Source of the DNA: Promethearchaeota archaeon | Lineage (GTDB): Archaea > Asgardarchaeota > Lokiarchaeia > Sigyniarchaeales > SOKP01 | Length of the DNA: 64,000 nt | Direction: 5' to 3' | NCBI GenBank assembly: GCA_048938855.1 | Contig: JBHLLT010000014.1 | Coordinates: forward strand, 18,230 to 82,229 | Shown here: positions 1 through 64,000 of the stretch, one piece after another | Position numbering within the stretch: the first letter of the stretch is position 1 | How the letters are laid out: each line of letters begins with the position of its first letter | The notes under the pieces: model-generated | What the model was told of the DNA's origin: nothing | What the model saw: the letters and a program-made list of their open reading frames with translations, nothing else | Databases searched by the model: none | Program-made: the position numbers and the translations under genes

Positions 1-381
1 TTCTCTTTCAAGGGTATTGATGAAATCTTCTTCTCCAAATGGAACTACCATATCCATCTTCTCATCTGGGTTAGTTACGATTAACCTAAAAGCTTCTGGA
101 ATTTCTACAAACTCAATATTTAATCCTAAATCATCTTCAAACAACTTCCTAATGCTTCCTTTATTTGTGGTAGGGCCATAATCACATAATTCATGGAGAG
201 ATGCCTCAAATTCAAATCGACCTCTTATAAAACTAGTAGCAAAACCTCCAGGTAAGTTGTGTTGTTCAAAAAGTATCACTTTCTTTCCTTCAATTGCTAA
301 TTGAGCAGCTGCTGTTAAACCACCATTCCCAGCTCCTATAACAACAACATCATATGATTCTTCAAAATTTTGTGGATTCAT
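1..381 (-). CDS. FAD-dependent oxidoreductase, phytoene desaturase-like family (5' part; runs off window start)
   Basis: Not in ORF track. Manual translation from ATG at 381: MNPQNFEESYDVVVIGAGNGGLTAAAQLAIEGKKVILFEQHNLPGGFATSFIRGRFEFEASLHEL; Rossmann GxGxxG plus E..PGG..F motif. Confidence 0.85.
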   Translation of the reverse strand, partial: MNPQNFEESYDVVVIGAGNGGLTAAAQLAIEGKKVILFEQHNLPGGFATSFIRGRFEFEASLHELCDYGPTTNKGSIRKLFEDDLGLNIEFVEIPEAFRLIVTNPDEKMDMVVPFGEEDFINTLERE

Positions 382-529
382 AATCTTATGTTATAATCTC
401 CCTAAAATAAATTAATTAATAAATTAAATTTGCACTTTCATAAATACTTTCAGATTAAATCCACTCTTTAAAGAGCATACTAACATCTCTGTTGACGCTC
501 TAATAAAAAAAAAGAAAAAAATTGATTGT

Positions 530-1255
530 TTATTCCATCTTTAAAAGTCTTTTTGTCCATCTTGGAAGAACTAAACCTATATAAAACTCGAGTGAGCTTG
601 ATAATAAGATCAATCTCGCAATAAGATAAGTAATCTGTGAAGGTATTGCAAAGTCTAATACTGTACCAATAGAAAAAGAAATAAACGCAATCAATAAAAA
701 TTTACCTTTCATCTTGATTTCTGGAACATCTGAACGTAATGAAACTCTAGAAAACGGGATACCAACTAATAAAAAGACGATTAAACTGAAGATGAAATAT
801 ATCTGACTAGGAATGGACCAATCTAACACAAAAATTTCTTGATATGTTGCGATGAATGACAAGTCATAAAAAAGAAAGATGAAAAAGTAAATCTCATATG
901 CGATATTTACACATACATCTATTGCAAAAAATGCGTTTCTTTTTCCTTTAGATATTGGCAACACTTTCAGAAAAGCAATGAGTCCTATAGTAATAGTAAT
1001 TGGCAAAAATGCAATCCCTAAAACGACATATATTGTAAGAGGGATGGATCCCCCAGTGAAAAGAACTGCTATGAAAGTAATAATATTAGGCCACCAAGGT
1101 GTAGTCATACCAATCCAAAAGATTCCAAAAAGTAAAAATTCAATTCTCTTTAATTTGGGATACCTTGAAGCGATTCGTATTCCAAGAATAATTGAAATTA
1201 CCACAAAAACTATTGTTAAGCTTCCATGTAATATTTCCAATAAATCTAAAACCAT
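530..1255 (-). CDS. Stand-alone ~7-TM membrane protein (Lokiarchaeia-type hypothetical)
   Basis: 241 aa, about 7 hydrophobic segments, no soluble domain. Confidence 0.7.
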   Translation of the reverse strand: MVLDLLEILHGSLTIVFVVISIILGIRIASRYPKLKRIEFLLFGIFWIGMTTPWWPNIITFIAVLFTGGSIPLTIYVVLGIAFLPITITIGLIAFLKVLPISKGKRNAFFAIDVCVNIAYEIYFFIFLFYDLSFIATYQEIFVLDWSIPSQIYFIFSLIVFLLVGIPFSRVSLRSDVPEIKMKGKFLLIAFISFSIGTVLDFAIPSQITYLIARLILLSSSLEFYIGLVLPRWTKRLLKME

Positions 1256-1428
1256 TTAAATTCACTGGTAATTGTAGTTTACATTCGCCAAATTTTTTTT
1301 TGGCAAATATAATCATTATTCGTTAAAAACCTTAATATAGCTTTATTTGGGTTTTTCCAAATCTGTCCATGACTTATAAACTTAAATATTTGAATAGAAT
1401 TAAATCAGACTCTATCATTACATAAATT

Positions 1429-2241
1429 ATGATTAATGACAACCAACATTTTACAGTTTCAAAACATAAAGAATATTTATATGTAATTAATGAAAACATC
1501 TCACTTGTTCATCCAGTTTATACAAACGATCCTCTTAATATTTATTTACTCTTAGGTTCTCACACTGCTCTTTTGCTTGATACAGGCTGTGGACTTTCTC
1601 CTTTAAAACCGATTGTAGATAAGTTGATTGGAGATAAAATTCTACTAGTTTTTAATACTCACTATCATTGGGATCATCCTCTGGGGAACGTAGAATTTGA
1701 GGAAGTTTACATACATGAGAATGAAGTAGATTATGTTTCAAAACCTTATGATGTGTCTTATTTTAAGGATTCTCCTAGTGAAACAGTAAAGGTTTATGCA
1801 AAGCAAAATTTTCTAATTCCACCTGCAAAAGCAATTAGACCATTAAAAGATGGAGATTTATTCGATTTGGGAGGTATAGAAATAAAAGTTATACATTGCC
1901 CTGGGCACTCTCCGGGCTCTATATGTTTATCAACCTCTACTGGTGAACTATTTACTACTGACGTAGCTTACTACGGAGATCAGTTCTTGCCTAAAAGAGA
2001 AAAATTTCCTGAAGTTCTTAAGACTCTCTCTAAATTAATAAAACTATGTGAAACACAAAAAAACCTCGAGCTTTTTCCATCACATAGAGATTATCCATGT
2101 GATATAACACTTTTAACAGATTTATATAAAGCAATTCAAAATATTGAAAATTTATGGGATACAAAAATACCCTTTGACTTTTTTGAAGCATGGCAGATTG
2201 ATGATCCTAAATTTAGATTTTATGTATCTCGTACGTATTAA
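1429..2241 (+). CDS. Metallo-beta-lactamase fold hydrolase
   Basis: THYHWDH (HxHxDH), PGHSPGS and DTG motifs. Confidence 0.9.
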   Translation: MINDNQHFTVSKHKEYLYVINENISLVHPVYTNDPLNIYLLLGSHTALLLDTGCGLSPLKPIVDKLIGDKILLVFNTHYHWDHPLGNVEFEEVYIHENEVDYVSKPYDVSYFKDSPSETVKVYAKQNFLIPPAKAIRPLKDGDLFDLGGIEIKVIHCPGHSPGSICLSTSTGELFTTDVAYYGDQFLPKREKFPEVLKTLSKLIKLCETQKNLELFPSHRDYPCDITLLTDLYKAIQNIENLWDTKIPFDFFEAWQIDDPKFRFYVSRTY

Positions 2242-2393
2242 GGCATTTATCCTTAATATCCTATATTTTATAATAGAAATTCTAAAATAGTTAAATATCT
2301 TTATTAAACTCATAAATTCAATAAACGCTTGTTTTAAAATCTTGGAAGAAAGAGAATTTAATCAAGAAAAAATAGACTAAAGTTAAACTTATT

Positions 2394-3902
2394 ATGATAG
2401 ATATTCCAGGATCTTCAGTAATGAAAGATGGTATAAATTATAAATATTATATGAATGGACAATGGAAAAAATCAAGTTCAGAAAAATTAATACCTGTGTA
2501 TAATCCTTTTAATCATGAATTGATTGGAAATGTGCAAACTTGTACAAAGAGAGAAGTAGACGAACTCATAAGAATAGCACATGATAATGTTAATTGTTGG
2601 GAAGATATTCCATTGAATAAGCGTGCAGATATTTTGAATAAAGCAGCTGACTTAATGTTGGAATGGTCAAAATCTTTAGGGTTCTTGTTAATGAAGGAAA
2701 TTGGAAAACCAATTAATAGCGCTATATCTGAAATAACACGAACAGCAGAAATATTTAAAGCCACTGCTGATTCAAGTTTACAAGTATCAGGTGAAACGAT
2801 TTTAGGTGACGCATTTGAAGGGTATACAAAAGAGAAAGTATCAATGACTTATAGGGTTCCATTGGGAGTTGTCCTATGTATAGGACCTTTTAATTATCCT
2901 TTTAATCTAACTGGTTCTAAGATTGCTCCAGCACTAATAGCTGGGAATACTGTAGTTATGAAACCACCAACTCAAGGGCCATTAACTGCTCTTCATTTTG
3001 GAATTATTTTAGAAAAAGCAGGTGTACCTCCTGGGGCATTTCACATTATTACAGGGCGTGGTTCTGAGATTGGAGATTATATAGTTAGTCACCCATTAAT
3101 AGATATGATTAATTTTACAGGTTCTTCAGAAACGGGAAAAAAATTAGCTAAAGTGGCTGGAATGAAGCCGTTATTACTTGAATTAGGAGGAAAAGACGCA
3201 GCAATAGTATTGGATGATGCCGATTTAGAAATTACTGTAAATGCAATCGTTTCAGGGGCTTTTTCTTTTAGCGGACAACGTTGTACGGCAGTAAAAAGAG
3301 TATTACCAATGCCAAGCATAGCAGATAAATTAATAGACGAAGTTATGAAGAAGACTCTCAAATTAACAATAGGAGATCCAGCACAAAATAACAGTATCGG
3401 TCCTCTTATTAATTCAGAACAATGTAAATACGTTCAAGGTTTAATAAATGATGCACTTGATAAAGGGGCAACACTAAAGTGTGGAAATAGACGTGAAGGT
3501 AATATTATGTGGCCCACAATATTAGATAATGTTACTACAGATATGAGAATCGCATGGGAGGAACCCTTCGGACCCGTCCTTCCTTTTATTCGTATCAGTA
3601 ATGCTGAAAAAGCAATCGAAATTTCAAATAAATCAGAATATGGTCTTCAAGGAATGATTTTTACAAACAATATTGACCTTGCATTTAATGTAGCTCAAGA
3701 ATTAGAGGTTGGAACTGTCCAAATTAATGGAAAGAGTGCTCGTGGACCAGATCATTTTCCTTTTTTAGGAACTAAATCATCTGGTTTAGGTACTCAAGGG
3801 ATAAGATATTCCATTGAAGCCATGAGTCGACCTAAAGTTGTGGTGATTAACCTTTCTGAAAGGGGAAAATTAGTAAAAGAATGCTATGCTCCAGAAAAGT
3901 AG
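2394..3902 (+). CDS. gapN: Non-phosphorylating NADP-dependent glyceraldehyde-3-phosphate dehydrogenase (ALDH11 family)
   Basis: PFNYPFNL, KPPTQG, FTGS, ELGGKD, GQRCTA, WEEPFGP and the GapN-type C-terminus RGPDHFPFLGTKSSGLGTQGIRYSIEAM. Confidence 0.85.
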   Translation: MIDIPGSSVMKDGINYKYYMNGQWKKSSSEKLIPVYNPFNHELIGNVQTCTKREVDELIRIAHDNVNCWEDIPLNKRADILNKAADLMLEWSKSLGFLLMKEIGKPINSAISEITRTAEIFKATADSSLQVSGETILGDAFEGYTKEKVSMTYRVPLGVVLCIGPFNYPFNLTGSKIAPALIAGNTVVMKPPTQGPLTALHFGIILEKAGVPPGAFHIITGRGSEIGDYIVSHPLIDMINFTGSSETGKKLAKVAGMKPLLLELGGKDAAIVLDDADLEITVNAIVSGAFSFSGQRCTAVKRVLPMPSIADKLIDEVMKKTLKLTIGDPAQNNSIGPLINSEQCKYVQGLINDALDKGATLKCGNRREGNIMWPTILDNVTTDMRIAWEEPFGPVLPFIRISNAEKAIEISNKSEYGLQGMIFTNNIDLAFNVAQELEVGTVQINGKSARGPDHFPFLGTKSSGLGTQGIRYSIEAMSRPKVVVINLSERGKLVKECYAPEK

Positions 3903-4119
3903 ATTACTTAAAAGAAATTAAAGAAGCAAATAACTTAGCTAATTTCTAAAACCTTTTTATTTACCAAACCGAAATTTTTGAAGGGAAACATATTAGAGTT
4001 ACCTCTATAAATTCTTAATTTGATTTCTGAATATCTGTTAAAAAGCAAAATTTTTTTCTGAAAATTTAATAAACGGGAAAGATAATGAATTTCATAAAAC
4101 CATATTAAAAAATAAAAAA

Positions 4120-4311
4120 ATGATTCCAAAAAAAATTATTGAAAGCTTGATAGATAATCTTGTATATATCTATATAAAAAATCTAGGTAAAGAATTTGCT
4201 GGTAAAATTAATTCTATAACTGATTCTGACATAGTTATTTTAAAAGATAAAAATGAGAATCTTAGTTACATTCCCCTTTCAGAAATAAGTGTTATTACTG
4301 AACGACGATAA
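4120..4311 (+). CDS. Small protein, possible Sm/LSm-like beta-barrel
   Basis: 63 aa; short helix followed by beta-strand pattern VYIYI..EFAGKI..IVIL..YIPLSEISVI. Confidence 0.5.
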   Translation: MIPKKIIESLIDNLVYIYIKNLGKEFAGKINSITDSDIVILKDKNENLSYIPLSEISVITERR

Positions 4312-4442
4312 AACTATTCGATGTTCATAAAGAATCCGGAGAATGTTAAGAACTTGTTAACTATATAGAAAAAAAATTACCAATTTAATAATTTCCTAAA
4401 ATTTTTTGAAAGTTATTTAAAATAGAAAGTTGAGCGGATAAT

Positions 4443-5888
4443 TTGCTAATTAGCATTTTTATAATTTTAGGGTGCTTCATAGCTGTTGTCATTTTAATTA
4501 TTACAAATAAGTTGAATAGAGCAGTTGCATCTTTATTAGGAGCAATAATTACATTCTTTGTGCTTATTTTTATTGAACATTTCGACTTTTCTATAATAGT
4601 AGAATTATTATTTGGATCTCCTCTTGAAGGATTTGTAAATCTCCATTCTTTAATAATGATTATAGGAATGATGATGATTGTGCAAATTGCTCATGAAGCA
4701 GGCACTTTCCAATTTATTGCAGGTAAATTAATTAAGTTATCTGGAGGAAAACCTGTTAATTTAATGATTATCTTCTGTAGTGCGACAGTTTTGATATCTG
4801 CGATATTAAATAACATTTTAACAGTTATAATAATAATTCCTCTTACGATTACAGTTTCAAGAATTTTAAACATAAATCCATCTCCATACATTTTAACTCA
4901 AGCTGTATTAGTCAATATCGGAGGTACTGTCTTTTCGATTTCTTCAATTCCAAATATTTTAATTACAACATATGCAGGAATAGAATTTTTAGAATTCTTC
5001 ATTAATGTTGGATTATTATCCTTTATAGTTTTTATATTTACTCTCATTTTTTTCATTGTATTATATAAAAAGGAATTAATCATTCCAGAAGAGGGCCAAA
5101 AAGCATTAAAAGAATTTGATGTTTGGAATGTTGTTCAAAATAAAAGATTATTATATCAATCATTATCTTCCTTAGTTGGATTATTAATTTTATTAATATT
5201 TATTCCATCATCATTGATTTCACCGGACATCATTGCTTTAACTATTGCTATCATTTTAATCATTTTAACAAGATTAGATCCTAAAGAAATTATAAATAAA
5301 ATCGATTTTGAATTGATTTTTTATCTGCTAGGTATCTTTATAATTGTTGGAGGGCTTGAGGTAACAGGAGCAACAGCGGTTCTTGGTACTTTTATCTTAA
5401 ATATTGGGGGAAACAATTTATTTTTCCAACTTCTCTTGGTATTGTGGTTTTCTGCCTATTTAAGCAGTTGTATCGATAATATTCCAATCACAAAAGTATT
5501 GATTCCTGTTGCAGATACTATGACTAAAACTGCTTCCATATTAAATAGAAGACAAATTTTTTACAGTCTTGCGCTTGGGGCAAACTGGGGAGATAATCTA
5601 ACTCCATTAGGAGATAATATTCTTGTGGTTAATATTGCTGAACAAAATAAGCGACCTATAAGTTTTAAATCGTTTTTTAAATTGGGTTTTGTTACCACTA
5701 ATTATCAGTTAATAATTATATCAATCTACTATTGTTTTATTTATTATATACAAATAGGAATGATTATTTTAGGGATTGTAGGTATAATAATAATAGCCAT
5801 CTACGGTCTCCATAAATTTGGTTCAAAACAAATTAAATCTCATATAAATATAATAGGTATTAAATTAAGAGAAACTATTATAAGGTGA
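4443..5888 (+). CDS. ArsB/NhaD-superfamily (SLC13/P-permease, OCA2-like) ion transporter
   Basis: More than 12 TM segments; LNNILTV..P, NIGGT..S.PNI, IDNIP and LGANWGDNLTPLG motifs. Confidence 0.85.
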   Translation: MLISIFIILGCFIAVVILIITNKLNRAVASLLGAIITFFVLIFIEHFDFSIIVELLFGSPLEGFVNLHSLIMIIGMMMIVQIAHEAGTFQFIAGKLIKLSGGKPVNLMIIFCSATVLISAILNNILTVIIIIPLTITVSRILNINPSPYILTQAVLVNIGGTVFSISSIPNILITTYAGIEFLEFFINVGLLSFIVFIFTLIFFIVLYKKELIIPEEGQKALKEFDVWNVVQNKRLLYQSLSSLVGLLILLIFIPSSLISPDIIALTIAIILIILTRLDPKEIINKIDFELIFYLLGIFIIVGGLEVTGATAVLGTFILNIGGNNLFFQLLLVLWFSAYLSSCIDNIPITKVLIPVADTMTKTASILNRRQIFYSLALGANWGDNLTPLGDNILVVNIAEQNKRPISFKSFFKLGFVTTNYQLIIISIYYCFIYYIQIGMIILGIVGIIIIAIYGLHKFGSKQIKSHINIIGIKLRETIIR

Positions 5889-5895
5889 TTTTGAA

Positions 5896-6534
5896 ATGGT
5901 ATTCAAAAATATTCAAAGAATTCAAGCTGCTTTACCAGAAGTTAAGCACATTGCAATGTTCTATAATAATGGTATAATTTTTCAAACAACTTTTGACCAA
6001 GATATTAATATACCAAAACTAGGTGAGAATCTTGCGGAAATTTTAAATCATGCTAGAAAACTCTATGAAATCTCACATTACAATTTTGAAAATTATAAAA
6101 AAATTATTTTTGAGACTTTTGATATGTCTATTATTATTTTAAAGCTTGGTGAAGATAGTAATATTGCCCTTTTTTTTAAGAAAGAAGAAGTACAAGAATT
6201 AAAGTTAACTGCGATAAAAAGATACATCACGAGAATTGAAGAATTAATTGATATGGATGAAAGAGAACTGATTATTCAAGACATACTCTTTAAAGAAGAA
6301 GAAATTAAACAATTAAAAGCTCTACTAACTGAGAATGAAAATGTTACTGAAGAATTAAATAAATTATTAATTAATATAGAGAAAGGAGAAATAGTAGGTG
6401 ATAAAAAAGAAATTATGAGTAAACTAAATAACATTGATATTGATTGTGTAAACTTGAGAAAAGATATAGAAAAACACACTAAGGAAATTGAACAACTAAA
6501 AGAAAAAATAGAAAAAAGTCATAAAAAGGAATAA
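5896..6534 (+). CDS. Roadblock/LC7-like N-terminal domain fused to a C-terminal coiled coil
   Basis: First ~118 aa show the alpha-beta-beta-alpha-beta-beta-beta-alpha roadblock pattern; E/K-rich heptads follow. AGGTGA SD site; 7 bp after the transporter. Confidence 0.6.
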   Translation: MVFKNIQRIQAALPEVKHIAMFYNNGIIFQTTFDQDINIPKLGENLAEILNHARKLYEISHYNFENYKKIIFETFDMSIIILKLGEDSNIALFFKKEEVQELKLTAIKRYITRIEELIDMDERELIIQDILFKEEEIKQLKALLTENENVTEELNKLLINIEKGEIVGDKKEIMSKLNNIDIDCVNLRKDIEKHTKEIEQLKEKIEKSHKKE

Positions 6535-6542
6535 GAAAAGAT

Positions 6543-6734
6543 TTATAAATTCAAGTCTTTAGTAACTCCGATTATTACCGGAATTAGAAGAAGTATCGCA
6601 ATGCTTATAATAATAAAAATGACGAGAGATTCATTAGATTCTTTTTTAATTTGTTCAATGCAGATGAAAACGATAAGCATCAAGGATACAATTAAAAGCC
6701 CATATACCAGTAGAATTAAAAAATATTCATTCAA
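6543..6734 (-). CDS. Small 2-TM membrane protein
   Basis: 63 aa, two hydrophobic helices; AGGAG upstream of the TTG start; co-oriented with the coiled-coil genes. Confidence 0.55.
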   Translation of the reverse strand: MNEYFLILLVYGLLIVSLMLIVFICIEQIKKESNESLVIFIIISIAILLLIPVIIGVTKDLNL

Positions 6735-6835
6735 TAGCGTGATACTCCTTAATTTTCTCTCTCTTTTCTAATTCCAATAGTTTAATTTAATTCAAGATAA
6801 ATTTTTTAATATTAAATAAATATCAATTAATATCC

Positions 6836-7513
6836 TCATTCATTTGTAGGAAATTTGGCATTTGGAGGTTTAATTTTTTCTCTTTTAGCTAATTCTTCTG
6901 AAAGTTCTTTTTTTAAGTCAGCTAATTTATCTTCGTCTCCTCCTATCTCAATACTCTTTTTATATACACCCTTTATTGCTGTATTTAATTTTTTTTGTTG
7001 TTTTTGAAATTCCTCTTCTGCTTTTTTCAGTTTTTCCATTGGCGCAGAATTTTTCAAAAGTTTAACATAACTGAACTGTTTTTTACCTAGTAATTCACGT
7101 TCTTTAGCAACGCGCAACTTTTCCTTTATAATATTTAACTCTTCTTCTGCAACTTTACTATCTAAGTACGCTATTTTTCTTTGAACCTCTGCAATTTTAT
7201 TTTTGATCGCTGCAATCTTTAAGCTGTATATTGCATAATCTTCTTCAGATTTTAGATTATTATTAGAAAAAGCTAGGATATCTTTTACTTGTTGTTTGCT
7301 CTCCACTAACTTCTTATTTTTTTCAGCTAAAGTTTGTATAAGCTTAGCTAAATTCATTTCATTTTTAACAAGAATTTCCCCTGCTTTAACGCTTTTTAAT
7401 GTTTGTATAGCTGTGTTTTTTGAATCTTTGCATATTTTTTTTTCTCTTTCTGCAATTTCTAAATTTTTTTGTGCTATTAATTCGATATTTTCAATATTTT
7501 CGATGTTAATCAC
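6836..7513 (-). CDS. Three-helix coiled-coil protein, paralog 1 (BAR-like candidate)
   Basis: Colinear similarity to 7576-8229 and 9287-9955; C-terminal KLADLKKELSEELAKREKIKP. The start may be ATC at 7504. Confidence 0.8.
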   Translation of the reverse strand: MINIENIENIELIAQKNLEIAEREKKICKDSKNTAIQTLKSVKAGEILVKNEMNLAKLIQTLAEKNKKLVESKQQVKDILAFSNNNLKSEEDYAIYSLKIAAIKNKIAEVQRKIAYLDSKVAEEELNIIKEKLRVAKERELLGKKQFSYVKLLKNSAPMEKLKKAEEEFQKQQKKLNTAIKGVYKKSIEIGGDEDKLADLKKELSEELAKREKIKPPNAKFPTNE

Positions 7514-7575
7514 ACCCTTTTTATTTCTTTTGCGATTATCTTAATCTTAAGAAAAAAATTAAAATTTAGGATTTA

Positions 7576-8229
7576 TTATTCAGGTCTGATTTTTTCACGT
7601 TCGGTTAATTTTTCAGAGAGTTCTTTCTTGAGATCCGCCAACTTATTCTGTTTTCCAACAATATTTTTATTCAAATCTATCGCGTTGGTTTCAAGTTTTG
7701 TTAATAATCTCTGAATACCAAGATATGCCTCTTCAACTTTAGAAATTTTATCACTAGGTGCATTAGCATTCATTAATTTTACGTATTCCATCATTTTTTT
7801 GGCTAAATTCCCCCTTTCCTTAGCTTCATCAAGTTTTTTATTAGCAACTTTTACTCTTATCTCGGATATATCCGTCTCCACATATGCAATCCTTTTTTGG
7901 ATATCAGCGATTTCAGTTTGAATTTCTGCAACTTCTTGGTTGTATCGCGCTTGTGCTCTCTCCGCTTTTAAAATTTCATCACCAATTTTTAACATGTCTT
8001 TTACTTTTTCCTTCTTTTCAACTAACTTTTTACTCTTATCTGTTAATCTCTCTCGCACTTTTGCTACTTCAATTTCATTCCTGGCTAGCATTTCTCGAGC
8101 TTTAGCTCTTTTTACTGATTGTTTTGCTAATACTTTCATTTCACTAGCTGTTTCTCTTTCAATTTTAGCTAAATTTGAATTCTCTTCTGCTATTTTTTCA
8201 AATTTTTTAATCTCTTCCATTTTAAACAC
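7576..8229 (-). CDS. Three-helix coiled-coil protein, paralog 2 (BAR-like candidate)
   Basis: Ala every 7th residue; C-terminal KLADLKKELSEKLTEREKIRP. Likely ATG start at 8220 after GAGGTG. Confidence 0.8.
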   Translation of the reverse strand: MFKMEEIKKFEKIAEENSNLAKIERETASEMKVLAKQSVKRAKAREMLARNEIEVAKVRERLTDKSKKLVEKKEKVKDMLKIGDEILKAERAQARYNQEVAEIQTEIADIQKRIAYVETDISEIRVKVANKKLDEAKERGNLAKKMMEYVKLMNANAPSDKISKVEEAYLGIQRLLTKLETNAIDLNKNIVGKQNKLADLKKELSEKLTEREKIRPE

Positions 8230-8301
8230 CTCTTTTCTTAATTCCCTTTTAATTTTAACATGATAAATTTAAATATTCTATTAGAAATACTTCAATTTAG
8301 A

Positions 8302-8469
8302 TTAACTATATATGTCATCATATGTTTCTACTTCTTTTTTGTCATTATAAATTGTGTCAAATTCCTCATTATCATCATGATCTTCATTATCATTAGAAGA
8401 TTCATCTTCTTCATATTCGTCATATTCATAATTATATTTCTTCTTCTTCTCTTTGTTTTTTCTTTCCAT
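8302..8469 (-). CDS. 55-aa acidic microprotein with basic N-terminus
   Basis: Manual translation MERKNKEKKKKYNYEYDEYEEDESSNDNEDHDDNEEFDTIYNDKKEVETYDDIYS (22 D/E, 7 Y). Absent from the ORF track; co-oriented with the coiled-coil genes. Confidence 0.6.
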   Translation of the reverse strand: MERKNKEKKKKYNYEYDEYEEDESSNDNEDHDDNEEFDTIYNDKKEVETYDDIYS

Positions 8470-8541
8470 TTTGGCTTTTTTACATCCTTAATTCTGTTGT
8501 TTTGTACTTGTCACTATATAATGATTACATGATATTTAAAC

Positions 8542-8557
8542 GTTTTCAATTGAAAAC
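8542..8557. promoter_or_regulatory. Perfect 16-bp palindrome, candidate operator in divergent promoter
   Basis: GTTTTCAATTGAAAAC between the acidic microprotein gene and the RHH regulator gene. Confidence 0.45.
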
Positions 8558-8642
8558 AAATCACAGAAACGATAACCTTATATATTTTGATATCATTGTT
8601 TGATATAAAATAGTTATTTAAAAATGAAAAATCACCTGAAAT

Positions 8643-9197
8643 TTGATGACAAAAAGTAATTTTCTTGGATTTAGACTTTCAGATGTAGTACTTAATAAAC
8701 TTGAGCTACTTGCAAAACAGGAAAATAAAACACGTGGATTGATTGCAAAAGATGCTATCGAACAATGGCTCAATTTAGAATTATTTAATCAAACCAATGA
8801 AATGATAATGATATCAAAATCTATCTTTTCTAAGATCCTTTCTCACTTAGATGATCATACTATGGAGATTATTGCTAAAGATTTTGCAGATTTATTCTCA
8901 GATATAATGAAATTCTCAACTGCGAAACCTATGAATGAAGAAACCTTGAAATCACATACAACTTTTTTAATTAATTTTTTTGGTAAAAATGGATTAAAAT
9001 GGTTTAATACACTTGACGTTCAGAAAAGAGAAAATCTTTTCATATTTAGAGGTTTACACGATATGGATGAGGTTTATTCCCATTTTTTTACAGAATTTTT
9101 TAAGTATCTCCTATCTCAACATTTTGAACTAGATTATACAACAAAATTAGAAGAAAAAACATCTAATTTAGTCCATCTTGAATTTAAAATTAAATAA
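8643..9197 (+). CDS. Ribbon-helix-helix (CopG-like) regulator with C-terminal putative ligand-binding domain
   Basis: N-terminal FLGFRLSDVVLNKLELLAKQENKTRGLIAKDAIEQWL is a typical RHH pattern. Confidence 0.75.
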   Translation: MMTKSNFLGFRLSDVVLNKLELLAKQENKTRGLIAKDAIEQWLNLELFNQTNEMIMISKSIFSKILSHLDDHTMEIIAKDFADLFSDIMKFSTAKPMNEETLKSHTTFLINFFGKNGLKWFNTLDVQKRENLFIFRGLHDMDEVYSHFFTEFFKYLLSQHFELDYTTKLEEKTSNLVHLEFKIK

Positions 9198-9286
9198 GAT
9201 TTAAAAAACAAAAATTAATGTATAAATAAATTTTAATTTTCCTAGCTATAATTTATTGATAAATTCCAATTTATAGAACAGTTATT

Positions 9287-9955
9287 ATGAAGGATTTAAA
9301 TATTATAGAAAAAGAATCTCAAAATAACTTGAAAATTGCTCAGTTTGAAAAAGAATTAGCACTAAAATCAAAAATTAATGCGTTAGCTGAAATTAAAAAA
9401 TCAAAGGCAAGAGAGACCTTAGTAAAAATTGAATATGACATTGCTGACATAAAAAAGGATTTAGCTGAAAAGAGAAGAGTATTAGCTGTTGAAAAATCAG
9501 TAATTAAAAAAAATCAAATTTTAGATTTTTCAGAAGAAGAATTAAAAAATGAAAATAATTATGCCATTTATAACGAGAAGATAGCAGAAAATCAAAAACA
9601 AATTGCTGAAGTTAATAAAAAAATAGCTTCAACCGAAAAGCAAATTGCTGATCAAAAATTAAAATTATCTGAAGAGAAATTAGATGTAGCAAAAGCACGA
9701 GAAAAATTATCAAAAAAACAAAATCTTTATATCAAATTAGCTGGTGGAGCTGCCTCAGAAAGTAAAATTTCGAAAGCTAAAAATAATATGGAAGAACAAA
9801 AAAAAAATTTAATAAAACAGAAAAATGATGTGCTGGAGAAGGAAAAAGATATAAAGAAAAAAGAGAATAAACTTTCCGACCTGAAAAAGGAACTTTCTTT
9901 AATATTAGGAGAAAGAGAAAAAATTAGACATCCAGGAGTTATATTGGCAGAATAA
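9287..9955 (+). CDS. Three-helix coiled-coil protein, paralog 3 (BAR-like candidate)
   Basis: Same heptad architecture; KARETL, YAIYNEKIA and KLSDLKKELSLILGEREKIRHP match the other paralogs. Confidence 0.8.
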   Translation: MKDLNIIEKESQNNLKIAQFEKELALKSKINALAEIKKSKARETLVKIEYDIADIKKDLAEKRRVLAVEKSVIKKNQILDFSEEELKNENNYAIYNEKIAENQKQIAEVNKKIASTEKQIADQKLKLSEEKLDVAKAREKLSKKQNLYIKLAGGAASESKISKAKNNMEEQKKNLIKQKNDVLEKEKDIKKKENKLSDLKKELSLILGEREKIRHPGVILAE

Positions 9956-10030
9956 TTTTTAAATCTCAAGTATTCCATCTAATTTGAGAAAGTTTTTTAT
10001 AAAACTAAATTAGAAAAAATTGTTAGTTTC

Positions 10031-11122
10031 TTAAATCCATCTTTTTCTTTTAAAGAAATACAACATAATAAGAGATATTGCTACCATCACGATTATTAAA
10101 ATTGGATATGCGATGGGAGAAGAAAATTCGGGCATATAAATAAAATTCATCCCATAAAAACCTGCTAGAAATGATATTGGTATGAAAATTGTTGATATAA
10201 TCGTTAAAACTTTCATAATATCATTCATTCTATTGCTCACGCTAGACAAATACATATCCAACATTCCAAAAATGATATCCCGATAATTTTCTAAAAGATC
10301 ACTAATTCTAAAAACGTGATCATATATATCTCTCAAATAGATCTGTAAATCTACTTTTATTAGATGTGATTGTTCACGCTGCAATTTATTGATTATTTCT
10401 CTTATTGGCCAAATTGACTTTCTTATTTCAATTGAAGATCTTTTCAATTGATAAATAAGCTGTAAAGTTTTTGGTTCCGGATTCTTTATTAATAAATCTT
10501 CAATATTTTCTATATCCTCACCTACTTTTTCCAAAATTACAAAATAATCGTCTATTATTATATCAATTAAAACATAAAAGAGATAATCTGCTCCCATAAA
10601 TCGAACTCTTCCTTTTGGAACTTGTATTCTCTCATAAATAGGATCGAAAAGGTTAGTATCTCTCTCTTGGAATGATATTACAAAGCTTTCTCCTAAAATC
10701 AGACTAATTTGTTCAAATTCAATATCTTCTTGTTCTTTATTCCAGACTAATTTGTTTAATACTGCGAAAATAAAGTTTCCATAGTCTTCTAATTTAGGTC
10801 TTTGATTCTGATTTAAAATATCTTCCAATACGAGAGGATGTAAATCAAATTGGCGACCAATCTCTTCAATGACTTTTTCTTCTGCAAGGCCATATACATC
10901 AATCCATCTAACTGAAGGTTTTTCAATTTGAGTAAGATCTATTTTAATATCCTTAAATTCTTGTATATTAAAACGGTCTTCAGTATAATCTGTTACTTTG
11001 ATTTTAATTTTTTCTTTTAACTTATCCCCTGTATAAATTAAAGTTCCCGGAGGAAGTCCAATCTCTTTCTTTCTTTTGCTAGATGGGACCCTTTTATGTA
11101 ATGGTCGAGATAATCTCCTCAA
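10031..11122 (-). CDS. corA: Magnesium/cobalt transporter CorA
   Basis: GLPPGTL, LHPLVLEDI, QRPKLE and YGMNF signature; two C-terminal TM helices. Confidence 0.95.
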   Translation of the reverse strand: MRRLSRPLHKRVPSSKRKKEIGLPPGTLIYTGDKLKEKIKIKVTDYTEDRFNIQEFKDIKIDLTQIEKPSVRWIDVYGLAEEKVIEEIGRQFDLHPLVLEDILNQNQRPKLEDYGNFIFAVLNKLVWNKEQEDIEFEQISLILGESFVISFQERDTNLFDPIYERIQVPKGRVRFMGADYLFYVLIDIIIDDYFVILEKVGEDIENIEDLLIKNPEPKTLQLIYQLKRSSIEIRKSIWPIREIINKLQREQSHLIKVDLQIYLRDIYDHVFRISDLLENYRDIIFGMLDMYLSSVSNRMNDIMKVLTIISTIFIPISFLAGFYGMNFIYMPEFSSPIAYPILIIVMVAISLIMLYFFKRKRWI

Positions 11123-11273
11123 TCTTATTCACCTAAAAAAATTATGGTTTCTTTTGATTAATTTATTAATAAATTAGCTTTTTAAATAAAAGTTTACCAA
11201 AGATTATTTTATTAAAAAATTTGAATTTTCCGAAGAGGATAATCTAAAAAATTCTTTTATTTTTGAGTTAAGT

Positions 11274-11909
11274 TTAAGGATCCAAAGATATACCGTATTT
11301 TTTTAAATCTTCTATTAATTTTTCAGTATAGTAATAATGTATTCCCTTCAATCCTAAAGATCTTGCTATTCGTATATTTTTTTTCTCATCATCGATTAAA
11401 ATTGCCTCAGAAGGTACGCATTCTAAATGTTTTATTAATTCTTCATAAAACTTAATATCATCTTTATTCATATTATAATCAAAACTTAATACAGTATCAT
11501 CAAAATATTTTAAAACTCCACATTTTTTTTCTAAATATTCTATACGTTCCCTTATATTCCCACTAAATATCAATAGTCTATAATTATTTTTTCTCAATTT
11601 CTTTATTAATTCTTCAATACCATAGTGAACACAATATGAGCCAAACCAAATATATCGTGTATGCTTTTTTTCTCTTTTGTTAATTCCTAATTTTATGAAC
11701 AGCTTTTCCTCAAATTCATCAATAGTTATTAATCCTCTACGTAAAAGATTTCCTTCAGAACTAGGGTTATCACTAAAAAATTCTCGTAGTAATTCTTCAT
11801 TTTCAATGTCATAAATTTCTTTAATCTTCTCGATGGCTAAAAAAGAACCTGGTGTAAAATACACCCCTCCTAGATCGAAGATAATTGTTTTTATTTTATC
11901 ACGTATCAT
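11274..11909 (-). CDS. HAD-superfamily hydrolase
   Basis: FDLGGV motif I; IDD..N motif IV. Confidence 0.85.
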   Translation of the reverse strand: MIRDKIKTIIFDLGGVYFTPGSFLAIEKIKEIYDIENEELLREFFSDNPSSEGNLLRRGLITIDEFEEKLFIKLGINKREKKHTRYIWFGSYCVHYGIEELIKKLRKNNYRLLIFSGNIRERIEYLEKKCGVLKYFDDTVLSFDYNMNKDDIKFYEELIKHLECVPSEAILIDDEKKNIRIARSLGLKGIHYYYTEKLIEDLKKYGISLDP

Positions 11910-12068
11910 AATAAATCAAATAGAAATATTATGTATAAAATCATCTAATAACCATTTATATATGATTTAAACAAAATTATTAGGTGTGTTAGAATCCATT
12001 TTAGCTAACTTTAATCTATATGAGTATTTGTCAATCCTTAGTTATTTGCTAATATTACTATAACTTAA

Positions 12069-12890
12069 TTATTTCGAGGGTTCAATACTTTTAACTAGAC
12101 TTGGAGTGCTAATATCAATACCATATCTTTTCATAGAATTCAAAATACTTAACCTTAAATCAGCTAATATTTTCATCAATAACCTTATATCACGAATAAA
12201 TATGAAAAGAGTATATTCAACAGAGAAATTTTGAAATTCTGTTATCCCAACAAAGGGTTCAGGATCTTTTAGTACTTCTGGGATTGAGTTTGCGGCTTCT
12301 AATAAAGCCTTCTCTACTTTTTCATGATCTTCAGCATAATCTGCAGTAATTTTAATTCTTCTTCTAATTACATCTTTCTTGCCAAGATTTTCAGTTTCTT
12401 CTGAGATTAATTTCTGATTAGGAACTGAAATCCTTATACCATCGAAATCAATTAATATCGTAAAAATTAATTTGATTTCATGAACTTTCGCGATTTTATT
12501 GTTATACATTATATAGTCACCAACAACAAAGGGTCTACTTGACATAATTATAATTCCCGCAATTGCGTTTCCAAATGTATTGATTGCAGCAAAGCCAATA
12601 ATAGTCCCTCCAACAAGTGTAAACAAAGAAGTAATTAAACCAATTGCCTCTACGAATTGGACAAGAATCATGCTAATGATAATTAATATTATTACTATTT
12701 TTATGATTCTCTGTAGATTTCTTGCAGTTCGTTCCTCTAATTTTTCTTGTCTTTGAAGTCTTTTAACTTGTTTTTTAAAAATTATGTAAATTATCCATCC
12801 AATTACTATTGCAATAGCGACTGTTAAGATATTTAATAAATTATAAAAAATCCATCCAAATATGACATCAATAATATTTTGAAATAGCAT
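12069..12890 (-). CDS. mscS: Small-conductance mechanosensitive channel (MscS family)
   Basis: 3 TM helices; GFAA...GN.IAG...RPFVVGD, VPN and PEP motifs. Confidence 0.9.
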   Translation of the reverse strand: MLFQNIIDVIFGWIFYNLLNILTVAIAIVIGWIIYIIFKKQVKRLQRQEKLEERTARNLQRIIKIVIILIIISMILVQFVEAIGLITSLFTLVGGTIIGFAAINTFGNAIAGIIIMSSRPFVVGDYIMYNNKIAKVHEIKLIFTILIDFDGIRISVPNQKLISEETENLGKKDVIRRRIKITADYAEDHEKVEKALLEAANSIPEVLKDPEPFVGITEFQNFSVEYTLFIFIRDIRLLMKILADLRLSILNSMKRYGIDISTPSLVKSIEPSK

Positions 12891-13073
12891 TTAATTATCA
12901 CTGATTTAGTTTTAAGATTTTATTTTGTATGATTACTTTTAAACAATTTTCGTATATTAAATAAATTCCAAAGATTTAACTATAAAGTTAAAATTTTTGT
13001 CTCAAAATCTTGGTTAATCAATGTTTTCCTAATTAAATTTATTAATATAGTTCCATAGGAAATTAGTTAATTA

Positions 13074-14273
13074 GTGCTTAGTTTGGTTGGTTTATTTATG
13101 GAACGTAAAAAACTCCCTGAGCTGGATATTCTCCGAATAATTGCCATTTTAATTGTTGTAGTTTTGATTCATATACCAAATAATTATGCATATCCTTTCG
13201 CTATGGATTATACTCCTTACCAAGGATTTATATTTCATACACTTGGAATTTACGTTGCTATGGGATCTTTAGTTTTTGTTTCGGGATTTGGGCTTTATTT
13301 GAATAAGAATAATAGAAGCATTAATAATACTAAAAAATTATTTGGCTTTCTTAAAAAAAGGTTTCTAAGAATATTTCCCCTTTATTGGATTGCCTTGATC
13401 TTATTTATTATTTTTTTTGGCTATTGGGATCAGGGGTTTTTCTACATATTCGCACATGTTTTTGGAATACAAATGGTTGTTGCCCCAGCGTATAGTTGGG
13501 CTATTTGGACTCTTTGGTTTATTGGTATTATTTTGATTTATTATTTAGTATTTATAATCTTAAGTTCTACAGGCTCCATTAAATGGATAATACCTACTGC
13601 ATTAATTATTCTATTTATATTTGCCATTATTCACATATATACTGGTCTATTTGAATACCGATTTTTCTATTACTACCTTCTCTTTATTCTAGGCATAATC
13701 TCAGCAAATATCTATACATCATCACAATATACTCGAGTTAAGGATTTTATACAAAATAAACCAAAATATTTTCCTATAATTGTAGGATTTGGAACGGCAG
13801 CTCTAAGTATTGTAATATATTTAGGACTCACTCAATTCTGTTTCTCTTACTTTAATTCTGAATATGGGACATCATTTTTACACGAAATTTTGGATTTACA
13901 ACCTGGTATAATTGAATCTGCATCAGTGATCCTATTATTTAATCTGATAATTATAATTTATATCACTTTTATAGTATCATTATCTTATGCTTTTATAAAA
14001 TCATTTAAGCTTCTACTCCCAAGAATTAAAATAGATAAAATTTTTTCTACAGTCGCTTATTCAACTTTTTGTGTTTATTTATTCCATAGGATTTTTCTTG
14101 TTATCTATACTTCTATTCTTTCGGAAGGTTTGAATATAGATATATTTGCGTTAGAAAATCTATATTTAGTTTTATTATTTGTACCTTTTATTTTTCTATT
14201 TTCATATTTCATTCAAAAAGTATATGATAGAATTTTAAAAATGTTTTCTAGGAAAAGAGTAGAATCAAATTAA
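13074..14273 (+). CDS. Acyltransferase-3 (OafA-like) membrane acyltransferase
   Basis: LDILRIIA, VSGFGL, KKRFLRIFPLYW, LWF and YLFH motifs. Confidence 0.9.
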   Translation: MLSLVGLFMERKKLPELDILRIIAILIVVVLIHIPNNYAYPFAMDYTPYQGFIFHTLGIYVAMGSLVFVSGFGLYLNKNNRSINNTKKLFGFLKKRFLRIFPLYWIALILFIIFFGYWDQGFFYIFAHVFGIQMVVAPAYSWAIWTLWFIGIILIYYLVFIILSSTGSIKWIIPTALIILFIFAIIHIYTGLFEYRFFYYYLLFILGIISANIYTSSQYTRVKDFIQNKPKYFPIIVGFGTAALSIVIYLGLTQFCFSYFNSEYGTSFLHEILDLQPGIIESASVILLFNLIIIIYITFIVSLSYAFIKSFKLLLPRIKIDKIFSTVAYSTFCVYLFHRIFLVIYTSILSEGLNIDIFALENLYLVLLFVPFIFLFSYFIQKVYDRILKMFSRKRVESN

Positions 14274-14355
14274 ATGGGTTAACGTCTTTTTCCTATATAT
14301 TCCATTTGAGGAAGCAAACTTTAAAATGGTATATATCTATTAGATATTTGTTAAG

Positions 14356-15303
14356 TTGAATAAAGCGATTTCCCTCCTTAAATTAGTCACTAAAGAAAAT
14401 ATTACTAAAGGATTTTTTTATGGTACATATTATTTAAAACACATAATAAAAAAATTTCCCTTAGGCGTAAACTATGATTTAACTTGGCAATGCAATTTAA
14501 AATGTAAACATTGCTATTTCTATTCATCTGTTGAAGAACTAAGCAATGTTTCAGAAAGAAATATTAAGGAACTAACTGATGAGCAATGGATAAATGTATT
14601 CAAGTATCATAGGGATTTGGGAATCAGAAGTGCTTCTTTAACAGGAGGAGAGCCGACTCTTAGAATGAATTTATTGCATAAAGCTTTAGACATATTTCCT
14701 TCTATTCAAATTGCTTCAAACGGTATTATCAAATTACCTTGGTTCAATCATCATAAACAACCTATATACTGGGTAAGCTTAGATGGAGGAGAAGATATGC
14801 ATAATCATATTCGGGGAGCTAATATTTTTCGAAAAGTAATTGAAAATATAAAGGATGACAAAAGAGTATTAATATCTACAACTATTACTGCTATGAATTA
14901 CAAGGAAATTGAAGAAGTGGTCAAAATTGCATATAATATAGGAGTTTCAGGAATATTTTTTTTAATGTATACCGGATATCCCAATGATCCTTTATTAGTT
15001 AAAGGTATAAAATTGAAATCCGTTATTGAGAATATATTAAAAGTCATGAAGAATTTTGGTGATTTTATATTATTCTCTAAAAAAATGCTTGACTTGTATA
15101 TTACTAAAGAATTTGTACCACACTGTATTTTTAAACGGGGTGTCATTAAAAGTTATTACCCAAATGGTCAGCGGAAATTTTGCGTAATGGGTAATTCTCC
15201 ATTGTTATGTGAAAATTGCGGTTGTATTGTGCCTGTAGCTTCTTATGCACTCTCAAAACTAGATTATGAAACTGTTGAAAAAATAAAGAAATTTCCTTTT
15301 TAG
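14356..15303 (+). CDS. Radical SAM protein with C-terminal Cys cluster
   Basis: CNLKCKHC, TGGEP and SLDG motifs; C-terminal CENCGC. Confidence 0.9.
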   Translation: MNKAISLLKLVTKENITKGFFYGTYYLKHIIKKFPLGVNYDLTWQCNLKCKHCYFYSSVEELSNVSERNIKELTDEQWINVFKYHRDLGIRSASLTGGEPTLRMNLLHKALDIFPSIQIASNGIIKLPWFNHHKQPIYWVSLDGGEDMHNHIRGANIFRKVIENIKDDKRVLISTTITAMNYKEIEEVVKIAYNIGVSGIFFLMYTGYPNDPLLVKGIKLKSVIENILKVMKNFGDFILFSKKMLDLYITKEFVPHCIFKRGVIKSYYPNGQRKFCVMGNSPLLCENCGCIVPVASYALSKLDYETVEKIKKFPF

Positions 15304-15376
15304 CTTATGATGGATAATAATTAAAAGCTTCTATGGATTTAACAAGAATAATTCAAATTATTTTGGTATTAATCCT

Positions 15377-15934
15377 ATGAAAATTATCCAAATCTTCAGT
15401 AAAGACTACCCAAATAATAAAACATCCTTATTTACTTATGAATCGGATTTTTATTATGATATAAAAATTCAGACAATTAGCAATAGAAAAGGATGGAAAA
15501 TCAATATTCAGGAAAAAAGATTTCAAACACCATATAAAAAACATATTGAAGAATTATTATTCAACGATTCTGTAAAAGAAGCAGAATATTATGTTGCACT
15601 AAACGAGGACGGTTTGGAAATTGGATGGATTTGCATATCTCCACAGAAATGGAATAATACTGCGAGATTATGGAATATAGACGTGAAAAAAGAGTATAGA
15701 AGACAAGAGATAGGAAAAAAGCTATTAAACTATGCAATATCAAAAGCGAGAAAATGGAATTGCAGAGCTTTAATTCTGGAATGTCAAAGTTCGAATTATC
15801 CTGCAATTTCGTTTTATTTCCAAAATGGCTTCAATTTAACAGGATTTGATCTTATTGCATATTCAAATGAAGATATTGAAAAGCATGAAGTCCGGTTAGA
15901 AATGTCAAAAAAACTCAATTCCAACTCAAAATAA
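15377..15934 (+). CDS. GNAT N-acetyltransferase (streptothricin acetyltransferase-like)
   Basis: WN..ARLWNIDV..YRRQEIG and LECQSSNYPAISFY..GF...GFD motifs. Confidence 0.85.
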   Translation: MKIIQIFSKDYPNNKTSLFTYESDFYYDIKIQTISNRKGWKINIQEKRFQTPYKKHIEELLFNDSVKEAEYYVALNEDGLEIGWICISPQKWNNTARLWNIDVKKEYRRQEIGKKLLNYAISKARKWNCRALILECQSSNYPAISFYFQNGFNLTGFDLIAYSNEDIEKHEVRLEMSKKLNSNSK

Positions 15935-15957
15935 AAATAATAAAATTTAATATTAAA

Positions 15958-17049
15958 TTAACTTATTTTTGGAGGAGGTATAAAAACTCTCCTCATTTCC
16001 GTACGCTCCAAATTAATTGCATTTTCAGGGCATAAATGAGCACAAACACCACATCCTAAACATCTATCTTCATTGACAACCGCAACAGTGTCGATGAGTT
16101 CAATAGCTTCAGCAGCACAATTTTGCTCACAAGTTCCACAAGCAGTACATAAATCTTCATCAACATGAGCTAGATGTGAGGTTAAATCCATTAAGGGAAC
16201 CGCTCCATTATAATGTAGTAGAAAAGTCCCGCAACAGCATTTACAACAATTACAAATACCATCTAGATCCTTATTTATATCCAAATTTGTATGAAAAGCT
16301 TTATGAACCAATCCTTCATCTTCAGCTTTTTTCATTATTTCCATAGTCTCTTCTTTTGAGATTCTTTCTATAAACCCATGCTGAATAAGAAATTCAGCAG
16401 TTCTACCAAAAGCAAAACAATTTCTTCTTTCTTTTGTTGTTTCACATGGTTCATCAAGAAGATCTTTCTTATGTCTGCAATAACACACTGTCACTCCTAT
16501 TGGATCATGATTTTCAACAATTTTCGAAATTTCTTCTAAGGGTAACACAACCTCATCCTTTACTATTACTTCTTCTTCAACAGGAACAACTCTATCAAGT
16601 GAAGGTCCGGTTTTAAATTCCTGAACCATTTGATCGTAATTATTTTGAGTATCTTGACTTACTTGTTCATATAATCTTGAATATAACCTCGCTAAATTTT
16701 TTGCTCTATCATCAGTTTCACCACGCATTAGGGTAAATTCAATAATTCCCGGGAGTAAGGGAGTCTTCCGATAAACCATAACCCCTGTACTTCTGCTGGG
16801 AATACCAAAAATCACACCTATGTCCATTAAATCATTTAGCATCTTATTAAGAGTCTCTTCATCCATATCAGTTAAGGGTTTTATCTCATCAAGGTTGTAA
16901 GAACGTTTTTTTAATACTGTAATAAATTTTGCTTGTTCTTCAGTTAGTAAGGTTTGCATTATTTCTGTAATAATATCACTTACGCGTAAAGGTAGCCTTC
17001 CTGCTTTGATAAAACTTCGGGCAACTTTATACCATAATTTTTCAGACAT
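15958..17049 (-). CDS. 4Fe-4S binding protein with N-terminal wHTH-like region
   Basis: CYCR, ICNCCKCCC and two CxxCxxCxxxC ferredoxin motifs. Confidence 0.85.
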   Translation of the reverse strand: MSEKLWYKVARSFIKAGRLPLRVSDIITEIMQTLLTEEQAKFITVLKKRSYNLDEIKPLTDMDEETLNKMLNDLMDIGVIFGIPSRSTGVMVYRKTPLLPGIIEFTLMRGETDDRAKNLARLYSRLYEQVSQDTQNNYDQMVQEFKTGPSLDRVVPVEEEVIVKDEVVLPLEEISKIVENHDPIGVTVCYCRHKKDLLDEPCETTKERRNCFAFGRTAEFLIQHGFIERISKEETMEIMKKAEDEGLVHKAFHTNLDINKDLDGICNCCKCCCGTFLLHYNGAVPLMDLTSHLAHVDEDLCTACGTCEQNCAAEAIELIDTVAVVNEDRCLGCGVCAHLCPENAINLERTEMRRVFIPPPKIS

Positions 17050-17118
17050 TTTTAATCAACATCCTATTATATATAATTTAAGTAAAGTAATAGCTAAAAA
17101 AAATACTTTTGAAGTTAT

Positions 17119-17439
17119 TTATTTGACTATTTTTAATAATTTAATGATCTCTTTTTCCTCTATTTCCTCTAAAGTTTTGATTTTAATATGTCTTGTTGTT
17201 CTACCGCTTCCTTCAAATAGTGCAATCTCTTCTTTTGTTAAACCCGTAATCGAGAAACCCAAATTAACGTGCACTTTTAAAGCTACGATATAATATTTAT
17301 TTCCATAATAAGGTACACCGTACTTCATTTCCTCGATAATATCTGGAAAAGTATTTAATATAATTTCTCTTAGTTTCCGGCAAATTTCTTTATGAGGAGA
17401 TTTCTGTTTTTCAATATATTCACTAACTTTTTTATCCAT
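17119..17439 (-). CDS. DUF1801 (YdhG-like) protein
   Basis: LREII..P...E.MKYGVPYY, HVNLGF and EGSG..TRHIKI motifs. Confidence 0.85.
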   Translation of the reverse strand: MDKKVSEYIEKQKSPHKEICRKLREIILNTFPDIIEEMKYGVPYYGNKYYIVALKVHVNLGFSITGLTKEEIALFEGSGRTTRHIKIKTLEEIEEKEIIKLLKIVK

Positions 17440-17613
17440 AGTCTTGTTTTAAATACGGTATTAATTTAACTTTTTCCAAAATAATTATCTTAGGTTATAA
17501 AGTTCTTTTTATTTATTCTTTAATTTTAAAGACCTCTCAAAAGCTATGTCCTATTATGATAAAAAAAATTCGTAAGATTTAAATATGTCAATGAATATAT
17601 AATAAGTAGATAT

Positions 17614-17632
17614 TGTCAACCTCACGTTGACA
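17614..17632. promoter_or_regulatory. Inverted repeat upstream of hsp20, candidate repressor site
   Basis: TGTCAAC-N5-GTTGACA; an extra TGTCAA half-site near 17586. Confidence 0.5.
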
Positions 17633-17678
17633 TAGAATATAAAAAAATCAAAAATCACAATAAAAATTGAAATAAGAG

Positions 17679-18245
17679 GTGGATTTAATGTCTGAAAAAA
17701 TTGATGTTAAGAAAAAAGAAAAAAGTAAAGAAGCGAAAAAAGAAGATCAAAAATCAAGAGAAATTACTGTAAGAAGGGAAAGTCCATTTTCATTATTTCA
17801 AGAAATGGATCGACTATTCAACGATATGCAGCGTAATTTCTTTGAAGATTGGCCATTTGGATTTAAGCGTCAGCGACCGTTTTCGTTGATAATAAGAGAT
17901 GATGAACCTATTTTTAGAACTCCTTTATCAAACATTACAGAATCTGATGGATTCTTTAATATTAGTGCAGAATTACCTGGTTTAGACAAAAGAGATATCG
18001 AAATTGCAATACAAGATGGAACTTTAGAGATTAAAGGTGAATTAAAAGAAGAAAAGAAAGAAGAAAAAGAAGGGGAATTAGTTAGGAGAGAATATCGTTC
18101 ATCTAGTTATTACCGCTGCTTTACATTGCCGGACAACATTGATGAGAACAAGATTGACGCTTCTCTCGATAAGGGAATCTTAACAGTAAAGATTCCAAAG
18201 GTTGAGCCTGTAGTGCCAGAAAAGAAGAAAATTGAAATAAAATAA
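17679..18245 (+). CDS. Small heat shock protein Hsp20/alpha-crystallin
   Basis: AELPGL, Y.R..TLP and A.L.KGIL.V.IPK motifs; C-terminal IEI. Likely ATG start at 17688. Confidence 0.95.
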   Translation: MDLMSEKIDVKKKEKSKEAKKEDQKSREITVRRESPFSLFQEMDRLFNDMQRNFFEDWPFGFKRQRPFSLIIRDDEPIFRTPLSNITESDGFFNISAELPGLDKRDIEIAIQDGTLEIKGELKEEKKEEKEGELVRREYRSSSYYRCFTLPDNIDENKIDASLDKGILTVKIPKVEPVVPEKKKIEIK

Positions 18246-18294
18246 AGTATCTATTAATAAATCATTCTTTTATTTTTTTCTTAACCTTCTACTG

Positions 18295-19413
18295 TTACTC
18301 TTTTTTTACTAAAAGCTCCATACAATTTAAATCTTCTATGGTGCAAAGGGTATTTTCTAAGCTATACAACCATTCTATTGGAGGCTTACCCACACACCAC
18401 CACAAGATAATTCTGTAAAGGTTTAATAAAGCAAATAATTTGTAATCATACCAACAATCATCCCAGCTATAGTCTTTTATGTCTAGCTTTAGAAGTTCGT
18501 TATGATAGCGTTTAATAAGATCCATTTCCATCAAATGTCTATAATCAGAATAGTAAAACAGCCCTATCATGTATGCTAGATCTTGACATCCAACACCAAT
18601 ACCCCACGATTGCCAATCAAATAAGATAGCTCTAGATTTTTTACTTGCCATATCTTTAGGAAAAAAAAAGTTCCCTAAGTGAGCATCAGCATTAATAAAT
18701 GTTATATTCTCTTTTTTAATTCGTTCATAGGCTACTTGAGGATATAATGAGAATACAGATTTAACTACCTCTTTTCTATTATCACTTATTTTATCTCCTA
18801 AGAATTCTAGAAATTGGCTTATTGTTCTTTTTTTAAAGGGACAAGGATTTTTAAACCATTTAAAAATTTCTTCCTCATTAAAAGAATTTTCTTTAAAATT
18901 GTAAAGTACATATGAGTGTTTAGAGAGTTCTTTTAATTTGGGATGATCCCTCCAAAAAGCATGGATTTCTGCCAAACAATCAATTGCTTTTTCAAAATAT
19001 CGTTTTGCAGGAGGATAATCACAAACTCCTAAATGAGTTTTCGATAAATCTTCAAGGATAATATGAGACCATCCCGATTCTTCAGAAACCGCCGCATCAT
19101 AACATGTCGGAATTGTTCCTTGATTCATGGTTTCAGCTATCATGCTATAGAATTTTACTTCATGCGTACCTAAATTTTTGAAAATACGTTTGGGGGTTTT
19201 TACAACGATATAAGGGATAGATGGTTCCCTTTGAGCATCATTAGAAAATTTTACCTTCAAAAAATGAATATTAGAACTGAGAGTAACTTCCGAATGGTTC
19301 AAGATTATTCTTGCTACCTTTCCTTGGCTAAGGTAGCCTTTATTTTTAAAAATAGTCGTCATCCACTCTGGTGTTAAGTGATCTATATTAGTAATTACTT
19401 TATTCTCTTTCAT
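18295..19413 (-). CDS. APH/choline-kinase-like (EcKinase-like) phosphotransferase
   Basis: ILEDL, DAHLGN, FDWQ and DLAY kinase motifs. Confidence 0.85.
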   Translation of the reverse strand: MKENKVITNIDHLTPEWMTTIFKNKGYLSQGKVARIILNHSEVTLSSNIHFLKVKFSNDAQREPSIPYIVVKTPKRIFKNLGTHEVKFYSMIAETMNQGTIPTCYDAAVSEESGWSHIILEDLSKTHLGVCDYPPAKRYFEKAIDCLAEIHAFWRDHPKLKELSKHSYVLYNFKENSFNEEEIFKWFKNPCPFKKRTISQFLEFLGDKISDNRKEVVKSVFSLYPQVAYERIKKENITFINADAHLGNFFFPKDMASKKSRAILFDWQSWGIGVGCQDLAYMIGLFYYSDYRHLMEMDLIKRYHNELLKLDIKDYSWDDCWYDYKLFALLNLYRIILWWCVGKPPIEWLYSLENTLCTIEDLNCMELLVKKE

Positions 19414-19543
19414 TTTTCTACATCAAATGTCTTAGATCTTTTTAGAAAAAGAAGAATGTTCAGGATAGAAAAATTTATTTTTATTATCCAACAACATTTC
19501 CTCAGTATTATATTTATAAGATCCTAGTTATTGGAAAAAATTA

Positions 19544-20824
19544 TTATCTTTCTTCTTGTAGTAAATCTAAGATTCTATTTTTTGAATTTACTTCCATGAA
19601 GTTCACCTTTTGAGCATTGTGTCTAGATTCAAGGTAATGAAAATTGAAATACATTTTTCCTCTCATTGTATAAACTAGGACTGTGATTGCTCCCAACGCA
19701 AAGGATATTGCTCCATAAAATGATTCTATCGAAAACTTTTTGGAATCTAAATCAATACCCAATCGATCTAGAGACCCTAAATTTGTAATTGCAAAAGCTT
19801 CTTGAGGAACTACTACTTCGAAAAATAAAGGAGCTAGTTCTTTGAGGACATTTATTGAGACTCCTATATGAACTATTTTGTGGATTTTGTACACATTTTT
19901 ATCTCGTAAGGATAAACGCAATTTCTTTTGATACCTTTTAACGTTTTTCCAGAAATCATATTTATCTTTATATTTCATTTTCACTATAGCTGCACCCGCG
20001 TATAATCCAAAAGCTTCGCCAATTGGATAATTTAATCTCCCTCTCAGATTTACTGGGTTATTAATAATAGAGATCTCTGGCAAGAACGCAGTACAGATCG
20101 CACTATGAACTGAAACCCGTCTCATTTTACATAGGTGAATAAACAGATCAGTCTCCTCTTTAGATAAGTTCCATGAAATTAACCTCAAATCATTCTCCTT
20201 ATAATCAGAAGCATAATGTAGGTTTTCTTTTCTTGTACCATGTCTGAGAAAGTAATAAGTTTTTAAGAAAAATAAGAAAAATTTAGCGCGAAAAGCAGAT
20301 TTTGGGATTTTCTTTCTGATTTTTGAGGGAAAAATATCTTCTTTATTCATTGGTGAATTGATTGGAGATATTTCAATATTAGGATCATTTAAAAAGTCAA
20401 TGATATCTCTCATTAAAAAAGCCATAGACAAACCATCAGTAATTGTATGCTGAGCACAAAGTATCAGATCACTTCTTTCTAAAGAATGAAGAAGAGTGAC
20501 TCGAAATAGAGGTTTTACAGGATCGGTCATGTCGAATGGCGTTTCGAGATTTTTAAGAAATAATTTAGTAGTTTTTGACTCATTTTCAAATTTTAATGCT
20601 TTGATAGGGATTTCCTCAACATTTTTTGAGGTAAACCAGTAAAAATCTTCACTATTGCCTTCAATTCGGACTTTTAGTAATGGATGTTTTTCTTGAGCTT
20701 TCTCTAAGGCCAACTTTAGTTCATCTTCGAAGATTGAGCCCCTAATCGATAATACAACGACTAAATTGTAAGGTTGTCCAAGAGAGTAATTAAAATATTC
20801 TAAATCATTAAGTCTTCTTTCCAT
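19544..20824 (-). CDS. Condensation-domain / alcohol acyltransferase (PapA5/AATase-like)
   Basis: HPLL, HTITDG (HxxxDG catalytic motif), PVNLR and TNLG motifs. Confidence 0.8.
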   Translation of the reverse strand: MERRLNDLEYFNYSLGQPYNLVVVLSIRGSIFEDELKLALEKAQEKHPLLKVRIEGNSEDFYWFTSKNVEEIPIKALKFENESKTTKLFLKNLETPFDMTDPVKPLFRVTLLHSLERSDLILCAQHTITDGLSMAFLMRDIIDFLNDPNIEISPINSPMNKEDIFPSKIRKKIPKSAFRAKFFLFFLKTYYFLRHGTRKENLHYASDYKENDLRLISWNLSKEETDLFIHLCKMRRVSVHSAICTAFLPEISIINNPVNLRGRLNYPIGEAFGLYAGAAIVKMKYKDKYDFWKNVKRYQKKLRLSLRDKNVYKIHKIVHIGVSINVLKELAPLFFEVVVPQEAFAITNLGSLDRLGIDLDSKKFSIESFYGAISFALGAITVLVYTMRGKMYFNFHYLESRHNAQKVNFMEVNSKNRILDLLQEER

Positions 20825-21142
20825 CAGAATCTAACTCATTTATTGAGAAAATATTTCAATGAAATTACGTTTTTCAAAAATATTTATAGTATAAGTATTT
20901 ATTCATCTGTTTTAATTTTAACTCATACTCTTTCTTCTTTTGTTTGTATTATACAATGAAAAATTTATTGGTCTTTTTTTTATATATAGGCCATATCATA
21001 TCAGATACTTCTCATAATTCTATTTAAAATTCTGAACTATTATTTTAAATTGCTTTTCAAATCAAATTTAAAATTTAATTGTTTTTATTAAATTTTTTTT
21101 AGTTAGCAAGATTATTATAACAAAAGTTAAAAAACGTAATGA

Positions 21143-22828
21143 GTGAAATTATTAATGTTTGATAAAAATTATTTATATAAAATTCAACAAAAAAAGGAAA
21201 CATGGGAGAAAAAAGTCAAAGACGCAAAAGAACGCAATGTAAAATTTGTTACTGATTCTGATATTCCTATAAAGCAATTATATACGCCTTTAGATGTTAA
21301 AGGAGATTATTTTGAAAATGTAGGCTTTCCAGGATTGCCTCCCTTTACAAGGGGAGTATATCCAAACATGTATCGTGGAAGACTTTGGACCATGAGGTTA
21401 TTTTCTGGCCATGGAACTCCTGAGGAAACAAATAAAAGATGGAAATTTCTCTATGAAAATGGAGAGACTGGTTTTAGTGCTGCAGTGGATGCTCTAACGT
21501 TTAATGGGATTGATCCTACCAATAAAGATGGAGCTCCAGAAGTTGGAACATCAGGAGTGCCACTATATTGTATAGACAGTCTTTTTGCTCTTACGGAGGA
21601 TATTCCAATTGATAAAATAAGTGTTGCATTAGTTGTAGAGCCTTTTACATGTGCTCCTGTATGTTCAATGTATTTCAATATGGCACAAATGCGCGGATAT
21701 GACCTCAAACAATTGATGGGAACAACGCAAAATGATATACTTACAATGACAGTTGGATATATTCCATATAAGAATAGTCCTCCTAATCATATTCTCCGGC
21801 TGGCTTGCGATTTTATTGAGTGGACAGTTGCCCAAAAAAATGTACCACAATGGCACCCAATTAATTTCACAGGTTATAATTATCGAGAGGGAGGAATTGA
21901 TGCAGTACAAGAACTTGGTTTCGTATTCGCAAGTGCCTGTTCTCATATCGATAACATAATTGAGAGAGGGTGGAAAGCTGACGATTTTGTTGGGCGATTA
22001 GCATTTCATTTAGCAGCTCATAAAGACTTCTTTGAAGAAGTTGCTAAATTTAGAGCAGCAAGAAGAATTTGGTATAAATTAATGAAAGATAAATATGAAG
22101 TCAAAGATCCTAGAAATTTAGGCTTTCGATTCCATGTTCAAACCGCAGGTTCTTCCTTAACAGCTCAATCACCAAAAATTAATATTGTAAGAACTGCAAT
22201 CCAAGCATTAGAAGCTAACTTAGGTGGATGTCAATCATTACATACAAATTCTTATGATGAAGCTATTTGTTTACCCTCGGAAGAAGCAGCTTTAGTTGCT
22301 TTAAGAACTCAACAAGTAATTTCAGATGAAACTCGAATTCATAATACTATAGATCCTCTCGCTGGTTCATACTTTATTGAATGGTTAACGGATGAAGTTG
22401 AGGAGAGGGTATGGAAATATATTGATAAAATCCAATCAGTAGGTGCTATCGATAAAGCTCTTTCTACAGGGTTTTTATATAAAGAGATGAGAGATGCATT
22501 TCATAAACGAAGAGTGAAACTCGAGAGTGGTGATGAGATAATGTTAGGTGTAAACAAATATATTGTGCCTTATGACACTGTTACAGATGTTTTTAGAACA
22601 AATAAAGAAGCAATGGATATTGAGGTAAGAAGAATTGAAAAATTAAAAGCTCGAAGAGATAATGCGAAATTAGAAAAGATCTTTGACAAACTGAGAGATG
22701 TTTGTGAAAAAGAAGAAAATGTAATGCCCGTCGTTATGGAAGCTACCAAAGAAGGAGCAACTTGCGGGGAAGTGTGTAATATATACAGGGAAATCTGGGG
22801 AACTTGGGATCCTCCTTTAGCAATTTAA
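21143..22828 (+). CDS. Adenosylcobalamin-dependent acyl-CoA mutase, large subunit (MCM family, atypical specificity residues)
   Basis: PFTRG.YP.MY, QNDIL, FFEEVAKFRAARR, GG.QSLHTNSYDEA and DPLAGSY motifs. Likely ATG start at 21155. Confidence 0.92.
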   Translation: MKLLMFDKNYLYKIQQKKETWEKKVKDAKERNVKFVTDSDIPIKQLYTPLDVKGDYFENVGFPGLPPFTRGVYPNMYRGRLWTMRLFSGHGTPEETNKRWKFLYENGETGFSAAVDALTFNGIDPTNKDGAPEVGTSGVPLYCIDSLFALTEDIPIDKISVALVVEPFTCAPVCSMYFNMAQMRGYDLKQLMGTTQNDILTMTVGYIPYKNSPPNHILRLACDFIEWTVAQKNVPQWHPINFTGYNYREGGIDAVQELGFVFASACSHIDNIIERGWKADDFVGRLAFHLAAHKDFFEEVAKFRAARRIWYKLMKDKYEVKDPRNLGFRFHVQTAGSSLTAQSPKINIVRTAIQALEANLGGCQSLHTNSYDEAICLPSEEAALVALRTQQVISDETRIHNTIDPLAGSYFIEWLTDEVEERVWKYIDKIQSVGAIDKALSTGFLYKEMRDAFHKRRVKLESGDEIMLGVNKYIVPYDTVTDVFRTNKEAMDIEVRRIEKLKARRDNAKLEKIFDKLRDVCEKEENVMPVVMEATKEGATCGEVCNIYREIWGTWDPPLAI

Positions 22829-22845
22829 TTTTTGAGGTGTAAAGC

Positions 22846-23244
22846 ATGAGCGAGAAAAAGATAAGAGTTTTAATGTCTAAACCGGGTATAGATGGACATT
22901 GGCGCGGAGGTATTGTGGTCTCAAGAGCCATCAGAGATGCTGGTATGGAACTCATTTTTGGTGGTTTCCAAAATACACAGCAAATTGTTGAATCTGCAAT
23001 TCAAGAGGATGTTGATGTTATAGGATTAAGTATCCATTCTGGTGCTCATTTTGCATATACTCAGCAAGTTATTGATCTATTAAAAGAACGTGGAGTACTT
23101 GATAATATAATGATACTGGTTGGTGGTGTAGTTCCTGCTAAAGACTTTGCTAAGCTAAAAGAGATGGGGGTTGCTAATATATACGGACCCGGCTCAATGA
23201 CTTCGGATATTGTCGAATTTATCAAAACACATGTCAAAAAATAA
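22846..23244 (+). CDS. Acyl-CoA mutase cobalamin-binding small subunit
   Basis: KPGIDGHWRGG (DxHxxG), QEDVDVIGLS.HSGAH and GG motifs. Confidence 0.92.
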   Translation: MSEKKIRVLMSKPGIDGHWRGGIVVSRAIRDAGMELIFGGFQNTQQIVESAIQEDVDVIGLSIHSGAHFAYTQQVIDLLKERGVLDNIMILVGGVVPAKDFAKLKEMGVANIYGPGSMTSDIVEFIKTHVKK

Positions 23245-23315
23245 AAAAGACATGTAATATTTTTTTTAATCAATTTATAATTTTACAACTATTTCTTACT
23301 GAGGAATGTATTTCA

Positions 23316-24290
23316 TTGAATACTGCATATGATATTGATACATTAATTAGTAAATTCAAGCAAAAAGACAAAATTGCTTTGGCAAAATTAATAACACTTA
23401 TTGAAAATGAGCCAGAAAGAGCACATGAAGTGTTTAAACATTTTGAAGGGCAAATACATGATTCCTATATAATAGGTATTACTGGATCTCCTGGTGTTGG
23501 AAAAAGTACATTAACTGGAGCAATTTCGAAAAAATTACTAGAACAAGGAAAATCTGTGGGTATAATTTGCGTTGATCCTACGTCTCCTTTTAGTGGAGGG
23601 GCATTCTTGGGAGACAGAGTTCGAATGACAGAGATATCATTACATCCAAATGTATTTTTACGTAGTTTAGCATCGAGGGGTTATAAGGGAGGAATTTCAA
23701 GAGCGGTTTTTGACATTAGTTTATTATATGAAGCATATGGAATGGATGTAATTATTATTGAGACTGTAGGTGTTGGGCAAGCCGAATTTGACATATATAA
23801 TCTTGCTTATTCTGTAGTAGTAGTTTTAGTTCCTGGATATGGAGATGCTATTCAAATGCAAAAAGCTGGGATTATAGAAATTGGTGATATGTACAACATA
23901 AATAAAAAAGATTTAGGAGGAGAAGATATCGCAGTTCAAATTGAAATGATGCTTGATGATACTATATTTCAAAGTGGGTGGAGACCTCCAGTTTCTATGA
24001 CTGATGCAATTGCGGGCGAGGGAGTAGATGATCTTATCCAAAATATTTGGGACCATAAAGAGCATCTTGAACTATCAGAAGCTATTAATGAGAAAAAGAA
24101 AAATAGATTTACATATAAGATTAGAGAATTAATTTATACTAAAATTGAAAAACTTGTTTCAGAAAGTTTTCTTAATGAAAGCGAAATTAATGAGATTGTA
24201 AATCAAGCGGTAAACGATGGAAAATTCAAAATTTACCGTACAATCCATAATAAATTCGAAGATGTGAATTTTGAAATAAAGAAGAAGTAG
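23316..24290 (+). CDS. meaB: Mutase-associated GTPase chaperone MeaB/ArgK
   Basis: GSPGVGKST, VDPTSPFSGGAFLGDRVRM, ETVGVGQ and NKKD motifs. Confidence 0.93.
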   Translation: MNTAYDIDTLISKFKQKDKIALAKLITLIENEPERAHEVFKHFEGQIHDSYIIGITGSPGVGKSTLTGAISKKLLEQGKSVGIICVDPTSPFSGGAFLGDRVRMTEISLHPNVFLRSLASRGYKGGISRAVFDISLLYEAYGMDVIIIETVGVGQAEFDIYNLAYSVVVVLVPGYGDAIQMQKAGIIEIGDMYNINKKDLGGEDIAVQIEMMLDDTIFQSGWRPPVSMTDAIAGEGVDDLIQNIWDHKEHLELSEAINEKKKNRFTYKIRELIYTKIEKLVSESFLNESEINEIVNQAVNDGKFKIYRTIHNKFEDVNFEIKKK

Positions 24291-24422
24291 ATTCTTCTTT
24301 ATTTAATTGAAATTCCTTTCTATTTTTCAATAAATCTTTAAATAATTGAAAAATCATATAATAATATTCAGTACGTAAATTGAAAATAAATCTTTCATTT
24401 CTCTCAAAATTTCAATTGTAAG

Positions 24423-24908
24423 GTGGATGATATCACACAAATAGAAAAATTTCATAATTTGAATAGAGACCTTAAAGCTGAGAATCTAATTAGGGAAACT
24501 AAAATTCTTACTATTGGTAGATTAGCTAAAATATTAGTTGATTTATTTGGTTCTAATGAAATATTTAAATCAATTAGTGAAAAAGAAGGGCAAGAAATTG
24601 AAGTATGTTTTAAAGCTTTAAATGAATATTTGACTTTTGTTTTAACAACAGACAGAGAAAATTTTGATTGTTATGCCGATAGGGCTAAAAATCCAGTTTC
24701 TAGAGTTATAATAGCAGTTAAAGAAGATAAGATACTTCAAGTATTCAGTGCGATTGTAAGATCTAAAAATAATATTTTTGGATTGGCTAAATTATTGAAG
24801 TATATAATTCCTGGTAAAATAAGGATCAAAGGCTCATATCTTACCACTTTAAAATGGGTGAGATGTATAATGATAGGGAAGCATAGTATTTATAAAAATG
24901 ATAAATGA
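24423..24908 (+). CDS. SCP2 (sterol carrier)-like domain protein
   Basis: C-terminal GKIRIKGS..TLK resembles the SCP2 GKLKIxG motif; size fits. Confidence 0.5.
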   Translation: MDDITQIEKFHNLNRDLKAENLIRETKILTIGRLAKILVDLFGSNEIFKSISEKEGQEIEVCFKALNEYLTFVLTTDRENFDCYADRAKNPVSRVIIAVKEDKILQVFSAIVRSKNNIFGLAKLLKYIIPGKIRIKGSYLTTLKWVRCIMIGKHSIYKNDK

Positions 24909-24917
24909 GGTTTTAAA

Positions 24918-26066
24918 ATGAATTTGCAGAATGATCCTTTTTTGAGGATTTCAGATACAATTTTAAATCCTTATATAACAGAATGGCAAAAGAATAAAAA
25001 AAAAATCATAGGCCATTATTGTACCTATATTCCAGAAGAATTGTTATATGCTGCAGATTTATTACCTTACAGAATTAGGGCAACTGGACACGAACATACG
25101 AATTTAGCAGATATTTATATGGTAAGATTTACCTGCTCTTTTGTAAGAGCAACCTTAGATATGGCATTGAGAGGCATTTATGATTTTTTAGATGCTCTTT
25201 TCATTTGTAATTCTTGTGATCATTCTCGACGAATGTTTGAGTTATTTGATCTAAAAGTGTTTCGAAGGGAGGGATTTCTGAAAAAAGTTCAAAGATTTTA
25301 TGTTTCTACTCCTCATGTTATAACAGAAGAAGGCTTTAAATGGTACAAAAGAGAAATTGAAGAATTAAAAGAAAATATTGAGAAGAATTTCATTAATCGA
25401 AAAATTACTGACCATGATCTTCAATCTTCAATAGAAATCCATAATGAAAATCGCAATCTCCTTAGAAAAATTCATGAATTACGGATTATTGATGCACCTA
25501 AACTTAATGGAAGTGAAGCTTTGCAACTATCAATAGCGAATGCTTCTGTTCCTAAAAATATTGCCAATCAAGAGTTGAAAAGGATCTATAATGATTTAAA
25601 TGAAAAAGAAGGAATAAAGGAGAATTCTAAGAGAATAATGTTGATTGGTAGTGAAGTGGATGATATCACTTTTACCAAGCTTATTGAGAATTCGGGAGCA
25701 ATTTTAGTATCTGATTTCTTATGTTTTGGGACACGTAATTTTTTAGATGATGTAAAGACCGATGGGAATTCTCCACTAGAGAACATTATAAAAAGAGTAT
25801 ATTACAGAATGTCTTGTCCAAGAATGATGGATGATCATATAAGGAGATTGGAGTTTTTAAAAAAGGAAATTGATAGAGCAAAAGTCGATGGAGTCATATT
25901 ACAAAGAGTAAACAATTGTGATCTTTATGGATGTGAAAATATGATGTTAATTCATGAACTAAAGGAATTGGATATTCCAATTCTGAATATGGATAGAGAG
26001 TTTTACCAAACTGATACCACAAGAATGCAAACAAGAATAGAAGCATTTCTCGAAATGATTTCTTAA
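24918..26066 (+). CDS. 2-hydroxyacyl-CoA dehydratase / benzoyl-CoA reductase-type subunit (HgdB/BcrC-like)
   Basis: CTYIPEELL.AA, CSFVR, SCDHSRR, CDL and TRIEAFLEM motifs. Confidence 0.88.
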   Translation: MNLQNDPFLRISDTILNPYITEWQKNKKKIIGHYCTYIPEELLYAADLLPYRIRATGHEHTNLADIYMVRFTCSFVRATLDMALRGIYDFLDALFICNSCDHSRRMFELFDLKVFRREGFLKKVQRFYVSTPHVITEEGFKWYKREIEELKENIEKNFINRKITDHDLQSSIEIHNENRNLLRKIHELRIIDAPKLNGSEALQLSIANASVPKNIANQELKRIYNDLNEKEGIKENSKRIMLIGSEVDDITFTKLIENSGAILVSDFLCFGTRNFLDDVKTDGNSPLENIIKRVYYRMSCPRMMDDHIRRLEFLKKEIDRAKVDGVILQRVNNCDLYGCENMMLIHELKELDIPILNMDREFYQTDTTRMQTRIEAFLEMIS

Positions 26067-26106
26067 TAAATTGAAATAATTGACAAAAAGAGAGTAGTTA
26101 ATAATA

Positions 26107-27396
26107 ATGCCAAATAGTCTCGAATTGGAGAATCGAGTTATTCCAATTAGAATGCTTTATGAATCTATATCAACAACTCACCAATTAGTTAAAGGAATCC
26201 TACCTGAAAATGGAATACCAGAATTGAGAATAGCTCTTGAGAAGGTTAAATCTGTTTTAAAAAAAAACCTTGAAAAAGCAAAAGAAGGATTGCCTATTGT
26301 GGGATATCATTTTGCTATTCCTGCTGAATACCTTTCCTGTTTTGATTGTGTTCCTGTGTGTCTTGAAGGAACCGGTTATTATTTATCAACATTATTATTG
26401 GATGGCGTAGAGAAATATTATGATTTAATGATTAATTGGGGTCATCCCTTTCATACATGTACAGCACAAAAAGGTCCAATGGGAATGGCTTTAGATGATC
26501 TATTTCGATTTAACGCAATACTTACCCCTACAGCACCTTGCGATAACACGTGTGCATCCTATCCATTTTTTAGATTAGAAAAAAAATTCCCTTTGATAAT
26601 TGCTGATATGCCATTTCGTATAAATGAGAAGAGTTATGAATATTATGGTAACCAGCTTAAGCAAAGTTTATATGAATTGGGGAGAGTAATAGGTCAAGAA
26701 CCAGATTTTGAGAAGATGAAAACTCATATTGAAATTGAAAACCGAGTACAGAAAATTAGATTTGAAATATTTGAATTAACTAAAGCTATTCCTAGCCCTA
26801 TTTCAAATATCTATAATGCAGTTTCTGCGGGAACATTCATTCTTGTTTCTGGGACAAAAGAAAATTTAGCTTTTTATGAAGAAGTATTGGAAATTGTAAA
26901 AAAAAGATATAAAACCAAAAAACATCATGGTGGAGAAGAAAAAATAAGATCTATTTGGCCCTACATGGTTACTTATTTTGATATGTCTCTATGTGAATGG
27001 TTGGATAGAGAATTAGGTATGAGTGTACTATTTGATATTTTTAATTATAATTTTTCAGATCCAATAAATACCACTTCAGACTTGAATACCATGTTTTTTG
27101 ATATGGCAAGAAAAAGCATGGGATGGCCTATGGTTAAGCAATCTACTGATTTTTATTATGCCTCACTTGAAAATTGTCTTAAGATGGCAAAGGATTTTAG
27201 TGCTGATTGTTTTATTTATACGCAGAGTTTAGCTTGTAAACAGTTTGGTTCCTTTCCACAATTATTAAGAGAAATGCTTAAAGAAGAGCTTGGTATTCCT
27301 ATGCTACTTATCGAATTTGATGTAGGAGATAAAAGATTTACTCCTCTAAAGGTTATAAAAGAAAAAATAAAAATGTTTGCTCAAACACTAATGTGA
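26107..27396 (+). CDS. 2-hydroxyacyl-CoA dehydratase / benzoyl-CoA reductase-type subunit (HgdA/BcrB-like)
   Basis: CTAQKG, PCD and ACKQ Fe-S cysteines; GIP.L.IE.D..D.R motif. Confidence 0.85.
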   Translation: MPNSLELENRVIPIRMLYESISTTHQLVKGILPENGIPELRIALEKVKSVLKKNLEKAKEGLPIVGYHFAIPAEYLSCFDCVPVCLEGTGYYLSTLLLDGVEKYYDLMINWGHPFHTCTAQKGPMGMALDDLFRFNAILTPTAPCDNTCASYPFFRLEKKFPLIIADMPFRINEKSYEYYGNQLKQSLYELGRVIGQEPDFEKMKTHIEIENRVQKIRFEIFELTKAIPSPISNIYNAVSAGTFILVSGTKENLAFYEEVLEIVKKRYKTKKHHGGEEKIRSIWPYMVTYFDMSLCEWLDRELGMSVLFDIFNYNFSDPINTTSDLNTMFFDMARKSMGWPMVKQSTDFYYASLENCLKMAKDFSADCFIYTQSLACKQFGSFPQLLREMLKEELGIPMLLIEFDVGDKRFTPLKVIKEKIKMFAQTLM

Positions 27397-27505
27397 AATA
27401 TTCCACTGATTTTATCATACTACTTTCAAAAACCACAAGAAAACTCTTTAATAATATTAATTCTATATTTTAAATTAATATCTAATCTAAAATTGTGATA
27501 TTAAA

Positions 27506-28981
27506 ATGAATAATGGCGAAATAGTAGCTGAATTAGGAAAAATTGTAGGAGATCGGTATGTTTCTGATGAACCTGAAATACAATTTTTATATCATTATGA
27601 TTTTATTACAGCAGAGCCAGAAGGTAAATGCGATGTTGTTATAATGCCTCAAACCGCTGAGGAAGTTCAAGAAATTATAAAATTTGCAAATAAAAATAAA
27701 ATTCCTGTTGTACCTTGGGTATCAGGAATAAATTTTGGTTCTATAGCTACTCCTAGAAAAGGTGGGGTCGTAGTTGATTTACGTCGGATGAATCGTATAT
27801 TAGAAGTAAATGAAGATGATATGTATGCTGTAATTGAAGCAGGAACGACATGGGCTGATTTGAAAGGATATCTTGACAAACATCATCCTAATTTTAGAGC
27901 AGGTGTTACCTTTTCACCACCGGGCACTGGGGTCATTCCATCTTGTTTATGTTATGGAATGTTTGATCTTGGCATGATTGGGGGAACTGGAGCAGAATTT
28001 ATAAATGGAATGGAAGTTGTATTAGGTTCGGGAGAATTGATAAAGGTTGGATCTTGTAGTCTCTCAAATTATTGGTATGGTAGACAACCATTACCTGATT
28101 TAGCTGGATTGTTTATAGGATGGGAAGGAGCAACAGGAATAGTTACTAAAGCTGCTATTAAATTGTGGCCTAAATTACCTTATAGAACTGATTACTTACC
28201 AATAGGATCAAAAATGGAAAATGGAGTTCCTATGATGCTTAAACTCTCAAAAGCAGGTTTAGGAATCTGCGATCTTGTTTTTCTTAATATGGGGTGGGCA
28301 CAGGCTTGTCAAGGTTTTTTTGAGAATAATGTAGCTATAGATCCGGCTGCGTTGGGTTTACCAGATTTTTTAGGATTAATAACAACACAAGCATTTACAG
28401 AGGATCAACATAAAGCTCAATGTAAAGCTATTGAATCAATTTGCAATGAATATAAAATAGAACCTTTAACTTCTGAAGTTCAAATGAACACCTTTCCAAG
28501 AGATATGAGAGGTATATTTATGAATTTAACTCCAGTTACGGGTGGTCAGACTCCACTTCAAGTTTGGGGTTGTTGGAATTTTGCACGGGGTGGTGGTGGC
28601 GAATGGATTGGATCATATTGTTCAACACGCGATATTGTAAAATATTATAATTTATCAAGAGAAGTATGTCTCAAGTATGGTAAACCTCCTCAATTCTATA
28701 GTAGAATTATGTTTGGTGGACATTATTGTGTTGCTCGAACAAATGTATGCTTCAATAAAAGTGATCCTGAAGATATTAATAAAGCGAGATTAATATTAAA
28801 AGAAATTCATGATGCCGTTCAAAAATTAGATGGTGCTGTTATGTATAAAGCTCCATTGTGGGTAATAGAATATTATAAAAATAAAACTCATCCTGCTACA
28901 ACCAAATTGATTAGTAAACTCAAAAATCTGCTTGATCCTAATGGAATAATGAACCCAGGGCATGGAATTGGAGGTGATTGA
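27506..28981 (+). CDS. FAD-binding oxidoreductase (GlcD/VAO family)
   Basis: VDLRRMNRILE, EAG, GMEVVL..G, EGATGIVTK and LDPNGIMNPG motifs. Confidence 0.9.
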   Translation: MNNGEIVAELGKIVGDRYVSDEPEIQFLYHYDFITAEPEGKCDVVIMPQTAEEVQEIIKFANKNKIPVVPWVSGINFGSIATPRKGGVVVDLRRMNRILEVNEDDMYAVIEAGTTWADLKGYLDKHHPNFRAGVTFSPPGTGVIPSCLCYGMFDLGMIGGTGAEFINGMEVVLGSGELIKVGSCSLSNYWYGRQPLPDLAGLFIGWEGATGIVTKAAIKLWPKLPYRTDYLPIGSKMENGVPMMLKLSKAGLGICDLVFLNMGWAQACQGFFENNVAIDPAALGLPDFLGLITTQAFTEDQHKAQCKAIESICNEYKIEPLTSEVQMNTFPRDMRGIFMNLTPVTGGQTPLQVWGCWNFARGGGGEWIGSYCSTRDIVKYYNLSREVCLKYGKPPQFYSRIMFGGHYCVARTNVCFNKSDPEDINKARLILKEIHDAVQKLDGAVMYKAPLWVIEYYKNKTHPATTKLISKLKNLLDPNGIMNPGHGIGGD

Positions 28982-30233
28982 TTTGAAAAAGGAAAATCAT
29001 TTGAAATATATTAAAAATATGGGAATAACTGAACTAGATCTATTCGCAGATCGGATGAAATTAGAAAGAAAAAAAAATTTGGAATATTATAAAGATATTC
29101 TTTATCAATGTGGAAAATGTGGAACTTGTCGAACTGGTTTTCAAGAAGAAGGTTGGTATCGTGTTTGTCCTTCTGGAGAATATGGAAAATTCGAAGCCTA
29201 TTACTTAGGAGGAAAAAATCTGCTATCTTGGGCAGTTTCATCAGATCGTTTAAATTGGACCGATAACCTATCCAAAATATTTTATCAATGTTCGTTATGT
29301 TTGGCTTGTACTCAACAATGTCAAATCCCTGACATTCACCATTATGCAGGAGAATGGTTAATGGCAATGAGAGAAGAAGCTGTTCAGAAAGGCTTAGGAC
29401 CAATGCCACAACAAAAAAAGTATTCTGAACATGTTGCTTTAGAATACAATCCTTATATGGAAAAGCATATAGATAGAACAAACTGGCTACCTTCTCATAT
29501 ACAACAATCTCCAGATGCAAAATTAGCATATTTTGTTGGATGTACGACTAGTTATAGAGAACAAAATATCGCAATTAACACAGCAGAAATATTAAATACA
29601 CTTCAAGTCGATTTTAGAATACTTAAAGATGAACATTGCTGTGGATCTCCCATTTATATGACTGGTCAAACTGAACAAGCAAAGCAAATTGCTGAGACTA
29701 ATGTAAATACCTTTATAAATGAGGGGATTGAAAAAATTATTACATCATGCGCTGGCTGTTATCGAATGTTAAAAGAAACATACCCAAAGAAATTTGAGCT
29801 TAAACATGATATTGAGATACTTCATCTACCTGAGTTTATTCAAGATAAATTGAACAATAATGAAATAAAATTCAATAACAATTTAAATATGAAGATTACA
29901 TATCATGATCCTTGTCATATTGGTCGTCACATGGGAATCTATGAACCTCCAAGAGAAGTCTTGAAGAACATTCCAGGAATTGAATTGATTGAAATGCCGA
30001 GAAATAGACAAAATGCATGGTGTTGTGGTTCTGGGGGAGGTGTGAGATCAGCTTTTAAAGATTTATCTAGCTTTGCTGCGAACGAAAGAATTGAGGAAGC
30101 AAAAGAAACTAAAGCTGAAGCTATAGTCTCCTGCTGTCCATTCTGTTTAAATCAATTTAATGCCAATATTAAAGATGATAGCATTAAAACCTATGATCTT
30201 TCAGAATTAATAAATAAGGCAATTAAGAGATAA
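28962..30233 (+). CDS. Fe-S oxidoreductase with CCG domains (GlcF/HdrD-like)
   Basis: Two 4Fe-4S motifs, CCG, YHDPCH and CCGSGGG. Likely true start TTG at 28983 after GGAGGTGA. Confidence 0.9.
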   Translation: MELEVIDLKKENHLKYIKNMGITELDLFADRMKLERKKNLEYYKDILYQCGKCGTCRTGFQEEGWYRVCPSGEYGKFEAYYLGGKNLLSWAVSSDRLNWTDNLSKIFYQCSLCLACTQQCQIPDIHHYAGEWLMAMREEAVQKGLGPMPQQKKYSEHVALEYNPYMEKHIDRTNWLPSHIQQSPDAKLAYFVGCTTSYREQNIAINTAEILNTLQVDFRILKDEHCCGSPIYMTGQTEQAKQIAETNVNTFINEGIEKIITSCAGCYRMLKETYPKKFELKHDIEILHLPEFIQDKLNNNEIKFNNNLNMKITYHDPCHIGRHMGIYEPPREVLKNIPGIELIEMPRNRQNAWCCGSGGGVRSAFKDLSSFAANERIEEAKETKAEAIVSCCPFCLNQFNANIKDDSIKTYDLSELINKAIKR

Positions 30234-30286
30234 AACTATAAATCCTCTTTTTTTTATTATCTTTATAGAATCATAATTGGAATTTT

Positions 30287-31069
30287 ATGAAAATAGAATT
30301 ATTTGAAGAGATTCTTGATAATTTAAGGAATTATATCACTTCTGAATCCCAAAAAGGGAAGAACGTTTTCATTTATCAAAAAAATCTGGTTCCACTCAAA
30401 TTATTTGAAAAATTGAACATTAAAGTTGAACTTGATGAACATAAAGATATAGTTCTTCAAGAAGAAACTAAGCTTGAACTAGGTGGTATTAATAAAAAGT
30501 CATTCTCGTTAGTTTATCCATTCTCTAATCCAAATTTTATAACTCATATAAATAACGGAAAAATTACTTTAATTGGACAAAAAATCAAGGATATAACAGA
30601 TTTTTCTGTCGATTTTGGTATGATAATCCTAATTGGGGGAACATTTATTAATGGAAAGGATTGGGATTCTTTAAGGCAATTTAACCTTATATCTAATGGA
30701 ATAGAGGGTTTTTTAATCAAAACAATTCCTCGGAAATTCTGGTGTCGAATTAGTGAGAACGTAATAGAGAATTTTACATTTGAATTTTTGGGGAATGCTA
30801 TTTTTTATTTATATCAACAAAAATTTAAGGAGTTAATTGAATCAATTGAAATATTTTTTGTTAACACTTTTCCAAGTGTAATTGATAACTTTATTGAAAT
30901 TACTTCTAATATTAATACTTTTATAAATGAAAAATGGTTAAGGAAAATAGAAAACTGGAAAAAAAGAATTGATTGTGAATATGATTGGGGATGTGAAATA
31001 TGTCCTTATCAAAAAGAATGTTATGATATTAAGCAAATATTAGTTGAGAGAGAAAAAATTGAGAAATAG
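30287..31069 (+). CDS. Short protein resembling an acetyl-CoA synthase (AcsB/CdhC) domain, with C-terminal Cys cluster
   Basis: ET.LELGG...SF..V, ITLIG..I, EGF....P...W.RIS motifs; C-terminal C..CEICPYQKEC; adjacent to cooC. Confidence 0.6.
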   Translation: MKIELFEEILDNLRNYITSESQKGKNVFIYQKNLVPLKLFEKLNIKVELDEHKDIVLQEETKLELGGINKKSFSLVYPFSNPNFITHINNGKITLIGQKIKDITDFSVDFGMIILIGGTFINGKDWDSLRQFNLISNGIEGFLIKTIPRKFWCRISENVIENFTFEFLGNAIFYLYQQKFKELIESIEIFFVNTFPSVIDNFIEITSNINTFINEKWLRKIENWKKRIDCEYDWGCEICPYQKECYDIKQILVEREKIEK

Positions 31070-31075
31070 TTCATT

Positions 31076-31864
31076 ATGAACGAAAAAAAGAATAGCATAA
31101 AGCCATTAACTATTTCCGTTGTTGGAAAGGGTGGTTCTGGTAAAACTATTATTACAACCCTTTTAGCAAAAGCAATATCTAAAAATTATAAAAAGAAATT
31201 GTTATTAATTGATGCAGACCCGACCCACCCTCATCTAAGTCATATGGTAAATTTAATTCCTGAAAAAAGTCTTGAACAATTAAGAACTGAAGTTATAGAT
31301 GAAATTCTAACAAAAGCCACTGATTTCAAGGAAGTAGCCGAAAATATTGATTTTGAAGTGTATAATGCTATAGCGGAGAGTAAAGATTTTAGTCTTTTCT
31401 CAATTGGTCAACCTGAGGGGCCAGGATGTTTCTGTCCTTCAAATACTCTCTTACGAAAGGTTATAGGATCGATTTCAAAAGATTTTGATATAGTTTTAAT
31501 CGATTGTGAAGCAGGACTTGAACAAATTAATCGAATGGTGATAGAATCAGTAGATCTTATATTGATTGTTTCAGATATATCAATACGGAGTATTGAAACT
31601 GCTGCTACTATACGTGAAAGTGCAAAAAAATTCACGAATTATAAGAAATTGGTTCTCATTCTCAACCGTGTTAAGGGAAATACAAGTCAAATTAAAAAAA
31701 AATTGAAAGATCTTAATATAAATCTATTAGGAGAGATTCCTGAAGATAATATAATAACTGAATTTGAATTAAAAGGTAGACCAATAATAGAAATACCTGA
31801 ACAGTCAAAAAGTTTTGCCGTTTTAAATAAATTGGTTGATAATATTTTAGAATTAGTATTCTAA
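31076..31864 (+). CDS. cooC: CooC/AcsF-like nickel-insertion ATPase
   Basis: GKGGSGKT, IDADP, GPGCFCP (CxC) and DCEAGLEQ motifs. Confidence 0.88.
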   Translation: MNEKKNSIKPLTISVVGKGGSGKTIITTLLAKAISKNYKKKLLLIDADPTHPHLSHMVNLIPEKSLEQLRTEVIDEILTKATDFKEVAENIDFEVYNAIAESKDFSLFSIGQPEGPGCFCPSNTLLRKVIGSISKDFDIVLIDCEAGLEQINRMVIESVDLILIVSDISIRSIETAATIRESAKKFTNYKKLVLILNRVKGNTSQIKKKLKDLNINLLGEIPEDNIITEFELKGRPIIEIPEQSKSFAVLNKLVDNILELVF

Positions 31865-31891
31865 TAATAAGAAATTTCTTGATTGTAGAAT

Positions 31892-32677
31892 TTAGGATTG
31901 TTCTGAAAGAAAATTTATTACTAATTCATTAAATTCCTCTGGTTTTTCCATTGCAACCGCATGTCTAGCATCTTTTATTTCAATAAACTTTGCATTTTGG
32001 AGTAATTCGGCGTATTCTTCTTTTACAGAAGAAGGAGCATAATCTTCATCTGATCCTATTATCAAAGTCGGGCATTTAATTTTATCAATTTGATCTCGAA
32101 TAGTCCAGCCAATTAATGCTCGCATGGCAGAAAGATACGCCCTTTTATCATTTTCTGCCCACCTTTCAACTAACTTACTTCGTAATTCCTCTTGTTCTGG
32201 CTTTATAAACAACCTGGGAGCAAGGACCTCCCCCATCTTTTTCATTCCTACTAATTTTACTATAAATGAACGTTTAAAAGCTTCTAATTTAAGTTTAAAT
32301 GAATCTACTGGCATCTCTATGCCTGCATTAACAATTATCAAGCTTTTTACAAAATCAGGATAGTCTACAGCAAATTGAAAGGCAATACCTCCTCCCAAAG
32401 AGATTCCTAAAACATGTATTGAATTTATTCCTAATTTTTTAAGTAATTCTGCGATATCTTCCGCAAAAATCTGCATACTGTAAGAGCCTTTAGGTTTATC
32501 TGTTTTCCCATGACCTCTAAGATCGATTGTAATAACTTGATATTTTTTAGAAAAGGTTGGTACCTGAAATTCCCAATCACGGGTACTTGATCCCAAACCA
32601 TGAATTAACAATAAGGGTTCACCTTCTCCAGTCAACTCATAATACATATCAATACCATTAACTTTTTCCTTTGGCAT
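31892..32677 (-). CDS. Alpha/beta hydrolase (enol-lactonase-like)
   Basis: HGLGS, DLRGHG and GISLGG nucleophile elbow; Asp/His triad residues. Confidence 0.92.
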   Translation of the reverse strand: MPKEKVNGIDMYYELTGEGEPLLLIHGLGSSTRDWEFQVPTFSKKYQVITIDLRGHGKTDKPKGSYSMQIFAEDIAELLKKLGINSIHVLGISLGGGIAFQFAVDYPDFVKSLIIVNAGIEMPVDSFKLKLEAFKRSFIVKLVGMKKMGEVLAPRLFIKPEQEELRSKLVERWAENDKRAYLSAMRALIGWTIRDQIDKIKCPTLIIGSDEDYAPSSVKEEYAELLQNAKFIEIKDARHAVAMEKPEEFNELVINFLSEQS

Positions 32678-32729
32678 GAAAAATTCACTTTTTTTATTTA
32701 ATATTGAATCAACTGCATAATTTTTAAAA

Positions 32730-32761
32730 TGATCGAAAACTGCCCCTTAAAGCTTTAAATT
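32730..32761 (+). promoter_or_regulatory. Degenerate copy 1 of repeated operator+TATA motif
   Basis: TGATC-GAAAACT-GCCCC-TTAAAGCTTTAAAT upstream of 32885. Confidence 0.45.
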
Positions 32762-32884
32762 TATCTCCAATAATGACATTAATTATTTTGACAGATGTAT
32801 TTCGATTAATAATTATTATATATAGATAGGAAAAATAGAATAAACATACATCCAAGAATTATTAATTAATATTGGTGTTATAAG

Positions 32885-33394
32885 TTGAATTTTTTCAATA
32901 GAAATGTTAAAGTTTTGCCGATATTTGGGGGTTTTTTATCAATAATATCTATATTAATGCCAACAGAATTCCATACAGAAGTCGGAAATACATATTTTGT
33001 ATGGATAAACCAATTATACCTTGAACTTGAACCAAATCCTTTTGTCATTGGGCTTTTGAGAGTTGATCTTACTCTAGTCATTTTTTCTATTGCTTTTGGA
33101 TTAATAATAGTTTCGAGTTCTATAGCGATTATTACAACAACTTTGTTGTATCAAAGATTTTCAAAATTTCTTATAGAAAATAGAGGACTTTGGCTGACTA
33201 TAGCATCTTTAATCGCATTATCCACTTTAGCTTGGATTATAATGATGGAAATCTTTTATAATATTAGTGGATTTAACCATTGGGTTACTTTTGGAGGCGG
33301 ATATATTCCACATTTCGGAGTAATAGGACCTTTTATTGGATCTGGATTTATTATGCTAGGAATTTTATTGGATAGGGATAATAAAAATAAATAA
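32885..33394 (+). CDS. 4-TM membrane protein, paralog A
   Basis: Four hydrophobic helices; FGVIGPFIG in TM4 matches the neighbouring paralog. Confidence 0.75.
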   Translation: MNFFNRNVKVLPIFGGFLSIISILMPTEFHTEVGNTYFVWINQLYLELEPNPFVIGLLRVDLTLVIFSIAFGLIIVSSSIAIITTTLLYQRFSKFLIENRGLWLTIASLIALSTLAWIIMMEIFYNISGFNHWVTFGGGYIPHFGVIGPFIGSGFIMLGILLDRDNKNK

Positions 33395-33425
33395 ATTCCC
33401 TAATTTTTTTTTTTAATTTTTAGAC

Positions 33426-33457
33426 TGTTCTAAAAGTGTACCATAAAACTTTAAATA
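33426..33457 (+). promoter_or_regulatory. Copy 2 of repeated operator+TATA motif
   Basis: TGTTC-TAAAAGT-GTACC-ATAAAACTTTAAATA. Confidence 0.7.
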
Positions 33458-33490
33458 TAGTTTAAGAATATTAGCGTAAGGCTCGAAAAA

Positions 33491-34033
33491 TTGCGTAATA
33501 ATCCAATGGCTGAAATAAAAAACTTAGTTTGGTTATTACCCCTTGCTGGTGGACTAATAATTATAATTTCCTTTCTAACTCCAGCAGCTACTTTTGCATA
33601 TCAAGAATCTTCCTTTTATTCTGAATTTTATCGTTGGATGTTAGATTTTTATATTGCTTATGATTATACGGATGGAATTCTTACAACCATTAGATTTGGA
33701 TTGAACACTAGTATTACAGGTTTTATTTCCTATATAATTTCATTTTTAATTATTGGATTAACCATTTTTTTTCTAATAAGTGTTATTAGATATAAGAAGA
33801 GAGGTCTACTCCCTAAAATTAATTGGTTGGGCTTTCCAATATTAATAATGGTATTAACAATAGCCTGGATGGTCATGAAAGAGGTATCAACGATATTATC
33901 TTATAATCATAGTTTTTGGGGTCTCTTAAGTCCAGGATTTGGGATTATCGGACTATTCTTGGGTGTTGGCTTACAGATAGCAGGATATATATTCTTAAAA
34001 AAAATTCAAGAGGAGAATAAAATTTTCCTATAA
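33491..34033 (+). CDS. 4-TM membrane protein, paralog B
   Basis: LP..GG...IS.L.P, AW....E and PGFGIIGLFLG match the protein at 32885. Confidence 0.75.
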   Translation: MRNNPMAEIKNLVWLLPLAGGLIIIISFLTPAATFAYQESSFYSEFYRWMLDFYIAYDYTDGILTTIRFGLNTSITGFISYIISFLIIGLTIFFLISVIRYKKRGLLPKINWLGFPILIMVLTIAWMVMKEVSTILSYNHSFWGLLSPGFGIIGLFLGVGLQIAGYIFLKKIQEENKIFL

Positions 34034-34035
34034 AT

Positions 34036-34067
34036 TGTTCCATAAGTGGACCTTAAACCTTTATATA
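34036..34067 (+). promoter_or_regulatory. Copy 3 of repeated operator+TATA motif
   Basis: TGTTC-CATAAGT-GGACC-TTAAACCTTTATATA. Confidence 0.75.
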
Positions 34068-34114
34068 TTTTCTTAATAGGTTTGATATATTTAACTATAA
34101 AATGAAAATTTTAA

Positions 34115-35725
34115 TTGATTCTAATGAATTTTTTTAAAGTAAAATTTGTAAAATATTTTTTTCTTTTATCTTTAATTATTAATCTATTATTCCTAGCCGG
34201 ATTGCTTAATTCAGTAATTTCAATAAAAGATTATGCTAAACCATATATTTATTGTTCCTATTTCGGGGGATCAGAAAAAGATATTATTACAGGTATGGAC
34301 ATTGATTCAGCTGGTAATGTAATTGTGGTAGGAGGAACTTTTTCCACAGACCTTGCCGTTTTTAATGGATTCCAAGAAGAATATGGAGGGGGTTCAAGTG
34401 ATAGTATTCATGAGAATGGAGGAGATGGATTTGTAGCGAAATTTTCTCATTCTGGAGACTTAATTTGGGGAACTTATTTGGGCGGAAATGATTTAGATTG
34501 CTGTAATAATGTGATAGTTGATTATGAGGATAATATTTTAGTTATAGGTAAAACAAGATCAAGAAATTTCCCCACAACAGACAATGCTATTAAAAAAAAT
34601 TTCAGCGGTGCTACTGATGGTTTCATTTCAAAATTCTCGACTAATGGATCATTAGTTTACTCAACTTATTTAGGGGAAGATGGTGCTGAAAATTTAGCAG
34701 ATCTCATTGAAGATAAATATGGTAATATTTTTATAGCAGGAGCAACTGGATCATCAAATTTCACAACCACTTTTAATGCTCCTCAGCAAATATTCGGTGG
34801 TGTTTCTGATACTATTATTCTAGAATTGTCACATAACTGTTCGGATATCCTTTTTAGTACATTTTTAGGTGGTAGTGAAGGAGATGGTGGATATAATATT
34901 GCATTAGATTATGAAAGTAACATAATATTAACAGGTTATACTGTGAGTGATGATTTTCCCTTAAAAAATGCCTTACAGGATGAAATTTTAGGTGGTCAGA
35001 GAGACATTTATGTTACCAAGTTTAATTCTACAGGTCAAATTATATTTTCAACATATCTCGGAGGTAGTTCAATTGAAGATCCCTTTGGATTGGCGGTTAA
35101 TGCCTCTGGAAATATTATCATATCCGGCAGAACTGGATCTCATGATTATCCCACGGTAAAAGGTTTACAAAATAATTATGCTGGTGGAGTAGATGCATTT
35201 ATTTCTATTATAAGTCCTGATGGTCAGACTCTTGAATATTCCACTTTTCTCGGAGGAACTAGTTGGGACACATTACATCAAGTAGCAGTTAATTCTTCAA
35301 ATTCTATATTTGCATGTGGAATCGGAAATGGATTTCCTACAAAAAATGCATTTCAAGAAAATGTAGCTGGTGAAGCAGATATAGTTATAATGCAATTTTC
35401 TCTTGAAAAACAGGTGGAATTCAGCACTTATTTCGGAGGAACTGGAGAAGAATGTCCATATTCTATGAATTATTATAATAATTGTTTATACATCGTTGGG
35501 TTTACTGATTCAGAATCGTTGTTTATGAGCAATAACGCCTTTCAGGATAATTATAGCGGAAAAACTGACGGATTTTTTCTAAAAATAGACATACAATCGT
35601 ATTTATCTTCTGTAGAATCATCTCAAATCTTCAACCTAGGACTAGTCCTGACTGTAGTGATTCCAATTTTTCTAGGTGTAGTGATTGGAGGAATTCTTAT
35701 TCTCCTTAAATACAGAAGTAATTAA
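34115..35725 (+). CDS. SBBP-repeat beta-propeller surface protein with N-terminal signal/TM and C-terminal TM
   Basis: About 7 repeats of STYLGG..D......D..GNI.I.G.T.S.DFP. Confidence 0.9.
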   Translation: MILMNFFKVKFVKYFFLLSLIINLLFLAGLLNSVISIKDYAKPYIYCSYFGGSEKDIITGMDIDSAGNVIVVGGTFSTDLAVFNGFQEEYGGGSSDSIHENGGDGFVAKFSHSGDLIWGTYLGGNDLDCCNNVIVDYEDNILVIGKTRSRNFPTTDNAIKKNFSGATDGFISKFSTNGSLVYSTYLGEDGAENLADLIEDKYGNIFIAGATGSSNFTTTFNAPQQIFGGVSDTIILELSHNCSDILFSTFLGGSEGDGGYNIALDYESNIILTGYTVSDDFPLKNALQDEILGGQRDIYVTKFNSTGQIIFSTYLGGSSIEDPFGLAVNASGNIIISGRTGSHDYPTVKGLQNNYAGGVDAFISIISPDGQTLEYSTFLGGTSWDTLHQVAVNSSNSIFACGIGNGFPTKNAFQENVAGEADIVIMQFSLEKQVEFSTYFGGTGEECPYSMNYYNNCLYIVGFTDSESLFMSNNAFQDNYSGKTDGFFLKIDIQSYLSSVESSQIFNLGLVLTVVIPIFLGVVIGGILILLKYRSN

Positions 35726-35793
35726 ATAAAATTTAGAAATTCCTAAATTTTTTTTTTGGATTTTTTTTCTTATTCTTTCACATTTCATAAAAT

Positions 35794-35825
35794 TGTTCTA
35801 TAAGAGGACCTTAAACCTTTAAAAA
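35794..35825 (+). promoter_or_regulatory. Copy 4 of repeated operator+TATA motif
   Basis: TGTTC-TATAAGA-GGACC-TTAAACCTTTAAAAA. Confidence 0.75.
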
Positions 35826-35877
35826 TAGAATTTTCTAATTTACAACAAGATTATTTAAAACTATAAAATGATTAAGT

Positions 35878-36465
35878 ATGAAATTAAATAGTGAAATGTT
35901 AAAAGTAAAAATGAATTCAATTTCTACAAGTATTTCTTCATTTCTGATACCACTGATTCAATATGTCCCTTGCACAGGAGTGTGGTTTGGAATAATGAGT
36001 GTACCATTGATTGCTTATCTATTCTTATATTTTCAAAATCCAGGAATATTGATTTCTGATCTTAATTTTATGTTTGGAACTTTTGAAATTTCTATTGTAT
36101 TATTTGGACTTACATTATTTATTTATTCTCTAGCACACCAATTAAGCCATAGAAAACAGCTGATACGAACAGGACCATATAAATACGTAAGACATCCTCA
36201 ATATCTTGCCTTCATTATTATGACTTTTGGTATGACTTTAATAGCTTTTCAGACATCGCCTATTTTTAATTTTAATTTAGGTAATCTCAATGTGTATACA
36301 GTATTACTAGTTATATGGATTGCGGAAGTACTTGCGTATATTATTTTAGCGAAGATTGAAGAATATGCCCTAAAAGTTAAATACGGAGATAAATACTTGG
36401 ATTATATTAATAATGTATCTTTTATGATACCCTTCTTAAAATTTAAAAGAAATCAAAAAGAATAA
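35878..36465 (+). CDS. Isoprenylcysteine carboxyl methyltransferase / PEMT family membrane protein
   Basis: LIRTGPYKYVRHPQY and EE..L...YG..Y..Y motifs. Confidence 0.85.
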   Translation: MKLNSEMLKVKMNSISTSISSFLIPLIQYVPCTGVWFGIMSVPLIAYLFLYFQNPGILISDLNFMFGTFEISIVLFGLTLFIYSLAHQLSHRKQLIRTGPYKYVRHPQYLAFIIMTFGMTLIAFQTSPIFNFNLGNLNVYTVLLVIWIAEVLAYIILAKIEEYALKVKYGDKYLDYINNVSFMIPFLKFKRNQKE

Positions 36466-36473
36466 TTAGTGGT

Positions 36474-37193
36474 ATGAAAGATAAGGTATTTAATCGTTAT
36501 GAAATAATGAAATTTGGGATACTAACATTATCTCTTATTTTATTATCAATTATTTTATTTTTACTCATTCTCGCATATAAAGCGGTTTTTGCACCTGAAA
36601 TAATTATCAATCTATCAATTATCATAATCTCCATTTTGATAGCAGCAGTTTTATCGGTGTCTATTTTTGAAGTGCTTACTATAAAAGAATACAAGGGGTA
36701 TTTTATTAAAAGAATACACATTAGAAGAGGAAAATCATATTTAACTATTGCTGATATATTCGAAAATGAACATCGTGTAGATATACTAACTCAAATCCTC
36801 AATAATCCAGGCATACACCAAAATGAATTACGGAGAAGCTGTAATTTGCAAAAAGGGCAAATTCAATGGCATTTAGACGTTTTATTAAGGAATAATATTA
36901 TAAAAAAGGAAAAACATGGACAATATACAATTTATTTCCCAATTACTACATCAATTGAGGCGATTAAGAACTTTAAAAATCTTCCAATGAAATCGGAAAC
37001 TACGTCAAAAATTTTAGAAATAATTCAAACTAATCCTGGAATTACTTCATCTGAAATTGCAAAAAAGATGAACTTAGCTCGAAATACGGTAAAATATCAT
37101 ATAGATAAATTATTAGAGAATACTTTGATATCTTTTAAGGAAAAAGGTCGAAAGATAGAACTTTATTCAAATTTAGAGCCTTTTGATAATTAA
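36474..37193 (+). CDS. Membrane-anchored double winged-helix transcription regulator
   Basis: Two N-terminal TM helices, then two wHTH repeats (NPGIH.NEL...Q.QWHL..L; NPGI...EIA..MNL...TV.YHI.KL). Confidence 0.85.
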   Translation: MKDKVFNRYEIMKFGILTLSLILLSIILFLLILAYKAVFAPEIIINLSIIIISILIAAVLSVSIFEVLTIKEYKGYFIKRIHIRRGKSYLTIADIFENEHRVDILTQILNNPGIHQNELRRSCNLQKGQIQWHLDVLLRNNIIKKEKHGQYTIYFPITTSIEAIKNFKNLPMKSETTSKILEIIQTNPGITSSEIAKKMNLARNTVKYHIDKLLENTLISFKEKGRKIELYSNLEPFDN

Positions 37194-37283
37194 AAACTGA
37201 GTAAAATGTAATCTAAAACATTGTTTTCGCATCATAGGTTTTATCATTAATTTTTCCTTTTCTAAATTATATGAATATGAAGG

Positions 37284-38165
37284 TTAACTAGAAAGCAATT
37301 TTGGAAACTTAATCTGTTTCGCTAATTCTATTTGAATTATCTCGTCTAGTAATTCTTCTCTCTCACGACCAGAAAGAACTTCTAATTTCCTGATGTTTAA
37401 TGGATCAACTTTTTCTCTTAGTAATTTAAGTTCTTTCTCAGTAGGAGGTTCGGTTGTAGCAAGATTATCAGGTATGATAAGGTCAAATCCGGTTGAATCC
37501 TTTACCATATCAATATCAATTCCGGGATGGATCGAAGAAAGTCTCATTCGTTTAGTCTTTTCTTCAAAATCTAAATAACCAAGATTGCTTACCACACATT
37601 GAGGTCCTGAACCGCCACACACAGAAGGATTCCCATCTGGAAAACCTACACCTGATATGAAAAATAAATCTTTTGTTGGCACAAATGTCCTTTTATCATG
37701 TCTTGGAGTATAAAGAAAGGACCCACGTGCATAAAACATGCTGAAGTCAAGGATACCTGCTGCACCGGGCAATCTTATTTTAGGTTTTTCCCAATCTCCT
37801 ATACAAATGTTATTTGTATTTCCATATTGATCGATCTGAGCTGGTCTAAAGAATTCAATTGTAGTAAGCTTTTCAGAAGGAAGAGACTCTAACGTGCATT
37901 CTACACTATCTTGGAATCGATATGCTCGAGCAGTATTCATTTCAAGATATAATAATGAAACTTGGCGAGCTTCCATAACGAAAGTATTCCCCATAATATA
38001 ATGATATATCGCATCGGGAGCATAAGTTAACTTTGCCAATGTAAATGCTGCCCACACCATGGGGGTTGCTACACCAACGATCATTACATCATCATTTCTA
38101 ACTTCCCTTGCCATTAAAACAGTCATTATTTCATCTACTGTATAATTATTTGAATATTCACTCAT
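37284..38165 (-). CDS. Family I CoA-transferase beta subunit (GctB-like)
   Basis: AQIDQYGNTN, RLPGAAG, H.KRTFV and HPG...V...TGF motifs. Confidence 0.88.
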   Translation of the reverse strand: MSEYSNNYTVDEIMTVLMAREVRNDDVMIVGVATPMVWAAFTLAKLTYAPDAIYHYIMGNTFVMEARQVSLLYLEMNTARAYRFQDSVECTLESLPSEKLTTIEFFRPAQIDQYGNTNNICIGDWEKPKIRLPGAAGILDFSMFYARGSFLYTPRHDKRTFVPTKDLFFISGVGFPDGNPSVCGGSGPQCVVSNLGYLDFEEKTKRMRLSSIHPGIDIDMVKDSTGFDLIIPDNLATTEPPTEKELKLLREKVDPLNIRKLEVLSGREREELLDEIIQIELAKQIKFPKLLSS

Positions 38166-38177
38166 TATCGTTCCCTC

Positions 38178-39038
38178 CTATAATAGAATATTTAAAATTG
38201 TTTGAATTCCACCCGTTTCTTCTAAATATTGAGTAGGCGTCTTTTCTAATATGAATTTTTTCTTGTATACTTCAAAATCAGTTTTTAAATAACATTGAAT
38301 ATGTAGTGGATCGAATGTGTATATAGGATAACATGAAGTAGGATGAGCACCAAAAGGCATTTTGATAACAGCTGTAGTGGTTTGGACAGGTAATTGTGCT
38401 TTTCCTGGCAAATGACGGATATCCTCTGTTTCTACCAATTTTTCACATATAATAATTGTTTCTTTTGCTGTTTTTGCCATATCTGCATCCATCCATACTG
38501 CTCCAGGAATATTACCATTGCCAAATTCGTCAGCATAAGGAATATGTAATATTGCAACATCTAAATCAATTTTAGGTAGTGCCATGATCTGAGTTCCTGA
38601 ACCAAGAGGATCTTCAATTTGTTTAATATCTTTCCTGACTTTTGGCATATCTGTTCCAATAATTCCTTTCAAGGGCATAAACGGAACTTTCAAATAAGAT
38701 GCTCTTAATCCTAAGGCAATTGTGGCTTCGCTTTCCTCCGATATCTTGATTGAGCCTGATTCTACAGCCTGTCGAAAATGTGGAGCCATCCCGAAGATTT
38801 CCATTCCAACGAAACAACTTCTAACTTCAGATACACAAGCTCCTGCTATAAGCATATCGATTTCAATTCCACCTACAAAAGTACACACTGAAAGATTTTT
38901 CTTTTTTTGCCTAATTATTTCCCTGCAAGCTGCAATTGGTTTTCTCCAAAAAGAAAGTCCTCCAAATCCGACAAGATCTCCATCTTTAATGTAAGTTGAG
39001 ATAGCTTCTTCTAAGGACATTAACTTACTAGACCGTAT
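38178..39038 (-). CDS. Family I CoA-transferase alpha subunit (GctA-like)
   Basis: SLEEAI..IKDGD..GG, DMLIAG, DVAILH..AD..GN and PFGAHPT motifs. ORF-track start is 39020; an ATA at 39038 follows a GAGGGG SD-like site. Confidence 0.85.
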   Translation of the reverse strand: MRSSKLMSLEEAISTYIKDGDLVGFGGLSFWRKPIAACREIIRQKKKNLSVCTFVGGIEIDMLIAGACVSEVRSCFVGMEIFGMAPHFRQAVESGSIKISEESEATIALGLRASYLKVPFMPLKGIIGTDMPKVRKDIKQIEDPLGSGTQIMALPKIDLDVAILHIPYADEFGNGNIPGAVWMDADMAKTAKETIIICEKLVETEDIRHLPGKAQLPVQTTTAVIKMPFGAHPTSCYPIYTFDPLHIQCYLKTDFEVYKKKFILEKTPTQYLEETGGIQTILNILL

Positions 39039-39413
39039 TTATCTTCCCCTCATTTTATCCAATTTCTATTAATTAACATTAAAATGATATTAGAATGAAT
39101 TTTTATTAAATTAAAAATACTCCTATTGATGAGTTTTTTTCAAGAAATCCAATATAACTCTATTTTAAGATTAATATTTGCTCAAATTTCAAGAAAATAT
39201 TAACTTTCTTTTGAATTTCTTTAGAAAATGGTAAATTTTATTCTAGATGTTGACATTTCCAATGAACTTAAGGCTTTCAAGAATAAGAATAGGTTTCAAA
39301 ATCTCATAATAGAGCCCAGATCTCATAATAAAGTTATAATAATATTATTTTTGAGAGAATTGGAAATTGAATTACCTAAATTTAATTCAAAATTTATTGA
39401 TCAAAAACTATAT

Positions 39414-40343
39414 TTAAGTCCTCAAATTCTTCAACACAAAAAATAACGCTCCTAATTCGCCACTAATTGGAGTAGATTCGGGGATAAGTTCATAACTTTG
39501 ATTATATATACCCACTATTTCAAATCCACCATATTTTACAAAATCTTTGAATTCAGAAAATAACCATAAACGGAGTTCATGAGCTTCCTCAACAATTAGT
39601 TTTCTTCCATTCTCATTCACAATCATTTTAAAGTCAACATGTCGTACTCTATTGTTGATGTCATACCAATTTACGGCCCAAGTTAGTTCAAGTTCTACAT
39701 TCTCATCATTAACATACCATGTATCATCTAATTTCTTCTCATTATTGAAATCATTGCACATGCAACTTATTTCAACAACATAAATGCCTCCTTTCTTTAT
39801 TGATTTACCCATTGCTTTAAAATGAGAAATAATTTCTTCATTGTTTCTTAAATATCCTAGACTATTTATACAAATAATAGCTGCGTCGAACTTTTCATTA
39901 AATTGCAAATCCTTCATATTTCCTACAATGACATCTGCTTGATCACCTGTTATTCCACAGTTTCTTATTCGTTCTTTAGAATATTCAACCATAGCTGGAT
40001 TTAAATCATAACCTAAAACAAAATAGTTGAATTGAGGTAAAATCTCTAAAAACATGCCCGGACCACATGCTGGCTCTAAAATGTTCCGAACTTTCAAGTC
40101 TGTATATTGTTGAAAACATTTGTTGAAAAAATTTACATCACTCTTCACATCTCTAGTGAAAGCCATATCATAATACTTTGGAAAATTGTAAAATTGATGG
40201 TTTTCCTTTGGAATTTCAATGCATCCTGATGTCGGTATAATTTTGTATGATACATCTTCCACATTATATGAAGTTACCGCTAAATTCTGTTCGATCACGC
40301 TACTTTGGGTTTTTTTTATCTCAATATCTGTGCTATTTACCAT
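39414..40343 (-). CDS. Class I SAM-dependent methyltransferase
   Basis: ILEPACGPG, GYDLN..M and FDAAI motifs. Confidence 0.88.
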   Translation of the reverse strand: MVNSTDIEIKKTQSSVIEQNLAVTSYNVEDVSYKIIPTSGCIEIPKENHQFYNFPKYYDMAFTRDVKSDVNFFNKCFQQYTDLKVRNILEPACGPGMFLEILPQFNYFVLGYDLNPAMVEYSKERIRNCGITGDQADVIVGNMKDLQFNEKFDAAIICINSLGYLRNNEEIISHFKAMGKSIKKGGIYVVEISCMCNDFNNEKKLDDTWYVNDENVELELTWAVNWYDINNRVRHVDFKMIVNENGRKLIVEEAHELRLWLFSEFKDFVKYGGFEIVGIYNQSYELIPESTPISGELGALFFVLKNLRT

Positions 40344-40959
40344 TTTACTAACCTCTTTTATTATAATTTTTTAAAATGAATAATTTTTTAAAGATAAAAA
40401 TTAAAAATAGAAATTTTATGAAATTCCCTTAATTTTTAAAATATTCTATAAAATGAGAAATTGCATATGTTCTTAAGTTCATTTTTAATTGATTCGATTA
40501 TTTAAACTTTCTCCTTTCCAATTATCTAAAAATTATTAATTCAAATTCCTTGAAATTTAAAACAGAAATAGTAGATCACCTTACGAATAAAAGTCTATAT
40601 AATCTAATCTGAGATATCTTATCTCAAATCCTCTAAATTTCGATAAAAGAATAACTCTTAAAGAAACTGAAGAATCTAATTACCATTTTTGATAAATGTG
40701 ATAAATTGGAACAATTTATTCCCCTTCTTCAGTAACCAATAACTCACAAGTTGCTGATCTTACAAATCTATACTTAATAATTAATTTTCCAATATTTTTA
40801 GGTTTTGAGACCATAATCATTAATCTTCTTTGGATATCTATGTAATAATAGTTGAATTAAATAATTATTAAATGTTTATTTTCACATTCTAATAGGAAAG
40901 AATCAAATAATACGATTATTGTTATATCTATTATAATAAATTACAAGAGGTAATTCACC

Positions 40960-41493
40960 ATTAGAAAGAGACTCAAAGAAGGTCTAGTTCAAGTTTATTT
41001 TGGCCGAGGTAAGGGTAAAACAACTGCTGCAATTGGACAAGGAGTACGTGCTACTGGGCATGGATTCAAAGTATATATGATTCAATTCATGAAAGGAAAT
41101 TATAAATATGGTGAGATAGAAGCCATTAAAAATATTCCCAATTTTGAACTAAAACAATTTGGTAGTCCTGAACTTATAGCAGAACCAGATAATTTTGATA
41201 AAGAAGAAGGAATAAAAGCACTCGATTATGCTAAAGAGATTATTATGAGTGATGATTATGATATCGTTATACTTGATGAAGTGGGAGTTGCAATATCTAT
41301 GAATGTAATTTCTGTAGAACCTGTTTTAGAACTTATAAAAAATAAACCAGAAAAAGTCGAGTTAATCTTGACAGGCGGACCAAAAATGCATCCAAAAATA
41401 AAAGAACTAGCCGATTTAGTAACCGAAATGAAAATGATAAAGCATTATTACTCTTCAAAAGGGATATCCGCTAGATATGGCATAGAATATTAA
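40960..41493 (+). CDS. cobO: Cob(I)alamin adenosyltransferase CobO/BtuR
   Basis: The frame extends upstream of the ORF-track start (41077) through GLVQVYFGRGKGKTTAA, then QFMKG, ILDE, ELILTG and ADLVTEM..KH. Proposed ATT start at 40960. Confidence 0.9.
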   Translation: MRKRLKEGLVQVYFGRGKGKTTAAIGQGVRATGHGFKVYMIQFMKGNYKYGEIEAIKNIPNFELKQFGSPELIAEPDNFDKEEGIKALDYAKEIIMSDDYDIVILDEVGVAISMNVISVEPVLELIKNKPEKVELILTGGPKMHPKIKELADLVTEMKMIKHYYSSKGISARYGIEY

Positions 41494-41537
41494 ATAATCT
41501 ATTTTAAATTCGCAAAAAAAATAAAATATCAATTAAA

Positions 41538-42293
41538 ATGGATATTGAAAGTCTATATAAGTTAATAGAGAATGAACTTGAAAAAGAAGCAATTAACAAA
41601 TTTGATTCAAAAAAAGAATTCATAATCTGGAACCAGGAAATTTATAAGAAATATAAACATAAAGCATACGGACTTAAAGTTCCTGAAATTGAAAAAATTG
41701 TAAATAAATATTACAATAGGTTTGTAGAAATATCATTTGAAGAAAGAATAAATTTAGCCCGAAAGTTTTATACATCTGAATATATTGCACAAACTAGTTT
41801 TGGATTGAAAATTCTTGAAATTAGCCTATCCAAATTAACACCACAAAGATTTGAAATATTAGATGAAATGGGTGGCTACTTATCAGACTGGGGACCAACA
41901 GATTCCTTTTCTCTTCATATTATGCAACCCTTATTAAGAAAATATCCAAATAAGGTTATAGAATTATTAAGAAATTGGAATAATTCTAATCGTACCTGGA
42001 AGAAGCGTTCTAGTTTAGTTACATTTACTAGAAAAATCGGTGCAGAAGGTCAATACGTTGATACTCTCTTGGAATTTTGTAATGATTTAATTTGGGATAA
42101 AGAGGATTTGGTTAGAAAAGCAATCGGATGGGCACTTAAAGATAACATGGTTGGAAAAAATAAAGAAAAAGTTTTAAATTATGTAAAAGATTTAAGAAAA
42201 AAGGGAGTTTCCTCTACAATAACATTATACGCAATTCGTAATTTAAAGGGTAAAGAACGGGAAGAGATTTTAAAAATCAAATCCATGAAATAG
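41538..42293 (+). CDS. DNA alkylation repair protein (AlkD-like HEAT-repeat glycosylase)
   Basis: YG.KVP, DW..TD, W.KR and D....VRKAIGWALK motifs. Confidence 0.85.
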   Translation: MDIESLYKLIENELEKEAINKFDSKKEFIIWNQEIYKKYKHKAYGLKVPEIEKIVNKYYNRFVEISFEERINLARKFYTSEYIAQTSFGLKILEISLSKLTPQRFEILDEMGGYLSDWGPTDSFSLHIMQPLLRKYPNKVIELLRNWNNSNRTWKKRSSLVTFTRKIGAEGQYVDTLLEFCNDLIWDKEDLVRKAIGWALKDNMVGKNKEKVLNYVKDLRKKGVSSTITLYAIRNLKGKEREEILKIKSMK

Positions 42294-42415
42294 GAAACTT
42301 TTCCAATCATTTAATATATTTTGTCAGTGAAAAAAAATTTCTAAATTCTCACATATCTAAAAATTTCATCATATAAGCGATTAAATTTTTATTAAAAGAA
42401 ACGATAATCAAATTC

Positions 42416-42799
42416 ATGCATAATGGGAAAACATTTCAATTAAAGAAGATCTTTTCTGTCTGTGGTATAGAATGCTCTCAGTGCCAAATTTATCTTGCTC
42501 CTTATAATCCAGCAATAGCGGACCGATTAGTAAAAATGTTTGAGAATATGTGGGACAATGTAAAACCAGAAGATTTTCATTGTAGTACATGTAGGGGTGA
42601 AATCTCAGAATGTTGGACTAAAGAATGCTGGATCAGATATTGTTGTGTAAATGAAAAAAAATTAGAGTATTGTTATCAATGTCAAGAATTTCCCTGCAAG
42701 AGATTAGAAGACCATGCAAAGAAAAACAAAAGATATCTTGTAGCTTTGAATAACCTTAAAAGAATGAAGAGAAATGAGACAAAGCAAACAAAAAAATAA
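42416..42799 (+). CDS. DUF3795 Cys-rich protein
   Basis: CGI.C..C, C..C and C.I..CC......C..C.EFPC motifs. Confidence 0.8.
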   Translation: MHNGKTFQLKKIFSVCGIECSQCQIYLAPYNPAIADRLVKMFENMWDNVKPEDFHCSTCRGEISECWTKECWIRYCCVNEKKLEYCYQCQEFPCKRLEDHAKKNKRYLVALNNLKRMKRNETKQTKK

Positions 42800-42839
42800 C
42801 AGGACTCCCCTTAAATAAAAAATATTCATCTAATTAATA

Positions 42840-44060
42840 ATGAATCTGAATAGTTTAAATAATATTAAACGTAGGAATCTAATAACATTAGCTATTACCA
42901 AATTGCTTCATGGATTTGGTACTGGAATGTTTGGAATAATTTATCAACCGTTTCTTTTAGACCTTACAAATTCAATTGTGTTGACAGGATTATTTGTTTC
43001 AATAGGATTGATGACGCAATTTACACCTATGCCATGGATTGGTAAATTATCTGACAAATATAACCGAAAATACATTCTAATTACAAGTGTTCCCGTATAT
43101 ATCATGGGTCTTTTATTTTTAATATTAGCGAGCTCAACAACTATATATTTTATAGTATTTGGGATATTATTTTACTTTTTAGGTTTTATTATCAATAATT
43201 TAAATACTCAATTCATAGTTGCAGATAATACTAGTAAATCTAAGGGATTAATGTTTGGATTTATGTATTTTTCCTATTTTGGTGGATCAATCGCAGGTAC
43301 AATTTTTATAATTCTTGGAGCGGGATTAGAAAATAGATTCATTATGATGATTTTCATATTTTTACTACTTATAGAAGAATCATTCTTCATATTCTCTCTT
43401 TCTGCTCGAAATACACATATTAGAAATCCAGAGTCTAAACCAATAAATACATTTAACAAGAAAGAAAATATGTGGAAAAAGATTTTGAAGACAAAATCAT
43501 TAAGATCCATATTAATTTTCTTTTGTCTTGATATTTTTGTTTATAGTATTTCTCTTTCAATATATACTGGTGGATTATACGATTTCTATCATCTTTCTGA
43601 ACAAGATATTGCAATGATTGCATTATGGCTTAATATTGGAACTGCAGTCTTTCAAATTCCTGCGGGTCGTATTACTGATAAAATTGGTAATAAAAAAACT
43701 TTAATTTTGAGTCAAATCTTTGGATTTGGCTTCTTTTTTACAAATATATTAGCTGTTATATTTTGGATGAATTTTTTTAAACAGATATTAATTATGACCT
43801 TAAGTATTGGCTATCTATCATTAGCATTATCTGTCTGTACCTTTATTCCCGCTGAGCAAGTAATATTAACTAATCTCGGTGAAGATCAAAAGGCTGAATC
43901 ATATGGAATTGTTTCATTTTTTAGAGGAATAGCATTGATTCCTACAGGATTTCTGGGAGGATTGATGGTAGAAAATGTTCATTATATCGCACCATTTATA
44001 TTTAGTGCGATAGGTTTAGGATTTGAACTTCTATTTCTTGTTAAGTTTTTTCACGATTAA
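42840..44060 (+). CDS. MFS transporter
   Basis: About 12 TM helices; motif A as GKLSDKYNRK and GRITDKIGNK. Confidence 0.92.
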   Translation: MNLNSLNNIKRRNLITLAITKLLHGFGTGMFGIIYQPFLLDLTNSIVLTGLFVSIGLMTQFTPMPWIGKLSDKYNRKYILITSVPVYIMGLLFLILASSTTIYFIVFGILFYFLGFIINNLNTQFIVADNTSKSKGLMFGFMYFSYFGGSIAGTIFIILGAGLENRFIMMIFIFLLLIEESFFIFSLSARNTHIRNPESKPINTFNKKENMWKKILKTKSLRSILIFFCLDIFVYSISLSIYTGGLYDFYHLSEQDIAMIALWLNIGTAVFQIPAGRITDKIGNKKTLILSQIFGFGFFFTNILAVIFWMNFFKQILIMTLSIGYLSLALSVCTFIPAEQVILTNLGEDQKAESYGIVSFFRGIALIPTGFLGGLMVENVHYIAPFIFSAIGLGFELLFLVKFFHD

Positions 44061-44162
44061 ATAGTACCTATTCAATAAAATGAAAAGAAATATAATTTTT
44101 AGACAATTCAATTTCTTAATTTTCAAATTAAAAGTATTCTAAACTATACAAATGGTGAAATT

Positions 44163-45422
44163 ATGGGTAAACTAAATAGAAGAGTTGCCATAGTAGGAGC
44201 GGGTATGTGTAAATTTGGCCGCAATTTTCCCACCAAACGTAATCCAGATATGTGGGTTGATGCTTGGATTGATGCAGTAAGTAGAACAGATAATGGTATT
44301 GAACCTAAGGATGTAGATGCTTGCTATGTTGGAAATTATTCTTCAGATTTATTTAATCATCAAGGTCATTTAGGACCACAAATGGCTGATTTAGTTGGTC
44401 TAACTCCAAAACCTGCTGCTAGATTTGAAGGTGCATGCGCTAGTAGTGGAGTTGCCTTTCGTCAAGGAATCTTAGCGATTGCATCAGGTGTTCATGATGT
44501 TGTTGCTGTAAGTGGAGTCGAATGTATGACGGAGGTATCTACTACTTTAGTAACTGACACATTAGCAACTGCTTCAGATAATTTATTTGAGTATCCTGCG
44601 GGAGCAACCTTTCCAGGGTTATATGCTGCAGTTGCATCAGCGCATTTTCACAAATTTGGAACAACTCATGATGATTTAAAACGAATAGCGATCAAAAATC
44701 ATGAAAATGGAAGTCAAAATCCTTACGCGCAAATGCAACAATCTTTGAAAGATATTATGGCAAGTAAAATAAAAAAACTTGAAACTGAAGGTAGAAACGT
44801 ACCAGATTGGAAAGATGAAATAGATTTTTTAAATAGTTCATCGAATCCTATAATTGCTTCTCCTTTACGATTATTCGATTGTTCATTAGTAACTGATGGT
44901 GCTGCTTGCGTATTCTTAGTAGCAGAGGATGTGGCAAAAAGATTTACTGATACCCCAATTTGGATAACAGGAACAGGACAAGGAAGTGCTGCACTTTCTC
45001 TACATGATAGAGGTGAGATAACGGGTTTTATCGCAGCTAGAGAAGCTGCTCAACAAGCCTACGAAATGTCAGGTTTAGGACCTAAGGATATCCAAATTGC
45101 GGAAGTCCATGATTGCTTTACAATCGCTGAACTGATTGCTTTGGAAGATTTAGGATTTTATGAAAAAGGTAAAGCAGCAGAAGCTATAAAAAATGGTGAA
45201 ACAAAACGAGATGGCGTAAGACCAATCAACACTTCTGGAGGGTTAAAATCAAAAGGACACCCAGTTGGAGCAACTGGTGCTGCTATGGCAGTTGAAATCT
45301 TTAAACAAATGCGTGGTATCGCTGAAAGGGATAGGCAGGTGAAATTTGATGTCGAGAGAGCATTGACTCATAATTTAGGAGGTTCTGGAGCCACATGTGT
45401 GGTTACCATATATGAAAAATAA
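44163..45422 (+). CDS. Archaeal/SCP-x-type thiolase (acetyl-CoA acetyltransferase)
   Basis: EGACASS, DCS..TDGA, EVHDCF, GHPVGATG and HNLGG motifs. Confidence 0.93.
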   Translation: MGKLNRRVAIVGAGMCKFGRNFPTKRNPDMWVDAWIDAVSRTDNGIEPKDVDACYVGNYSSDLFNHQGHLGPQMADLVGLTPKPAARFEGACASSGVAFRQGILAIASGVHDVVAVSGVECMTEVSTTLVTDTLATASDNLFEYPAGATFPGLYAAVASAHFHKFGTTHDDLKRIAIKNHENGSQNPYAQMQQSLKDIMASKIKKLETEGRNVPDWKDEIDFLNSSSNPIIASPLRLFDCSLVTDGAACVFLVAEDVAKRFTDTPIWITGTGQGSAALSLHDRGEITGFIAAREAAQQAYEMSGLGPKDIQIAEVHDCFTIAELIALEDLGFYEKGKAAEAIKNGETKRDGVRPINTSGGLKSKGHPVGATGAAMAVEIFKQMRGIAERDRQVKFDVERALTHNLGGSGATCVVTIYEK

Positions 45423-45439
45423 GAAGGTGACAAATAAAA

Positions 45440-45859
45440 ATGTTAAAAAATGAAATTACAATTCAAAATTATTTAGACTTCATTCATAACAAAAAATTGA
45501 TGGGTTCTAAATGTAAAAAATGTGGTGCTTTTGATGTCCCTCCAAGAAAATTATGTGTAAAATGTAATTCAACTGATACAGAATGGATTGAAATGTCTGG
45601 AAAAGGTAAAATTGCTGCTTTTTCTTGCATTACAGTAGGAACCACTTTTATGGTTAATAAAGGATATTCAATGAAAAAGCCCTATTGTTTTTCAGTCATA
45701 CAACTCGATGAAGGACCAATGATCTCAGGTCAGCTGGTTGGTGTTGATGAAACCAAACCGGATGATATAAAGATTAATACGCCTGTAAAAGCTATTTTTT
45801 TGGAAACGGAATTAGAAGGCGGAGAAATTAGAGTAGATCTTGGTTTTAAACCAATATAA
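45440..45859 (+). CDS. DUF35 Zn-ribbon/OB-fold thiolase partner
   Basis: CKKCG..PPR..C..C and LDEGP motifs; directly follows the thiolase. Confidence 0.92.
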   Translation: MLKNEITIQNYLDFIHNKKLMGSKCKKCGAFDVPPRKLCVKCNSTDTEWIEMSGKGKIAAFSCITVGTTFMVNKGYSMKKPYCFSVIQLDEGPMISGQLVGVDETKPDDIKINTPVKAIFLETELEGGEIRVDLGFKPI

Positions 45860-45941
45860 AACCTAAAACATAATTACTACTTTTTTATTTTTATATTATA
45901 ACTCTTAAGATTATTCTTATTGTATTGCTTGGTGAATTTGT

Positions 45942-47165
45942 ATTAAAAAGAAAATTAGTATTATTATTGTAAGCGTTATAGTATTAATAACTATATTTGC
46001 TGTAGTATATCTTAATCTTCCTACTAACAATCTTAGTGTTCAAAATTATGATATTGATTTAAATTTTAATGGAGAAAATGCTTATTCCTACGTGGAAGAT
46101 CAGTTAGGTATAGGTTATCGAATTCCTGGAACTCAAGAACGTGTAAATTGCGCTAATTATTTTATAGATAAATTTTTGGAGATAGATAATAATTTCACAT
46201 ATTTTCTTCATAATTTTACAGTCCAATCAACTGATTGTCAGAATCTGTTGTTTAAATTAAATGAAAATACAACTAACATATTGATTCTAGGAGCTCATTA
46301 TGATTCCAGAGCCAGAGCAACAAGAGATTTGATAAATACTTCTGCCCCTGTTCCTGGGGCCAATGATGGTGCGAGTGGAACTGCAGTGCTAATAGAATTA
46401 GCTCAAAATCTGTATAATAGGAGAGAGAATCTTAGTTGTCAAATATGGTTTGTTTTTTTTGATGCTGAAGATCAGGGCTATGATGTAGGCCCCGGTATAC
46501 CTGGGTGGGGATGGTGTGAAGGATCTCATCAATTTGTTTCAGATATTAATAGTTTTTATGATTCAGGAACAGAAAATTTTGATTGTATGATTTTACTCGA
46601 TATGGTTGGTGGTGAAAATTTAAAATTTATCAATGAACAATATTCTACCTCCTCATTATTGAATGAACTATTTACTATCGGAAGGAGCTTAGGTTATACA
46701 AGTGCATTTCCAAAATATCCTGTTTCTCAATCAATTTATGACGATCATGTAGCTTTTAGAAACGTTGGCATTCCAACAGCTGACTTAATTATTAAGTTTT
46801 GGAATAGAAATCCAGATTGGCCTTATCACCATACTACTCAGGATAACTTGGCTTATATTTCAAATCATAGTCTTGAGATTACAGGTAAAACTGTTGAACA
46901 ATTCATTTATAATAACTATTTTGATGATCAAAATAATGATTATCAAGGAAATTATCCTTGGACTCAAGATCAAAACCAATTGAGTTTGGAAATTGTTGTT
47001 ATCATTTCAGTAATTCTTGCTTTGGTAGGAATCTCTCTAATCATTATAATATCTTCAAAACAAGTAACAGAAAAAAAACCGAAGTTAATGAGTATTAATT
47101 ATATCGAACTATTTTTGTTTTATAAGATATCCGCACTGGTGACAGAATTTATCCAATTCCGCTAA
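45942..47165 (+). CDS. Exported, membrane-anchored M28 peptidase (glutaminyl cyclase-like)
   Basis: GAHYDSR, PGANDGASG, FDAED, LDMVG, DDH and HHT..D motifs. The frame extends upstream of the ORF-track start (46092) through FNGENAYSYV and a signal/TM segment to ATT 45942. Confidence 0.85.
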   Translation: MKKKISIIIVSVIVLITIFAVVYLNLPTNNLSVQNYDIDLNFNGENAYSYVEDQLGIGYRIPGTQERVNCANYFIDKFLEIDNNFTYFLHNFTVQSTDCQNLLFKLNENTTNILILGAHYDSRARATRDLINTSAPVPGANDGASGTAVLIELAQNLYNRRENLSCQIWFVFFDAEDQGYDVGPGIPGWGWCEGSHQFVSDINSFYDSGTENFDCMILLDMVGGENLKFINEQYSTSSLLNELFTIGRSLGYTSAFPKYPVSQSIYDDHVAFRNVGIPTADLIIKFWNRNPDWPYHHTTQDNLAYISNHSLEITGKTVEQFIYNNYFDDQNNDYQGNYPWTQDQNQLSLEIVVIISVILALVGISLIIIISSKQVTEKKPKLMSINYIELFLFYKISALVTEFIQFR

Positions 47166-47927
47166 TTGCAAACCACAGAATTTACAAAAATTAATAATTT
47201 GTTTTGGTTTTTCAACTATTTCCTCTGGTTGTGATATTTCCATATTTGATTCGATTATTTCTTCTTCTTTGATCGATATTAAGGGGATCGGTTTCAATTG
47301 TTCACTATCTTTATGGTTTGATTCATGAATAATTTTTTCAGTTGGTTTTGGTTGGCTTATTTCAGGTATCGGTGGGGTTGGAATATCGTTAATCTTTTCT
47401 TTCCATGCACCCGTAATAGCCGTAGGTTCTTGTGTTTTTACAAATTCAGAGGGAGACACATCAAGCACGGGTTTTGAGAATGGTTTTTGTAAAAATGACA
47501 GACTTTTAAGATATTGTTTTCTACGCTCTTGATATATGGAAAAATACTTCTTCTTTGCTTTCCTTAAACTGTTTTTACTCCCACATTTTACACAATAGGC
47601 TGTTTCTTTGATGGAAAATTCCCAACAATAGACACATATATAGGGATGTTCTTTTAAAAAAGTTTCTATGTTTGGTACCTCCGATTCTCCTGGAATTGAT
47701 TTTGTTTCCTGAATTTTACTCTGAATGCTGCTGTAAACAAAATCTGATGCCCCTTTCTGGGACTCCTTTTTACTCATATAAGCAATAAAGTCTCTCTTTT
47801 TTGCTTTTCTTAAACTATATCTAGCACCACAACTTTCACAATAATTCCTATAGGTGTCTGTAAACATCCCACATCTATCACAAACTAAAGGTTGAGCTTT
47901 TAAAAATGCTCGCCAATCTTGAACCAA
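47109..47927 (-). CDS. Multi-zinc-ribbon protein
   Basis: Two internal repeats CxxC-x8-YCxxCG...SLRKAKK plus a C-terminal CxxC..CxxC. The start may be ATT at 47972. Confidence 0.75.
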   Translation of the reverse strand: MVQDWRAFLKAQPLVCDRCGMFTDTYRNYCESCGARYSLRKAKKRDFIAYMSKKESQKGASDFVYSSIQSKIQETKSIPGESEVPNIETFLKEHPYICVYCWEFSIKETAYCVKCGSKNSLRKAKKKYFSIYQERRKQYLKSLSFLQKPFSKPVLDVSPSEFVKTQEPTAITGAWKEKINDIPTPPIPEISQPKPTEKIIHESNHKDSEQLKPIPLISIKEEEIIESNMEISQPEEIVEKPKQIINFCKFCGLQLAELDKFCHQCGYLIKQK

Positions 47928-48061
47928 TGGTTTATTCTCTTTTCTTATAAATCTCTCATCATCGTAAGAAATTGCATTTTCACCTATAAAAATCGATATT
48001 GAAGTTAATTTAATCTAATAGTTTGATGTATAATTTGGAATTTAAACATTTGTATGTAATT

Positions 48062-48685
48062 CTATTTTTTTACCCCTAAAATTGCTCGGTGTTTAGTTCC
48101 ATCATTATAAATTTCCAATAAATTGAAAGAACTAAATACCTCTTGAATTTCAGTTATTGTAAAAAAATGATGTGGAAGTCCTTTTTCTTGTCCTGATTGG
48201 GGGATATATGTACCTTTTTCAATCTCTTTTAATTCCCAATCATCTAAACCTCCTCTCTCTTCTAATCTTGGAAAAGTAATAAAGATTAGACCCCCTTTCT
48301 TCAGAACCCTTTCAATTTCACTTATAGTAAAAATTATATATTTCATTTCATTATGGTGAATCACTTGGATTGAGATAACAGCATCAAAATAATTTTTATC
48401 ATAAGGGAATCGTTCTTCCATTCTATGATTAATTAATTCTGCTGATAAACCTTCTTCTGATAACCATTGCCGTGTGAGAGAAAGTCCTTTAGGTGAAGCA
48501 TCAAATCCATACATCTCAAAATCCAATTTAGAAAAAAAAATTATATGGCGCCCTGTTCCAGAACCAATATCTAATATCCTACGAACACCCTTTTCCTTGA
48601 ATAACTTAACAAGCCGCTCCATATCTTGATGTGGCTCTGTGAAGACTTTACCTTTTTCTGAAAAAATATCTTCCCAATCGGGCAT
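48062..48685 (-). CDS. Class I SAM-dependent methyltransferase
   Basis: ILDIGSGTGRH, FDAVIS and RVLKKGG motifs. Confidence 0.9.
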   Translation of the reverse strand: MPDWEDIFSEKGKVFTEPHQDMERLVKLFKEKGVRRILDIGSGTGRHIIFFSKLDFEMYGFDASPKGLSLTRQWLSEEGLSAELINHRMEERFPYDKNYFDAVISIQVIHHNEMKYIIFTISEIERVLKKGGLIFITFPRLEERGGLDDWELKEIEKGTYIPQSGQEKGLPHHFFTITEIQEVFSSFNLLEIYNDGTKHRAILGVKK

Positions 48686-48710
48686 ATTAAAAGAATTTTT
48701 AGTATCAGTA

Positions 48711-49697
48711 TTATTTATTTTTACGTTTTTCTAACTCATCCCAGCATTCCCACATATAATGACCATGTTTTTCTTTAAATGCTTCAGCAAATTCATTCTC
48801 TCTCGGTCGAATGAATTCATACCCATCTTGAATACATTCATAAGTCACAGGGAGAGAATCTAACACTTCACCATCCACTTGGCATACATATGATTCATCT
48901 TCAAGATTCCTCATTTCTACTCTAACTTTCTTACTTTGATATTCACTAATATCAGGATGTGGCAAAAGAGTTGCATTATACATTCTCCTGAACTGCCTAG
49001 CTAATTTAACCTTATCAATGTTTACAATGCTAATATCAAAAAGACCATCCTTAATACTAGCTCGTTGGCAAATAAACATACCTCCCCCATAAGCTCCAGA
49101 AAGCCCAACTGCTGCTAGATTAGCTTCGCCTTCAAAGGTATCATTATCCATTTTAACAATGATTTCTCTATTTTCCCATTCTTTTAGTAAAGAAAGAATT
49201 ATCATATTGTAATCCTTTTCTTTATCTTCATTTGATCTTCTTGCAACTTCCGAATCAAAACCTTGACTTCCAATACCTAGGAAGTACCTTTCAATTCCAC
49301 TGTCGGTTTTTGCAAATCCAATATCACACTTGCTTGAGAATCCTTCTGCTATAATCTCACATGCTCGTTTAACGTCCGCTCTATACCCTAAAGCAGCAGG
49401 AATATCATTTCCCGAGCCCATAGGAATGAATCCGCATAAAGCTCCTGTATTTGATGTTATTGTTCCGTGAAGCACTTGATTCGCCGTACCATCCCCTCCA
49501 GCTGCTATTACACGGTAGCCATCTTTCGCTAGTTGCCTGGCTAGTTCGATAGCATGACCATCATACTCTGTTTGTACAGATTTAAATTTAATATTCAATT
49601 CCTTTAGATAATTGAAAACCAATTCAAGATCTTGCCTAGTTTCCCCTTTCTTGGCAATAGGATTATAAATAATTGCATAGTCTTCCATATCTGACAA
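48711..49697 (-). CDS. Diacylglycerol kinase-like lipid kinase (YegS/DagK family)
   Basis: NPIA, GGDGT, PMGSGND and VDGE motifs. Confidence 0.92.
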   Translation of the reverse strand: MSDMEDYAIIYNPIAKKGETRQDLELVFNYLKELNIKFKSVQTEYDGHAIELARQLAKDGYRVIAAGGDGTANQVLHGTITSNTGALCGFIPMGSGNDIPAALGYRADVKRACEIIAEGFSSKCDIGFAKTDSGIERYFLGIGSQGFDSEVARRSNEDKEKDYNMIILSLLKEWENREIIVKMDNDTFEGEANLAAVGLSGAYGGGMFICQRASIKDGLFDISIVNIDKVKLARQFRRMYNATLLPHPDISEYQSKKVRVEMRNLEDESYVCQVDGEVLDSLPVTYECIQDGYEFIRPRENEFAEAFKEKHGHYMWECWDELEKRKNK

Positions 49698-49844
49698 CTC
49701 ACATGATTTAGTTCAAAATAAAATTATAATTATGTTATCCTTTTAATTATCAAATTATTTAAAACTATTTGTAGTGAGATATTATTTTGCAGAATAAGAT
49801 GAGTACTGGGAATTAAAAAATAAAGAATTCAATCAGACAACTTA

Positions 49845-50669
49845 TTATTTCCACTCATATCCACATAATCCACAGTATTTTTTCTTCCCATAAATTCTTG
49901 GATATGCCATTATTATTATACTCTTATCGACTACTTCATGAATCGATGATTCATCTCCACAACTAGGGCATTTTCTACGCCCTACTGAGTCTTGGAGAAC
50001 AACAGTAGGTTCATTATAAGAATTCGCCTGAATTTCATTATCAATATTATCTAAAACCGATTCTTCTCTTTCTGCAGGAAATTTATTTTTAATCGGAGTT
50101 TCTACCTTTTTTTTCAAGTAATCTTCATTAATAATTATGATGTATCCTTTAACTATTGAAGAGAATTCATTCTCTTCTGGCAGTCTATTAAATTTTTCTA
50201 TAAAATTCTCAATAAATGATTGAACATCATCTTCTTTGACAATATAGCCTTCTAATTCAATTAGATGCTTAATTTCTTTAATAATCTCCAATTTTGAATA
50301 TTTTTTCTTTTCAATTTTCTCAATATAAGACGATTTAATCAAATTTTTTTCAAGACTGTTCCAAATTTGTCTAACTTGGGCATCTGATAAGTTTCCCTTT
50401 ATTTGAACATACACTCTCTTGTCAGATTCTTGTAAAATCGTAATTCTATTATCTTTTTGTTGTTCTTTATCTATATTGCTGTCAATATAATTTATTCTAA
50501 GCAATGATCTTCCAAGTCTTTTTGTCTTAATTGAAAGGGATAAATCTTTTTCTAATACATTTTCCATAATTTTTTGAATCTCATCATAACTTTTATTTTG
50601 TATATCAAATGATTGGCTTCTTTCTAACATTTTAAAGTTCTTAACCCTATTTATGATGCATTTATTCAA
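49845..50669 (-). CDS. Hypothetical protein with C-terminal Zn ribbon
   Basis: C-terminal RRKCPSCG...DK.....YP.IYGKK.YCGLCGYEW. Confidence 0.7.
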   Translation of the reverse strand: MNKCIINRVKNFKMLERSQSFDIQNKSYDEIQKIMENVLEKDLSLSIKTKRLGRSLLRINYIDSNIDKEQQKDNRITILQESDKRVYVQIKGNLSDAQVRQIWNSLEKNLIKSSYIEKIEKKKYSKLEIIKEIKHLIELEGYIVKEDDVQSFIENFIEKFNRLPEENEFSSIVKGYIIIINEDYLKKKVETPIKNKFPAEREESVLDNIDNEIQANSYNEPTVVLQDSVGRRKCPSCGDESSIHEVVDKSIIIMAYPRIYGKKKYCGLCGYEWK

Positions 50670-50808
50670 TCAATTAGGATAGATCTATTCTAGATATTTT
50701 ACTTTAAAATGTTAATCTTTTGAAATAAATCAAAATCTTACTGATTGAGTCAAAACTATCAATATCCTAAATTTAATTCATTATTTTAAGAAAATTTATA
50801 TTTATAAA

Positions 50809-51552
50809 TTGATTAAATTTGACCATAGAACAACTGATTTTTTTGTTATGGAAAAAGATTATCTAAAAACACGGTTTAATAAGAAAAAATCGAAGGAAAA
50901 ACAATCAACTTCAAAAAAGAAGATTTTAATTGCAGTTATATTAATAATTTTTGCGTTTTCAGGATCTTTCTTAATATATTTTATCCTTCAAATCACTCTA
51001 GATACTAACACTCCCATGGTAGTAGTAATTTCAGGTTCAATGGAACCAACCATTTTAAAAGGTGATTTATTGTTTGTGCAAGGAAAAGATCCTGCCCAAA
51101 TAAAGAATGGTACAATTGAAGGGAAAGAAGGAGATGTAATTGTTTTTAATGCTTGGAACTTGCCTGGTTGGATTCATCCCCCACGTGATCCAGTCGTTCA
51201 TCGTGTGGTAGATAAATGGTATGATGGTGGTTGGTATTTCCTTACAAAAGGAGATGCTAATCCAACAGTTGATGATGGACCTGTCCCAGAAAATAGAGTT
51301 CTAGGTGTAGTTGTAGGAAGGATCCCATATATCGGTTGGGTAAAAATCATCCTCACAGATTCAGGGTTATTGATTCCCATTTTAGTGATTGTATCTACAT
51401 TACTGATTATAAGTATCCTCTGGGATATTTTTAAAAAAGATGAAGATAGCAAGGATAAAAAGAAGGGAGACAAAAAGCTTATCTATAATCAAAAGTCTAA
51501 TGAATCCAAATCGGTGAGAGAAATTGAAATTGATTATTCCAAAAACGAATAA
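50809..51552 (+). CDS. sec11: Signal peptidase I, archaeal/ER type (Sec11)
   Basis: VVISGSMEP, GD, VVHRV, TKGDAN..D and IPYIGW motifs. Likely ATG start at 50848. Confidence 0.93.
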   Translation: MIKFDHRTTDFFVMEKDYLKTRFNKKKSKEKQSTSKKKILIAVILIIFAFSGSFLIYFILQITLDTNTPMVVVISGSMEPTILKGDLLFVQGKDPAQIKNGTIEGKEGDVIVFNAWNLPGWIHPPRDPVVHRVVDKWYDGGWYFLTKGDANPTVDDGPVPENRVLGVVVGRIPYIGWVKIILTDSGLLIPILVIVSTLLIISILWDIFKKDEDSKDKKKGDKKLIYNQKSNESKSVREIEIDYSKNE

Positions 51553-51658
51553 TCTAAATAACTAAACGAAATAAAAATCAGCTAATTCTCTAATGTAATA
51601 TTGATTGCTTTTTAAAAAATTGAATCAAAAAATAAAAAAAAAACTTGATTTTTTAATT

Positions 51659-51883
51659 TTATAATCCTGACAACTTTACTCCCAAGAAGAACAGAAACCA
51701 TGTGAGAAAGAAAAGAATTAATGCTATAATATACCATCCATTATAGGGGCCTATAGCAAATGATACTGAAGCTAATAAGGAAGGCCAAAGCCCTAAACCT
51801 ATGTCCATTAAAATAAATACACCAAATGCCATAAATAGAAATGTCAGGAATACGGTGAATTTACTTGGTGGAGTCCAACCCAT
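51659..51883 (-). CDS. Small 2-TM membrane protein
   Basis: 74 aa; N-terminal WTPPS and two TM helices; AGGTG SD site. Confidence 0.7.
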   Translation of the reverse strand: MGWTPPSKFTVFLTFLFMAFGVFILMDIGLGLWPSLLASVSFAIGPYNGWYIIALILFFLTWFLFFLGVKLSGL

Positions 51884-52060
51884 CTATCACACCTTATGTT
51901 AATTTTTTTCTTATTTTATTATTTAAATTTTGTATTTTATAATTCGACTTAATTTCTTATAAAGGTTTTATTTATTATCTGTAAATTTACCCACTTAGAA
52001 TGCAAGCATAATTATAATATCTTATAAATTATCCTTGAACTATAGTTCCAATCTCCTCTT

Positions 52061-52106
52061 ATGATACAAACTCTTGTTTGAAAGTGAAGGATCGTTATTA
52101 ATCTGA
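52061..52106 (+). ncRNA. Candidate box C/D sRNA
   Basis: ATGATAC (C-like), ~10 nt, TTGA (D'), GTGAAG (C'-like), ~12 nt, CTGA (D); TATA-like TTATAAA near 52022. Confidence 0.4.
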
Positions 52107-52263
52107 CAATAAAATTTAAAACATTTCTAAAATTTCAAAAAAATGTTATTACGTGATTTATTATCAAAAATACAACAAAACAACAAAACGTAATACCTAA
52201 ACGCAAATTAACAAATAAGTAAAGAAATACAATAAAAAATTATAAACTTAAGAGGAAATTAAA

Positions 52264-52548
52264 ATGGCAAAAGAAAAAGAAACAAATTCCGTGTTCGTCG
52301 GGCGAAGGCCAACCATGAATTATGTAATGGCTACTATGATGATCCTTAATAAAGGAGAAGAATGTACTGTTAAAGCTAGAGGAAGAGCTATTTCTCATGC
52401 TGTTGATGTTTGTGAAATTTTGAGAAATAGATTCTTAAAAGGTACAGTATATAAGGACATCAAACTTTCCACGGAACAGCTTGAAGGAGAAAACGGACAA
52501 AACAATAATGTCTCAAGCATTGAAATTGTACTTGCTCCTCCGAAATAA
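52264..52548 (+). CDS. albA: DNA/RNA-binding protein Alba
   Basis: VFVG.RP.MNYV, KARGRAIS.AVDV.E and VSSIEIVL motifs. Confidence 0.95.
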   Translation: MAKEKETNSVFVGRRPTMNYVMATMMILNKGEECTVKARGRAISHAVDVCEILRNRFLKGTVYKDIKLSTEQLEGENGQNNNVSSIEIVLAPPK

Positions 52549-52549
52549 A

Positions 52550-52612
52550 CAGTGAGATAACCTATTATTCGCTGAAACAAATAACACAATCTTTATTTTT
52601 TTTATTATTCTT
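52550..52612 (+). terminator. 3' hairpin plus oligo-T after alba
   Basis: CAGTGAGATAA/TTATTCGCTG imperfect stem (52550-52574), then a T-rich tract. Confidence 0.5.
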
Positions 52613-52966
52613 TTTGTCTAAAGATTATACTGAACATTACAATTGTAAGTTATGTTTTAAAAAAACATTAAAATTACTAAATTTTATTCAGAATTGTTAT
52701 TTATGAAAGAAGAAACGAATGGATTATATTAATCTGTTATTAATTTCAAAGATATTCTCTTATTAATAAATCTCTTAGCAATTCACGAAATCGATATCTA
52801 GCCTAGATCTGATTAAGATATATTGACTTTCACAAATTTTTGTCTAAATCACAAACATTTAATAATACAGATGGAAAATTAATAATTAACAAAAAATAAT
52901 TTGTTTTAATTATAAATCCGATTTTAAATAAATTTCAATAAAAAATTCTAAAAGAGGAAGATAAAA

Positions 52967-53161
52967 ATGGCGAAAAAGGCTGTAGAACCTTTATATGTAA
53001 AATCTAAGGTAAGAGAATATATTAAGGGAAAAGGGTGTAATACAAGTAGTGGTGTTCTTGATGGGGACACATTAAACAATCTCATAATGGAAATGCTTGA
53101 TGATTCTGTAAGAAGAGCAAAAGCTAATAATAGAAAAACAGTAAAGGCAAGAGACTTATAG
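52967..53161 (+). CDS. Short-alpha3 (face-to-face / Bd0055-like) histone-fold protein
   Basis: LYVKSKVREYIK, NTS and RAKANNRKTVKARDL; ends right after the RKTV..D motif. Confidence 0.85.
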   Translation: MAKKAVEPLYVKSKVREYIKGKGCNTSSGVLDGDTLNNLIMEMLDDSVRRAKANNRKTVKARDL

Positions 53162-53199
53162 ATTCGCTTGCCTTAAAACCCATTTTTTTTTTTTATTTT
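53144..53199 (+). terminator. Stem-loop spanning the histone stop codon plus oligo-T
   Basis: AAGGCAAG (53144-53151) pairs with CTTGCCTT (53167-53174); a T12 tract follows. Confidence 0.55.
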
Positions 53200-53536
53200 A
53201 TAAACCAGGAGAAATCTGCCAGGCAATTAAATGAATTTCTCCAAGTGGCCTCAAATCTGCTAAAAGTTTAACTTTTATATATAATTTAGCACCATATCTA
53301 GGAAGCACTTTTTTGTTCTAAATAATTCTGCTGGATGATAATATATCGAAATTAACAGCACTGTAATTAATTCTCGATGTGATTTCATATTCCATCTTAA
53401 TAAAGATTACTTCCCAATAAAGTCGGTTTTTTTGAAAAAGTTATGATCCTCATTGATAGGTTTTACTGGTAAATTTCATAATTTACAGGTGTAAGGAATG
53501 TAATACTTTTTATACAGAAAAAAATAAGCACATTCC

Positions 53537-55642
53537 ATGATCAAAACTGATCATGCTATCTACTATAAATTAGAGGAAAAAAAAATGCATAAAAAAACAA
53601 TAAAAATTAGTTTGATACTTACTGTACTACTTCTATCCACGTTCTTTTCTATTGCAGTAATTTCCTTCGTTCAGGCCAAAAAACCAACATACACTAGTGG
53701 ACCCGTGTATATAGATGAAACAGTTCCAGGCATGACCTGGGCGGATTGGAGTGACGAGTCTTGGTTAAAGGGATCAGGTACTGAAGAAGATCCGTATATG
53801 ATAAAAGATCTAGTCATAGACGCTGGAGGTAACTTTTTCTGTATGCTGATCATGAACTCGGAGGTATACTTTAAAATCATGGATTGCGCTTTTTCTCACA
53901 CTAGTCCCTACGGTTCCCCAGATGGGAGACACGCTGGCTTAATATTAGTCAACACCCAAAACGGTGTAATTTTTAAAAACGAAATCTTTGAGTGCGGATC
54001 CCCAGAGGGTACGGGAAGTGGAATCGCTTTGGTTTCTTCCTTTAACAACAAGATTCAAAAAAATCTATGTTACGACAACGGAGTTGTAGGCATTTATCTC
54101 CAATATTCGAGCAATAACGTGCTACGACAGAATATCTGCGAACGAAACCAATATGGTATAATGGTTTCAGAATGGTCAAACAATAACGAAATTACAAAAA
54201 ACGAATGCTACGAGAATTCAGTATATGGAATTCATGTATGGGGCGAGGCAAACGGAAACACGGTGTCTAAAAATATATGCAGTAATAACGGAGGATCGGG
54301 TATTATTCTTGAAGGAGTTTATGGTAACATGATTGTTGACAACGACTGCAGCGGTAATTCAGCGCCAAATATTTATCTTAGATACTCCGATGATAATGTA
54401 CTAACCGAGAATTTATGCACTGGGAGTTCATGGGGCATCGTCATTAGATGGTCTCACAATAACGATGTAATCAATAACGAATGCGTTGAAAACGGGGAGG
54501 GAATTGTTCTACAAGAGGATTCTAGTGATAACAGAATAGTGAACAATACGTGCGTTAATAATTTGGAGAACGGTATTATATTGATTTTTAGCGCGAATTA
54601 CAACGTGATTGATCACAACGAGTTCTCGGGAAACGGCCTATCAGGCATCTCGGTACAATACTCAGAAGGAAATAGTATAACCGATAATACCTGCAACGAT
54701 AACGGCGAGCAAGGCATCTTCATAAAAGATTACTCGAACTATAATACAATAACGGATAATAACTGCAGCAGAAACATCGATTCAGGAATCGCGGTTCAAG
54801 AATCGAACGGCAATATCCTAATGGATAATTTCTGTAGCGAAAACGTATGGACGGGTATTGGACTCGTGAGCGGAGCGGAACACAACATACTCTACAAAAA
54901 CGAACTTGTCTATAATTGGGGCGGTATCTACTTCTCCCATGTAGGGAATAACGACGCGTTCAGGAACGAGATCAAATACAACACTCATGGAATATTCATG
55001 CATCGAGAATGTTATGATAATATGATATATCAGAACAACATTGTGGATAACGAATTGCAATTGTTTGACTTATCTCCAGGGTTTAATAATTGGTACAATA
55101 TCTATATCTTAGAAGGTAACTACTGGTCTGATTACACAGGTATAGATAGTGACGGAGATGGGATCGGTGATACACCATGGCCAGAAGAAGGATACGATGC
55201 CTATCCATTTATGGATGAAAATGGTTGGGAAATTACGACGCCCTTAGAAGACGAATTACTAAATGCGTGGTTCTATCCTGATTTTAATAGATTAGGCGGC
55301 GGTCGAACGGTATACAATAATAAAACGACCTATTTAATGGTTGGAATGGCACACGGATTTTCAGAAATAGTTCAAGATATTTATCGTCCTCCATATACCT
55401 GTCAACTATGGTTTTATGGAACAGAGGTTTACTTCCAAGGGATGTTTTCGTTTTTCGTGGAAGATTCTCCTTACGGAGAGCCAATATGGTACCACCTGTT
55501 CTATTTAGTAATCCCACCTTATACACTTCTTGAATCAGGACTTCTACCAGGTTGGAATGAATTTCAATGGGAATTAACTTTCTACAGTGGCGGGGAGCAG
55601 CAGTCTTCTGGTATCTTTACGTCATACTTTTATTTAATCTAA
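53537..55642 (+). CDS. Secreted NosD/CASH right-handed parallel beta-helix protein
   Basis: Signal peptide (likely ATG 53585), GSGTEEDPY, many GI.L..S..N.I..N.C..N repeats and GNYWSDY.G.D..GDGIGD.P. Confidence 0.9.
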   Translation: MIKTDHAIYYKLEEKKMHKKTIKISLILTVLLLSTFFSIAVISFVQAKKPTYTSGPVYIDETVPGMTWADWSDESWLKGSGTEEDPYMIKDLVIDAGGNFFCMLIMNSEVYFKIMDCAFSHTSPYGSPDGRHAGLILVNTQNGVIFKNEIFECGSPEGTGSGIALVSSFNNKIQKNLCYDNGVVGIYLQYSSNNVLRQNICERNQYGIMVSEWSNNNEITKNECYENSVYGIHVWGEANGNTVSKNICSNNGGSGIILEGVYGNMIVDNDCSGNSAPNIYLRYSDDNVLTENLCTGSSWGIVIRWSHNNDVINNECVENGEGIVLQEDSSDNRIVNNTCVNNLENGIILIFSANYNVIDHNEFSGNGLSGISVQYSEGNSITDNTCNDNGEQGIFIKDYSNYNTITDNNCSRNIDSGIAVQESNGNILMDNFCSENVWTGIGLVSGAEHNILYKNELVYNWGGIYFSHVGNNDAFRNEIKYNTHGIFMHRECYDNMIYQNNIVDNELQLFDLSPGFNNWYNIYILEGNYWSDYTGIDSDGDGIGDTPWPEEGYDAYPFMDENGWEITTPLEDELLNAWFYPDFNRLGGGRTVYNNKTTYLMVGMAHGFSEIVQDIYRPPYTCQLWFYGTEVYFQGMFSFFVEDSPYGEPIWYHLFYLVIPPYTLLESGLLPGWNEFQWELTFYSGGEQQSSGIFTSYFYLI

Positions 55643-55898
55643 AAACGGCTTATATAGCCAATTTTTTTTTTTCATTTTTCCCTCTGATTCAATCTGATTT
55701 AGTAGAAAAAATGTGTGATATGGGTATCGATCTCGTACGGAATACGCGTTTAGAAGCGATTACAGACAAAATTGGACTTGATACGTTTACTACTTCATTG
55801 AGAGATTCTTTGTTACAACATCTAATTATTTTGATAATATTAAATATAAACTATTCTAATAATATATCAACCACAATGAGTCATTAATCCATTGATTT

Positions 55899-56603
55899 TT
55901 GCCTTTTATGAAGACCTCTACCAAGTATTATATGTTATTGATGTTTTTTTCACTTCTTTTATTCTTTAATTCAATTAATGGGAAATGTAACACAACATAT
56001 GCTTTTCCTGCTGATGAGGGTGATAAATTTACATGGAAATGTACTTATTGTAGTCCTAATTGGAGTGTTTTTTTGGGTGTAGGTTCAAAAGTTGAAATAC
56101 ATATAAACCAGATTTATGAAGGTTCATATATGGAGGCTGAACAAGCTCTAATCGTAAATGTGACCTTAAATTATTATTATAAAGCATCTAATTCTTATGC
56201 AACATTCACTTTTCCATATTATCTAGTTTATGACGATATTTTTCACTATATGCGAATTTTGCATTGCTTAATTCTCCTTTCCCCTATTAATCTAACATTG
56301 GTCGCGGATTATATAATTCGTAGTGGAGATAACGCAACAATTCAAGAAAATGTCCTCAACGTTAATTATGGATATTCTCAAACTGGGCAATATACTTATA
56401 ATGCAAATGGTTTTGCAAAGAAATTTGAGTATAAGGAATGTGGAATTACTCAGTATATCTTAAAACTAGGTGGTAATAATATAACAATTCCTTTTGGATA
56501 TTATCACTTTTTATATATTATAATTGTGACAATTTCACTAGCTTATTTTATTAACAAACATCAGAAAAGTTTAAAAAGATATAAGAAGGGTATTACCATT
56601 TAA
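55899..56603 (+). CDS. Exported protein with C-terminal membrane anchor (Loki-CTERM-like)
   Basis: N-terminal signal; C-terminal IPFGY followed by a TM helix and a basic tail. Confidence 0.65.
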   Translation: MPFMKTSTKYYMLLMFFSLLLFFNSINGKCNTTYAFPADEGDKFTWKCTYCSPNWSVFLGVGSKVEIHINQIYEGSYMEAEQALIVNVTLNYYYKASNSYATFTFPYYLVYDDIFHYMRILHCLILLSPINLTLVADYIIRSGDNATIQENVLNVNYGYSQTGQYTYNANGFAKKFEYKECGITQYILKLGGNNITIPFGYYHFLYIIIVTISLAYFINKHQKSLKRYKKGITI

Positions 56604-56652
56604 ATTTTCAAAAAAGTAAAGCTAATTTAAATTCTTTAGCAAAAGAGGTATT

Positions 56653-58749
56653 CTAAATAACAATTGTTGGTTTTTCTAATCTAGCCCGGCTTAATCCTGT
56701 TGAAAGATCTTTATCAACGATAATTTTTGAAGTATCTATATCCTGAGGGATAGCTGTGTGAGTTATCAGGAAAATTTGAGAAAATGATTTTGATTTAATT
56801 AAATATTTTAGAATTCTTTCTCTTCTCGTTTCGTCTAGCGCGGCTAATGGTTCATCCAATAATAAGAAGTTTATTTTTGGATTTTTTTTAGGTGACTCTT
56901 TAGTAGGACGTATAGAGCCCATTAGCTCCGAGATTGCTAATCTTAAAGCAATTCCTAGGGCAGTTCGATCTCCTCCTGAAAGAACCTCAATTGATTCATA
57001 TTCACCATTATAATTGTCTCTAATTCTCAATGATAATCCTGTTTTCTTAGTTCCACTGAGATCAAGTAAGAGATCACTGTATTGACCAGAGGTGAAATCT
57101 TTAATATATTTATCTGTACTTAATGCAATATTTTTAACTAAACGCGTGACGACCATATATTCTGTTACAAATCTACGGACAAACTCTTTTGCTTTAGTTA
57201 TATGTTCAAGATCAATTTCATGCTCATCTATTTTACGTTGTATATCTATCATTTTTTGAATTTCATTACGTAAAGCTATTATTCTTTCATTATTTTTTTG
57301 AAATTTCAATTTATTCTGGTCATGTTCATTTTTAGTTGCCTCTAATTCCGCTGAAATTCTTTCTTTTTTAATTATTAACTCTTTTACTCCTTCAACACTT
57401 GAATCTTCAAATTTATCACCATGTTTTAATAGAAAATCTTCCAATGCATTATCAATTTTTTTCAATTCAACTTCATGTTTCTTATAATTCTCGAAATCTT
57501 CTTGAAGTCCTTGGTAAATAGTTATCGTTTCTTTGATTTTATCTAAATCAGTTTGGCTGGTCTTTATTTTCTTATCAAAATCCGATAAGATTTTTGAGAT
57601 TTTCTCAATTTTTTCTTGGTTTACTAAAATTTCATTATTAAATTTTTGAATTACTTCAATATAGTGTTCTTTTGTTAATTCACTTTGACAGGTAGGGCAT
57701 TGGGCTAACTCTTTTCCCCCTCCTTTCTTTACAAATTTCAAACTAGTTTCCATTTCTTTTATTGATTTTTTATTATCTTCGATTCTTCCTCTTGTTTTTC
57801 CTAAACCTTTAAAAGTAGCGTTTTTTTTTGATTCTAAATCCTCTTTATTCTTTTGAAGTTCAATTTTCTTTGAATTTAGAGTTTCAATCTCGGTATTAAT
57901 GGATTTTTCCGAGCTAAAGTTTTCTAAATTTAAATTAGTTTTCTTAATTTTAGTTTTAAAATCATTATAATAAGATTGAAATTTATCTTTCAAAACTAAA
58001 TTCTGATTGTATAACTTTTCCAACTCAGAGATTAATTCTTTAGAAGGTAGACTCTTTTTTTCCTTAGACAGAGTGGCAATAAGTTTTTCTTTTTCCATTG
58101 AATCTTTTTTAAATTGATTATTTTCTTTTTCAATGTCTTCTATATCTTTCTTAATTCTTTCAATAGGTACTCTCGACTTTTCAAGCTTTTCTTTTTCAAA
58201 TTTTTGTCCTTTAAATTTACGATCTAAAAAAGAAAGAGCATTGTCTATTATATTTAATCTAAATAAATCAACAATCATCTCTCGTAGTTCTGCTCCTTTT
58301 CTGTTTGCTATATCTTCCACTTCACCCTGTCTTACAAAAACAGTGCTCATAGCCTGTTCAGAAGATATCTCAAAGAATTTTTCAACATTAAAATTCTTTA
58401 TTTCATTGTAAATATTCCTATTTTTATTCCACTCAAAAAATTTAGCGGTGATACTACCTGTTCTTCCCCATTTTCGATAAATATAGTATTTTTTTTTATC
58501 TAATGTAAAATAAACGTAAATCTCTGCTTTATCTTGTACACCATATGTGATAAATGAAGCTGCATTCCGTCCTTTGAATATTTTAGGGCCAAAAAAGGCA
58601 AAAAGAATCCCTTCAAGAATAGTAGATTTTCCATAAGAATTTTTGCCACTAATCAATATTAAACCTTCAGGAAATTCATCATTTTTTTTAGGTATGTCTA
58701 AATTTTTATAGCCCATGAAGTTTTTAAATGTAATTTTTGTGATATGCAT
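56653..58749 (-). CDS. rad50: DNA double-strand break repair ATPase Rad50
   Basis: Walker A GKNSYGKST, Q-loop RQGE, zinc hook CPTC, LSGGD signature and LDEP. Confidence 0.93.
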   Translation of the reverse strand: MHITKITFKNFMGYKNLDIPKKNDEFPEGLILISGKNSYGKSTILEGILFAFFGPKIFKGRNAASFITYGVQDKAEIYVYFTLDKKKYYIYRKWGRTGSITAKFFEWNKNRNIYNEIKNFNVEKFFEISSEQAMSTVFVRQGEVEDIANRKGAELREMIVDLFRLNIIDNALSFLDRKFKGQKFEKEKLEKSRVPIERIKKDIEDIEKENNQFKKDSMEKEKLIATLSKEKKSLPSKELISELEKLYNQNLVLKDKFQSYYNDFKTKIKKTNLNLENFSSEKSINTEIETLNSKKIELQKNKEDLESKKNATFKGLGKTRGRIEDNKKSIKEMETSLKFVKKGGGKELAQCPTCQSELTKEHYIEVIQKFNNEILVNQEKIEKISKILSDFDKKIKTSQTDLDKIKETITIYQGLQEDFENYKKHEVELKKIDNALEDFLLKHGDKFEDSSVEGVKELIIKKERISAELEATKNEHDQNKLKFQKNNERIIALRNEIQKMIDIQRKIDEHEIDLEHITKAKEFVRRFVTEYMVVTRLVKNIALSTDKYIKDFTSGQYSDLLLDLSGTKKTGLSLRIRDNYNGEYESIEVLSGGDRTALGIALRLAISELMGSIRPTKESPKKNPKINFLLLDEPLAALDETRRERILKYLIKSKSFSQIFLITHTAIPQDIDTSKIIVDKDLSTGLSRARLEKPTIVI

Positions 58750-58755
58750 AATAGC

Positions 58756-60063
58756 TTAAACCTCTTTTTCTTTTTCCATAAATTGAAGAGCCTTTTTTAT
58801 AGCATCCATTCCAAATTTCGCTAATTTATCTACATCATAATGAGTTCTGTCTTCACTCAATTTTTCTAGAACAAATTCTTTAAATTCGTCATCAGGTTTC
58901 TCAAGTATGTAATCTAGGATTACTCCAGCACTAATATCGTCCTCAAACATTTCAGAAGTATCAGAAATTTTCCAAATTATTTGTAATATATTGTATTTTT
59001 CAGACTGAGAAAAACAATTTCTCCTTAACTTCACCATTAATTCATTTATTTGCCATGTTTTTTCAGTTGTCATTTCGCCATAAAAATTAAACTTTAGCCT
59101 AGCTGATGTTTCTGAATTAAAACCACCTTTTATAGAATATTTATCTAATTCATTTTGTACCCATATTTCTAAATCTGATGGTGATTCTTTTGGATTAGTA
59201 TCATGGGAAATCAATTCAAAAGACCGATTGAGTAAACCATCAGTAAATATTGTTTCAATATTTAATTCTCTTGTTTTTTCATTTATATCAACGATTAAAT
59301 AGGATTGATTTTCAAGTTTTTCTTTAAAATTCATAGGTAATAGACTTCCTGAATAGTAATGGTTCTTTGAAACTCGCTTAAAACCATGTTCATGCCCGAG
59401 TGCTACGTAATCATAATTAAAATCATTGGAATTAACCTTACTATGTAAAGTTTCATCCGCTGTTGAGCCATGAGCTATAGCAATATTAAGAAAATCATTA
59501 TCTTTAGGTTGCTGATTCTGAATCCAATTATCATACGCAGATTCATAGACTTCGAAATTTTTAAACTCAAAATAGGGAAATAAATAAAATCTTACCTTCT
59601 TATCGGGAAATTCTATTGATAAAGAATTATTGGATTTAATCGCTTCAATCAAATCTCTCTCTTTAAAATAAAATAAATTCGGATACTGATCTTTATTAAT
59701 ATGTGATTCAAATGGAGTATATTCATAACCTCGGAATACTCCATGATTTCCTTCAATATATATAAATGGTACTTGATTATTTGTATTTTCAAAGAAGATT
59801 TTTAATCCTTGAATTAAAGCTCTTCTTGCTGGTTCGGTTGGGGGATAAGAACTATATTTTGAAGGAAGATGAAAGATATCTCCACAATGCACTAAAAAAT
59901 CGATATCATTTATATTAGAAATCTCAGTAATTACATTAAGAAATGTATCATAAAGTTCTTGTTCAAATGGTCTTGAATAGTTTTCAATTGCCCATTTATT
60001 TATAGTTCCCCTTCTAGGACGATATCCCAAATGAGTATCTGCCATATGGATAATTTTAACCAT
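58756..60063 (-). CDS. mre11: DNA repair nuclease Mre11
   Basis: DTHLG, GDIF, GNH, HG, GHEH and YSGS motifs. Confidence 0.92.
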   Translation of the reverse strand: MVKIIHMADTHLGYRPRRGTINKWAIENYSRPFEQELYDTFLNVITEISNINDIDFLVHCGDIFHLPSKYSSYPPTEPARRALIQGLKIFFENTNNQVPFIYIEGNHGVFRGYEYTPFESHINKDQYPNLFYFKERDLIEAIKSNNSLSIEFPDKKVRFYLFPYFEFKNFEVYESAYDNWIQNQQPKDNDFLNIAIAHGSTADETLHSKVNSNDFNYDYVALGHEHGFKRVSKNHYYSGSLLPMNFKEKLENQSYLIVDINEKTRELNIETIFTDGLLNRSFELISHDTNPKESPSDLEIWVQNELDKYSIKGGFNSETSARLKFNFYGEMTTEKTWQINELMVKLRRNCFSQSEKYNILQIIWKISDTSEMFEDDISAGVILDYILEKPDDEFKEFVLEKLSEDRTHYDVDKLAKFGMDAIKKALQFMEKEKEV

Positions 60064-60075
60064 TATATCACCTTT

Positions 60076-61293
60076 TTAATCTTCTAAAACTTTATGTCTC
60101 CATGATTCAGAATATTTTTTTGTTCTTTCATCATATTTTAATTCCATGAATTTGCTTTCTAACTTGTTATATTCAGAGACTAATAATGTACTTGCTTCAT
60201 GAGCTCCTTTTAGACATAAAGGATACCCTCTGGGAGAATAAGGTATTAAATTCTGTAATATATATTTAGCATCTTCTGTATCTAGGAAGTCTGGTATATC
60301 GAATCTTAGAGCTGTGCTATTCTCCTGTATTCTAGTGATATATGCTTTACTTTTAGTATAAGCTGAAAGGTCTGGCATTTCTACTAAAAAATTCTTTTCT
60401 TTCATAATTTCAGACCAAATAGGCAGAATAAAATTACCTTGTGCATCCCTTAATCGGCATGTTTTGGAAATTGCATAATAATTTATATTATAAGAGTCAA
60501 CAAATTTAAAAAAGAATTTAGTAAAAGCTTGTGGTGGAAAAATATGATGTCGGAACATTTGAATACCATCACCTAAAAATACAACATTTCTAAATTTCCC
60601 CCAATTACTTTCATCTTTAATTCTTATAAGTGATTTCAAAATTTCATCAGCAGTTCTTATTCTATCAATTACATGAGCAATAGATGGATAATAAAAGGCA
60701 TGGTTATCTATAGCGCTCTTTATTTTATTACTAAAAGTCGTTTCATACCATTCTTCTAATTCATCAATATAACTTTTCAAATCTCCGATATAGAAGTACT
60801 TTTTAATTGCTTTTACGAAATTTTCAATAACAGTCTGATAAATAATCAACTTATGTTCATTATCTTCAATATAAGTTGTAATTGGTTTATACATTATTTT
60901 TTCAATATTGTATTTTCCATCTATCAAAGTGATTTGACCTTCTCCAAATTTAAAAGATCCTAATATAGCATAAGTTCCAGGTAATGTATTCGAGCTCTCA
61001 TCAAACCCAATAATTTTAAATGTTTTATCTACATAATCATTTAAGTGCTTTTCAATTCTTATATATGGCATTTTGCTAAAGTGAGCACCCATATTTCTGA
61101 GTTTTTCTTCTGCGCTACTCGTAGGATCAGGATCCTCTAACTCTTTTTTTTCTTCTTCTGTCCATGTAATCTTATTAGACTTAATATACTCCATAAATTC
61201 TTTAATATCAGGACTAAAAGATTCTTCAGGTCGATAATTCATCGACTCTTCCAATGAAATTAATTCAAAATCGAACGAAATTAATATCACCAA
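60076..61293 (-). CDS. nurA: NurA 5'-3' nuclease
   Basis: FDES, DG, SK and GYP..L..AHE motifs; operon context. Confidence 0.82.
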   Translation of the reverse strand: MVILISFDFELISLEESMNYRPEESFSPDIKEFMEYIKSNKITWTEEEKKELEDPDPTSSAEEKLRNMGAHFSKMPYIRIEKHLNDYVDKTFKIIGFDESSNTLPGTYAILGSFKFGEGQITLIDGKYNIEKIMYKPITTYIEDNEHKLIIYQTVIENFVKAIKKYFYIGDLKSYIDELEEWYETTFSNKIKSAIDNHAFYYPSIAHVIDRIRTADEILKSLIRIKDESNWGKFRNVVFLGDGIQMFRHHIFPPQAFTKFFFKFVDSYNINYYAISKTCRLRDAQGNFILPIWSEIMKEKNFLVEMPDLSAYTKSKAYITRIQENSTALRFDIPDFLDTEDAKYILQNLIPYSPRGYPLCLKGAHEASTLLVSEYNKLESKFMELKYDERTKKYSESWRHKVLED

Positions 61294-61308
61294 ATTAATT
61301 TATCAAAA

Positions 61309-63060
61309 TTAAGGAAGTCCTGTTGGAGGAGGACTTGGACTTAAATCTTTCATTTTTTTAGAAAAATCTTCATAAAATGATTTTGACGTATTTATAAAAT
61401 AATCATCATATAGAGGAATTTTAAGCTTTTGAAAGTTAGTAAGCCAAATTCCTGAGATTAATGCAATTCCAACAGTGCCAGTAAGAGATTCTAGATCACT
61501 TTGCTGGACACCACCACCAATACTACGAGCGGCTACTTGTTTTTCTTTGTCAGATCTCAATGGTAAATTAATTACAGTGTTCATATTAGATAATATTGTA
61601 TCATCTATAGGAGAATATTGTTGTGAGATAACCTCAAGAGCTAAATTAAACTTTCTTCCCTGACGCGAAATATCTTTAAACACATTACTAAATCTCATCA
61701 TTTCTGGTCTTAAGATACTAGGTGCTTCTTCAATTGTAAATATAATTATTGGTAAATCGGTTGGTTCTTTAACTTCCTTTCCACTTTTGATGTATAATTC
61801 ATCAATTGAAGTTTCAAAGTTTTTATAGAAATTTTCAGGTAAAGTTTGTTTAAGCTTTGTTTTTAAAGTGTCAATATCAGTAGACGATTTTAATGCTTTT
61901 CTAATATCAAAAAGCGTCCTGGCTAATACACTATTGAATAGAAATTGCTCTAAATCTGAGATCATAGATACATTAAATATAATTATACCACCCATTTCTA
62001 GTTTTTTCACAATTTCGGGCAATTTACTGTTTGCATTAGATCGAAACATCTCAGAATATTCTAACCAAGTAAGTCTCCTTCTTACTGCTGCCATAGTAGC
62101 ATCACTATGCCCTCCCCGTAAGGGAGAATATCCTTCTGTTAAGAGATTCTCAATATAGTCTTCACGGTTCTCATTATATGCAGAATGAACCGCTCCAACC
62201 TGTAAGTCATTAAAAGTTCCTGTAGCATATAAGTCAACAGGTTTTATCTCTTGATAATTTATAATGCATGGTTGAGCCATGCTTTTAATAGGTGCCGGAG
62301 GTATTCCTTTATTAGGATAAAGATAAAACCAAGTTCCAATAAGATTTTTATTATAAGCTACGGCTTTACAAATATCATTAAATCCATATTTTAAACATCC
62401 TAGAGCATATTCATCATGCATATCAATTGCTAACATAGCAATTTTAGTTCCTTTTCCATTTAAAATAACATTTGCATTATGCTGCAGGAGACCATCGAGA
62501 AATACTTGGTTTAAATTCGATTTTCCAGTACCTGTTGCTCCAGCAATGAAAAAATGATACATGAGATATTTATAAGGGAAATAAACATTTACATTGGCTT
62601 CGGATGCCAATGAACCCATATATACACCATCGGGAGTAAAAATTGTTTCTAAATACATAGCTTTATCATCTTGAATCTCAGAGATTTCCATAGAATGAGG
62701 TTTCAATACTCCCTTTTCCATAATATCCTCAATAAGAAAAAAAACATTCGTAGTGTAATTTTTTTCTTTTTTAGACTTCTTGTCTCTCTCCGTAAGAATT
62801 ATTGGACGTCCTTGAATCACATATTGTAATTCAGTCTCAAGTTCTGCGGTGATATAATCTGTCATTTTAACATTTTTTAATTTTTGTCGCGTTAATATGT
62901 AATCTTGAATAGTATATTCTTTTAGAATTTGGATAATTATTGTATAATCTATTTTTTCAGCTTCATCTTCAGCCTCTAATTTAACAAAACCATGAAGATG
63001 TACATATTTCTCATGAAAAATTTCAATAACACTTTCTGTTGGATTTATTCTAATTATCAT
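61309..63060 (-). CDS. herA: HerA/FtsK-family helicase
   Basis: GATGTGKSN, D.HDEY, IEEA, RQGRKF and SQ motifs. Confidence 0.9.
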   Translation of the reverse strand: MIIRINPTESVIEIFHEKYVHLHGFVKLEAEDEAEKIDYTIIIQILKEYTIQDYILTRQKLKNVKMTDYITAELETELQYVIQGRPIILTERDKKSKKEKNYTTNVFFLIEDIMEKGVLKPHSMEISEIQDDKAMYLETIFTPDGVYMGSLASEANVNVYFPYKYLMYHFFIAGATGTGKSNLNQVFLDGLLQHNANVILNGKGTKIAMLAIDMHDEYALGCLKYGFNDICKAVAYNKNLIGTWFYLYPNKGIPPAPIKSMAQPCIINYQEIKPVDLYATGTFNDLQVGAVHSAYNENREDYIENLLTEGYSPLRGGHSDATMAAVRRRLTWLEYSEMFRSNANSKLPEIVKKLEMGGIIIFNVSMISDLEQFLFNSVLARTLFDIRKALKSSTDIDTLKTKLKQTLPENFYKNFETSIDELYIKSGKEVKEPTDLPIIIFTIEEAPSILRPEMMRFSNVFKDISRQGRKFNLALEVISQQYSPIDDTILSNMNTVINLPLRSDKEKQVAARSIGGGVQQSDLESLTGTVGIALISGIWLTNFQKLKIPLYDDYFINTSKSFYEDFSKKMKDLSPSPPPTGLP

Positions 63061-63217
63061 TTTTATATAACCGAAATTTTCTCATTTGATTATATTAATT
63101 AAACCACCAATATAAATAAAAAAATATATTAATGGAAACTTACATTTGTTTTAGAGTCTTTTGAAACTATTATGAGGATACTTTAATAAAATTGAAGGAC
63201 TAAGCAAATTTAGTAGT

Positions 63218-64000
63218 CTATAAAAGATCTATTGCGGATTTAAAAAGATCTTTTTTATCTATTTTCTTTGCTTTTTTTTGAGATTTAAACTGAACAGATG
63301 ACTTTTTATAGATATTAGGTTTTAATTCAGAGATAAATTGAGAGATTCTAACTATCTGTGGCCCTCGATATGTATTTTTTATCGATGGAGATATCAAGTA
63401 AAGTTGATCCTTTGCTCTCGTTACTGCAACATAAAAAACTCTGCGTTCTTCCTCATACGCATCTGGATCACTAACACTTCTACTGGAAGGGAATGAATCC
63501 TCACATAACATTGGAATAAAGACAATTCGCCATTCAAGTCCTTTTGCTCTATGTATAGTAGATATAATTAATGGTTTTTCTTCCTCTGTTTGCTCTCCTG
63601 CGTGAACAGTCTTAGATTCTAAATTATTGCGATTAAGACTTAAATTTTCTAAAAATTTTTGAATTGTAGGGAAATTCAGGGCATATACACCTAGTTGCTT
63701 TAAATCATCTATACGATCTTGCCAATTATCATATTTTGATTTTATATGATCTTCAAGAACAATTGCTAATTTTTGAATAACTTCAGAAGGATTATCTTCA
63801 GGCGTGAAATCTATTATTTTCTTAATATAAGAGACTAAATTTTTAATTCCTTCCTTCGATATACGTGAACCTTTTAATTTTTCGGCATAAAACATTTTAT
63901 TTATTAAAGCATCAATAGGATGCTCTAAATTAGATATTGCTTCAAAGATTTTTGATCCAGATGATGTGCCAATTCCTTGAATAATTGAAAAAATCCTAGC
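63218..64000 (-). CDS. UvrD/PcrA-family SF1 helicase (C-terminal part; start lies beyond the window)
   Basis: STIHRAKGLEW and EEERRVFYVAVTRAK motifs; frame open to the window edge (RIFSIIQGIG). Confidence 0.92.
   Translation of the reverse strand, partial: ARIFSIIQGIGTSSGSKIFEAISNLEHPIDALINKMFYAEKLKGSRISKEGIKNLVSYIKKIIDFTPEDNPSEVIQKLAIVLEDHIKSKYDNWQDRIDDLKQLGVYALNFPTIQKFLENLSLNRNNLESKTVHAGEQTEEEKPLIISTIHRAKGLEWRIVFIPMLCEDSFPSSRSVSDPDAYEEERRVFYVAVTRAKDQLYLISPSIKNTYRGPQIVRISQFISELKPNIYKKSSVQFKSQKKAKKIDKKDLFKSAIDLL

Follow-up and report, generated by a model that had tools for sequence, protein, structure and literature searches.

A Lokiarchaeia-specific family of basic three-helix proteins with a predicted BAR-like fold, encoded near ion and osmotic transport genes

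The eukaryotic BAR domains of SNX-BAR proteins, arfaptin, endophilin, and FAM92A are antiparallel three-helix bundles of about 200–220 residues that form antiparallel dimers with a basic surface and tips. In fungi, the stand-alone paralogous BAR-fold proteins Pil1 and Lsp1 belong to eisosomes, which have roles in the response to membrane tension and in transporter regulation (PMC7183764). Among the Asgard archaea, a putative BAR protein has been reported in Lokiarchaeum (PMC4917890), two BAR-domain proteins in L. ossiferum (PMC13716822), and a Vps5-BAR more generally (PMC10307638). (Our Pfam search for Vps5 found it in 0 of 400 genomes, and the controls were equally silent, so it shows nothing.) Here we describe a family of soluble, basic proteins from Lokiarchaeia which, on the evidence of predicted fold and gene neighbourhood, we propose to form a BAR-like membrane scaffold for ion or osmotic stress. 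We give this reading a probability of about one half.

The window (the whole 64,000-nucleotide stretch of DNA that was analysed) comes from a member of the Sigyniarchaeales. An earlier note had described a divergent cluster of three colinear paralogues with an acidic microprotein, a 2-TM protein, and an RHH regulator, flanked by a permease, CorA, and MscS. We found all of these open reading frames; the lengths given for the paralogues, about 215–220 residues, are roughly right (217–225 exactly). The parts, by position in the window, are:

4443–5888, plus strand: flanking permease of the ArsB/NhaD/CitMHS type
5896–6534, plus strand: flanking protein that accompanies the permease, with a roadblock-like N-terminus (by inspection only) and a coiled-coil tail
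6543–6734, minus strand: 2-TM protein, 63 residues, called 2-TM from two hydrophobic stretches in its sequence
6836–7513, minus strand: paralogue 1, 225 residues, of a small clade that makes up 4 of 88 rows in the tree and whose position varies
7576–8229, minus strand: paralogue 2, 217 residues, a basic three-helix bundle with a BAR-like fold and an antiparallel homodimer (both predicted)
8302–8469, minus strand: acidic microprotein, 55 residues, with a basic head, a variable D/E tract, and an Hb-Tyr-X end (here IYS)
8533–8540, minus strand: conserved TATA-box-like element, TTTAAATA on the minus strand (putative role)
8541–8558, no strand: palindromic operator candidate with the consensus TGTTWTCA-NN-TGAWAACA, directly next to the TATA element
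8643–9197, plus strand: regulator, 184 residues, with an N-terminal ribbon-helix-helix and a C-terminal V4R/H-NOX/TRAPP-like domain
9287–9955, plus strand: paralogue 3, 222 residues, of a clade that is mostly convergent with corA
10031–11122, minus strand: flanking CorA Mg2+ channel, the family's tightest neighbour
12069–12890, minus strand: flanking MscS channel

A search of this genome turned up a single CorA and a single MscS. The roadblock-like protein had no match in Pfam or NCBIfam, and the 2-TM protein had no family match. The acidic and 2-TM reading frames are conserved as proteins, with 30 and 19 distinct homologues, respectively.

The three paralogues align end to end with a single 2-residue indel, and the pairs are 38–44% identical over 210–216 residues (blastp, E = 1e-28 to 1e-37). 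The C-terminal motif that had been noticed, KL[AS]DLKKELS..L..REKI[RK], is indeed common to all three. This kinship is not coiled-coil noise, because a composition-corrected tblastn search of the genome returned only these three and a fourth paralogue on another contig (C83). Searches of Pfam and NCBIfam gave no family match for the three, and searches of PDB sequences and ESM-Atlas features named nothing for them, with generic coiled-coil matches only. Homologues were found in 84 of 400 Asgard genomes, all of them Lokiarchaeia. The suggestion of a conserved and undescribed cluster is supported. (An entry in the supplements of a structure-based Asgard survey or of the L. ossiferum paper is possible.) The idea of an obligate hetero-polymer of three paralogues is not supported: one copy was seen in 33 of the 84 carrier genomes, paralogue 1 is patchy, and paralogue 2 is confidently predicted to form a homodimer.

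The median net charge of the family is +10, which ranks near the 90th percentile among ORFs of similar size here. Conserved basic residues outside the interface are R25, K32, K36, K43, K57, and K132–K164. Residues 1–30 are net acidic, and an N-terminal membrane-inserting helix is not evident. One of three internal-duplication comparisons, helix 1 against helix 2 at an offset of 94, gave p = 0.044 with heptad-preserving shuffles.

The model of paralogue 2 (pLDDT 95.5) is an antiparallel bundle of three long helices (residues 4–75, 84–154, and 159–212, or 72, 71, and 54 residues), and its size is within the BAR range of about 200–250 residues. Helix 3 is one unbroken helix that packs against helices 1 and 2, and the predicted bundle is closed. 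After VIA re-alignment, all matches with Z of at least 11 and at least 170 aligned residues were BAR domains: SNX5 (Z 13.4, rmsd 3.2, 180 residues aligned), arfaptin (Z 12.8, rmsd 4.4, 191 aligned), FAM92A (Z 12.0, rmsd 3.8, 188 aligned), endophilin (Z 11.7, rmsd 3.5, 192 aligned), and Lsp1 (Z 11.3, rmsd 3.3, 171 aligned). An unbiased wide structure search also placed SNX5 and arfaptin at the top, with the proviso that a Z of about 13 is borderline and, for helical bundles, may mean merely a common arrangement. The Foldseek comparison proposed in the earlier note did return BAR domains among the PDB matches, but at E = 3.5e-3 or worse and TM of at most 0.59. Uncharacterised bacterial clusters, from Myxococcota and Bacillota in the Atlas, fit the model better (TM 0.73–0.80) than eukaryotic BARs do (0.60–0.61).

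Homodimer modelling was another of the proposed checks. The predicted homodimer of paralogue 2 scored 0.85, while the best of three controls scored 0.00; among proteins of solved structure, 20 of 30 pairs and 1 of 23 single chains came up to the mark used. At least 98% of contacts were the same between runs, at a pLDDT of 91. The predicted interface is antiparallel about residues 44–48 and uses helix 1, residues 79–96, and residues 173–216. The predicted geometry is that of BAR dimers, in which a six-helix bundle forms the middle and helices 2 and 3 the tips; the high score may in part come from resemblance to BAR dimers already solved. Because heptads run unbroken along the helices, which have no conserved prolines, the predicted dimer is possibly straight. 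Flat BARs exist.

The family resembles eukaryotic BARs in its predicted bundle (170–200 residues aligned, rmsd 3.2–4.6 Å), in dimerizing, by prediction, via the same helices, and possibly in a basic surface and tips. It differs in having just 7–17% identity in structural alignments, with no sequence similarity, and in lacking proline kinks and a PX, PH, or SH3 partner domain; its helix 1 is also longer. Neither the BAR-clan Pfam models (E < 0.01) nor PF13805 matched any of 58 family members, and we found no sequence link to BAR families, including the Lokiarchaeia BAR. Pil1 and Lsp1 (Foldseek ranks 2–3) are similar in being stand-alone paralogues with this predicted fold, but this likeness is an analogy, and the partners here (CorA, MscS, and SPFH) are suggested by gene neighbourhood. 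The Pfam-positive Lokiarchaeia family (BAR/BAR_3), which we recovered in 52 of 400 genomes, including this one (at C36), shares lineage, size per domain, and predicted fold class with ours. In that family, unlike ours, proline motifs are conserved and the charge is near neutral. We rejected the identity of the two, as the profile probability was 0.3–0.9% against a 34-row BAR profile. Also, our family was not found in two single-contig genomes (6.0 Mb and 4.4 Mb) with tandem BARs.

The earlier note had taken the ion and osmotic genes in the flanks as a hint of function, and the link is not random: CorA lies within 10 kb of the family in 47 of 62 genomes, as against 5 of 48 for GAPN, a neighbouring gene used as a control. 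Genes for MscS, the ArsB/NhaD permease, SPFH, Usp, HdeD-type proteins, and Hsp20 are also nearby, in reshuffled order. Outside the genus, 19 of 27 genomes (one Helarchaeales included) have CorA, MscS, or the permease in these loci, again shuffled. A separate, divergent clade sits within a CC-SPFH-Usp-CorA run, and some distant members adjoin a P-type cation ATPase together with ZIP and Hsp20, others a Na/Ca exchanger with SPFH. Of the distant loci, 17 of 36, about half, have none of the three transporters. At the level of whole genomes (n = 134), 67 have both CorA and the family, 44 have neither, and 11 and 12 have one of the two (the 12 being CorA without the family). We do not treat this tally as main evidence because GAPN co-occurs too and related genomes are not independent.

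Our proposal is that the chains pair antiparallel, with contacts from helix 1, the first part of helix 2, and the latter half of helix 3; the helix 2/3 hairpins would be the tips of the dimer, as in BAR dimers. The conserved non-interface lysines and arginines on helix 1 and near the tips would bind anionic membrane lipids, and dimers would coat or align on the inner face of the membrane as a flat or gently curved scaffold. In osmotic or divalent-ion stress, such a scaffold would stabilise the membrane or organise patches of CorA, MscS, permease, and SPFH. In function it would parallel the Pil1/Lsp1 eisosomes of fungi, or the part that PspA plays elsewhere; Pfam PspA was found in none of 251 Asgard genomes (9 of 14 controls were detected). 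The paralogues probably act as homodimers, with heterodimers optional. The earlier idea of a membrane-shaping or filament system is supported as far as the predicted BAR-like fold and dimer geometry go; shaping or filament formation would be a further step.

The 2-TM protein, the acidic peptide, and the RHH regulator are found with just one branch of the family. The 2-TM protein, which may be a membrane anchor, tracks the main (paralogue-2) clade, whose usual arrangement is acidic peptide - CC - 2-TM. The N-terminus of the regulator models as strand-helix-helix (beta-alpha-alpha) at low pLDDT; its Atlas neighbours carry RHH_1 at 0.92–0.93, and RHH_1 was weakly matched in 3 of 23 members. For the C-terminal domain, the best rows were BcsD (Z 9.2), VirS (7.8), TRAPP (7.6), DmpR/PoxR (6.9), and H-NOX (6.9), and Foldseek recovers the same families. 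Its predicted architecture is that of an RHH DNA-binding protein with a V4R/H-NOX-like sensor. The palindrome, which is conserved, is the only strong operator-candidate site in the genome, and we found no genome-wide regulon for it, as only the local site scores well. (A sigma-70 promoter scan was at chance level; the sigma-70 model does not apply to archaea.) The regulator would bind the palindrome beside the TATA box and repress the arm that encodes the acidic peptide, paralogue 2, paralogue 1, and the 2-TM protein until a ligand releases it.

The conserved parts of the acidic peptide are its two ends and not the acidic tract. The C-terminal HbYX is present in 27 of 30 homologues and the penultimate tyrosine in 29 of 30 (background 1.5%; the homologues are related and not independent). 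The genome's PAN-sized ATPase ends in LYS, and its two Cdc48-like ATPases both end in LYR. HbYX peptides by themselves can open the gate of the archaeal 20S proteasome (PMC10349142). Like the HbYX activators (PAN, Cdc48/VAT, Rpt2/3/5, and Blm10), the microprotein ends in Hb-Tyr-X, but it looks like a disordered peptide and lacks an ATPase or ring domain. By its tail, it may dock on the 20S proteasome.

An alternative to the membrane scaffold is that the rod-like dimer is an adaptor for the cytoplasmic part of CorA, or else for MscS or the permease/roadblock pair, and that it gates or clusters its target in the manner of the PhoU-type helical proteins that serve transporters; the likeness to BAR would then be mere shared bundle geometry. 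The family's closest association is with CorA and is seen in two separate gene contexts, other kinds of transporters adjoin distant members, and the unkinked helices suggest a rigid rod. However, the 12 genomes with CorA and without the family (among them 5 of 7 of one genus), the arrangement of paralogue 3 and corA, mostly convergent and not co-transcribed, and the poor match to PhoU (TM 0.22) make this doubtful.

Second, the proteins could be a general-stress holdase or polyanion binder in a stress island, with the acidic peptide as a polyanion-mimic partner. This would account for the net basic charge, for the proteasome-type tail of the peptide, and for Usp, DUF308 (HdeD-type), and PfpI among the neighbours. 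Also, two genomes (L002 and L016) have Hsp20 between the acidic peptide and paralogue 2, and in two others (L096 and L142) it adjoins the gene. We consider it distinctly unlikely because the most persistent neighbours are membrane proteins and not chaperones (outside the genus, Hsp20 is near the family in 1 of 27 genomes) and because the acidic peptide is restricted to one clade.

Third, the family could scaffold a magnetosome- or acidocalcisome-like compartment for ion storage or biomineral, in which the peptide binds cations and the permease and CorA load the lumen. A D/E-rich peptide, small membrane proteins, and ion transporters do cluster together, and the permease's best NCBIfam match is MamN, but this match (122.8 bits) is far under the cut-off of 500. 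PPK1 and PPK2, for polyphosphate storage, were not found in this 97%-complete genome, the content and order of the cluster are loose across genomes, and the acidic tract is not what the peptide conserves, so this reading is very unlikely.

Finally, a divergent member of PspA/Vipp1/ESCRT-III that makes hetero-filaments, the kinship that had been suggested, is hardly credible: despite a length of about 220 residues and helix breaks near 77 and 156 that resemble PspA, an all-helical make-up, stress-type and SPFH genes nearby, and a small membrane-protein partner, the hhalign probability against E. coli PspA is 0.5%, PF04012 and Snf7 (PF03357) matched none of 58 members, helix 3 is unbroken and packed in the model (a different predicted topology), and two ordinary Snf7 genes stand elsewhere in the genome. 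PspA/Vipp1/ESCRT-III chains were also not among the best 50 rows of three fold lists, with presence lower down possible.

A bolder form of the membrane-scaffold proposal, which we regard as unlikely in full, is that this is a second, sequence-independent Asgard BAR-like family: an eisosome-like, tension-buffering scaffold that organises CorA, MscS, and SPFH where PspA is not found and that is switched on by an RHH-V4R sensor together with an HbYX peptide that tunes the 20S proteasome. If true, membrane stress would be linked to proteolysis within one small regulon, and the microprotein is a possible new archaeal proteasome regulator. The capacity of Asgards to shape membranes is central to models of the origin of eukaryotes. 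The restriction to Lokiarchaeia argues that the family is an invention of this lineage rather than the eukaryotic ancestor, so the weight of the family for eukaryogenesis is limited. Earlier reports of Asgard BAR proteins relied on sequence to find them, and this family is invisible to Pfam. As a small soluble family tied to a defined set of ion and osmotic genes, it makes it possible to test directly whether the BAR architecture has more than one origin and whether archaea use it for tension control.

The six reading frames that an earlier note had proposed for this cluster are all present. They are listed here together with two elements between the divergent arms and two genes elsewhere in the window's genome.

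6543-6734 (-): 2-TM protein, 63 aa
6836-7513 (-): paralogue 1, 225 aa
7576-8229 (-): paralogue 2, 217 aa
8302-8469 (-): acidic peptide, 55 aa
8533-8540: TATA-like element in the divergent intergenic region, conserved across 20 loci
8541-8558: candidate operator, an 18-bp palindrome abutting the TATA-like element, conserved across 20 loci
8643-9197 (+): regulator
9287-9955 (+): paralogue 3, 222 aa
L001:6078-8476 (contig C83): fourth paralogue, first in a co-oriented run with SPFH/Band-7 and Usp genes; also at L145-L150
G000:C36:2136-2690 (contig C36): Pfam-detectable BAR; the ORF as called is short

The three paralogues are colinear, as claimed, and 38-44% identical, and the C-terminal motif quoted for them is in all three. 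By composition-corrected tblastn, their sole further match in the 3.95-Mb genome is the copy on C83, so coiled-coil noise does not account for their similarity, which is specific. No name for them came from Pfam, NCBIfam, PDB sequences, or an ESM Atlas feature search. An exhaustive HMM search found a compact group of full-length relatives and, beyond them, generic coiled coils only. With a 51-row profile, the family was found in at least 84 of 400 Asgard genomes: at least 78 of 134 in the window's taxonomic family, 1/4, 2/3, and 2/2 in three other taxonomic families of the same class, and none of the remaining genomes. (Scoring covered 7 candidates in each genome, which makes the genome counts lower bounds, and carriers may have been missed.) One carrier genome is labelled Helarchaeota. 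Seven loci (L002, L006, L008, L009, L018, L020, and L024) are labelled Hermodarchaeota, Odinarchaeota, Hodarchaeota, or Thorarchaeota; these labels look unreliable because the proteins nest among Lokiarchaeia-family sequences and because the phylum search found carriers within the class only. Damaged copies also occur (three fragments in L097 of genome G191, and a truncated copy of 148 aa at L142:7152-7598).

In a tree of 88 members, the window's three genes fall in three supported clades (25 rows for paralogue 2, 20 for paralogue 3, and 4 for paralogue 1). The earlier note had likened them to hetero-polymerising membrane-remodelling systems. As an obligate polymer of three components this is unsupported, because the usual unit within the genus is a regulator flanked by two family copies and because 33 of the 84 carrier genomes have a single match among the 7 candidates scored.

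The AlphaFold2 model (58-row alignment, pLDDT 95.5) has three long helices (4-75, 84-154, and 159-212). Nearly all of the top Foldseek rows are BAR domains, although with E values of 3.5e-3 or worse. An unbiased VIA search ranked SNX5 first (Z 13.2, rmsd 3.3, 181 aligned) and arfaptin next (Z 12.8, rmsd 4.4, 191 aligned), and on re-alignment BARs were all of the matches with Z ≥ 11 over ≥ 170 residues; as the tool itself warns that Z below about 13 may be generic for helical bundles, these matches speak for the class of fold and not for kinship. For paralogue 2, two copies are predicted to form an antiparallel dimer (contact agreement ≥ 98%, pLDDT 91) with a score of 0.85, against 0.00 for the best control; the mark is reached in 20 of 30 pairs and 1 of 23 single chains of solved structure, and the pass may be partly due to resemblance to solved BAR dimers. 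The modelled interface involves helix 1 (antiparallel about residues 44-48), 79-96, and 173-216, and the tips are the helix 2/3 hairpin. An interface along helix 1 with such tips is the BAR layout. The family is basic (median charge +10), and its conserved Lys/Arg outside the interface lie along helix 1 and close to the tips. Unlike classical BARs, the family has unbroken heptads, no proline kinks, and an acidic N-terminus. Also speaking against a classical BAR, two uncharacterised ESM Atlas clusters share the predicted fold and match the model in shape better than eukaryotic BARs do; one is from Myxococcota (240 aa) with TM 0.73, the other from Bacillota (315 aa) with TM 0.80, and they are possibly bacterial BAR-like families.

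BAR proteins have been described from Lokiarchaeum (PMC4917890), L. ossiferum (PMC13716822), and Thorarchaeia (PMC10307638), and we recovered a separate Pfam-BAR-positive Lokiarchaeia family in 52/400 genomes. Proline motifs are conserved in that family and its charge is near neutral. It shows no profile similarity to the present family (<1%), and we reject their identity. Two single-contig genomes (6.0 and 4.4 Mb) that both have tandem BARs gave no match to the present family. (The Pfam-detectable BAR, which also occurs at L154:1486-2862 and L157, is single in the window's taxonomic family and a tandem double in others; at L155/L156 its neighbour in convergent orientation is an ArsB/NhaD-type permease, and at L172 it adjoins GAPN.) By prediction, the present family would be BAR-like in its working, but by sequence it falls outside BAR.

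The regulator is, as proposed, an RHH protein (N-terminal RHH, 184 aa), and its C-terminal domain is of V4R/H-NOX/TRAPP type. In the window it is without about 7 basic N-terminal residues found in most homologues, and the ATG found upstream is not in frame (8615-8648). The genome has no other strong site like the palindrome, which makes the control local. The location of the palindrome, over the expected BRE, points to the minus arm being repressed. Inserted genes often lie between the regulator and paralogue 3, which may be transcribed separately.

Homologues of the acidic peptide conserve both termini around a D/E middle of variable length. The penultimate residue is Tyr in 29 of 30 distinct homologues, and 27/30 end in hydrophobic-Tyr-X (vs. 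1.5% of genome ORFs); as the 30 are related, the figures speak for conservation rather than for independent origin. A PAN-sized ATPase and two Cdc48-like ATPases of the genome have the same type of ending, and short HbYX peptides are able to open the gate of the archaeal 20S proteasome (PMC10349142). This tail occurs in the window (8302-8469, minus strand) and in homologues in L002-L118. From its sequence, the microprotein is a candidate 20S-binding peptide or Cdc48-tail mimic.

The only CorA, MscS, Hsp20, and Sm-like genes detected in the window's genome are all no farther than about 10 kb from the cluster. Across the family, 47/62 genomes have CorA within 10 kb of a member, vs. 5/48 for the control neighbour GAPN. 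Outside the genus (27 genomes fetched), where gene order and orientation are shuffled, the numbers of genomes with a given gene nearby are CorA (15), MscS (14), DUF308/HdeD (13), the permease with a roadblock-like protein (10), RHH (8), the 2-TM protein (4), the acidic peptide (3), and GAPN (0). The divergent C83-type clade has another context, with a co-oriented run of family member, SPFH, Usp, and CorA in several genomes; CorA is absent from the C83 site itself. Some of the most distant members adjoin a ZIP transporter, a P-type cation ATPase, and Hsp20, or a Na/Ca exchanger and SPFH/NfeD; others, at the loci inspected, have no ion-transporter or SPFH/stress neighbours. Across branches, then, the core association is with ion channels and membrane-stress genes, and one branch has the regulator, acidic peptide, and 2-TM protein in addition.

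The ArsB/NhaD permease (best NCBIfam match MamN, far under cut-off) and the roadblock-like/coiled-coil protein (4443-6534, plus strand) are paired in essentially all loci, including Helarchaeales, and are possibly a transporter-regulator pair. A 63-aa Sm/SH3-like protein (4120-4311, plus strand; weak matches to MM0924 and RimP-C) varies in position within the island and in several loci occupies the regulator-paralogue 3 gap. Three unnamed families also accompany the cluster across genera (L016:320-967, about 215 aa with an N-terminal hydrophobic segment; L012:3304-4017, about 237 aa and multi-TM; L012:4053-5141, 362 aa with a weak Rho_N match).

The family could instead act as an adaptor for the channels beside it, which we consider a distinctly weaker explanation. 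That it is a holdase or polyanion binder seems somewhat less likely again. An ion-storage compartment, at which the earlier note had hinted, is improbable. A PspA-like role is the least likely of all: PspA identity is rejected (profile probability 0.5%), and Pfam PspA/IM30 had no match in the 251 Asgard genomes searched (9/14 controls matched). ESCRT-III identity is also rejected; the genome has two ordinary Snf7 genes elsewhere.

The family and its gene module are real, undescribed, and belong to Lokiarchaeia. The most likely mechanism, with a probability of about one half, is a BAR-like dimeric membrane scaffold in ion or osmotic stress, for which the fold and dimer are predicted, and membrane binding, curvature, and polymerisation are inferred.

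Follow-up and report, generated by a model that had tools for sequence, protein, structure and literature searches.

The window analysed here is a 64,000-nt stretch of DNA from a Promethearchaeota archaeon (Lokiarchaeia; Sigyniarchaeales; SOKP01), covering positions 18,230–82,229 of the forward strand of contig JBHLLT010000014.1 in assembly GCA_048938855.1. The genome is metagenome-assembled and comprises 3.95 Mb in 93 contigs, with 7% contamination and 30% GC. Reviews describe Shine-Dalgarno sequences (SDs) as not prevalent in Lokiarchaea. Because the 16S rRNA of this genome ends in ...GGATCACCTCCT at the 3' side, GGTG, GAGG and similar motifs are true complements of the anti-SD. At the comparison start ATG 5896 (5882..5898, +), AGGTGAT is followed by 7–8 nt and then ATG. 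The same anatomy is seen at 8220 (−), 11122 (−, TTG), 17688 (+), 44163 (+) and 60063 (−), and all six ATG or TTG starts lie 6–8 nt behind GGTG.

Seven isoleucine codons in the window lie 6–8 nt behind GGTG, GGTGA, GAGGT or GAGGGG, namely ATC 7504 (−), ATC 24432 (+), ATA 39038 (−), ATT 40960 (+), ATT 45942 (+), ATT 47972 (−) and ATT 61281 (−). AUU, AUC and AUA (ATT, ATC and ATA in DNA) are referred to collectively as AUH. A preliminary description of the window had claimed that these codons sit at the SD-optimal position just as ATG and TTG starts do. This claim held, and all 13 coordinates were confirmed. Its claim that some GTG codons chosen by the ORF caller are themselves part of the SD also held, at 8229, 17679, 24423, 7513 and 61290, all of them in frame.

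Conservation of AUH codons among orthologs

Orthologs in approximately 20 congeners support six of the seven sites: 7504, 39038, 40960, 45942, 47972 and 61281. At these sites the codon remains AUH or is exchanged for ATG, stop codons occur just upstream, and the GTG, TTG or ATG alternatives are not conserved. In this genome no canonical start precedes the conserved coding sequence at 40960, 45942 and 47972. The same is true of 39038, 61281 and 7504 in some orthologs only, and is not true of 24432. The preliminary description, which regarded only cobO and the M28 peptidase as forced by homology, was therefore too cautious, as orthologs also support 39038, 47972, 61281 and 7504.

The membrane-anchored M28 peptidase (45942–47165; Pfam Peptidase_M28) is assigned a start at ATT 45942, behind a GGTGA whose TGA is in frame (45931..45944, +). 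The start codon is ATA (16) or ATT (5), and never ATG, in 21/21 informative congeners, where GGTGA (or GGTGT or GGTGG) and 6–7 nt precede it. The transmembrane helix behind ATT 45942 is conserved, and no canonical codon occurs until GTG 46092, 50 codons after the ATT. The same AUH arrangement is seen in 12/13 genomes of another genus belonging to this family.

The gene for ATP:corrinoid adenosyltransferase, cobO (40960–41493; Pfam CobA_CobO_BtuR, 6e-57), is assigned a start at ATT 40960 behind GAGGT (40947..40962, +). TAA lies two codons upstream of the ATT, and the P-loop GRGKGKTT precedes the first ATG (41077). Three congeners (G007, G011 and G018) have the identical SD and ATT, a fourth (G013) has ATT behind the weaker AAGGT, and the remaining congeners have ATG 1–3 codons upstream. 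A TATA-like box precedes the ATT by about 16–30 nt, and the distance is equal in front of the ATG in orthologs that appear leaderless. Because of this box the SD of cobO may be absent from the transcript.

The zinc-ribbon protein (47109–47972; Pfam zinc-ribbon families) is assigned a start at ATT 47972 behind AGGTGA (47970..47985, −). ATT lies 7–8 nt behind GGTGA in 4/4 orthologs; an in-frame stop is found 1–3 codons upstream of it in 2/4, and the alternative TTG 47927 is TTA in 2/4.

In a repair-gene cluster, the NurA-domain protein (60076–61281; Pfam NurA) is assigned a start at ATT 61281 behind GGTGAT (61279..61291, −). Nine genomes have ATT at the aligned position, 2 have ATA, 1 has ATC and 1 (G035) has ATG. 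In five species the SD itself supplies an in-frame stop, its TGA, shortly before this codon. TTG 61293 and GTG 61290 belong to the SD and are not conserved.

ATA 39038 follows GAGGGG (39036..39051, −) and is the likely start of a CoA-transferase subunit (38178–39038; Pfam CoA_trans). Congeners have ATG (11), ATT (7) or ATC (2) at the aligned codon, and in the AUH forms a stop codon lies directly upstream. GAGGGG or GGGGAG is present in 10/10 AUH forms but an SD in only about 4–5 of the 11 ATG forms. ATG 39020, six codons downstream, is ATA, ATT or TTA in five species, and the residues R-x-S-K-L encoded between the two codons are conserved. This downstream ATG could also serve as a start.

ATC 7504 is the likely start of a coiled-coil protein (6836–7504) and lies behind the SD GGGTGTGAT (7502..7517, −). 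As had been claimed, its isoleucine aligns with the methionine of both coiled-coil paralogs. Orthologs and paralogs all carry ATG or TTG at this position, with ATC also in G007, and the position of GTG 7513 is GTT, GCT or TGT in other genomes. Both here and at 61281 an in-frame GTG or TTG is found a few codons upstream in this genome, and dual or alternative use is not excluded.

The proposal that ATC 24432 is a start was not supported. GGTG, 6 nt and ATC occur at 24421..24434 (+), in a gene that matches no Pfam family. GTG 24423 is kept in 12/13 orthologs and is ATG in the 13th (G035), where GGTG is lost. The 6-nt spacing is constant in 13/13 orthologs and the ATH codon is conserved, which is equally expected of an isoleucine residue. 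The start is more likely GTG 24423 than ATC 24432.

Frequency of AUH codons behind SDs across the genome

The whole genome was examined using ORF heads that carry a 5-mer SD, have no upstream canonical codon and have the next canonical codon at least 20 codons away. At 7 nt after the SD, 34/70 codons are AUH (ATT 21, ATA 10, ATC 3), compared with 28/326 at same-phase spacings of 10–22 nt (Fisher p=1.2e-13). Codons made of the same letters reshuffled total 2 at 7 nt (TAT 0, TTA 1, AAT 1). The spacing peaks of AUH (6–8 nt) and ATG (5–9 nt) coincide, the AUH peak being the sharper and centred about 7 nt after the G of GGTG, with 42/88 candidates at 7 nt. These 88 candidates, which are not repeats of each other, are the AUH codons upstream of the first canonical codon that have a 5-mer SD; 88/1657 AUH codons have one, compared with 167/9443 other codons (ratio 3.0, p=3e-15). 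Judged from sequence alone, the stretches behind the AUH codons look coding. The per-codon score is 0.447 for segments running from the AUH up to the first canonical codon, compared with 0.423 for the coding reference and 0.118 for non-coding heads.

Two other counts were set aside. Raw trinucleotide counts after every GGTG or GGAGG were uninformative, as coding periodicity dominates and no SD peak is seen even for ATG. The SD fraction per codon type over the first 40 codons lost contrast, as the second and third codons of genuine ATG-started genes also fall within the 5–9 nt window.

The number of AUH starts was estimated from the best SD-led candidate of each ORF, and the result depends on the exact SD k-mers and simple ORF rules used. 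AUH was observed 269 times, compared with 180 expected from abundance-matched control codons. Relative to 3432 ORFs the excess of 89 is 2.6%, and relative to SD-led starts it is 14.7%; the AUH share grows with SD length, reaching 19.7% at 6-mers. Overall we estimate the excess at about 60–90 genes, which amounts to 2–3% of ORFs or roughly 15% of the starts led by a strong SD, and this estimate is a lower bound. The same estimate gave 0.2% and about 1% of ORFs in two other Lokiarchaeia families (G026 and G045). The signal thus appears several-fold weaker in these families, of which only 1.2 and 0.8 Mb of two relatives were sampled, and the G045 value is noisy (0.7–1.2%).

One alternative is that the isoleucine codons are ordinary sense or non-coding triplets that follow chance SD-like strings in AT-rich DNA, and that the real starts are nearby GTG, TTG or ATG codons. 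ATT and ATA are very common in a genome of 30% GC, the GTG alternative at 24432 is conserved apart from one species that has ATG, and a canonical codon lies within 3–6 codons at 7504, 39038 and 61281 in this genome. Against this, AUH exceeds reshuffled codons and other spacings 3- to 10-fold; cobO, the M28 peptidase and 47972 offer no canonical codon ahead of conserved coding sequence; and in orthologs the canonical alternatives are not conserved, several having a stop directly upstream of the AUH. We consider this explanation very unlikely. The preliminary description would have been refuted had AUH not been enriched over the AT-rich background; it is enriched at SD-optimal spacing.

A second alternative is that the apparent gene heads continue an upstream frame, by readthrough or recoding of the in-frame TGA in GGTGA, or that termination-reinitiation coupling loosens the start rules. 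In 33/88 candidates the nearest in-frame stop is indeed the TGA inside the SD, 61281 lies only 15 nt behind the preceding gene, and aragorn predicts a tRNA-SeC. However, the in-frame stretch above that stop is short (median 7 codons) and reaches 50 codons or more in only 6/88. Only 14/83 candidates have an upstream same-strand ORF within 30 nt, compared with 113/261 SD-led ATG starts, and orthologs carry other stops (TAA, TAG) elsewhere. Both mechanisms are very improbable.

Errors of assembly or sequencing, or decaying pseudogenes, might also account for the sites in a metagenome-assembled genome with 7% contamination and 93 contigs. This possibility is all but ruled out by the presence of the same AUH codons, with conserved frames intact, in about 20 independently assembled genomes, some of them single-contig assemblies.

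We conclude that translation of some genes in this Lokiarchaeia genome and its family likely begins at AUU, AUA or AUC. The inference rests on sequence, with no N-terminal peptides, footprints or toeprints. On computational evidence only, at least 2–3% of genes, including those at six of the seven sites, probably have an AUH start 6–8 bases behind a strong SD. The claim that this lineage makes unusually frequent use of SD-directed AUH initiation is supported to the same extent.

aIF1, the initiator tRNA and a possible AUH regulon

Bacteria and archaea differ from eukaryotes in a key respect, the stringency of start-codon choice, which is set by aIF1/eIF1. The aIF1 of S. solfataricus discriminates against AUU (PMC4705826). 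Inspection of aIF1, which the preliminary description had suggested, was fruitful, since aIF1 itself has no canonical start. In this genome the interval between the stop codon and the Cys motif of aIF1 contains no canonical codon. Nearly all of the roughly 40 genomes of the family that were examined keep ATT or ATC at the start; in other families ATA is likely in some and TTG is used in others. The spacing is longer at this site, about 10 nt after GTGAT. The protein keeps its zinc knuckle and basic loop (R-K-W-G-R, compared with K-R-R-F-G-K in M. jannaschii), and inspection of these residues found no sign of a crippled factor. The "relaxed" fidelity suggested in the preliminary description is thus not shown.

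A dedicated second initiator tRNA, or one with a changed anticodon, could in principle read AUH cognately. Searches with the Rfam tRNA model and by pattern found a single initiator tRNA, with a CAT anticodon, A1:U72 and the GGG/CCC stem, and no non-CAU anticodon was found among the initiator-type tRNAs detected. tRNA-Ile(GAT) has elongator features, and the frequent exchange of ATG and AUH at the same codon between species fits one tRNA for both. No evidence supporting a second initiator was found. Detection was incomplete, as aragorn with and without intron search returned only 13–24 tRNAs, most genes being intron-bearing; even so, this alternative is all but excluded.

Under initiation at AUH by the ordinary initiator tRNA, the SD duplex would place the AUH codon in the P site. 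The anticodon CAU would pair with the first two bases and tolerate the third-position mismatch. The resulting protein would begin with methionine, and its output would be below that from AUG. Some genes keep AUH in every species, a pattern that suggests weak or regulated starts under selection rather than careless initiation. Since AUU/AUC initiation of aIF1 itself extends throughout the family, a feedback resembling that of bacterial infC is the most likely arrangement. Low aIF1 would permit more AUH initiation, which would restore aIF1 and co-tune the other AUH genes; this is inferred and not shown. Whether there is an AUH regulon, in which dozens of genes including aIF1 have weak AUH starts and aIF1 dosage governs their combined output through such inferred feedback, is more doubtful, and on balance we lean against it. 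If true, it would be genome-scale translational control via start-codon stringency, in archaea closely related to eukaryotes. With about 1 in 7 strongly SD-led starts appearing to be AUH, and a proofreading factor that appears AUH-initiated, this Asgard lineage offers a natural system for studying the tuning of stringency and the origin of autoregulation of the eIF1 type.

Known systems and gene annotation

AUH starts in Asgard archaea were not described in the literature searched. The bacterial infC gene (IF3), with AUU or AUA, and E. coli pcnB, with AUU, likewise use a near-cognate AUH behind an SD with the normal initiator tRNA. In infC, as in aIF1 with ATT or ATC here, the fidelity factor's own gene uses AUH, and E. 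coli employs the AUU of infC for autocontrol (PMC4705826). Unlike the bacterial case, which involves a handful of genes per genome, dozens (at least 2–3%) are predicted here; aIF1 is a homologue of eIF1 unrelated to IF3, and feedback has not been shown.

In S. aureus the AUU and AUA starts of infC, cvfC1, ccpN and citZ need extended SDs and yield about 10–30% of AUG output (PMC13009471). Those starts rely on long, optimally spaced SD pairing and are conserved among relatives; here too, longer SDs go with a higher AUH share and the spacing is narrowly distributed. The four S. aureus genes were verified by ribosome profiling and reporters, whereas the approximately 60–90 or more genes in this archaeon are predicted without experiments. 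Eukaryotic eIF1 autoregulation (cited in PMC6237735) is alike in that a weak initiation site lets the homologous factor restrict its own production, although the feedback is only inferred here. The eukaryotic site is an AUG in poor Kozak context on a scanned mRNA, in contrast to an SD-led AUU. GUG and UUG starts of bacteria and archaea are routine, in about 10–20% of genes, while AUH is normally far below 1%. Both involve one tolerated mismatch to the CAU anticodon at initiation, which falls at the first codon position in GUG and UUG and at the third in AUH.

The predicted systematic misannotation held in part. It applies to callers restricted to ATG, GTG and TTG, such as Prodigal (PMC2848648), which would truncate or lose AUH-started proteins in Lokiarchaeia metagenome assemblies; cobO, for example, would lack its P-loop and the M28 peptidase its membrane anchor. 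Such truncation distorts family alignments, localisation predictions and pseudogene counts in a group intensively mined for eukaryote-like proteins. NCBI translation table 11 also lists ATT, ATC and ATA as starts. The exception to misannotation is the NCBI annotation, in which one cobO ortholog already begins at the ATT corresponding to 40960.

AUH codons at SD-optimal spacing and their orthologs

The source genome measures 3.95 Mb in 93 contigs and has 30% GC; the window covers 18230–82229 of contig C60. Its 16S rRNA ends in ...GGATCACCTCCT; the full complementary ribosome-binding site (SD) is therefore (A)GGAGGTGATC, with GGTGA as its 3' half. A preliminary description of the window proposed that AUU, AUA and AUC codons (AUH) lying at SD-optimal spacing are used as starts. 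All of its coordinates held on inspection. ATG or TTG occurs 6–8 nt past GGTG in six window genes, and ATC, ATA or ATT occurs at the same distance in seven frames, behind GGTG, GGTGA, GAGGT or GAGGGG. Its claim that an in-frame GTG belongs to the SD itself also held, at 8229, 17679, 24423, 7513 and 61290.

The seven sites were compared with orthologs from about 24 congeners, and gene-family names were taken from Pfam. In cobO (40960, plus strand) ATT follows a TAA by two codons and the P-loop precedes the first ATG. The same GAGGT and ATT are found in three congeners and a fourth has ATT after a weaker AAGGT; the remaining congeners have ATG 1–3 codons upstream without an SD. For the M28 peptidase (45942, plus strand) none of the 21 informative congeners has ATG: the codon is ATA in 16 and ATT in 5, lies 6–7 nt after GGTGA (or GGTGT, GGTGG) and precedes a conserved membrane helix. 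Of 13 genomes from a second genus of the family, 12 have ATA or ATC at the start position, and in 4 of these 12 the SD contains no in-frame GTG. All four orthologs of the zinc-ribbon protein (47972, minus strand) have ATT after GGTGA, and the alternative TTG is replaced by TTA in two of them.

The codon aligned with 61281 (minus strand), in a NurA-domain protein, is ATT in 9 cases, ATA in 2, ATC in 1 and ATG in 1, with an in-frame TGA immediately 5' in five species. For the CoA-transferase (39038, minus strand), where the window's genome has ATA, 11 species align an ATG, 7 an ATT and 2 an ATC. A stop codon lies directly 5' in the AUH forms, all of which have GAGGGG or GGGGAG, compared with an SD in under half of the ATG forms; the downstream ATG at 39020 is missing in 5 species. 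In the coiled-coil protein (7504, minus strand) ATC lines up with ATG or TTG in all orthologs and paralogs. ATC recurs in one other Lokiarchaeia genome (G007), and GTG 7513 is GTT, GCT or TGT in other genomes. An assembly error behind the AUH codons is all but excluded, since they recur across many independent genomes.

ATC 24432 (plus strand) is not supported as a start. Of 13 orthologs, 12 keep GTG 24423; the remaining one has ATG instead, a change that destroys GGTG. The distance is fixed at 6 nt. GTG 24423 is likely the better start.

The NurA-domain gene (60076–61281) lies just upstream of a gene starting at ATG 60063, whose N-terminus resembles a Mre11-type phosphoesterase, and two genes of ~600–700 aa flank the pair. 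This region (56653–63060, minus strand) is probably a HerA-NurA-Mre11-Rad50 repair cluster, although only NurA was checked against Pfam, with a weak match.

Genome-wide enrichment and extent

A raw scan behind all GGTG strings was discarded as a test of background because coding periodicity swamped it. The scan was therefore confined to the heads of stop-to-stop ORFs of ≥100 codons with an exact SD 5-mer, and the in-frame codon was tabulated according to its spacing behind the G of GGTG. The ATG peak fell at 5–9 nt. A stricter filter admitted only heads with no canonical codon upstream and none among the following 20 codons. In these heads ATT stood at 7 nt 21 times, ATA 10 and ATC 3 (n=70), compared with 28/326 AUH at same-phase distances of 10–22 nt (Fisher p=1.2e-13). 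The reshuffled codons TAT, TTA and AAT occurred at 7 nt 0, 1 and 1 times.

When all ORF-head codons preceding the first canonical codon were counted, a 5-mer SD lay at 5–9 nt from 88/1657 AUH codons versus 167/9443 other codons (ratio 3.0, p=3e-15). The 88 sites share no sequence kinship. Spacing is 7 nt in 42 of them. At 33 sites GGTGA supplies, through its TGA, the in-frame stop two codons 5' of AUH. Codon usage between AUH and the first canonical codon is coding-like (0.447 per codon; coding reference 0.423); non-coding heads preceding SD-led ATGs score 0.118.

AUH heads could also be products of readthrough at the in-frame stop or of reinitiation coupling. Both are very unlikely, as the open stretch 5' of the stop has a median length of only 7 codons, and a same-strand ORF lies ≤30 nt upstream of 14/83 AUH candidates versus 113/261 SD-led ATG starts. 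By these counts SD-led AUH candidates are operon-internal less often than SD-led ATG starts. A special initiator tRNA reading AUH can be all but dismissed: none was seen, and the sole initiator-type tRNA found (A1:U72, GGG/CCC stem, intron-bearing) has anticodon CAT. AUH initiation at six of the seven sites and in the genome as a whole is likely. The support for this part of the preliminary description is computational, and N-termini have not been mapped experimentally.

The initiator tRNA gene lies on the minus strand of contig C31. Most tRNA genes, the initiator included, contain introns, and aragorn without intron search finds only 13 tRNAs; it also predicts a tRNA-SeC(tca). Genome-wide, ORF heads also seemed to have an excess of CTG at SD-optimal spacing, in small numbers (8/135 with a 5-mer SD versus a 1.85% background).

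The number of genes was estimated by taking each ORF's best SD-led candidate within its first 30 codons and counting the cases in which this was AUH, relative to three abundance-matched control codon sets. The 269 AUH-led ORFs exceed the ~180 expected by ~89, or 2.6% of all 3432 ORFs. Among strongly SD-led starts the excess is 14.7%, climbing to 19.7% with 6-mer SDs. Predicted AUH genes make up at least 2–3% of ORFs, 4-mer SD sites such as 39038 being left out. Only ~15% of ORFs combined a 5-mer SD with a canonical start, in agreement with reviews stating that SDs are not prevalent in Lokiarchaea.

The same estimator gave an AUH excess of 0.2% of ORFs in G026, a single-contig genome from another family of the order (1.2 Mb sampled), and 0.7–1.2% in G045, from another family of the class (0.8 Mb sampled). 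These two partial samples therefore show a much weaker trait than the window's genome, though it is perhaps not absent from them.

The aIF1 gene and known AUH starts

The genome's single SUI1/aIF1 gene lies outside the window (C31:6344–6667). Its head reads TAA, two codons, then ATT, and no ATG, GTG or TTG was found there 5' of the zinc-knuckle cysteines. Of ~40 genomes examined, drawn from at least six genera of the family, almost all place ATT or ATC at this point, preceded by AGGTTGTGA and an in-frame TGA. In other Lokiarchaeia families the codon is apparently ATA in three and TTG in two. The protein is ordinary, its zinc knuckle and basic loop (residues as per PMC6237735) being conserved relative to the M. 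jannaschii structure. Rejection of AUU has been observed in vitro for the aIF1 of S. solfataricus, and in E. coli IF3 regulates its own AUU-initiated mRNA (PMC4705826). Together with the AUU/AUC start of aIF1, these observations make an infC-like loop, in which aIF1 would control its own AUH-initiated synthesis, the most economical model. The model rests on analogy and the feedback itself is inferred.

AUH starts are already known from infC, pcnB and S. aureus genes, the latter behind extended SDs with 10–30% of AUG output (PMC13009471). In Haloferax, near-cognate sites were detected by profiling but left aside (PMC7261190). No paper on AUH starts in Asgard archaea was found in the full-text literature searched. 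On computational evidence, the window's genome differs from these cases in scale, in lineage and in the inclusion of aIF1.

TATA-like box, annotation and insertion at cobO

A TATA-like box, tattataataaatta, lies 16–30 nt 5' of the cobO ATT (window 40924–40959). The orthologs with ATG and no SD have the same box at the same distance from ATG, which hints at leaderless transcripts, an inference from box position. Because the box is equally distant from ATT, the transcript may begin too near for the SD at 40960 to act. One ATT-type ortholog keeps the SD and lacks the box.

Annotation practice for AUH starts is mixed. Prodigal disregards ATA, ATT and CTG starts (PMC2848648), while NCBI began a cobO ortholog at ATT.

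Some cobO orthologs carry a ~30-nt insertion within the P-loop codons: L312:158–187 (a JGI metagenome contig), L020 and L021 (the latter two from genomes G002 and G004). It is not present in the window cobO (40960–41493). The insertion has a conserved 3' end, GTAATGCCTA, and contains an inverted repeat of 8 bp (ATTACTGT/ACAGTAAT) as well as a stop codon in frame. Gene callers begin at an ATG inside it, yielding the many 162-aa 'MPKGKTT...' database proteins. Deleting 30 nt restores G-K-G-K-T. The inserted stretch may be a protein-gene mini-intron resembling the BHB type, or else a small mobile insertion.

Follow-up and report, generated by a model that had tools for sequence, protein, structure and literature searches.

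Only some six reactions of acyl-CoA mutases have been described, and each newly described enzyme opened a pathway or a biotechnological route, as did 2-hydroxyisobutyryl-CoA mutase (HCM), the pivalyl-CoA mutase (PCM) and the engineered lactyl-CoA mutase. In methylmalonyl-CoA mutase (MCM; P. shermanii, PDB 1req; human, 2xij), Tyr89 and Arg207 bind the substrate carboxylate and His244 hydrogen-bonds the thioester carbonyl. Mutagenesis attributed to MCM His244 a 100- to 1000-fold contribution to kcat, and variants at this position were left with reduced activity and a greater sensitivity to oxygen. The isobutyryl-CoA mutases IcmAB and IcmF (4xc6, 5cjt-5cjw) carry Phe at the Tyr89 position and lack the carboxylate-binding Arg; ICM displays Gln at the Arg207 position and retains both the His and the neighbouring KE pair. 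HCM from Aquincola tertiaricarbonis (HcmAB, 4r3u) is characterized by Ile90, Asp117, Gln at the Arg207 position (Gln208) and the His. Ethylmalonyl-CoA mutase (ECM) and PCM keep the His as well, and ECM also keeps the Arg.

The window analyzed here, a 64,000-nucleotide stretch of DNA from a Lokiarchaeial genome with a G+C content of about 30% and protein matches typical of a Loki-type Asgard archaeon, harbored a mutase locus of three genes, all in the same orientation on the forward strand: the large, substrate- and CoA-binding TIM-barrel subunit (21155..22828, 557 aa), the small B12-binding subunit (22846..23244, 132 aa) and, adjacent to them, a dedicated MeaB-type G-protein chaperone for cofactor loading and repair (23316..24290). 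A GTG at 21143 opens the reading frame of the large subunit; homologues start at the ATG at 21155, and an equivalent start and a length of 557-558 aa were found for 120 of 120 homologues among the matches listed. Each of the three products scored above the curated threshold of its general family model, namely TIGR00641 (536.9 bits against 303.8), TIGR00640 (136 bits) and TIGR00750 (289 bits against 240.75), and they matched PF01642, PF02310 and PF03308, respectively. The PF01642 match (533 bits) spanned profile positions 2-512 of 512, i.e., a full-length MM_CoA_mutase barrel. Against the equivalog models, the large subunit stayed far under the cut-offs for both MCM (NF006944, 423.5 bits against 876) and IcmF (NF045497, 232 bits against 1500).

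The AF2 model of the large subunit (pLDDT 93) was compared with solved structures using Foldseek. HCM was the closest by fold (TM 0.95, rmsd 1.7 Å over 559 columns, 37% identity), and MCM reached a TM of 0.91. The catalytic alpha chains scored 0.91-0.95, whereas the beta chains scored 0.65-0.70. The family models and this fold bore out the identification as a B12 acyl-CoA mutase, which had been proposed in a first-pass annotation. The small subunit displayed the features of a B12-binding Rossmann domain of the His-on, base-off type: its DGHWRG motif keeps DxHxxG, with Trp replacing Asp after the cobalt-binding His, and the GG is present, with SIH instead of SxL as the one variant position. The locus shares with MCM the fold, the CoA channel, the adenosyl-binding residues and the DxHxxG-based cobalamin binding. 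With HCM it shares the split design, in which the large subunit (about 560 aa) and the small B12 subunit are separate proteins served by a MeaB-type chaperone. With IcmAB/IcmF it shares the cofactor system and the G-protein chaperone, although, unlike IcmF, it is not fused.

Since the fold, the CoA and adenosyl motifs, the B12 subunit and MeaB are all intact, the locus would encode a working mutase and not a relic. We put at about 0.75 the probability that it encodes a functional, split, AdoCbl-dependent acyl-CoA mutase (557-aa barrel, 132-aa His-on B12 subunit and MeaB) from a deep-branching subfamily with no characterised member. In kind, it remains a variant of an established enzyme type.

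The acyl pocket of the Asgard mutase departed from that of the studied enzymes. Phmmer alignments to PDB chains of the human and P. shermanii MCM and of HCM (4r3u) set RLFSGH against RQYAGF in MCM and RQIAGF in HCM, QNDILTMTVGY against QNDILKEFMVR in MCM and QADILKEYMAQ in HCM, and TGYN against SGYH in both. Phmmer, profile-profile alignment of the Asgard clade with 17 canonical mutases (hhalign) and a joint MAFFT L-INS-i alignment all placed Phe83 in the Tyr89 column, Tyr202 in the Arg207 column and Asn242 in the His244 column; the motifs were also read by raw offset. As a numbering ruler, the Tyr89Phe mutant structure 5req_A has F where 1req_A has Y, in the column of Phe83, and a residue count along 1req_A put Arg207 opposite Tyr202 and His244 opposite Asn242. 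The alignment was least confident around residues 197-209, where pLDDT dropped to about 78-80 in two 10-residue blocks (191-210), and a minority of the BLAST pairwise alignments opened a 3-residue gap after QNDILK, bringing Tyr205 to the Arg207 column. Under either alignment the residue in this column reads as neither Arg nor Gln. These readings replaced a MAFFT --auto alignment of 151 representatives, in which gaps following QNDIL had been misplaced. Canonical residues were not restored in any alignment tried, which upheld the three replacements read by eye in the first-pass annotation (Tyr89 to Phe, Arg207 to Tyr and His244 to Asn). The DGHWRG motif in place of DGHDRG was present in the 22846-23244 product.

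The resulting combination matched none of the MCM, ICM/IcmF and HCM signatures. Each of the MCM residues Tyr89, Arg207 and His244 was replaced. The Phe and the lack of the carboxylate-binding Arg were shared with ICM/IcmF, the Gln being replaced by Tyr or Phe, the KE pair by TM and the His by Asn. HCM was the best PDB match by sequence as well (phmmer against all PDB chains, E 1.6e-127, ahead of human and P. shermanii MCM and then IcmF), but alignment to 4r3u_A gave Phe83, Ala110, Tyr/Phe202 and Asn242 at its four diagnostic positions, with SAAVD for STDFD and VGY for MAQ. The His of ECM and PCM was missing, as was the Arg of ECM. Searches of the PDB, of the NCBIfam equivalogs and of the literature on Asgard acyl-CoA mutases, active-site residues and hydroxyacyl-CoA dehydratase returned nothing covering the clade.

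Among 68 near-invariant columns of the canonical mutases, 51 were kept and 17 were changed in the L-INS-i alignment. Kept columns included the CoA- and adenosyl-binding positions, the TRGxYPxMYxxRxWTxR stretch and the columns that we take to be MCM His328, Gln330 and Glu370. The changed columns were mostly located within barrel strands and included A84S, F111V, D142S, S158A, T160V, N162E, K197T, E198M, S237N, H242N, Y264H and S283A. Within the clade the large subunit was strongly conserved: 279 of 559 columns were invariant among 119 close orthologues and LFSGHG was found in 118 of them, which indicates purifying selection. Position 202 was occupied by Tyr in 109 of these orthologues and by Phe in 10, and one further family (f21) also displayed Phe there. 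In orthologues further removed (66-70% identity), the motifs were RLFSGY, QNDICTMSLGF or QNDILTQTIGY, and TTYN. Phe83 and Asn242 were thus fixed and residue 202 was simply aromatic; as Phe is accepted there, this position would form part of an aromatic wall and would not act as a new polar ligand.

Orthologues were sought across 301 Asgard genomes. They were found at 67-100% identity in about 55 of the 69 genomes of the Lokiarchaeial family of the window and, at 67% identity or more, in five of the six genomes of one other Asgard family and in single genomes of three more. All matches elsewhere were canonical relatives, none of them above 47% identity. The nearest non-orthologue in a representative library of 1.84 billion proteins showed 44-49% identity. 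The pocket signature appears to be a family-wide trait and not a peculiarity of one genome.

Phylogenies (FastTree on 125 rows, IQ-TREE on 54 rows) recovered the Asgard clade with a support of 100, nested in a wider group with a support of 99-100. This group encompassed a library representative (P0124), one Methanolliviera mutase, Chloroflexota/Dehalococcoidia proteins and a Desulfobacterales family, and was separate from the clade holding all rows with MCM, ICM and HCM signatures, including the HCM-signature representative P0140. A union of the Asgard and canonical clades was rejected by the AU test (p = 0.007), for a group that was named after the tree had been seen. The Asgard clade thus lay outside the canonical MCM/ICM/HCM group. 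Many clusters among the best 150 representatives carried non-canonical signatures such as xxYN and xxYD. In this deep, non-canonical wing of the superfamily, Asn in place of His244 was common, partner subunits mostly displayed HW for HD, and the pocket residues varied widely among subclades, which suggests a radiation of specificities. The proposal that the signature matches no characterised subfamily held for MCM, ICM/IcmF and HCM; the signature is no lone oddity, as members of the wing commonly share the Asn and the H-W-R-G motif. The exact combination of residues is unique to the Asgard mutase, while the loss of His244 is common to many uncharacterised lineages.

The mutL-mutS-meaB genes formed the invariant core of the locus, and meaB came after the two subunit genes in almost every orthologous locus. 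In the window, the core was followed by a block of seven genes on the forward strand (24423..31864; Pfam and NCBIfam matches), encoding a 161-aa protein, two HGD-D subunits (HgdAB/Bcr/double-cubane-like), a GlcD-like FAD protein, a CCG/Fe-S protein, a CdhC-like protein and a CooC-like ATPase. The 161-aa protein showed no Pfam and no PDB match and its AF2 model was unusable (pLDDT 34). The HGD-D proteins were closest to double-cubane and BzdN models, with every score under the cut-off. The block was present at this place in the source genome and in four other genomes of the same genus, and partly in a fifth; other genera lacked it and displayed an alpha/beta-hydrolase gene or other genes directly after the core. 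A fixed HgdAB-type part of the mutase operon was rejected on these grounds, since the block was missing from most orthologous loci, and it is regarded as context. No Rfam families, including riboswitches, were found between 19 and 33 kb of the window.

The most widely conserved neighbour of the operon was a family-I CoA-transferase A/B pair (37284..39020, reverse strand; PF01144). In at least 10 of the orthologous loci, drawn from several genera, this pair lay some 2-14 kb from the mutase. Homologues of this pair also lay beside another non-canonical mutase family (loci L165 and L227). A CobO/BtuR-type ATP:corrinoid adenosyltransferase, which makes AdoCbl, was encoded further downstream (41077..41493, forward strand; PF02572 at 130 bits) and is likewise considered as context.

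HGD-D genes adjoined the mutase in three of 14 non-canonical loci vs none of 65 canonical ones, the loci not being phylogenetically independent. In Methanolliviera (L043), three mutase genes in tandem were accompanied by an HGD-D pair and a BcrAD ATPase; a Chloroflexota MAG (L045) encoded an HGD-D pair, a mutase and a family-III CoA-transferase; and HGD-D genes also adjoined the mutase in a Thermodesulfobacteriota locus (L055). One of the three Methanolliviera mutases (L043:1078-2730) and the L045 mutase fell into the same 13-row clade as the Asgard mutase in the IQ-TREE analysis (clade support 99 SH-aLRT). This Methanolliviera mutase resembled the Asgard enzyme in its xSYN for SGYH and in the aromatic residue after the cobalt-binding His of the small subunit encoded by the next gene (DSHFRG). 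It differed in its pocket residues and showed only about 43% identity, and the BcrAD-type ATPase of its locus was absent from the window. The source genome harbored eight BcrAD_BadFG-type ATPase genes, all away from the window, so that an activator for the HGD-D pair would be available in trans. In a Chloroflexi locus (L044), two mutase pairs were accompanied by genes for CoA-transferase, CoA ligase and thiolase and by two CdhC-like genes. Most of the matches in a metagenome scan with P0124 were canonical mutases or lay on short contigs, and the scan added no HGD-D context. In Ca. Methanoliparia, "methylmalonyl-CoA mutase" genes within BadEG/Hgd-like operons had been remarked on without a function being given (Laso-Perez et al. 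2019, PMC6703427).

By analogy with the family, the reaction would start with homolysis of the Co-C bond, the adenosyl radical abstracting a hydrogen from the substrate before a 1,2-shift of the C(=O)SCoA group and return of the hydrogen. The acyl pocket would have been rebuilt around a retained CoA channel and retained adenosyl-binding residues, with Phe83 and Tyr/Phe202 providing an aromatic wall where MCM binds the substrate carboxylate. This replacement of the carboxylate-binding pair makes methylmalonyl-CoA and other carboxylated substrates unlikely, in agreement with the first-pass annotation, which had judged methylmalonyl-CoA improbable. Asn242, at the site of the His that hydrogen-bonds the thioester carbonyl, could still donate a hydrogen bond. 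Considering the contribution of MCM His244 to kcat, an enzyme with Asn might be slow or might use a different chemistry; oxygen sensitivity may matter less in strict anaerobes. The conserved CoA-transferase would make the substrate from the free acid.

None of the three residues by which the studied enzymes are defined is present in the pocket, and the substrate is thus very probably an acyl-CoA that nobody has named; judged from these residues, it is most likely uncharged and non-carboxylated. A branched or medium-chain aliphatic acyl-CoA from amino-acid fermentation, for instance within an isovaleryl/pivalyl or a 2-methylbutyryl/valeryl pair, ranks first as a tentative candidate, ahead of a hydroxyacyl-CoA pair and then of other compounds. 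The hydrophobic branched acyl-CoA suggested in the first-pass annotation is thus a candidate only, next to a hydroxyacyl-CoA tied to the adjacent HgdAB-like genes. An ordinary isobutyryl-CoA/butyryl-CoA mutase that happens to have Tyr/Phe in place of Gln and Asn in place of His would agree with the Phe at the Tyr89 position and with a hydrophobic pocket, and amino-acid-fermenting archaea produce isobutyrate. This reading is nonetheless improbable, as many more than two near-invariant columns were changed, the IcmF equivalog score was far below its cut-off and the clade branched outside the canonical group. Moreover, the source genome already encodes on another contig a mutase of the ICM/HCM type (Phe/Gln/His; RQFAGF, QNDILKEYIAQ and SGYH) with its own DGHDRG small subunit and its own MeaB, which makes redundancy between the two unlikely. 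A second paralogue was an MCM-type fragment at a contig end (RQYGGF).

The next candidate is a 2-hydroxy/3-hydroxyacyl-CoA pair connecting to HgdAB-type dehydratases. The mutase would then be of the HCM or lactyl-CoA-mutase kind, and its 2-hydroxyacyl-CoA partner would be made or used by two neighbours, the HgdAB-like radical enzyme and the pair resembling GlcD/CCG 2-hydroxyacid dehydrogenases. HCM being the nearest solved structure by both sequence and fold, the HGD-D pairs adjoining the mutase within the genus and in the Methanolliviera and L045 relatives (with a CoA-transferase in the latter), and the Methanoliparia operon all speak for such a substrate. We nevertheless regard it as possible but unlikely. 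The Asp117 that binds the hydroxyl in HCM corresponds to Ala110, Ile90 is Phe, Tyr202 is replaceable by Phe, most orthologous loci lack the seven-gene block, and its HGD-D proteins scored below the cut-off of even their nearest models, double-cubane and BzdN. Context in relatives from the wing may also not transfer, their pocket residues differing widely between subclades. That three residues for catalysis or specificity have been lost, His244 among them, would further be compatible with a catalytically inactive or regulatory subunit similar to the MutA beta chain of P. shermanii MCM. This is very improbable for a protein that has its own B12 subunit with intact DxHxxG and GG motifs and its own MeaB, retains the CoA- and adenosyl-binding columns, displays strongly conserved pocket residues and resembles alpha chains far more than beta chains in fold. 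An active mutase acting on an uncharged acyl-CoA remains the preferred reading.

More broadly, the Asgard clade and its Methanoliparia, Chloroflexota and Desulfobacterales relatives might catalyze a carbon-skeleton rearrangement that no known acyl-CoA mutase carries out. The reaction would belong to an anaerobic pathway not yet described, which would also involve a CoA-transferase and, in part of the lineages, a radical enzyme of the HgdAB/Bcr type driven by ATP. Asn for His and Trp for Asp would then mark a mechanistically distinct branch of B12 mutases. We put this forward tentatively, as the less probable outcome. The Asgard mutase bears on the little-known carbon metabolism of Asgard archaea and provides a clonable way into a large wing in which neither a characterised enzyme nor a solved structure exists. 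The lineages seen in this wing were mostly anaerobes, with one Streptomyces member.

Substitutions in the large subunit were accompanied by changes in its partner. DGHWRG and SIH were each found in 27 of 27 Asgard loci, and the small subunits of canonical loci read D[GS]HDRG in 33 of 33. Among 16 small subunits from non-canonical loci, Trp followed the cobalt-binding His in 11, and Phe, Tyr, Asn or Ser in four. Asn in the large subunit paired with H-W in the small one offers a simple sequence rule for spotting such enzymes. The one remaining small subunit from these loci (L087) read DGHDRG, and its large subunit kept the His (VGYH).

The residue that follows the cobalt-binding His in the DxHxxG motif of the small subunit co-varied with the His244 column (MCM numbering) of the large subunit, when loci L043-L121 were set against the Asgard loci. 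This residue was Asp in all 33 canonical loci, while the 16 small subunits from non-canonical loci carried mostly Trp (11), more rarely Phe, Tyr, Asn or Ser (4), and Asp in a single case, L087, whose large subunit retained His in the His244 column. The residue following the cobalt His thus provides a simple sequence marker of the uncharacterised wing of mutases.

The SxL motif of the B12-binding small subunit (22846-23244) read S-I-H, with Leu replaced by His, and the same S-I-H was found in 27 of 27 Asgard orthologous loci (L034-L042, L122-L141). SxL was intact in non-canonical small subunits from outside Asgard archaea, and in canonical ones with one exception among about 33 loci. The Asgard S-I-H may be related to the use of another lower ligand on the cobamide, or to an altered fit of the nucleotide tail.

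Downstream of meaB, a seven-gene block (24423-31864) encoded a 161-aa protein of unknown function, two HGD-D subunits (HgdAB/Bcr/double-cubane-like), and GlcD-like, CCG/Fe-S, CdhC-like and CooC-like proteins. Besides the window's genome, four others of the same genus (G132, G192, G228, G279) carried the block and G243 had part of it, while G195, G216, G225 and other genera lacked it among the loci compared; it behaves as an insertion separating meaB from an alpha/beta-hydrolase gene. Its first member, the 161-aa protein (24423-24908), was conserved across same-genus blocks (58-84% identity) and displayed neither Pfam nor PDB match, its AF2 model was unusable (pLDDT 34), and an 'SCP2-like' identity was unsupported.

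The window's genome harbored eight matches to BcrAD_BadFG-type ATPases, candidate activators of the HGD-D pair (contigs C83, C70, C60:8901-9641 and C25). One of these genes shared a contig with the window and preceded the mutase by about 30 kb on the upstream side. Since such ATPases are encoded elsewhere in the genome, an activator-free window does not prove that the HGD-D pair lacks an activator.

CdhC-like (acetyl-CoA synthase beta-like) genes adjoined non-canonical mutases in two unrelated lineages: a Chloroflexi MAG, with two full-length copies and a CODH/prismane-like gene (L044:14615-20268), and the window, with a 260-aa version limited to the N-domain and accompanied by CooC (30287-31864).

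Further variation was observed at a near-invariant Asp of mutases. The ICM/HCM-type paralogue in the window's genome (contig C20, L001:54-3129) displayed SVAFSLHT compared to SVAFDLPT in canonical mutases (Asp to Ser), and several bacterial loci with the Phe/Gln/His signature (L071, L074, L080, L085, L089, L092, L098, L103) displayed AFH(L/M/F)PT instead. Elsewhere in the window (44163-45859), a thiolase gene (NF004720, 444 bits) was followed by one for an OB-fold zinc-ribbon protein of the ChsH2/DUF35 type, as is common in archaea; a similar DUF35-like gene (L003:624-977) adjoined the genome's MCM-type mutase fragment on contig C84.
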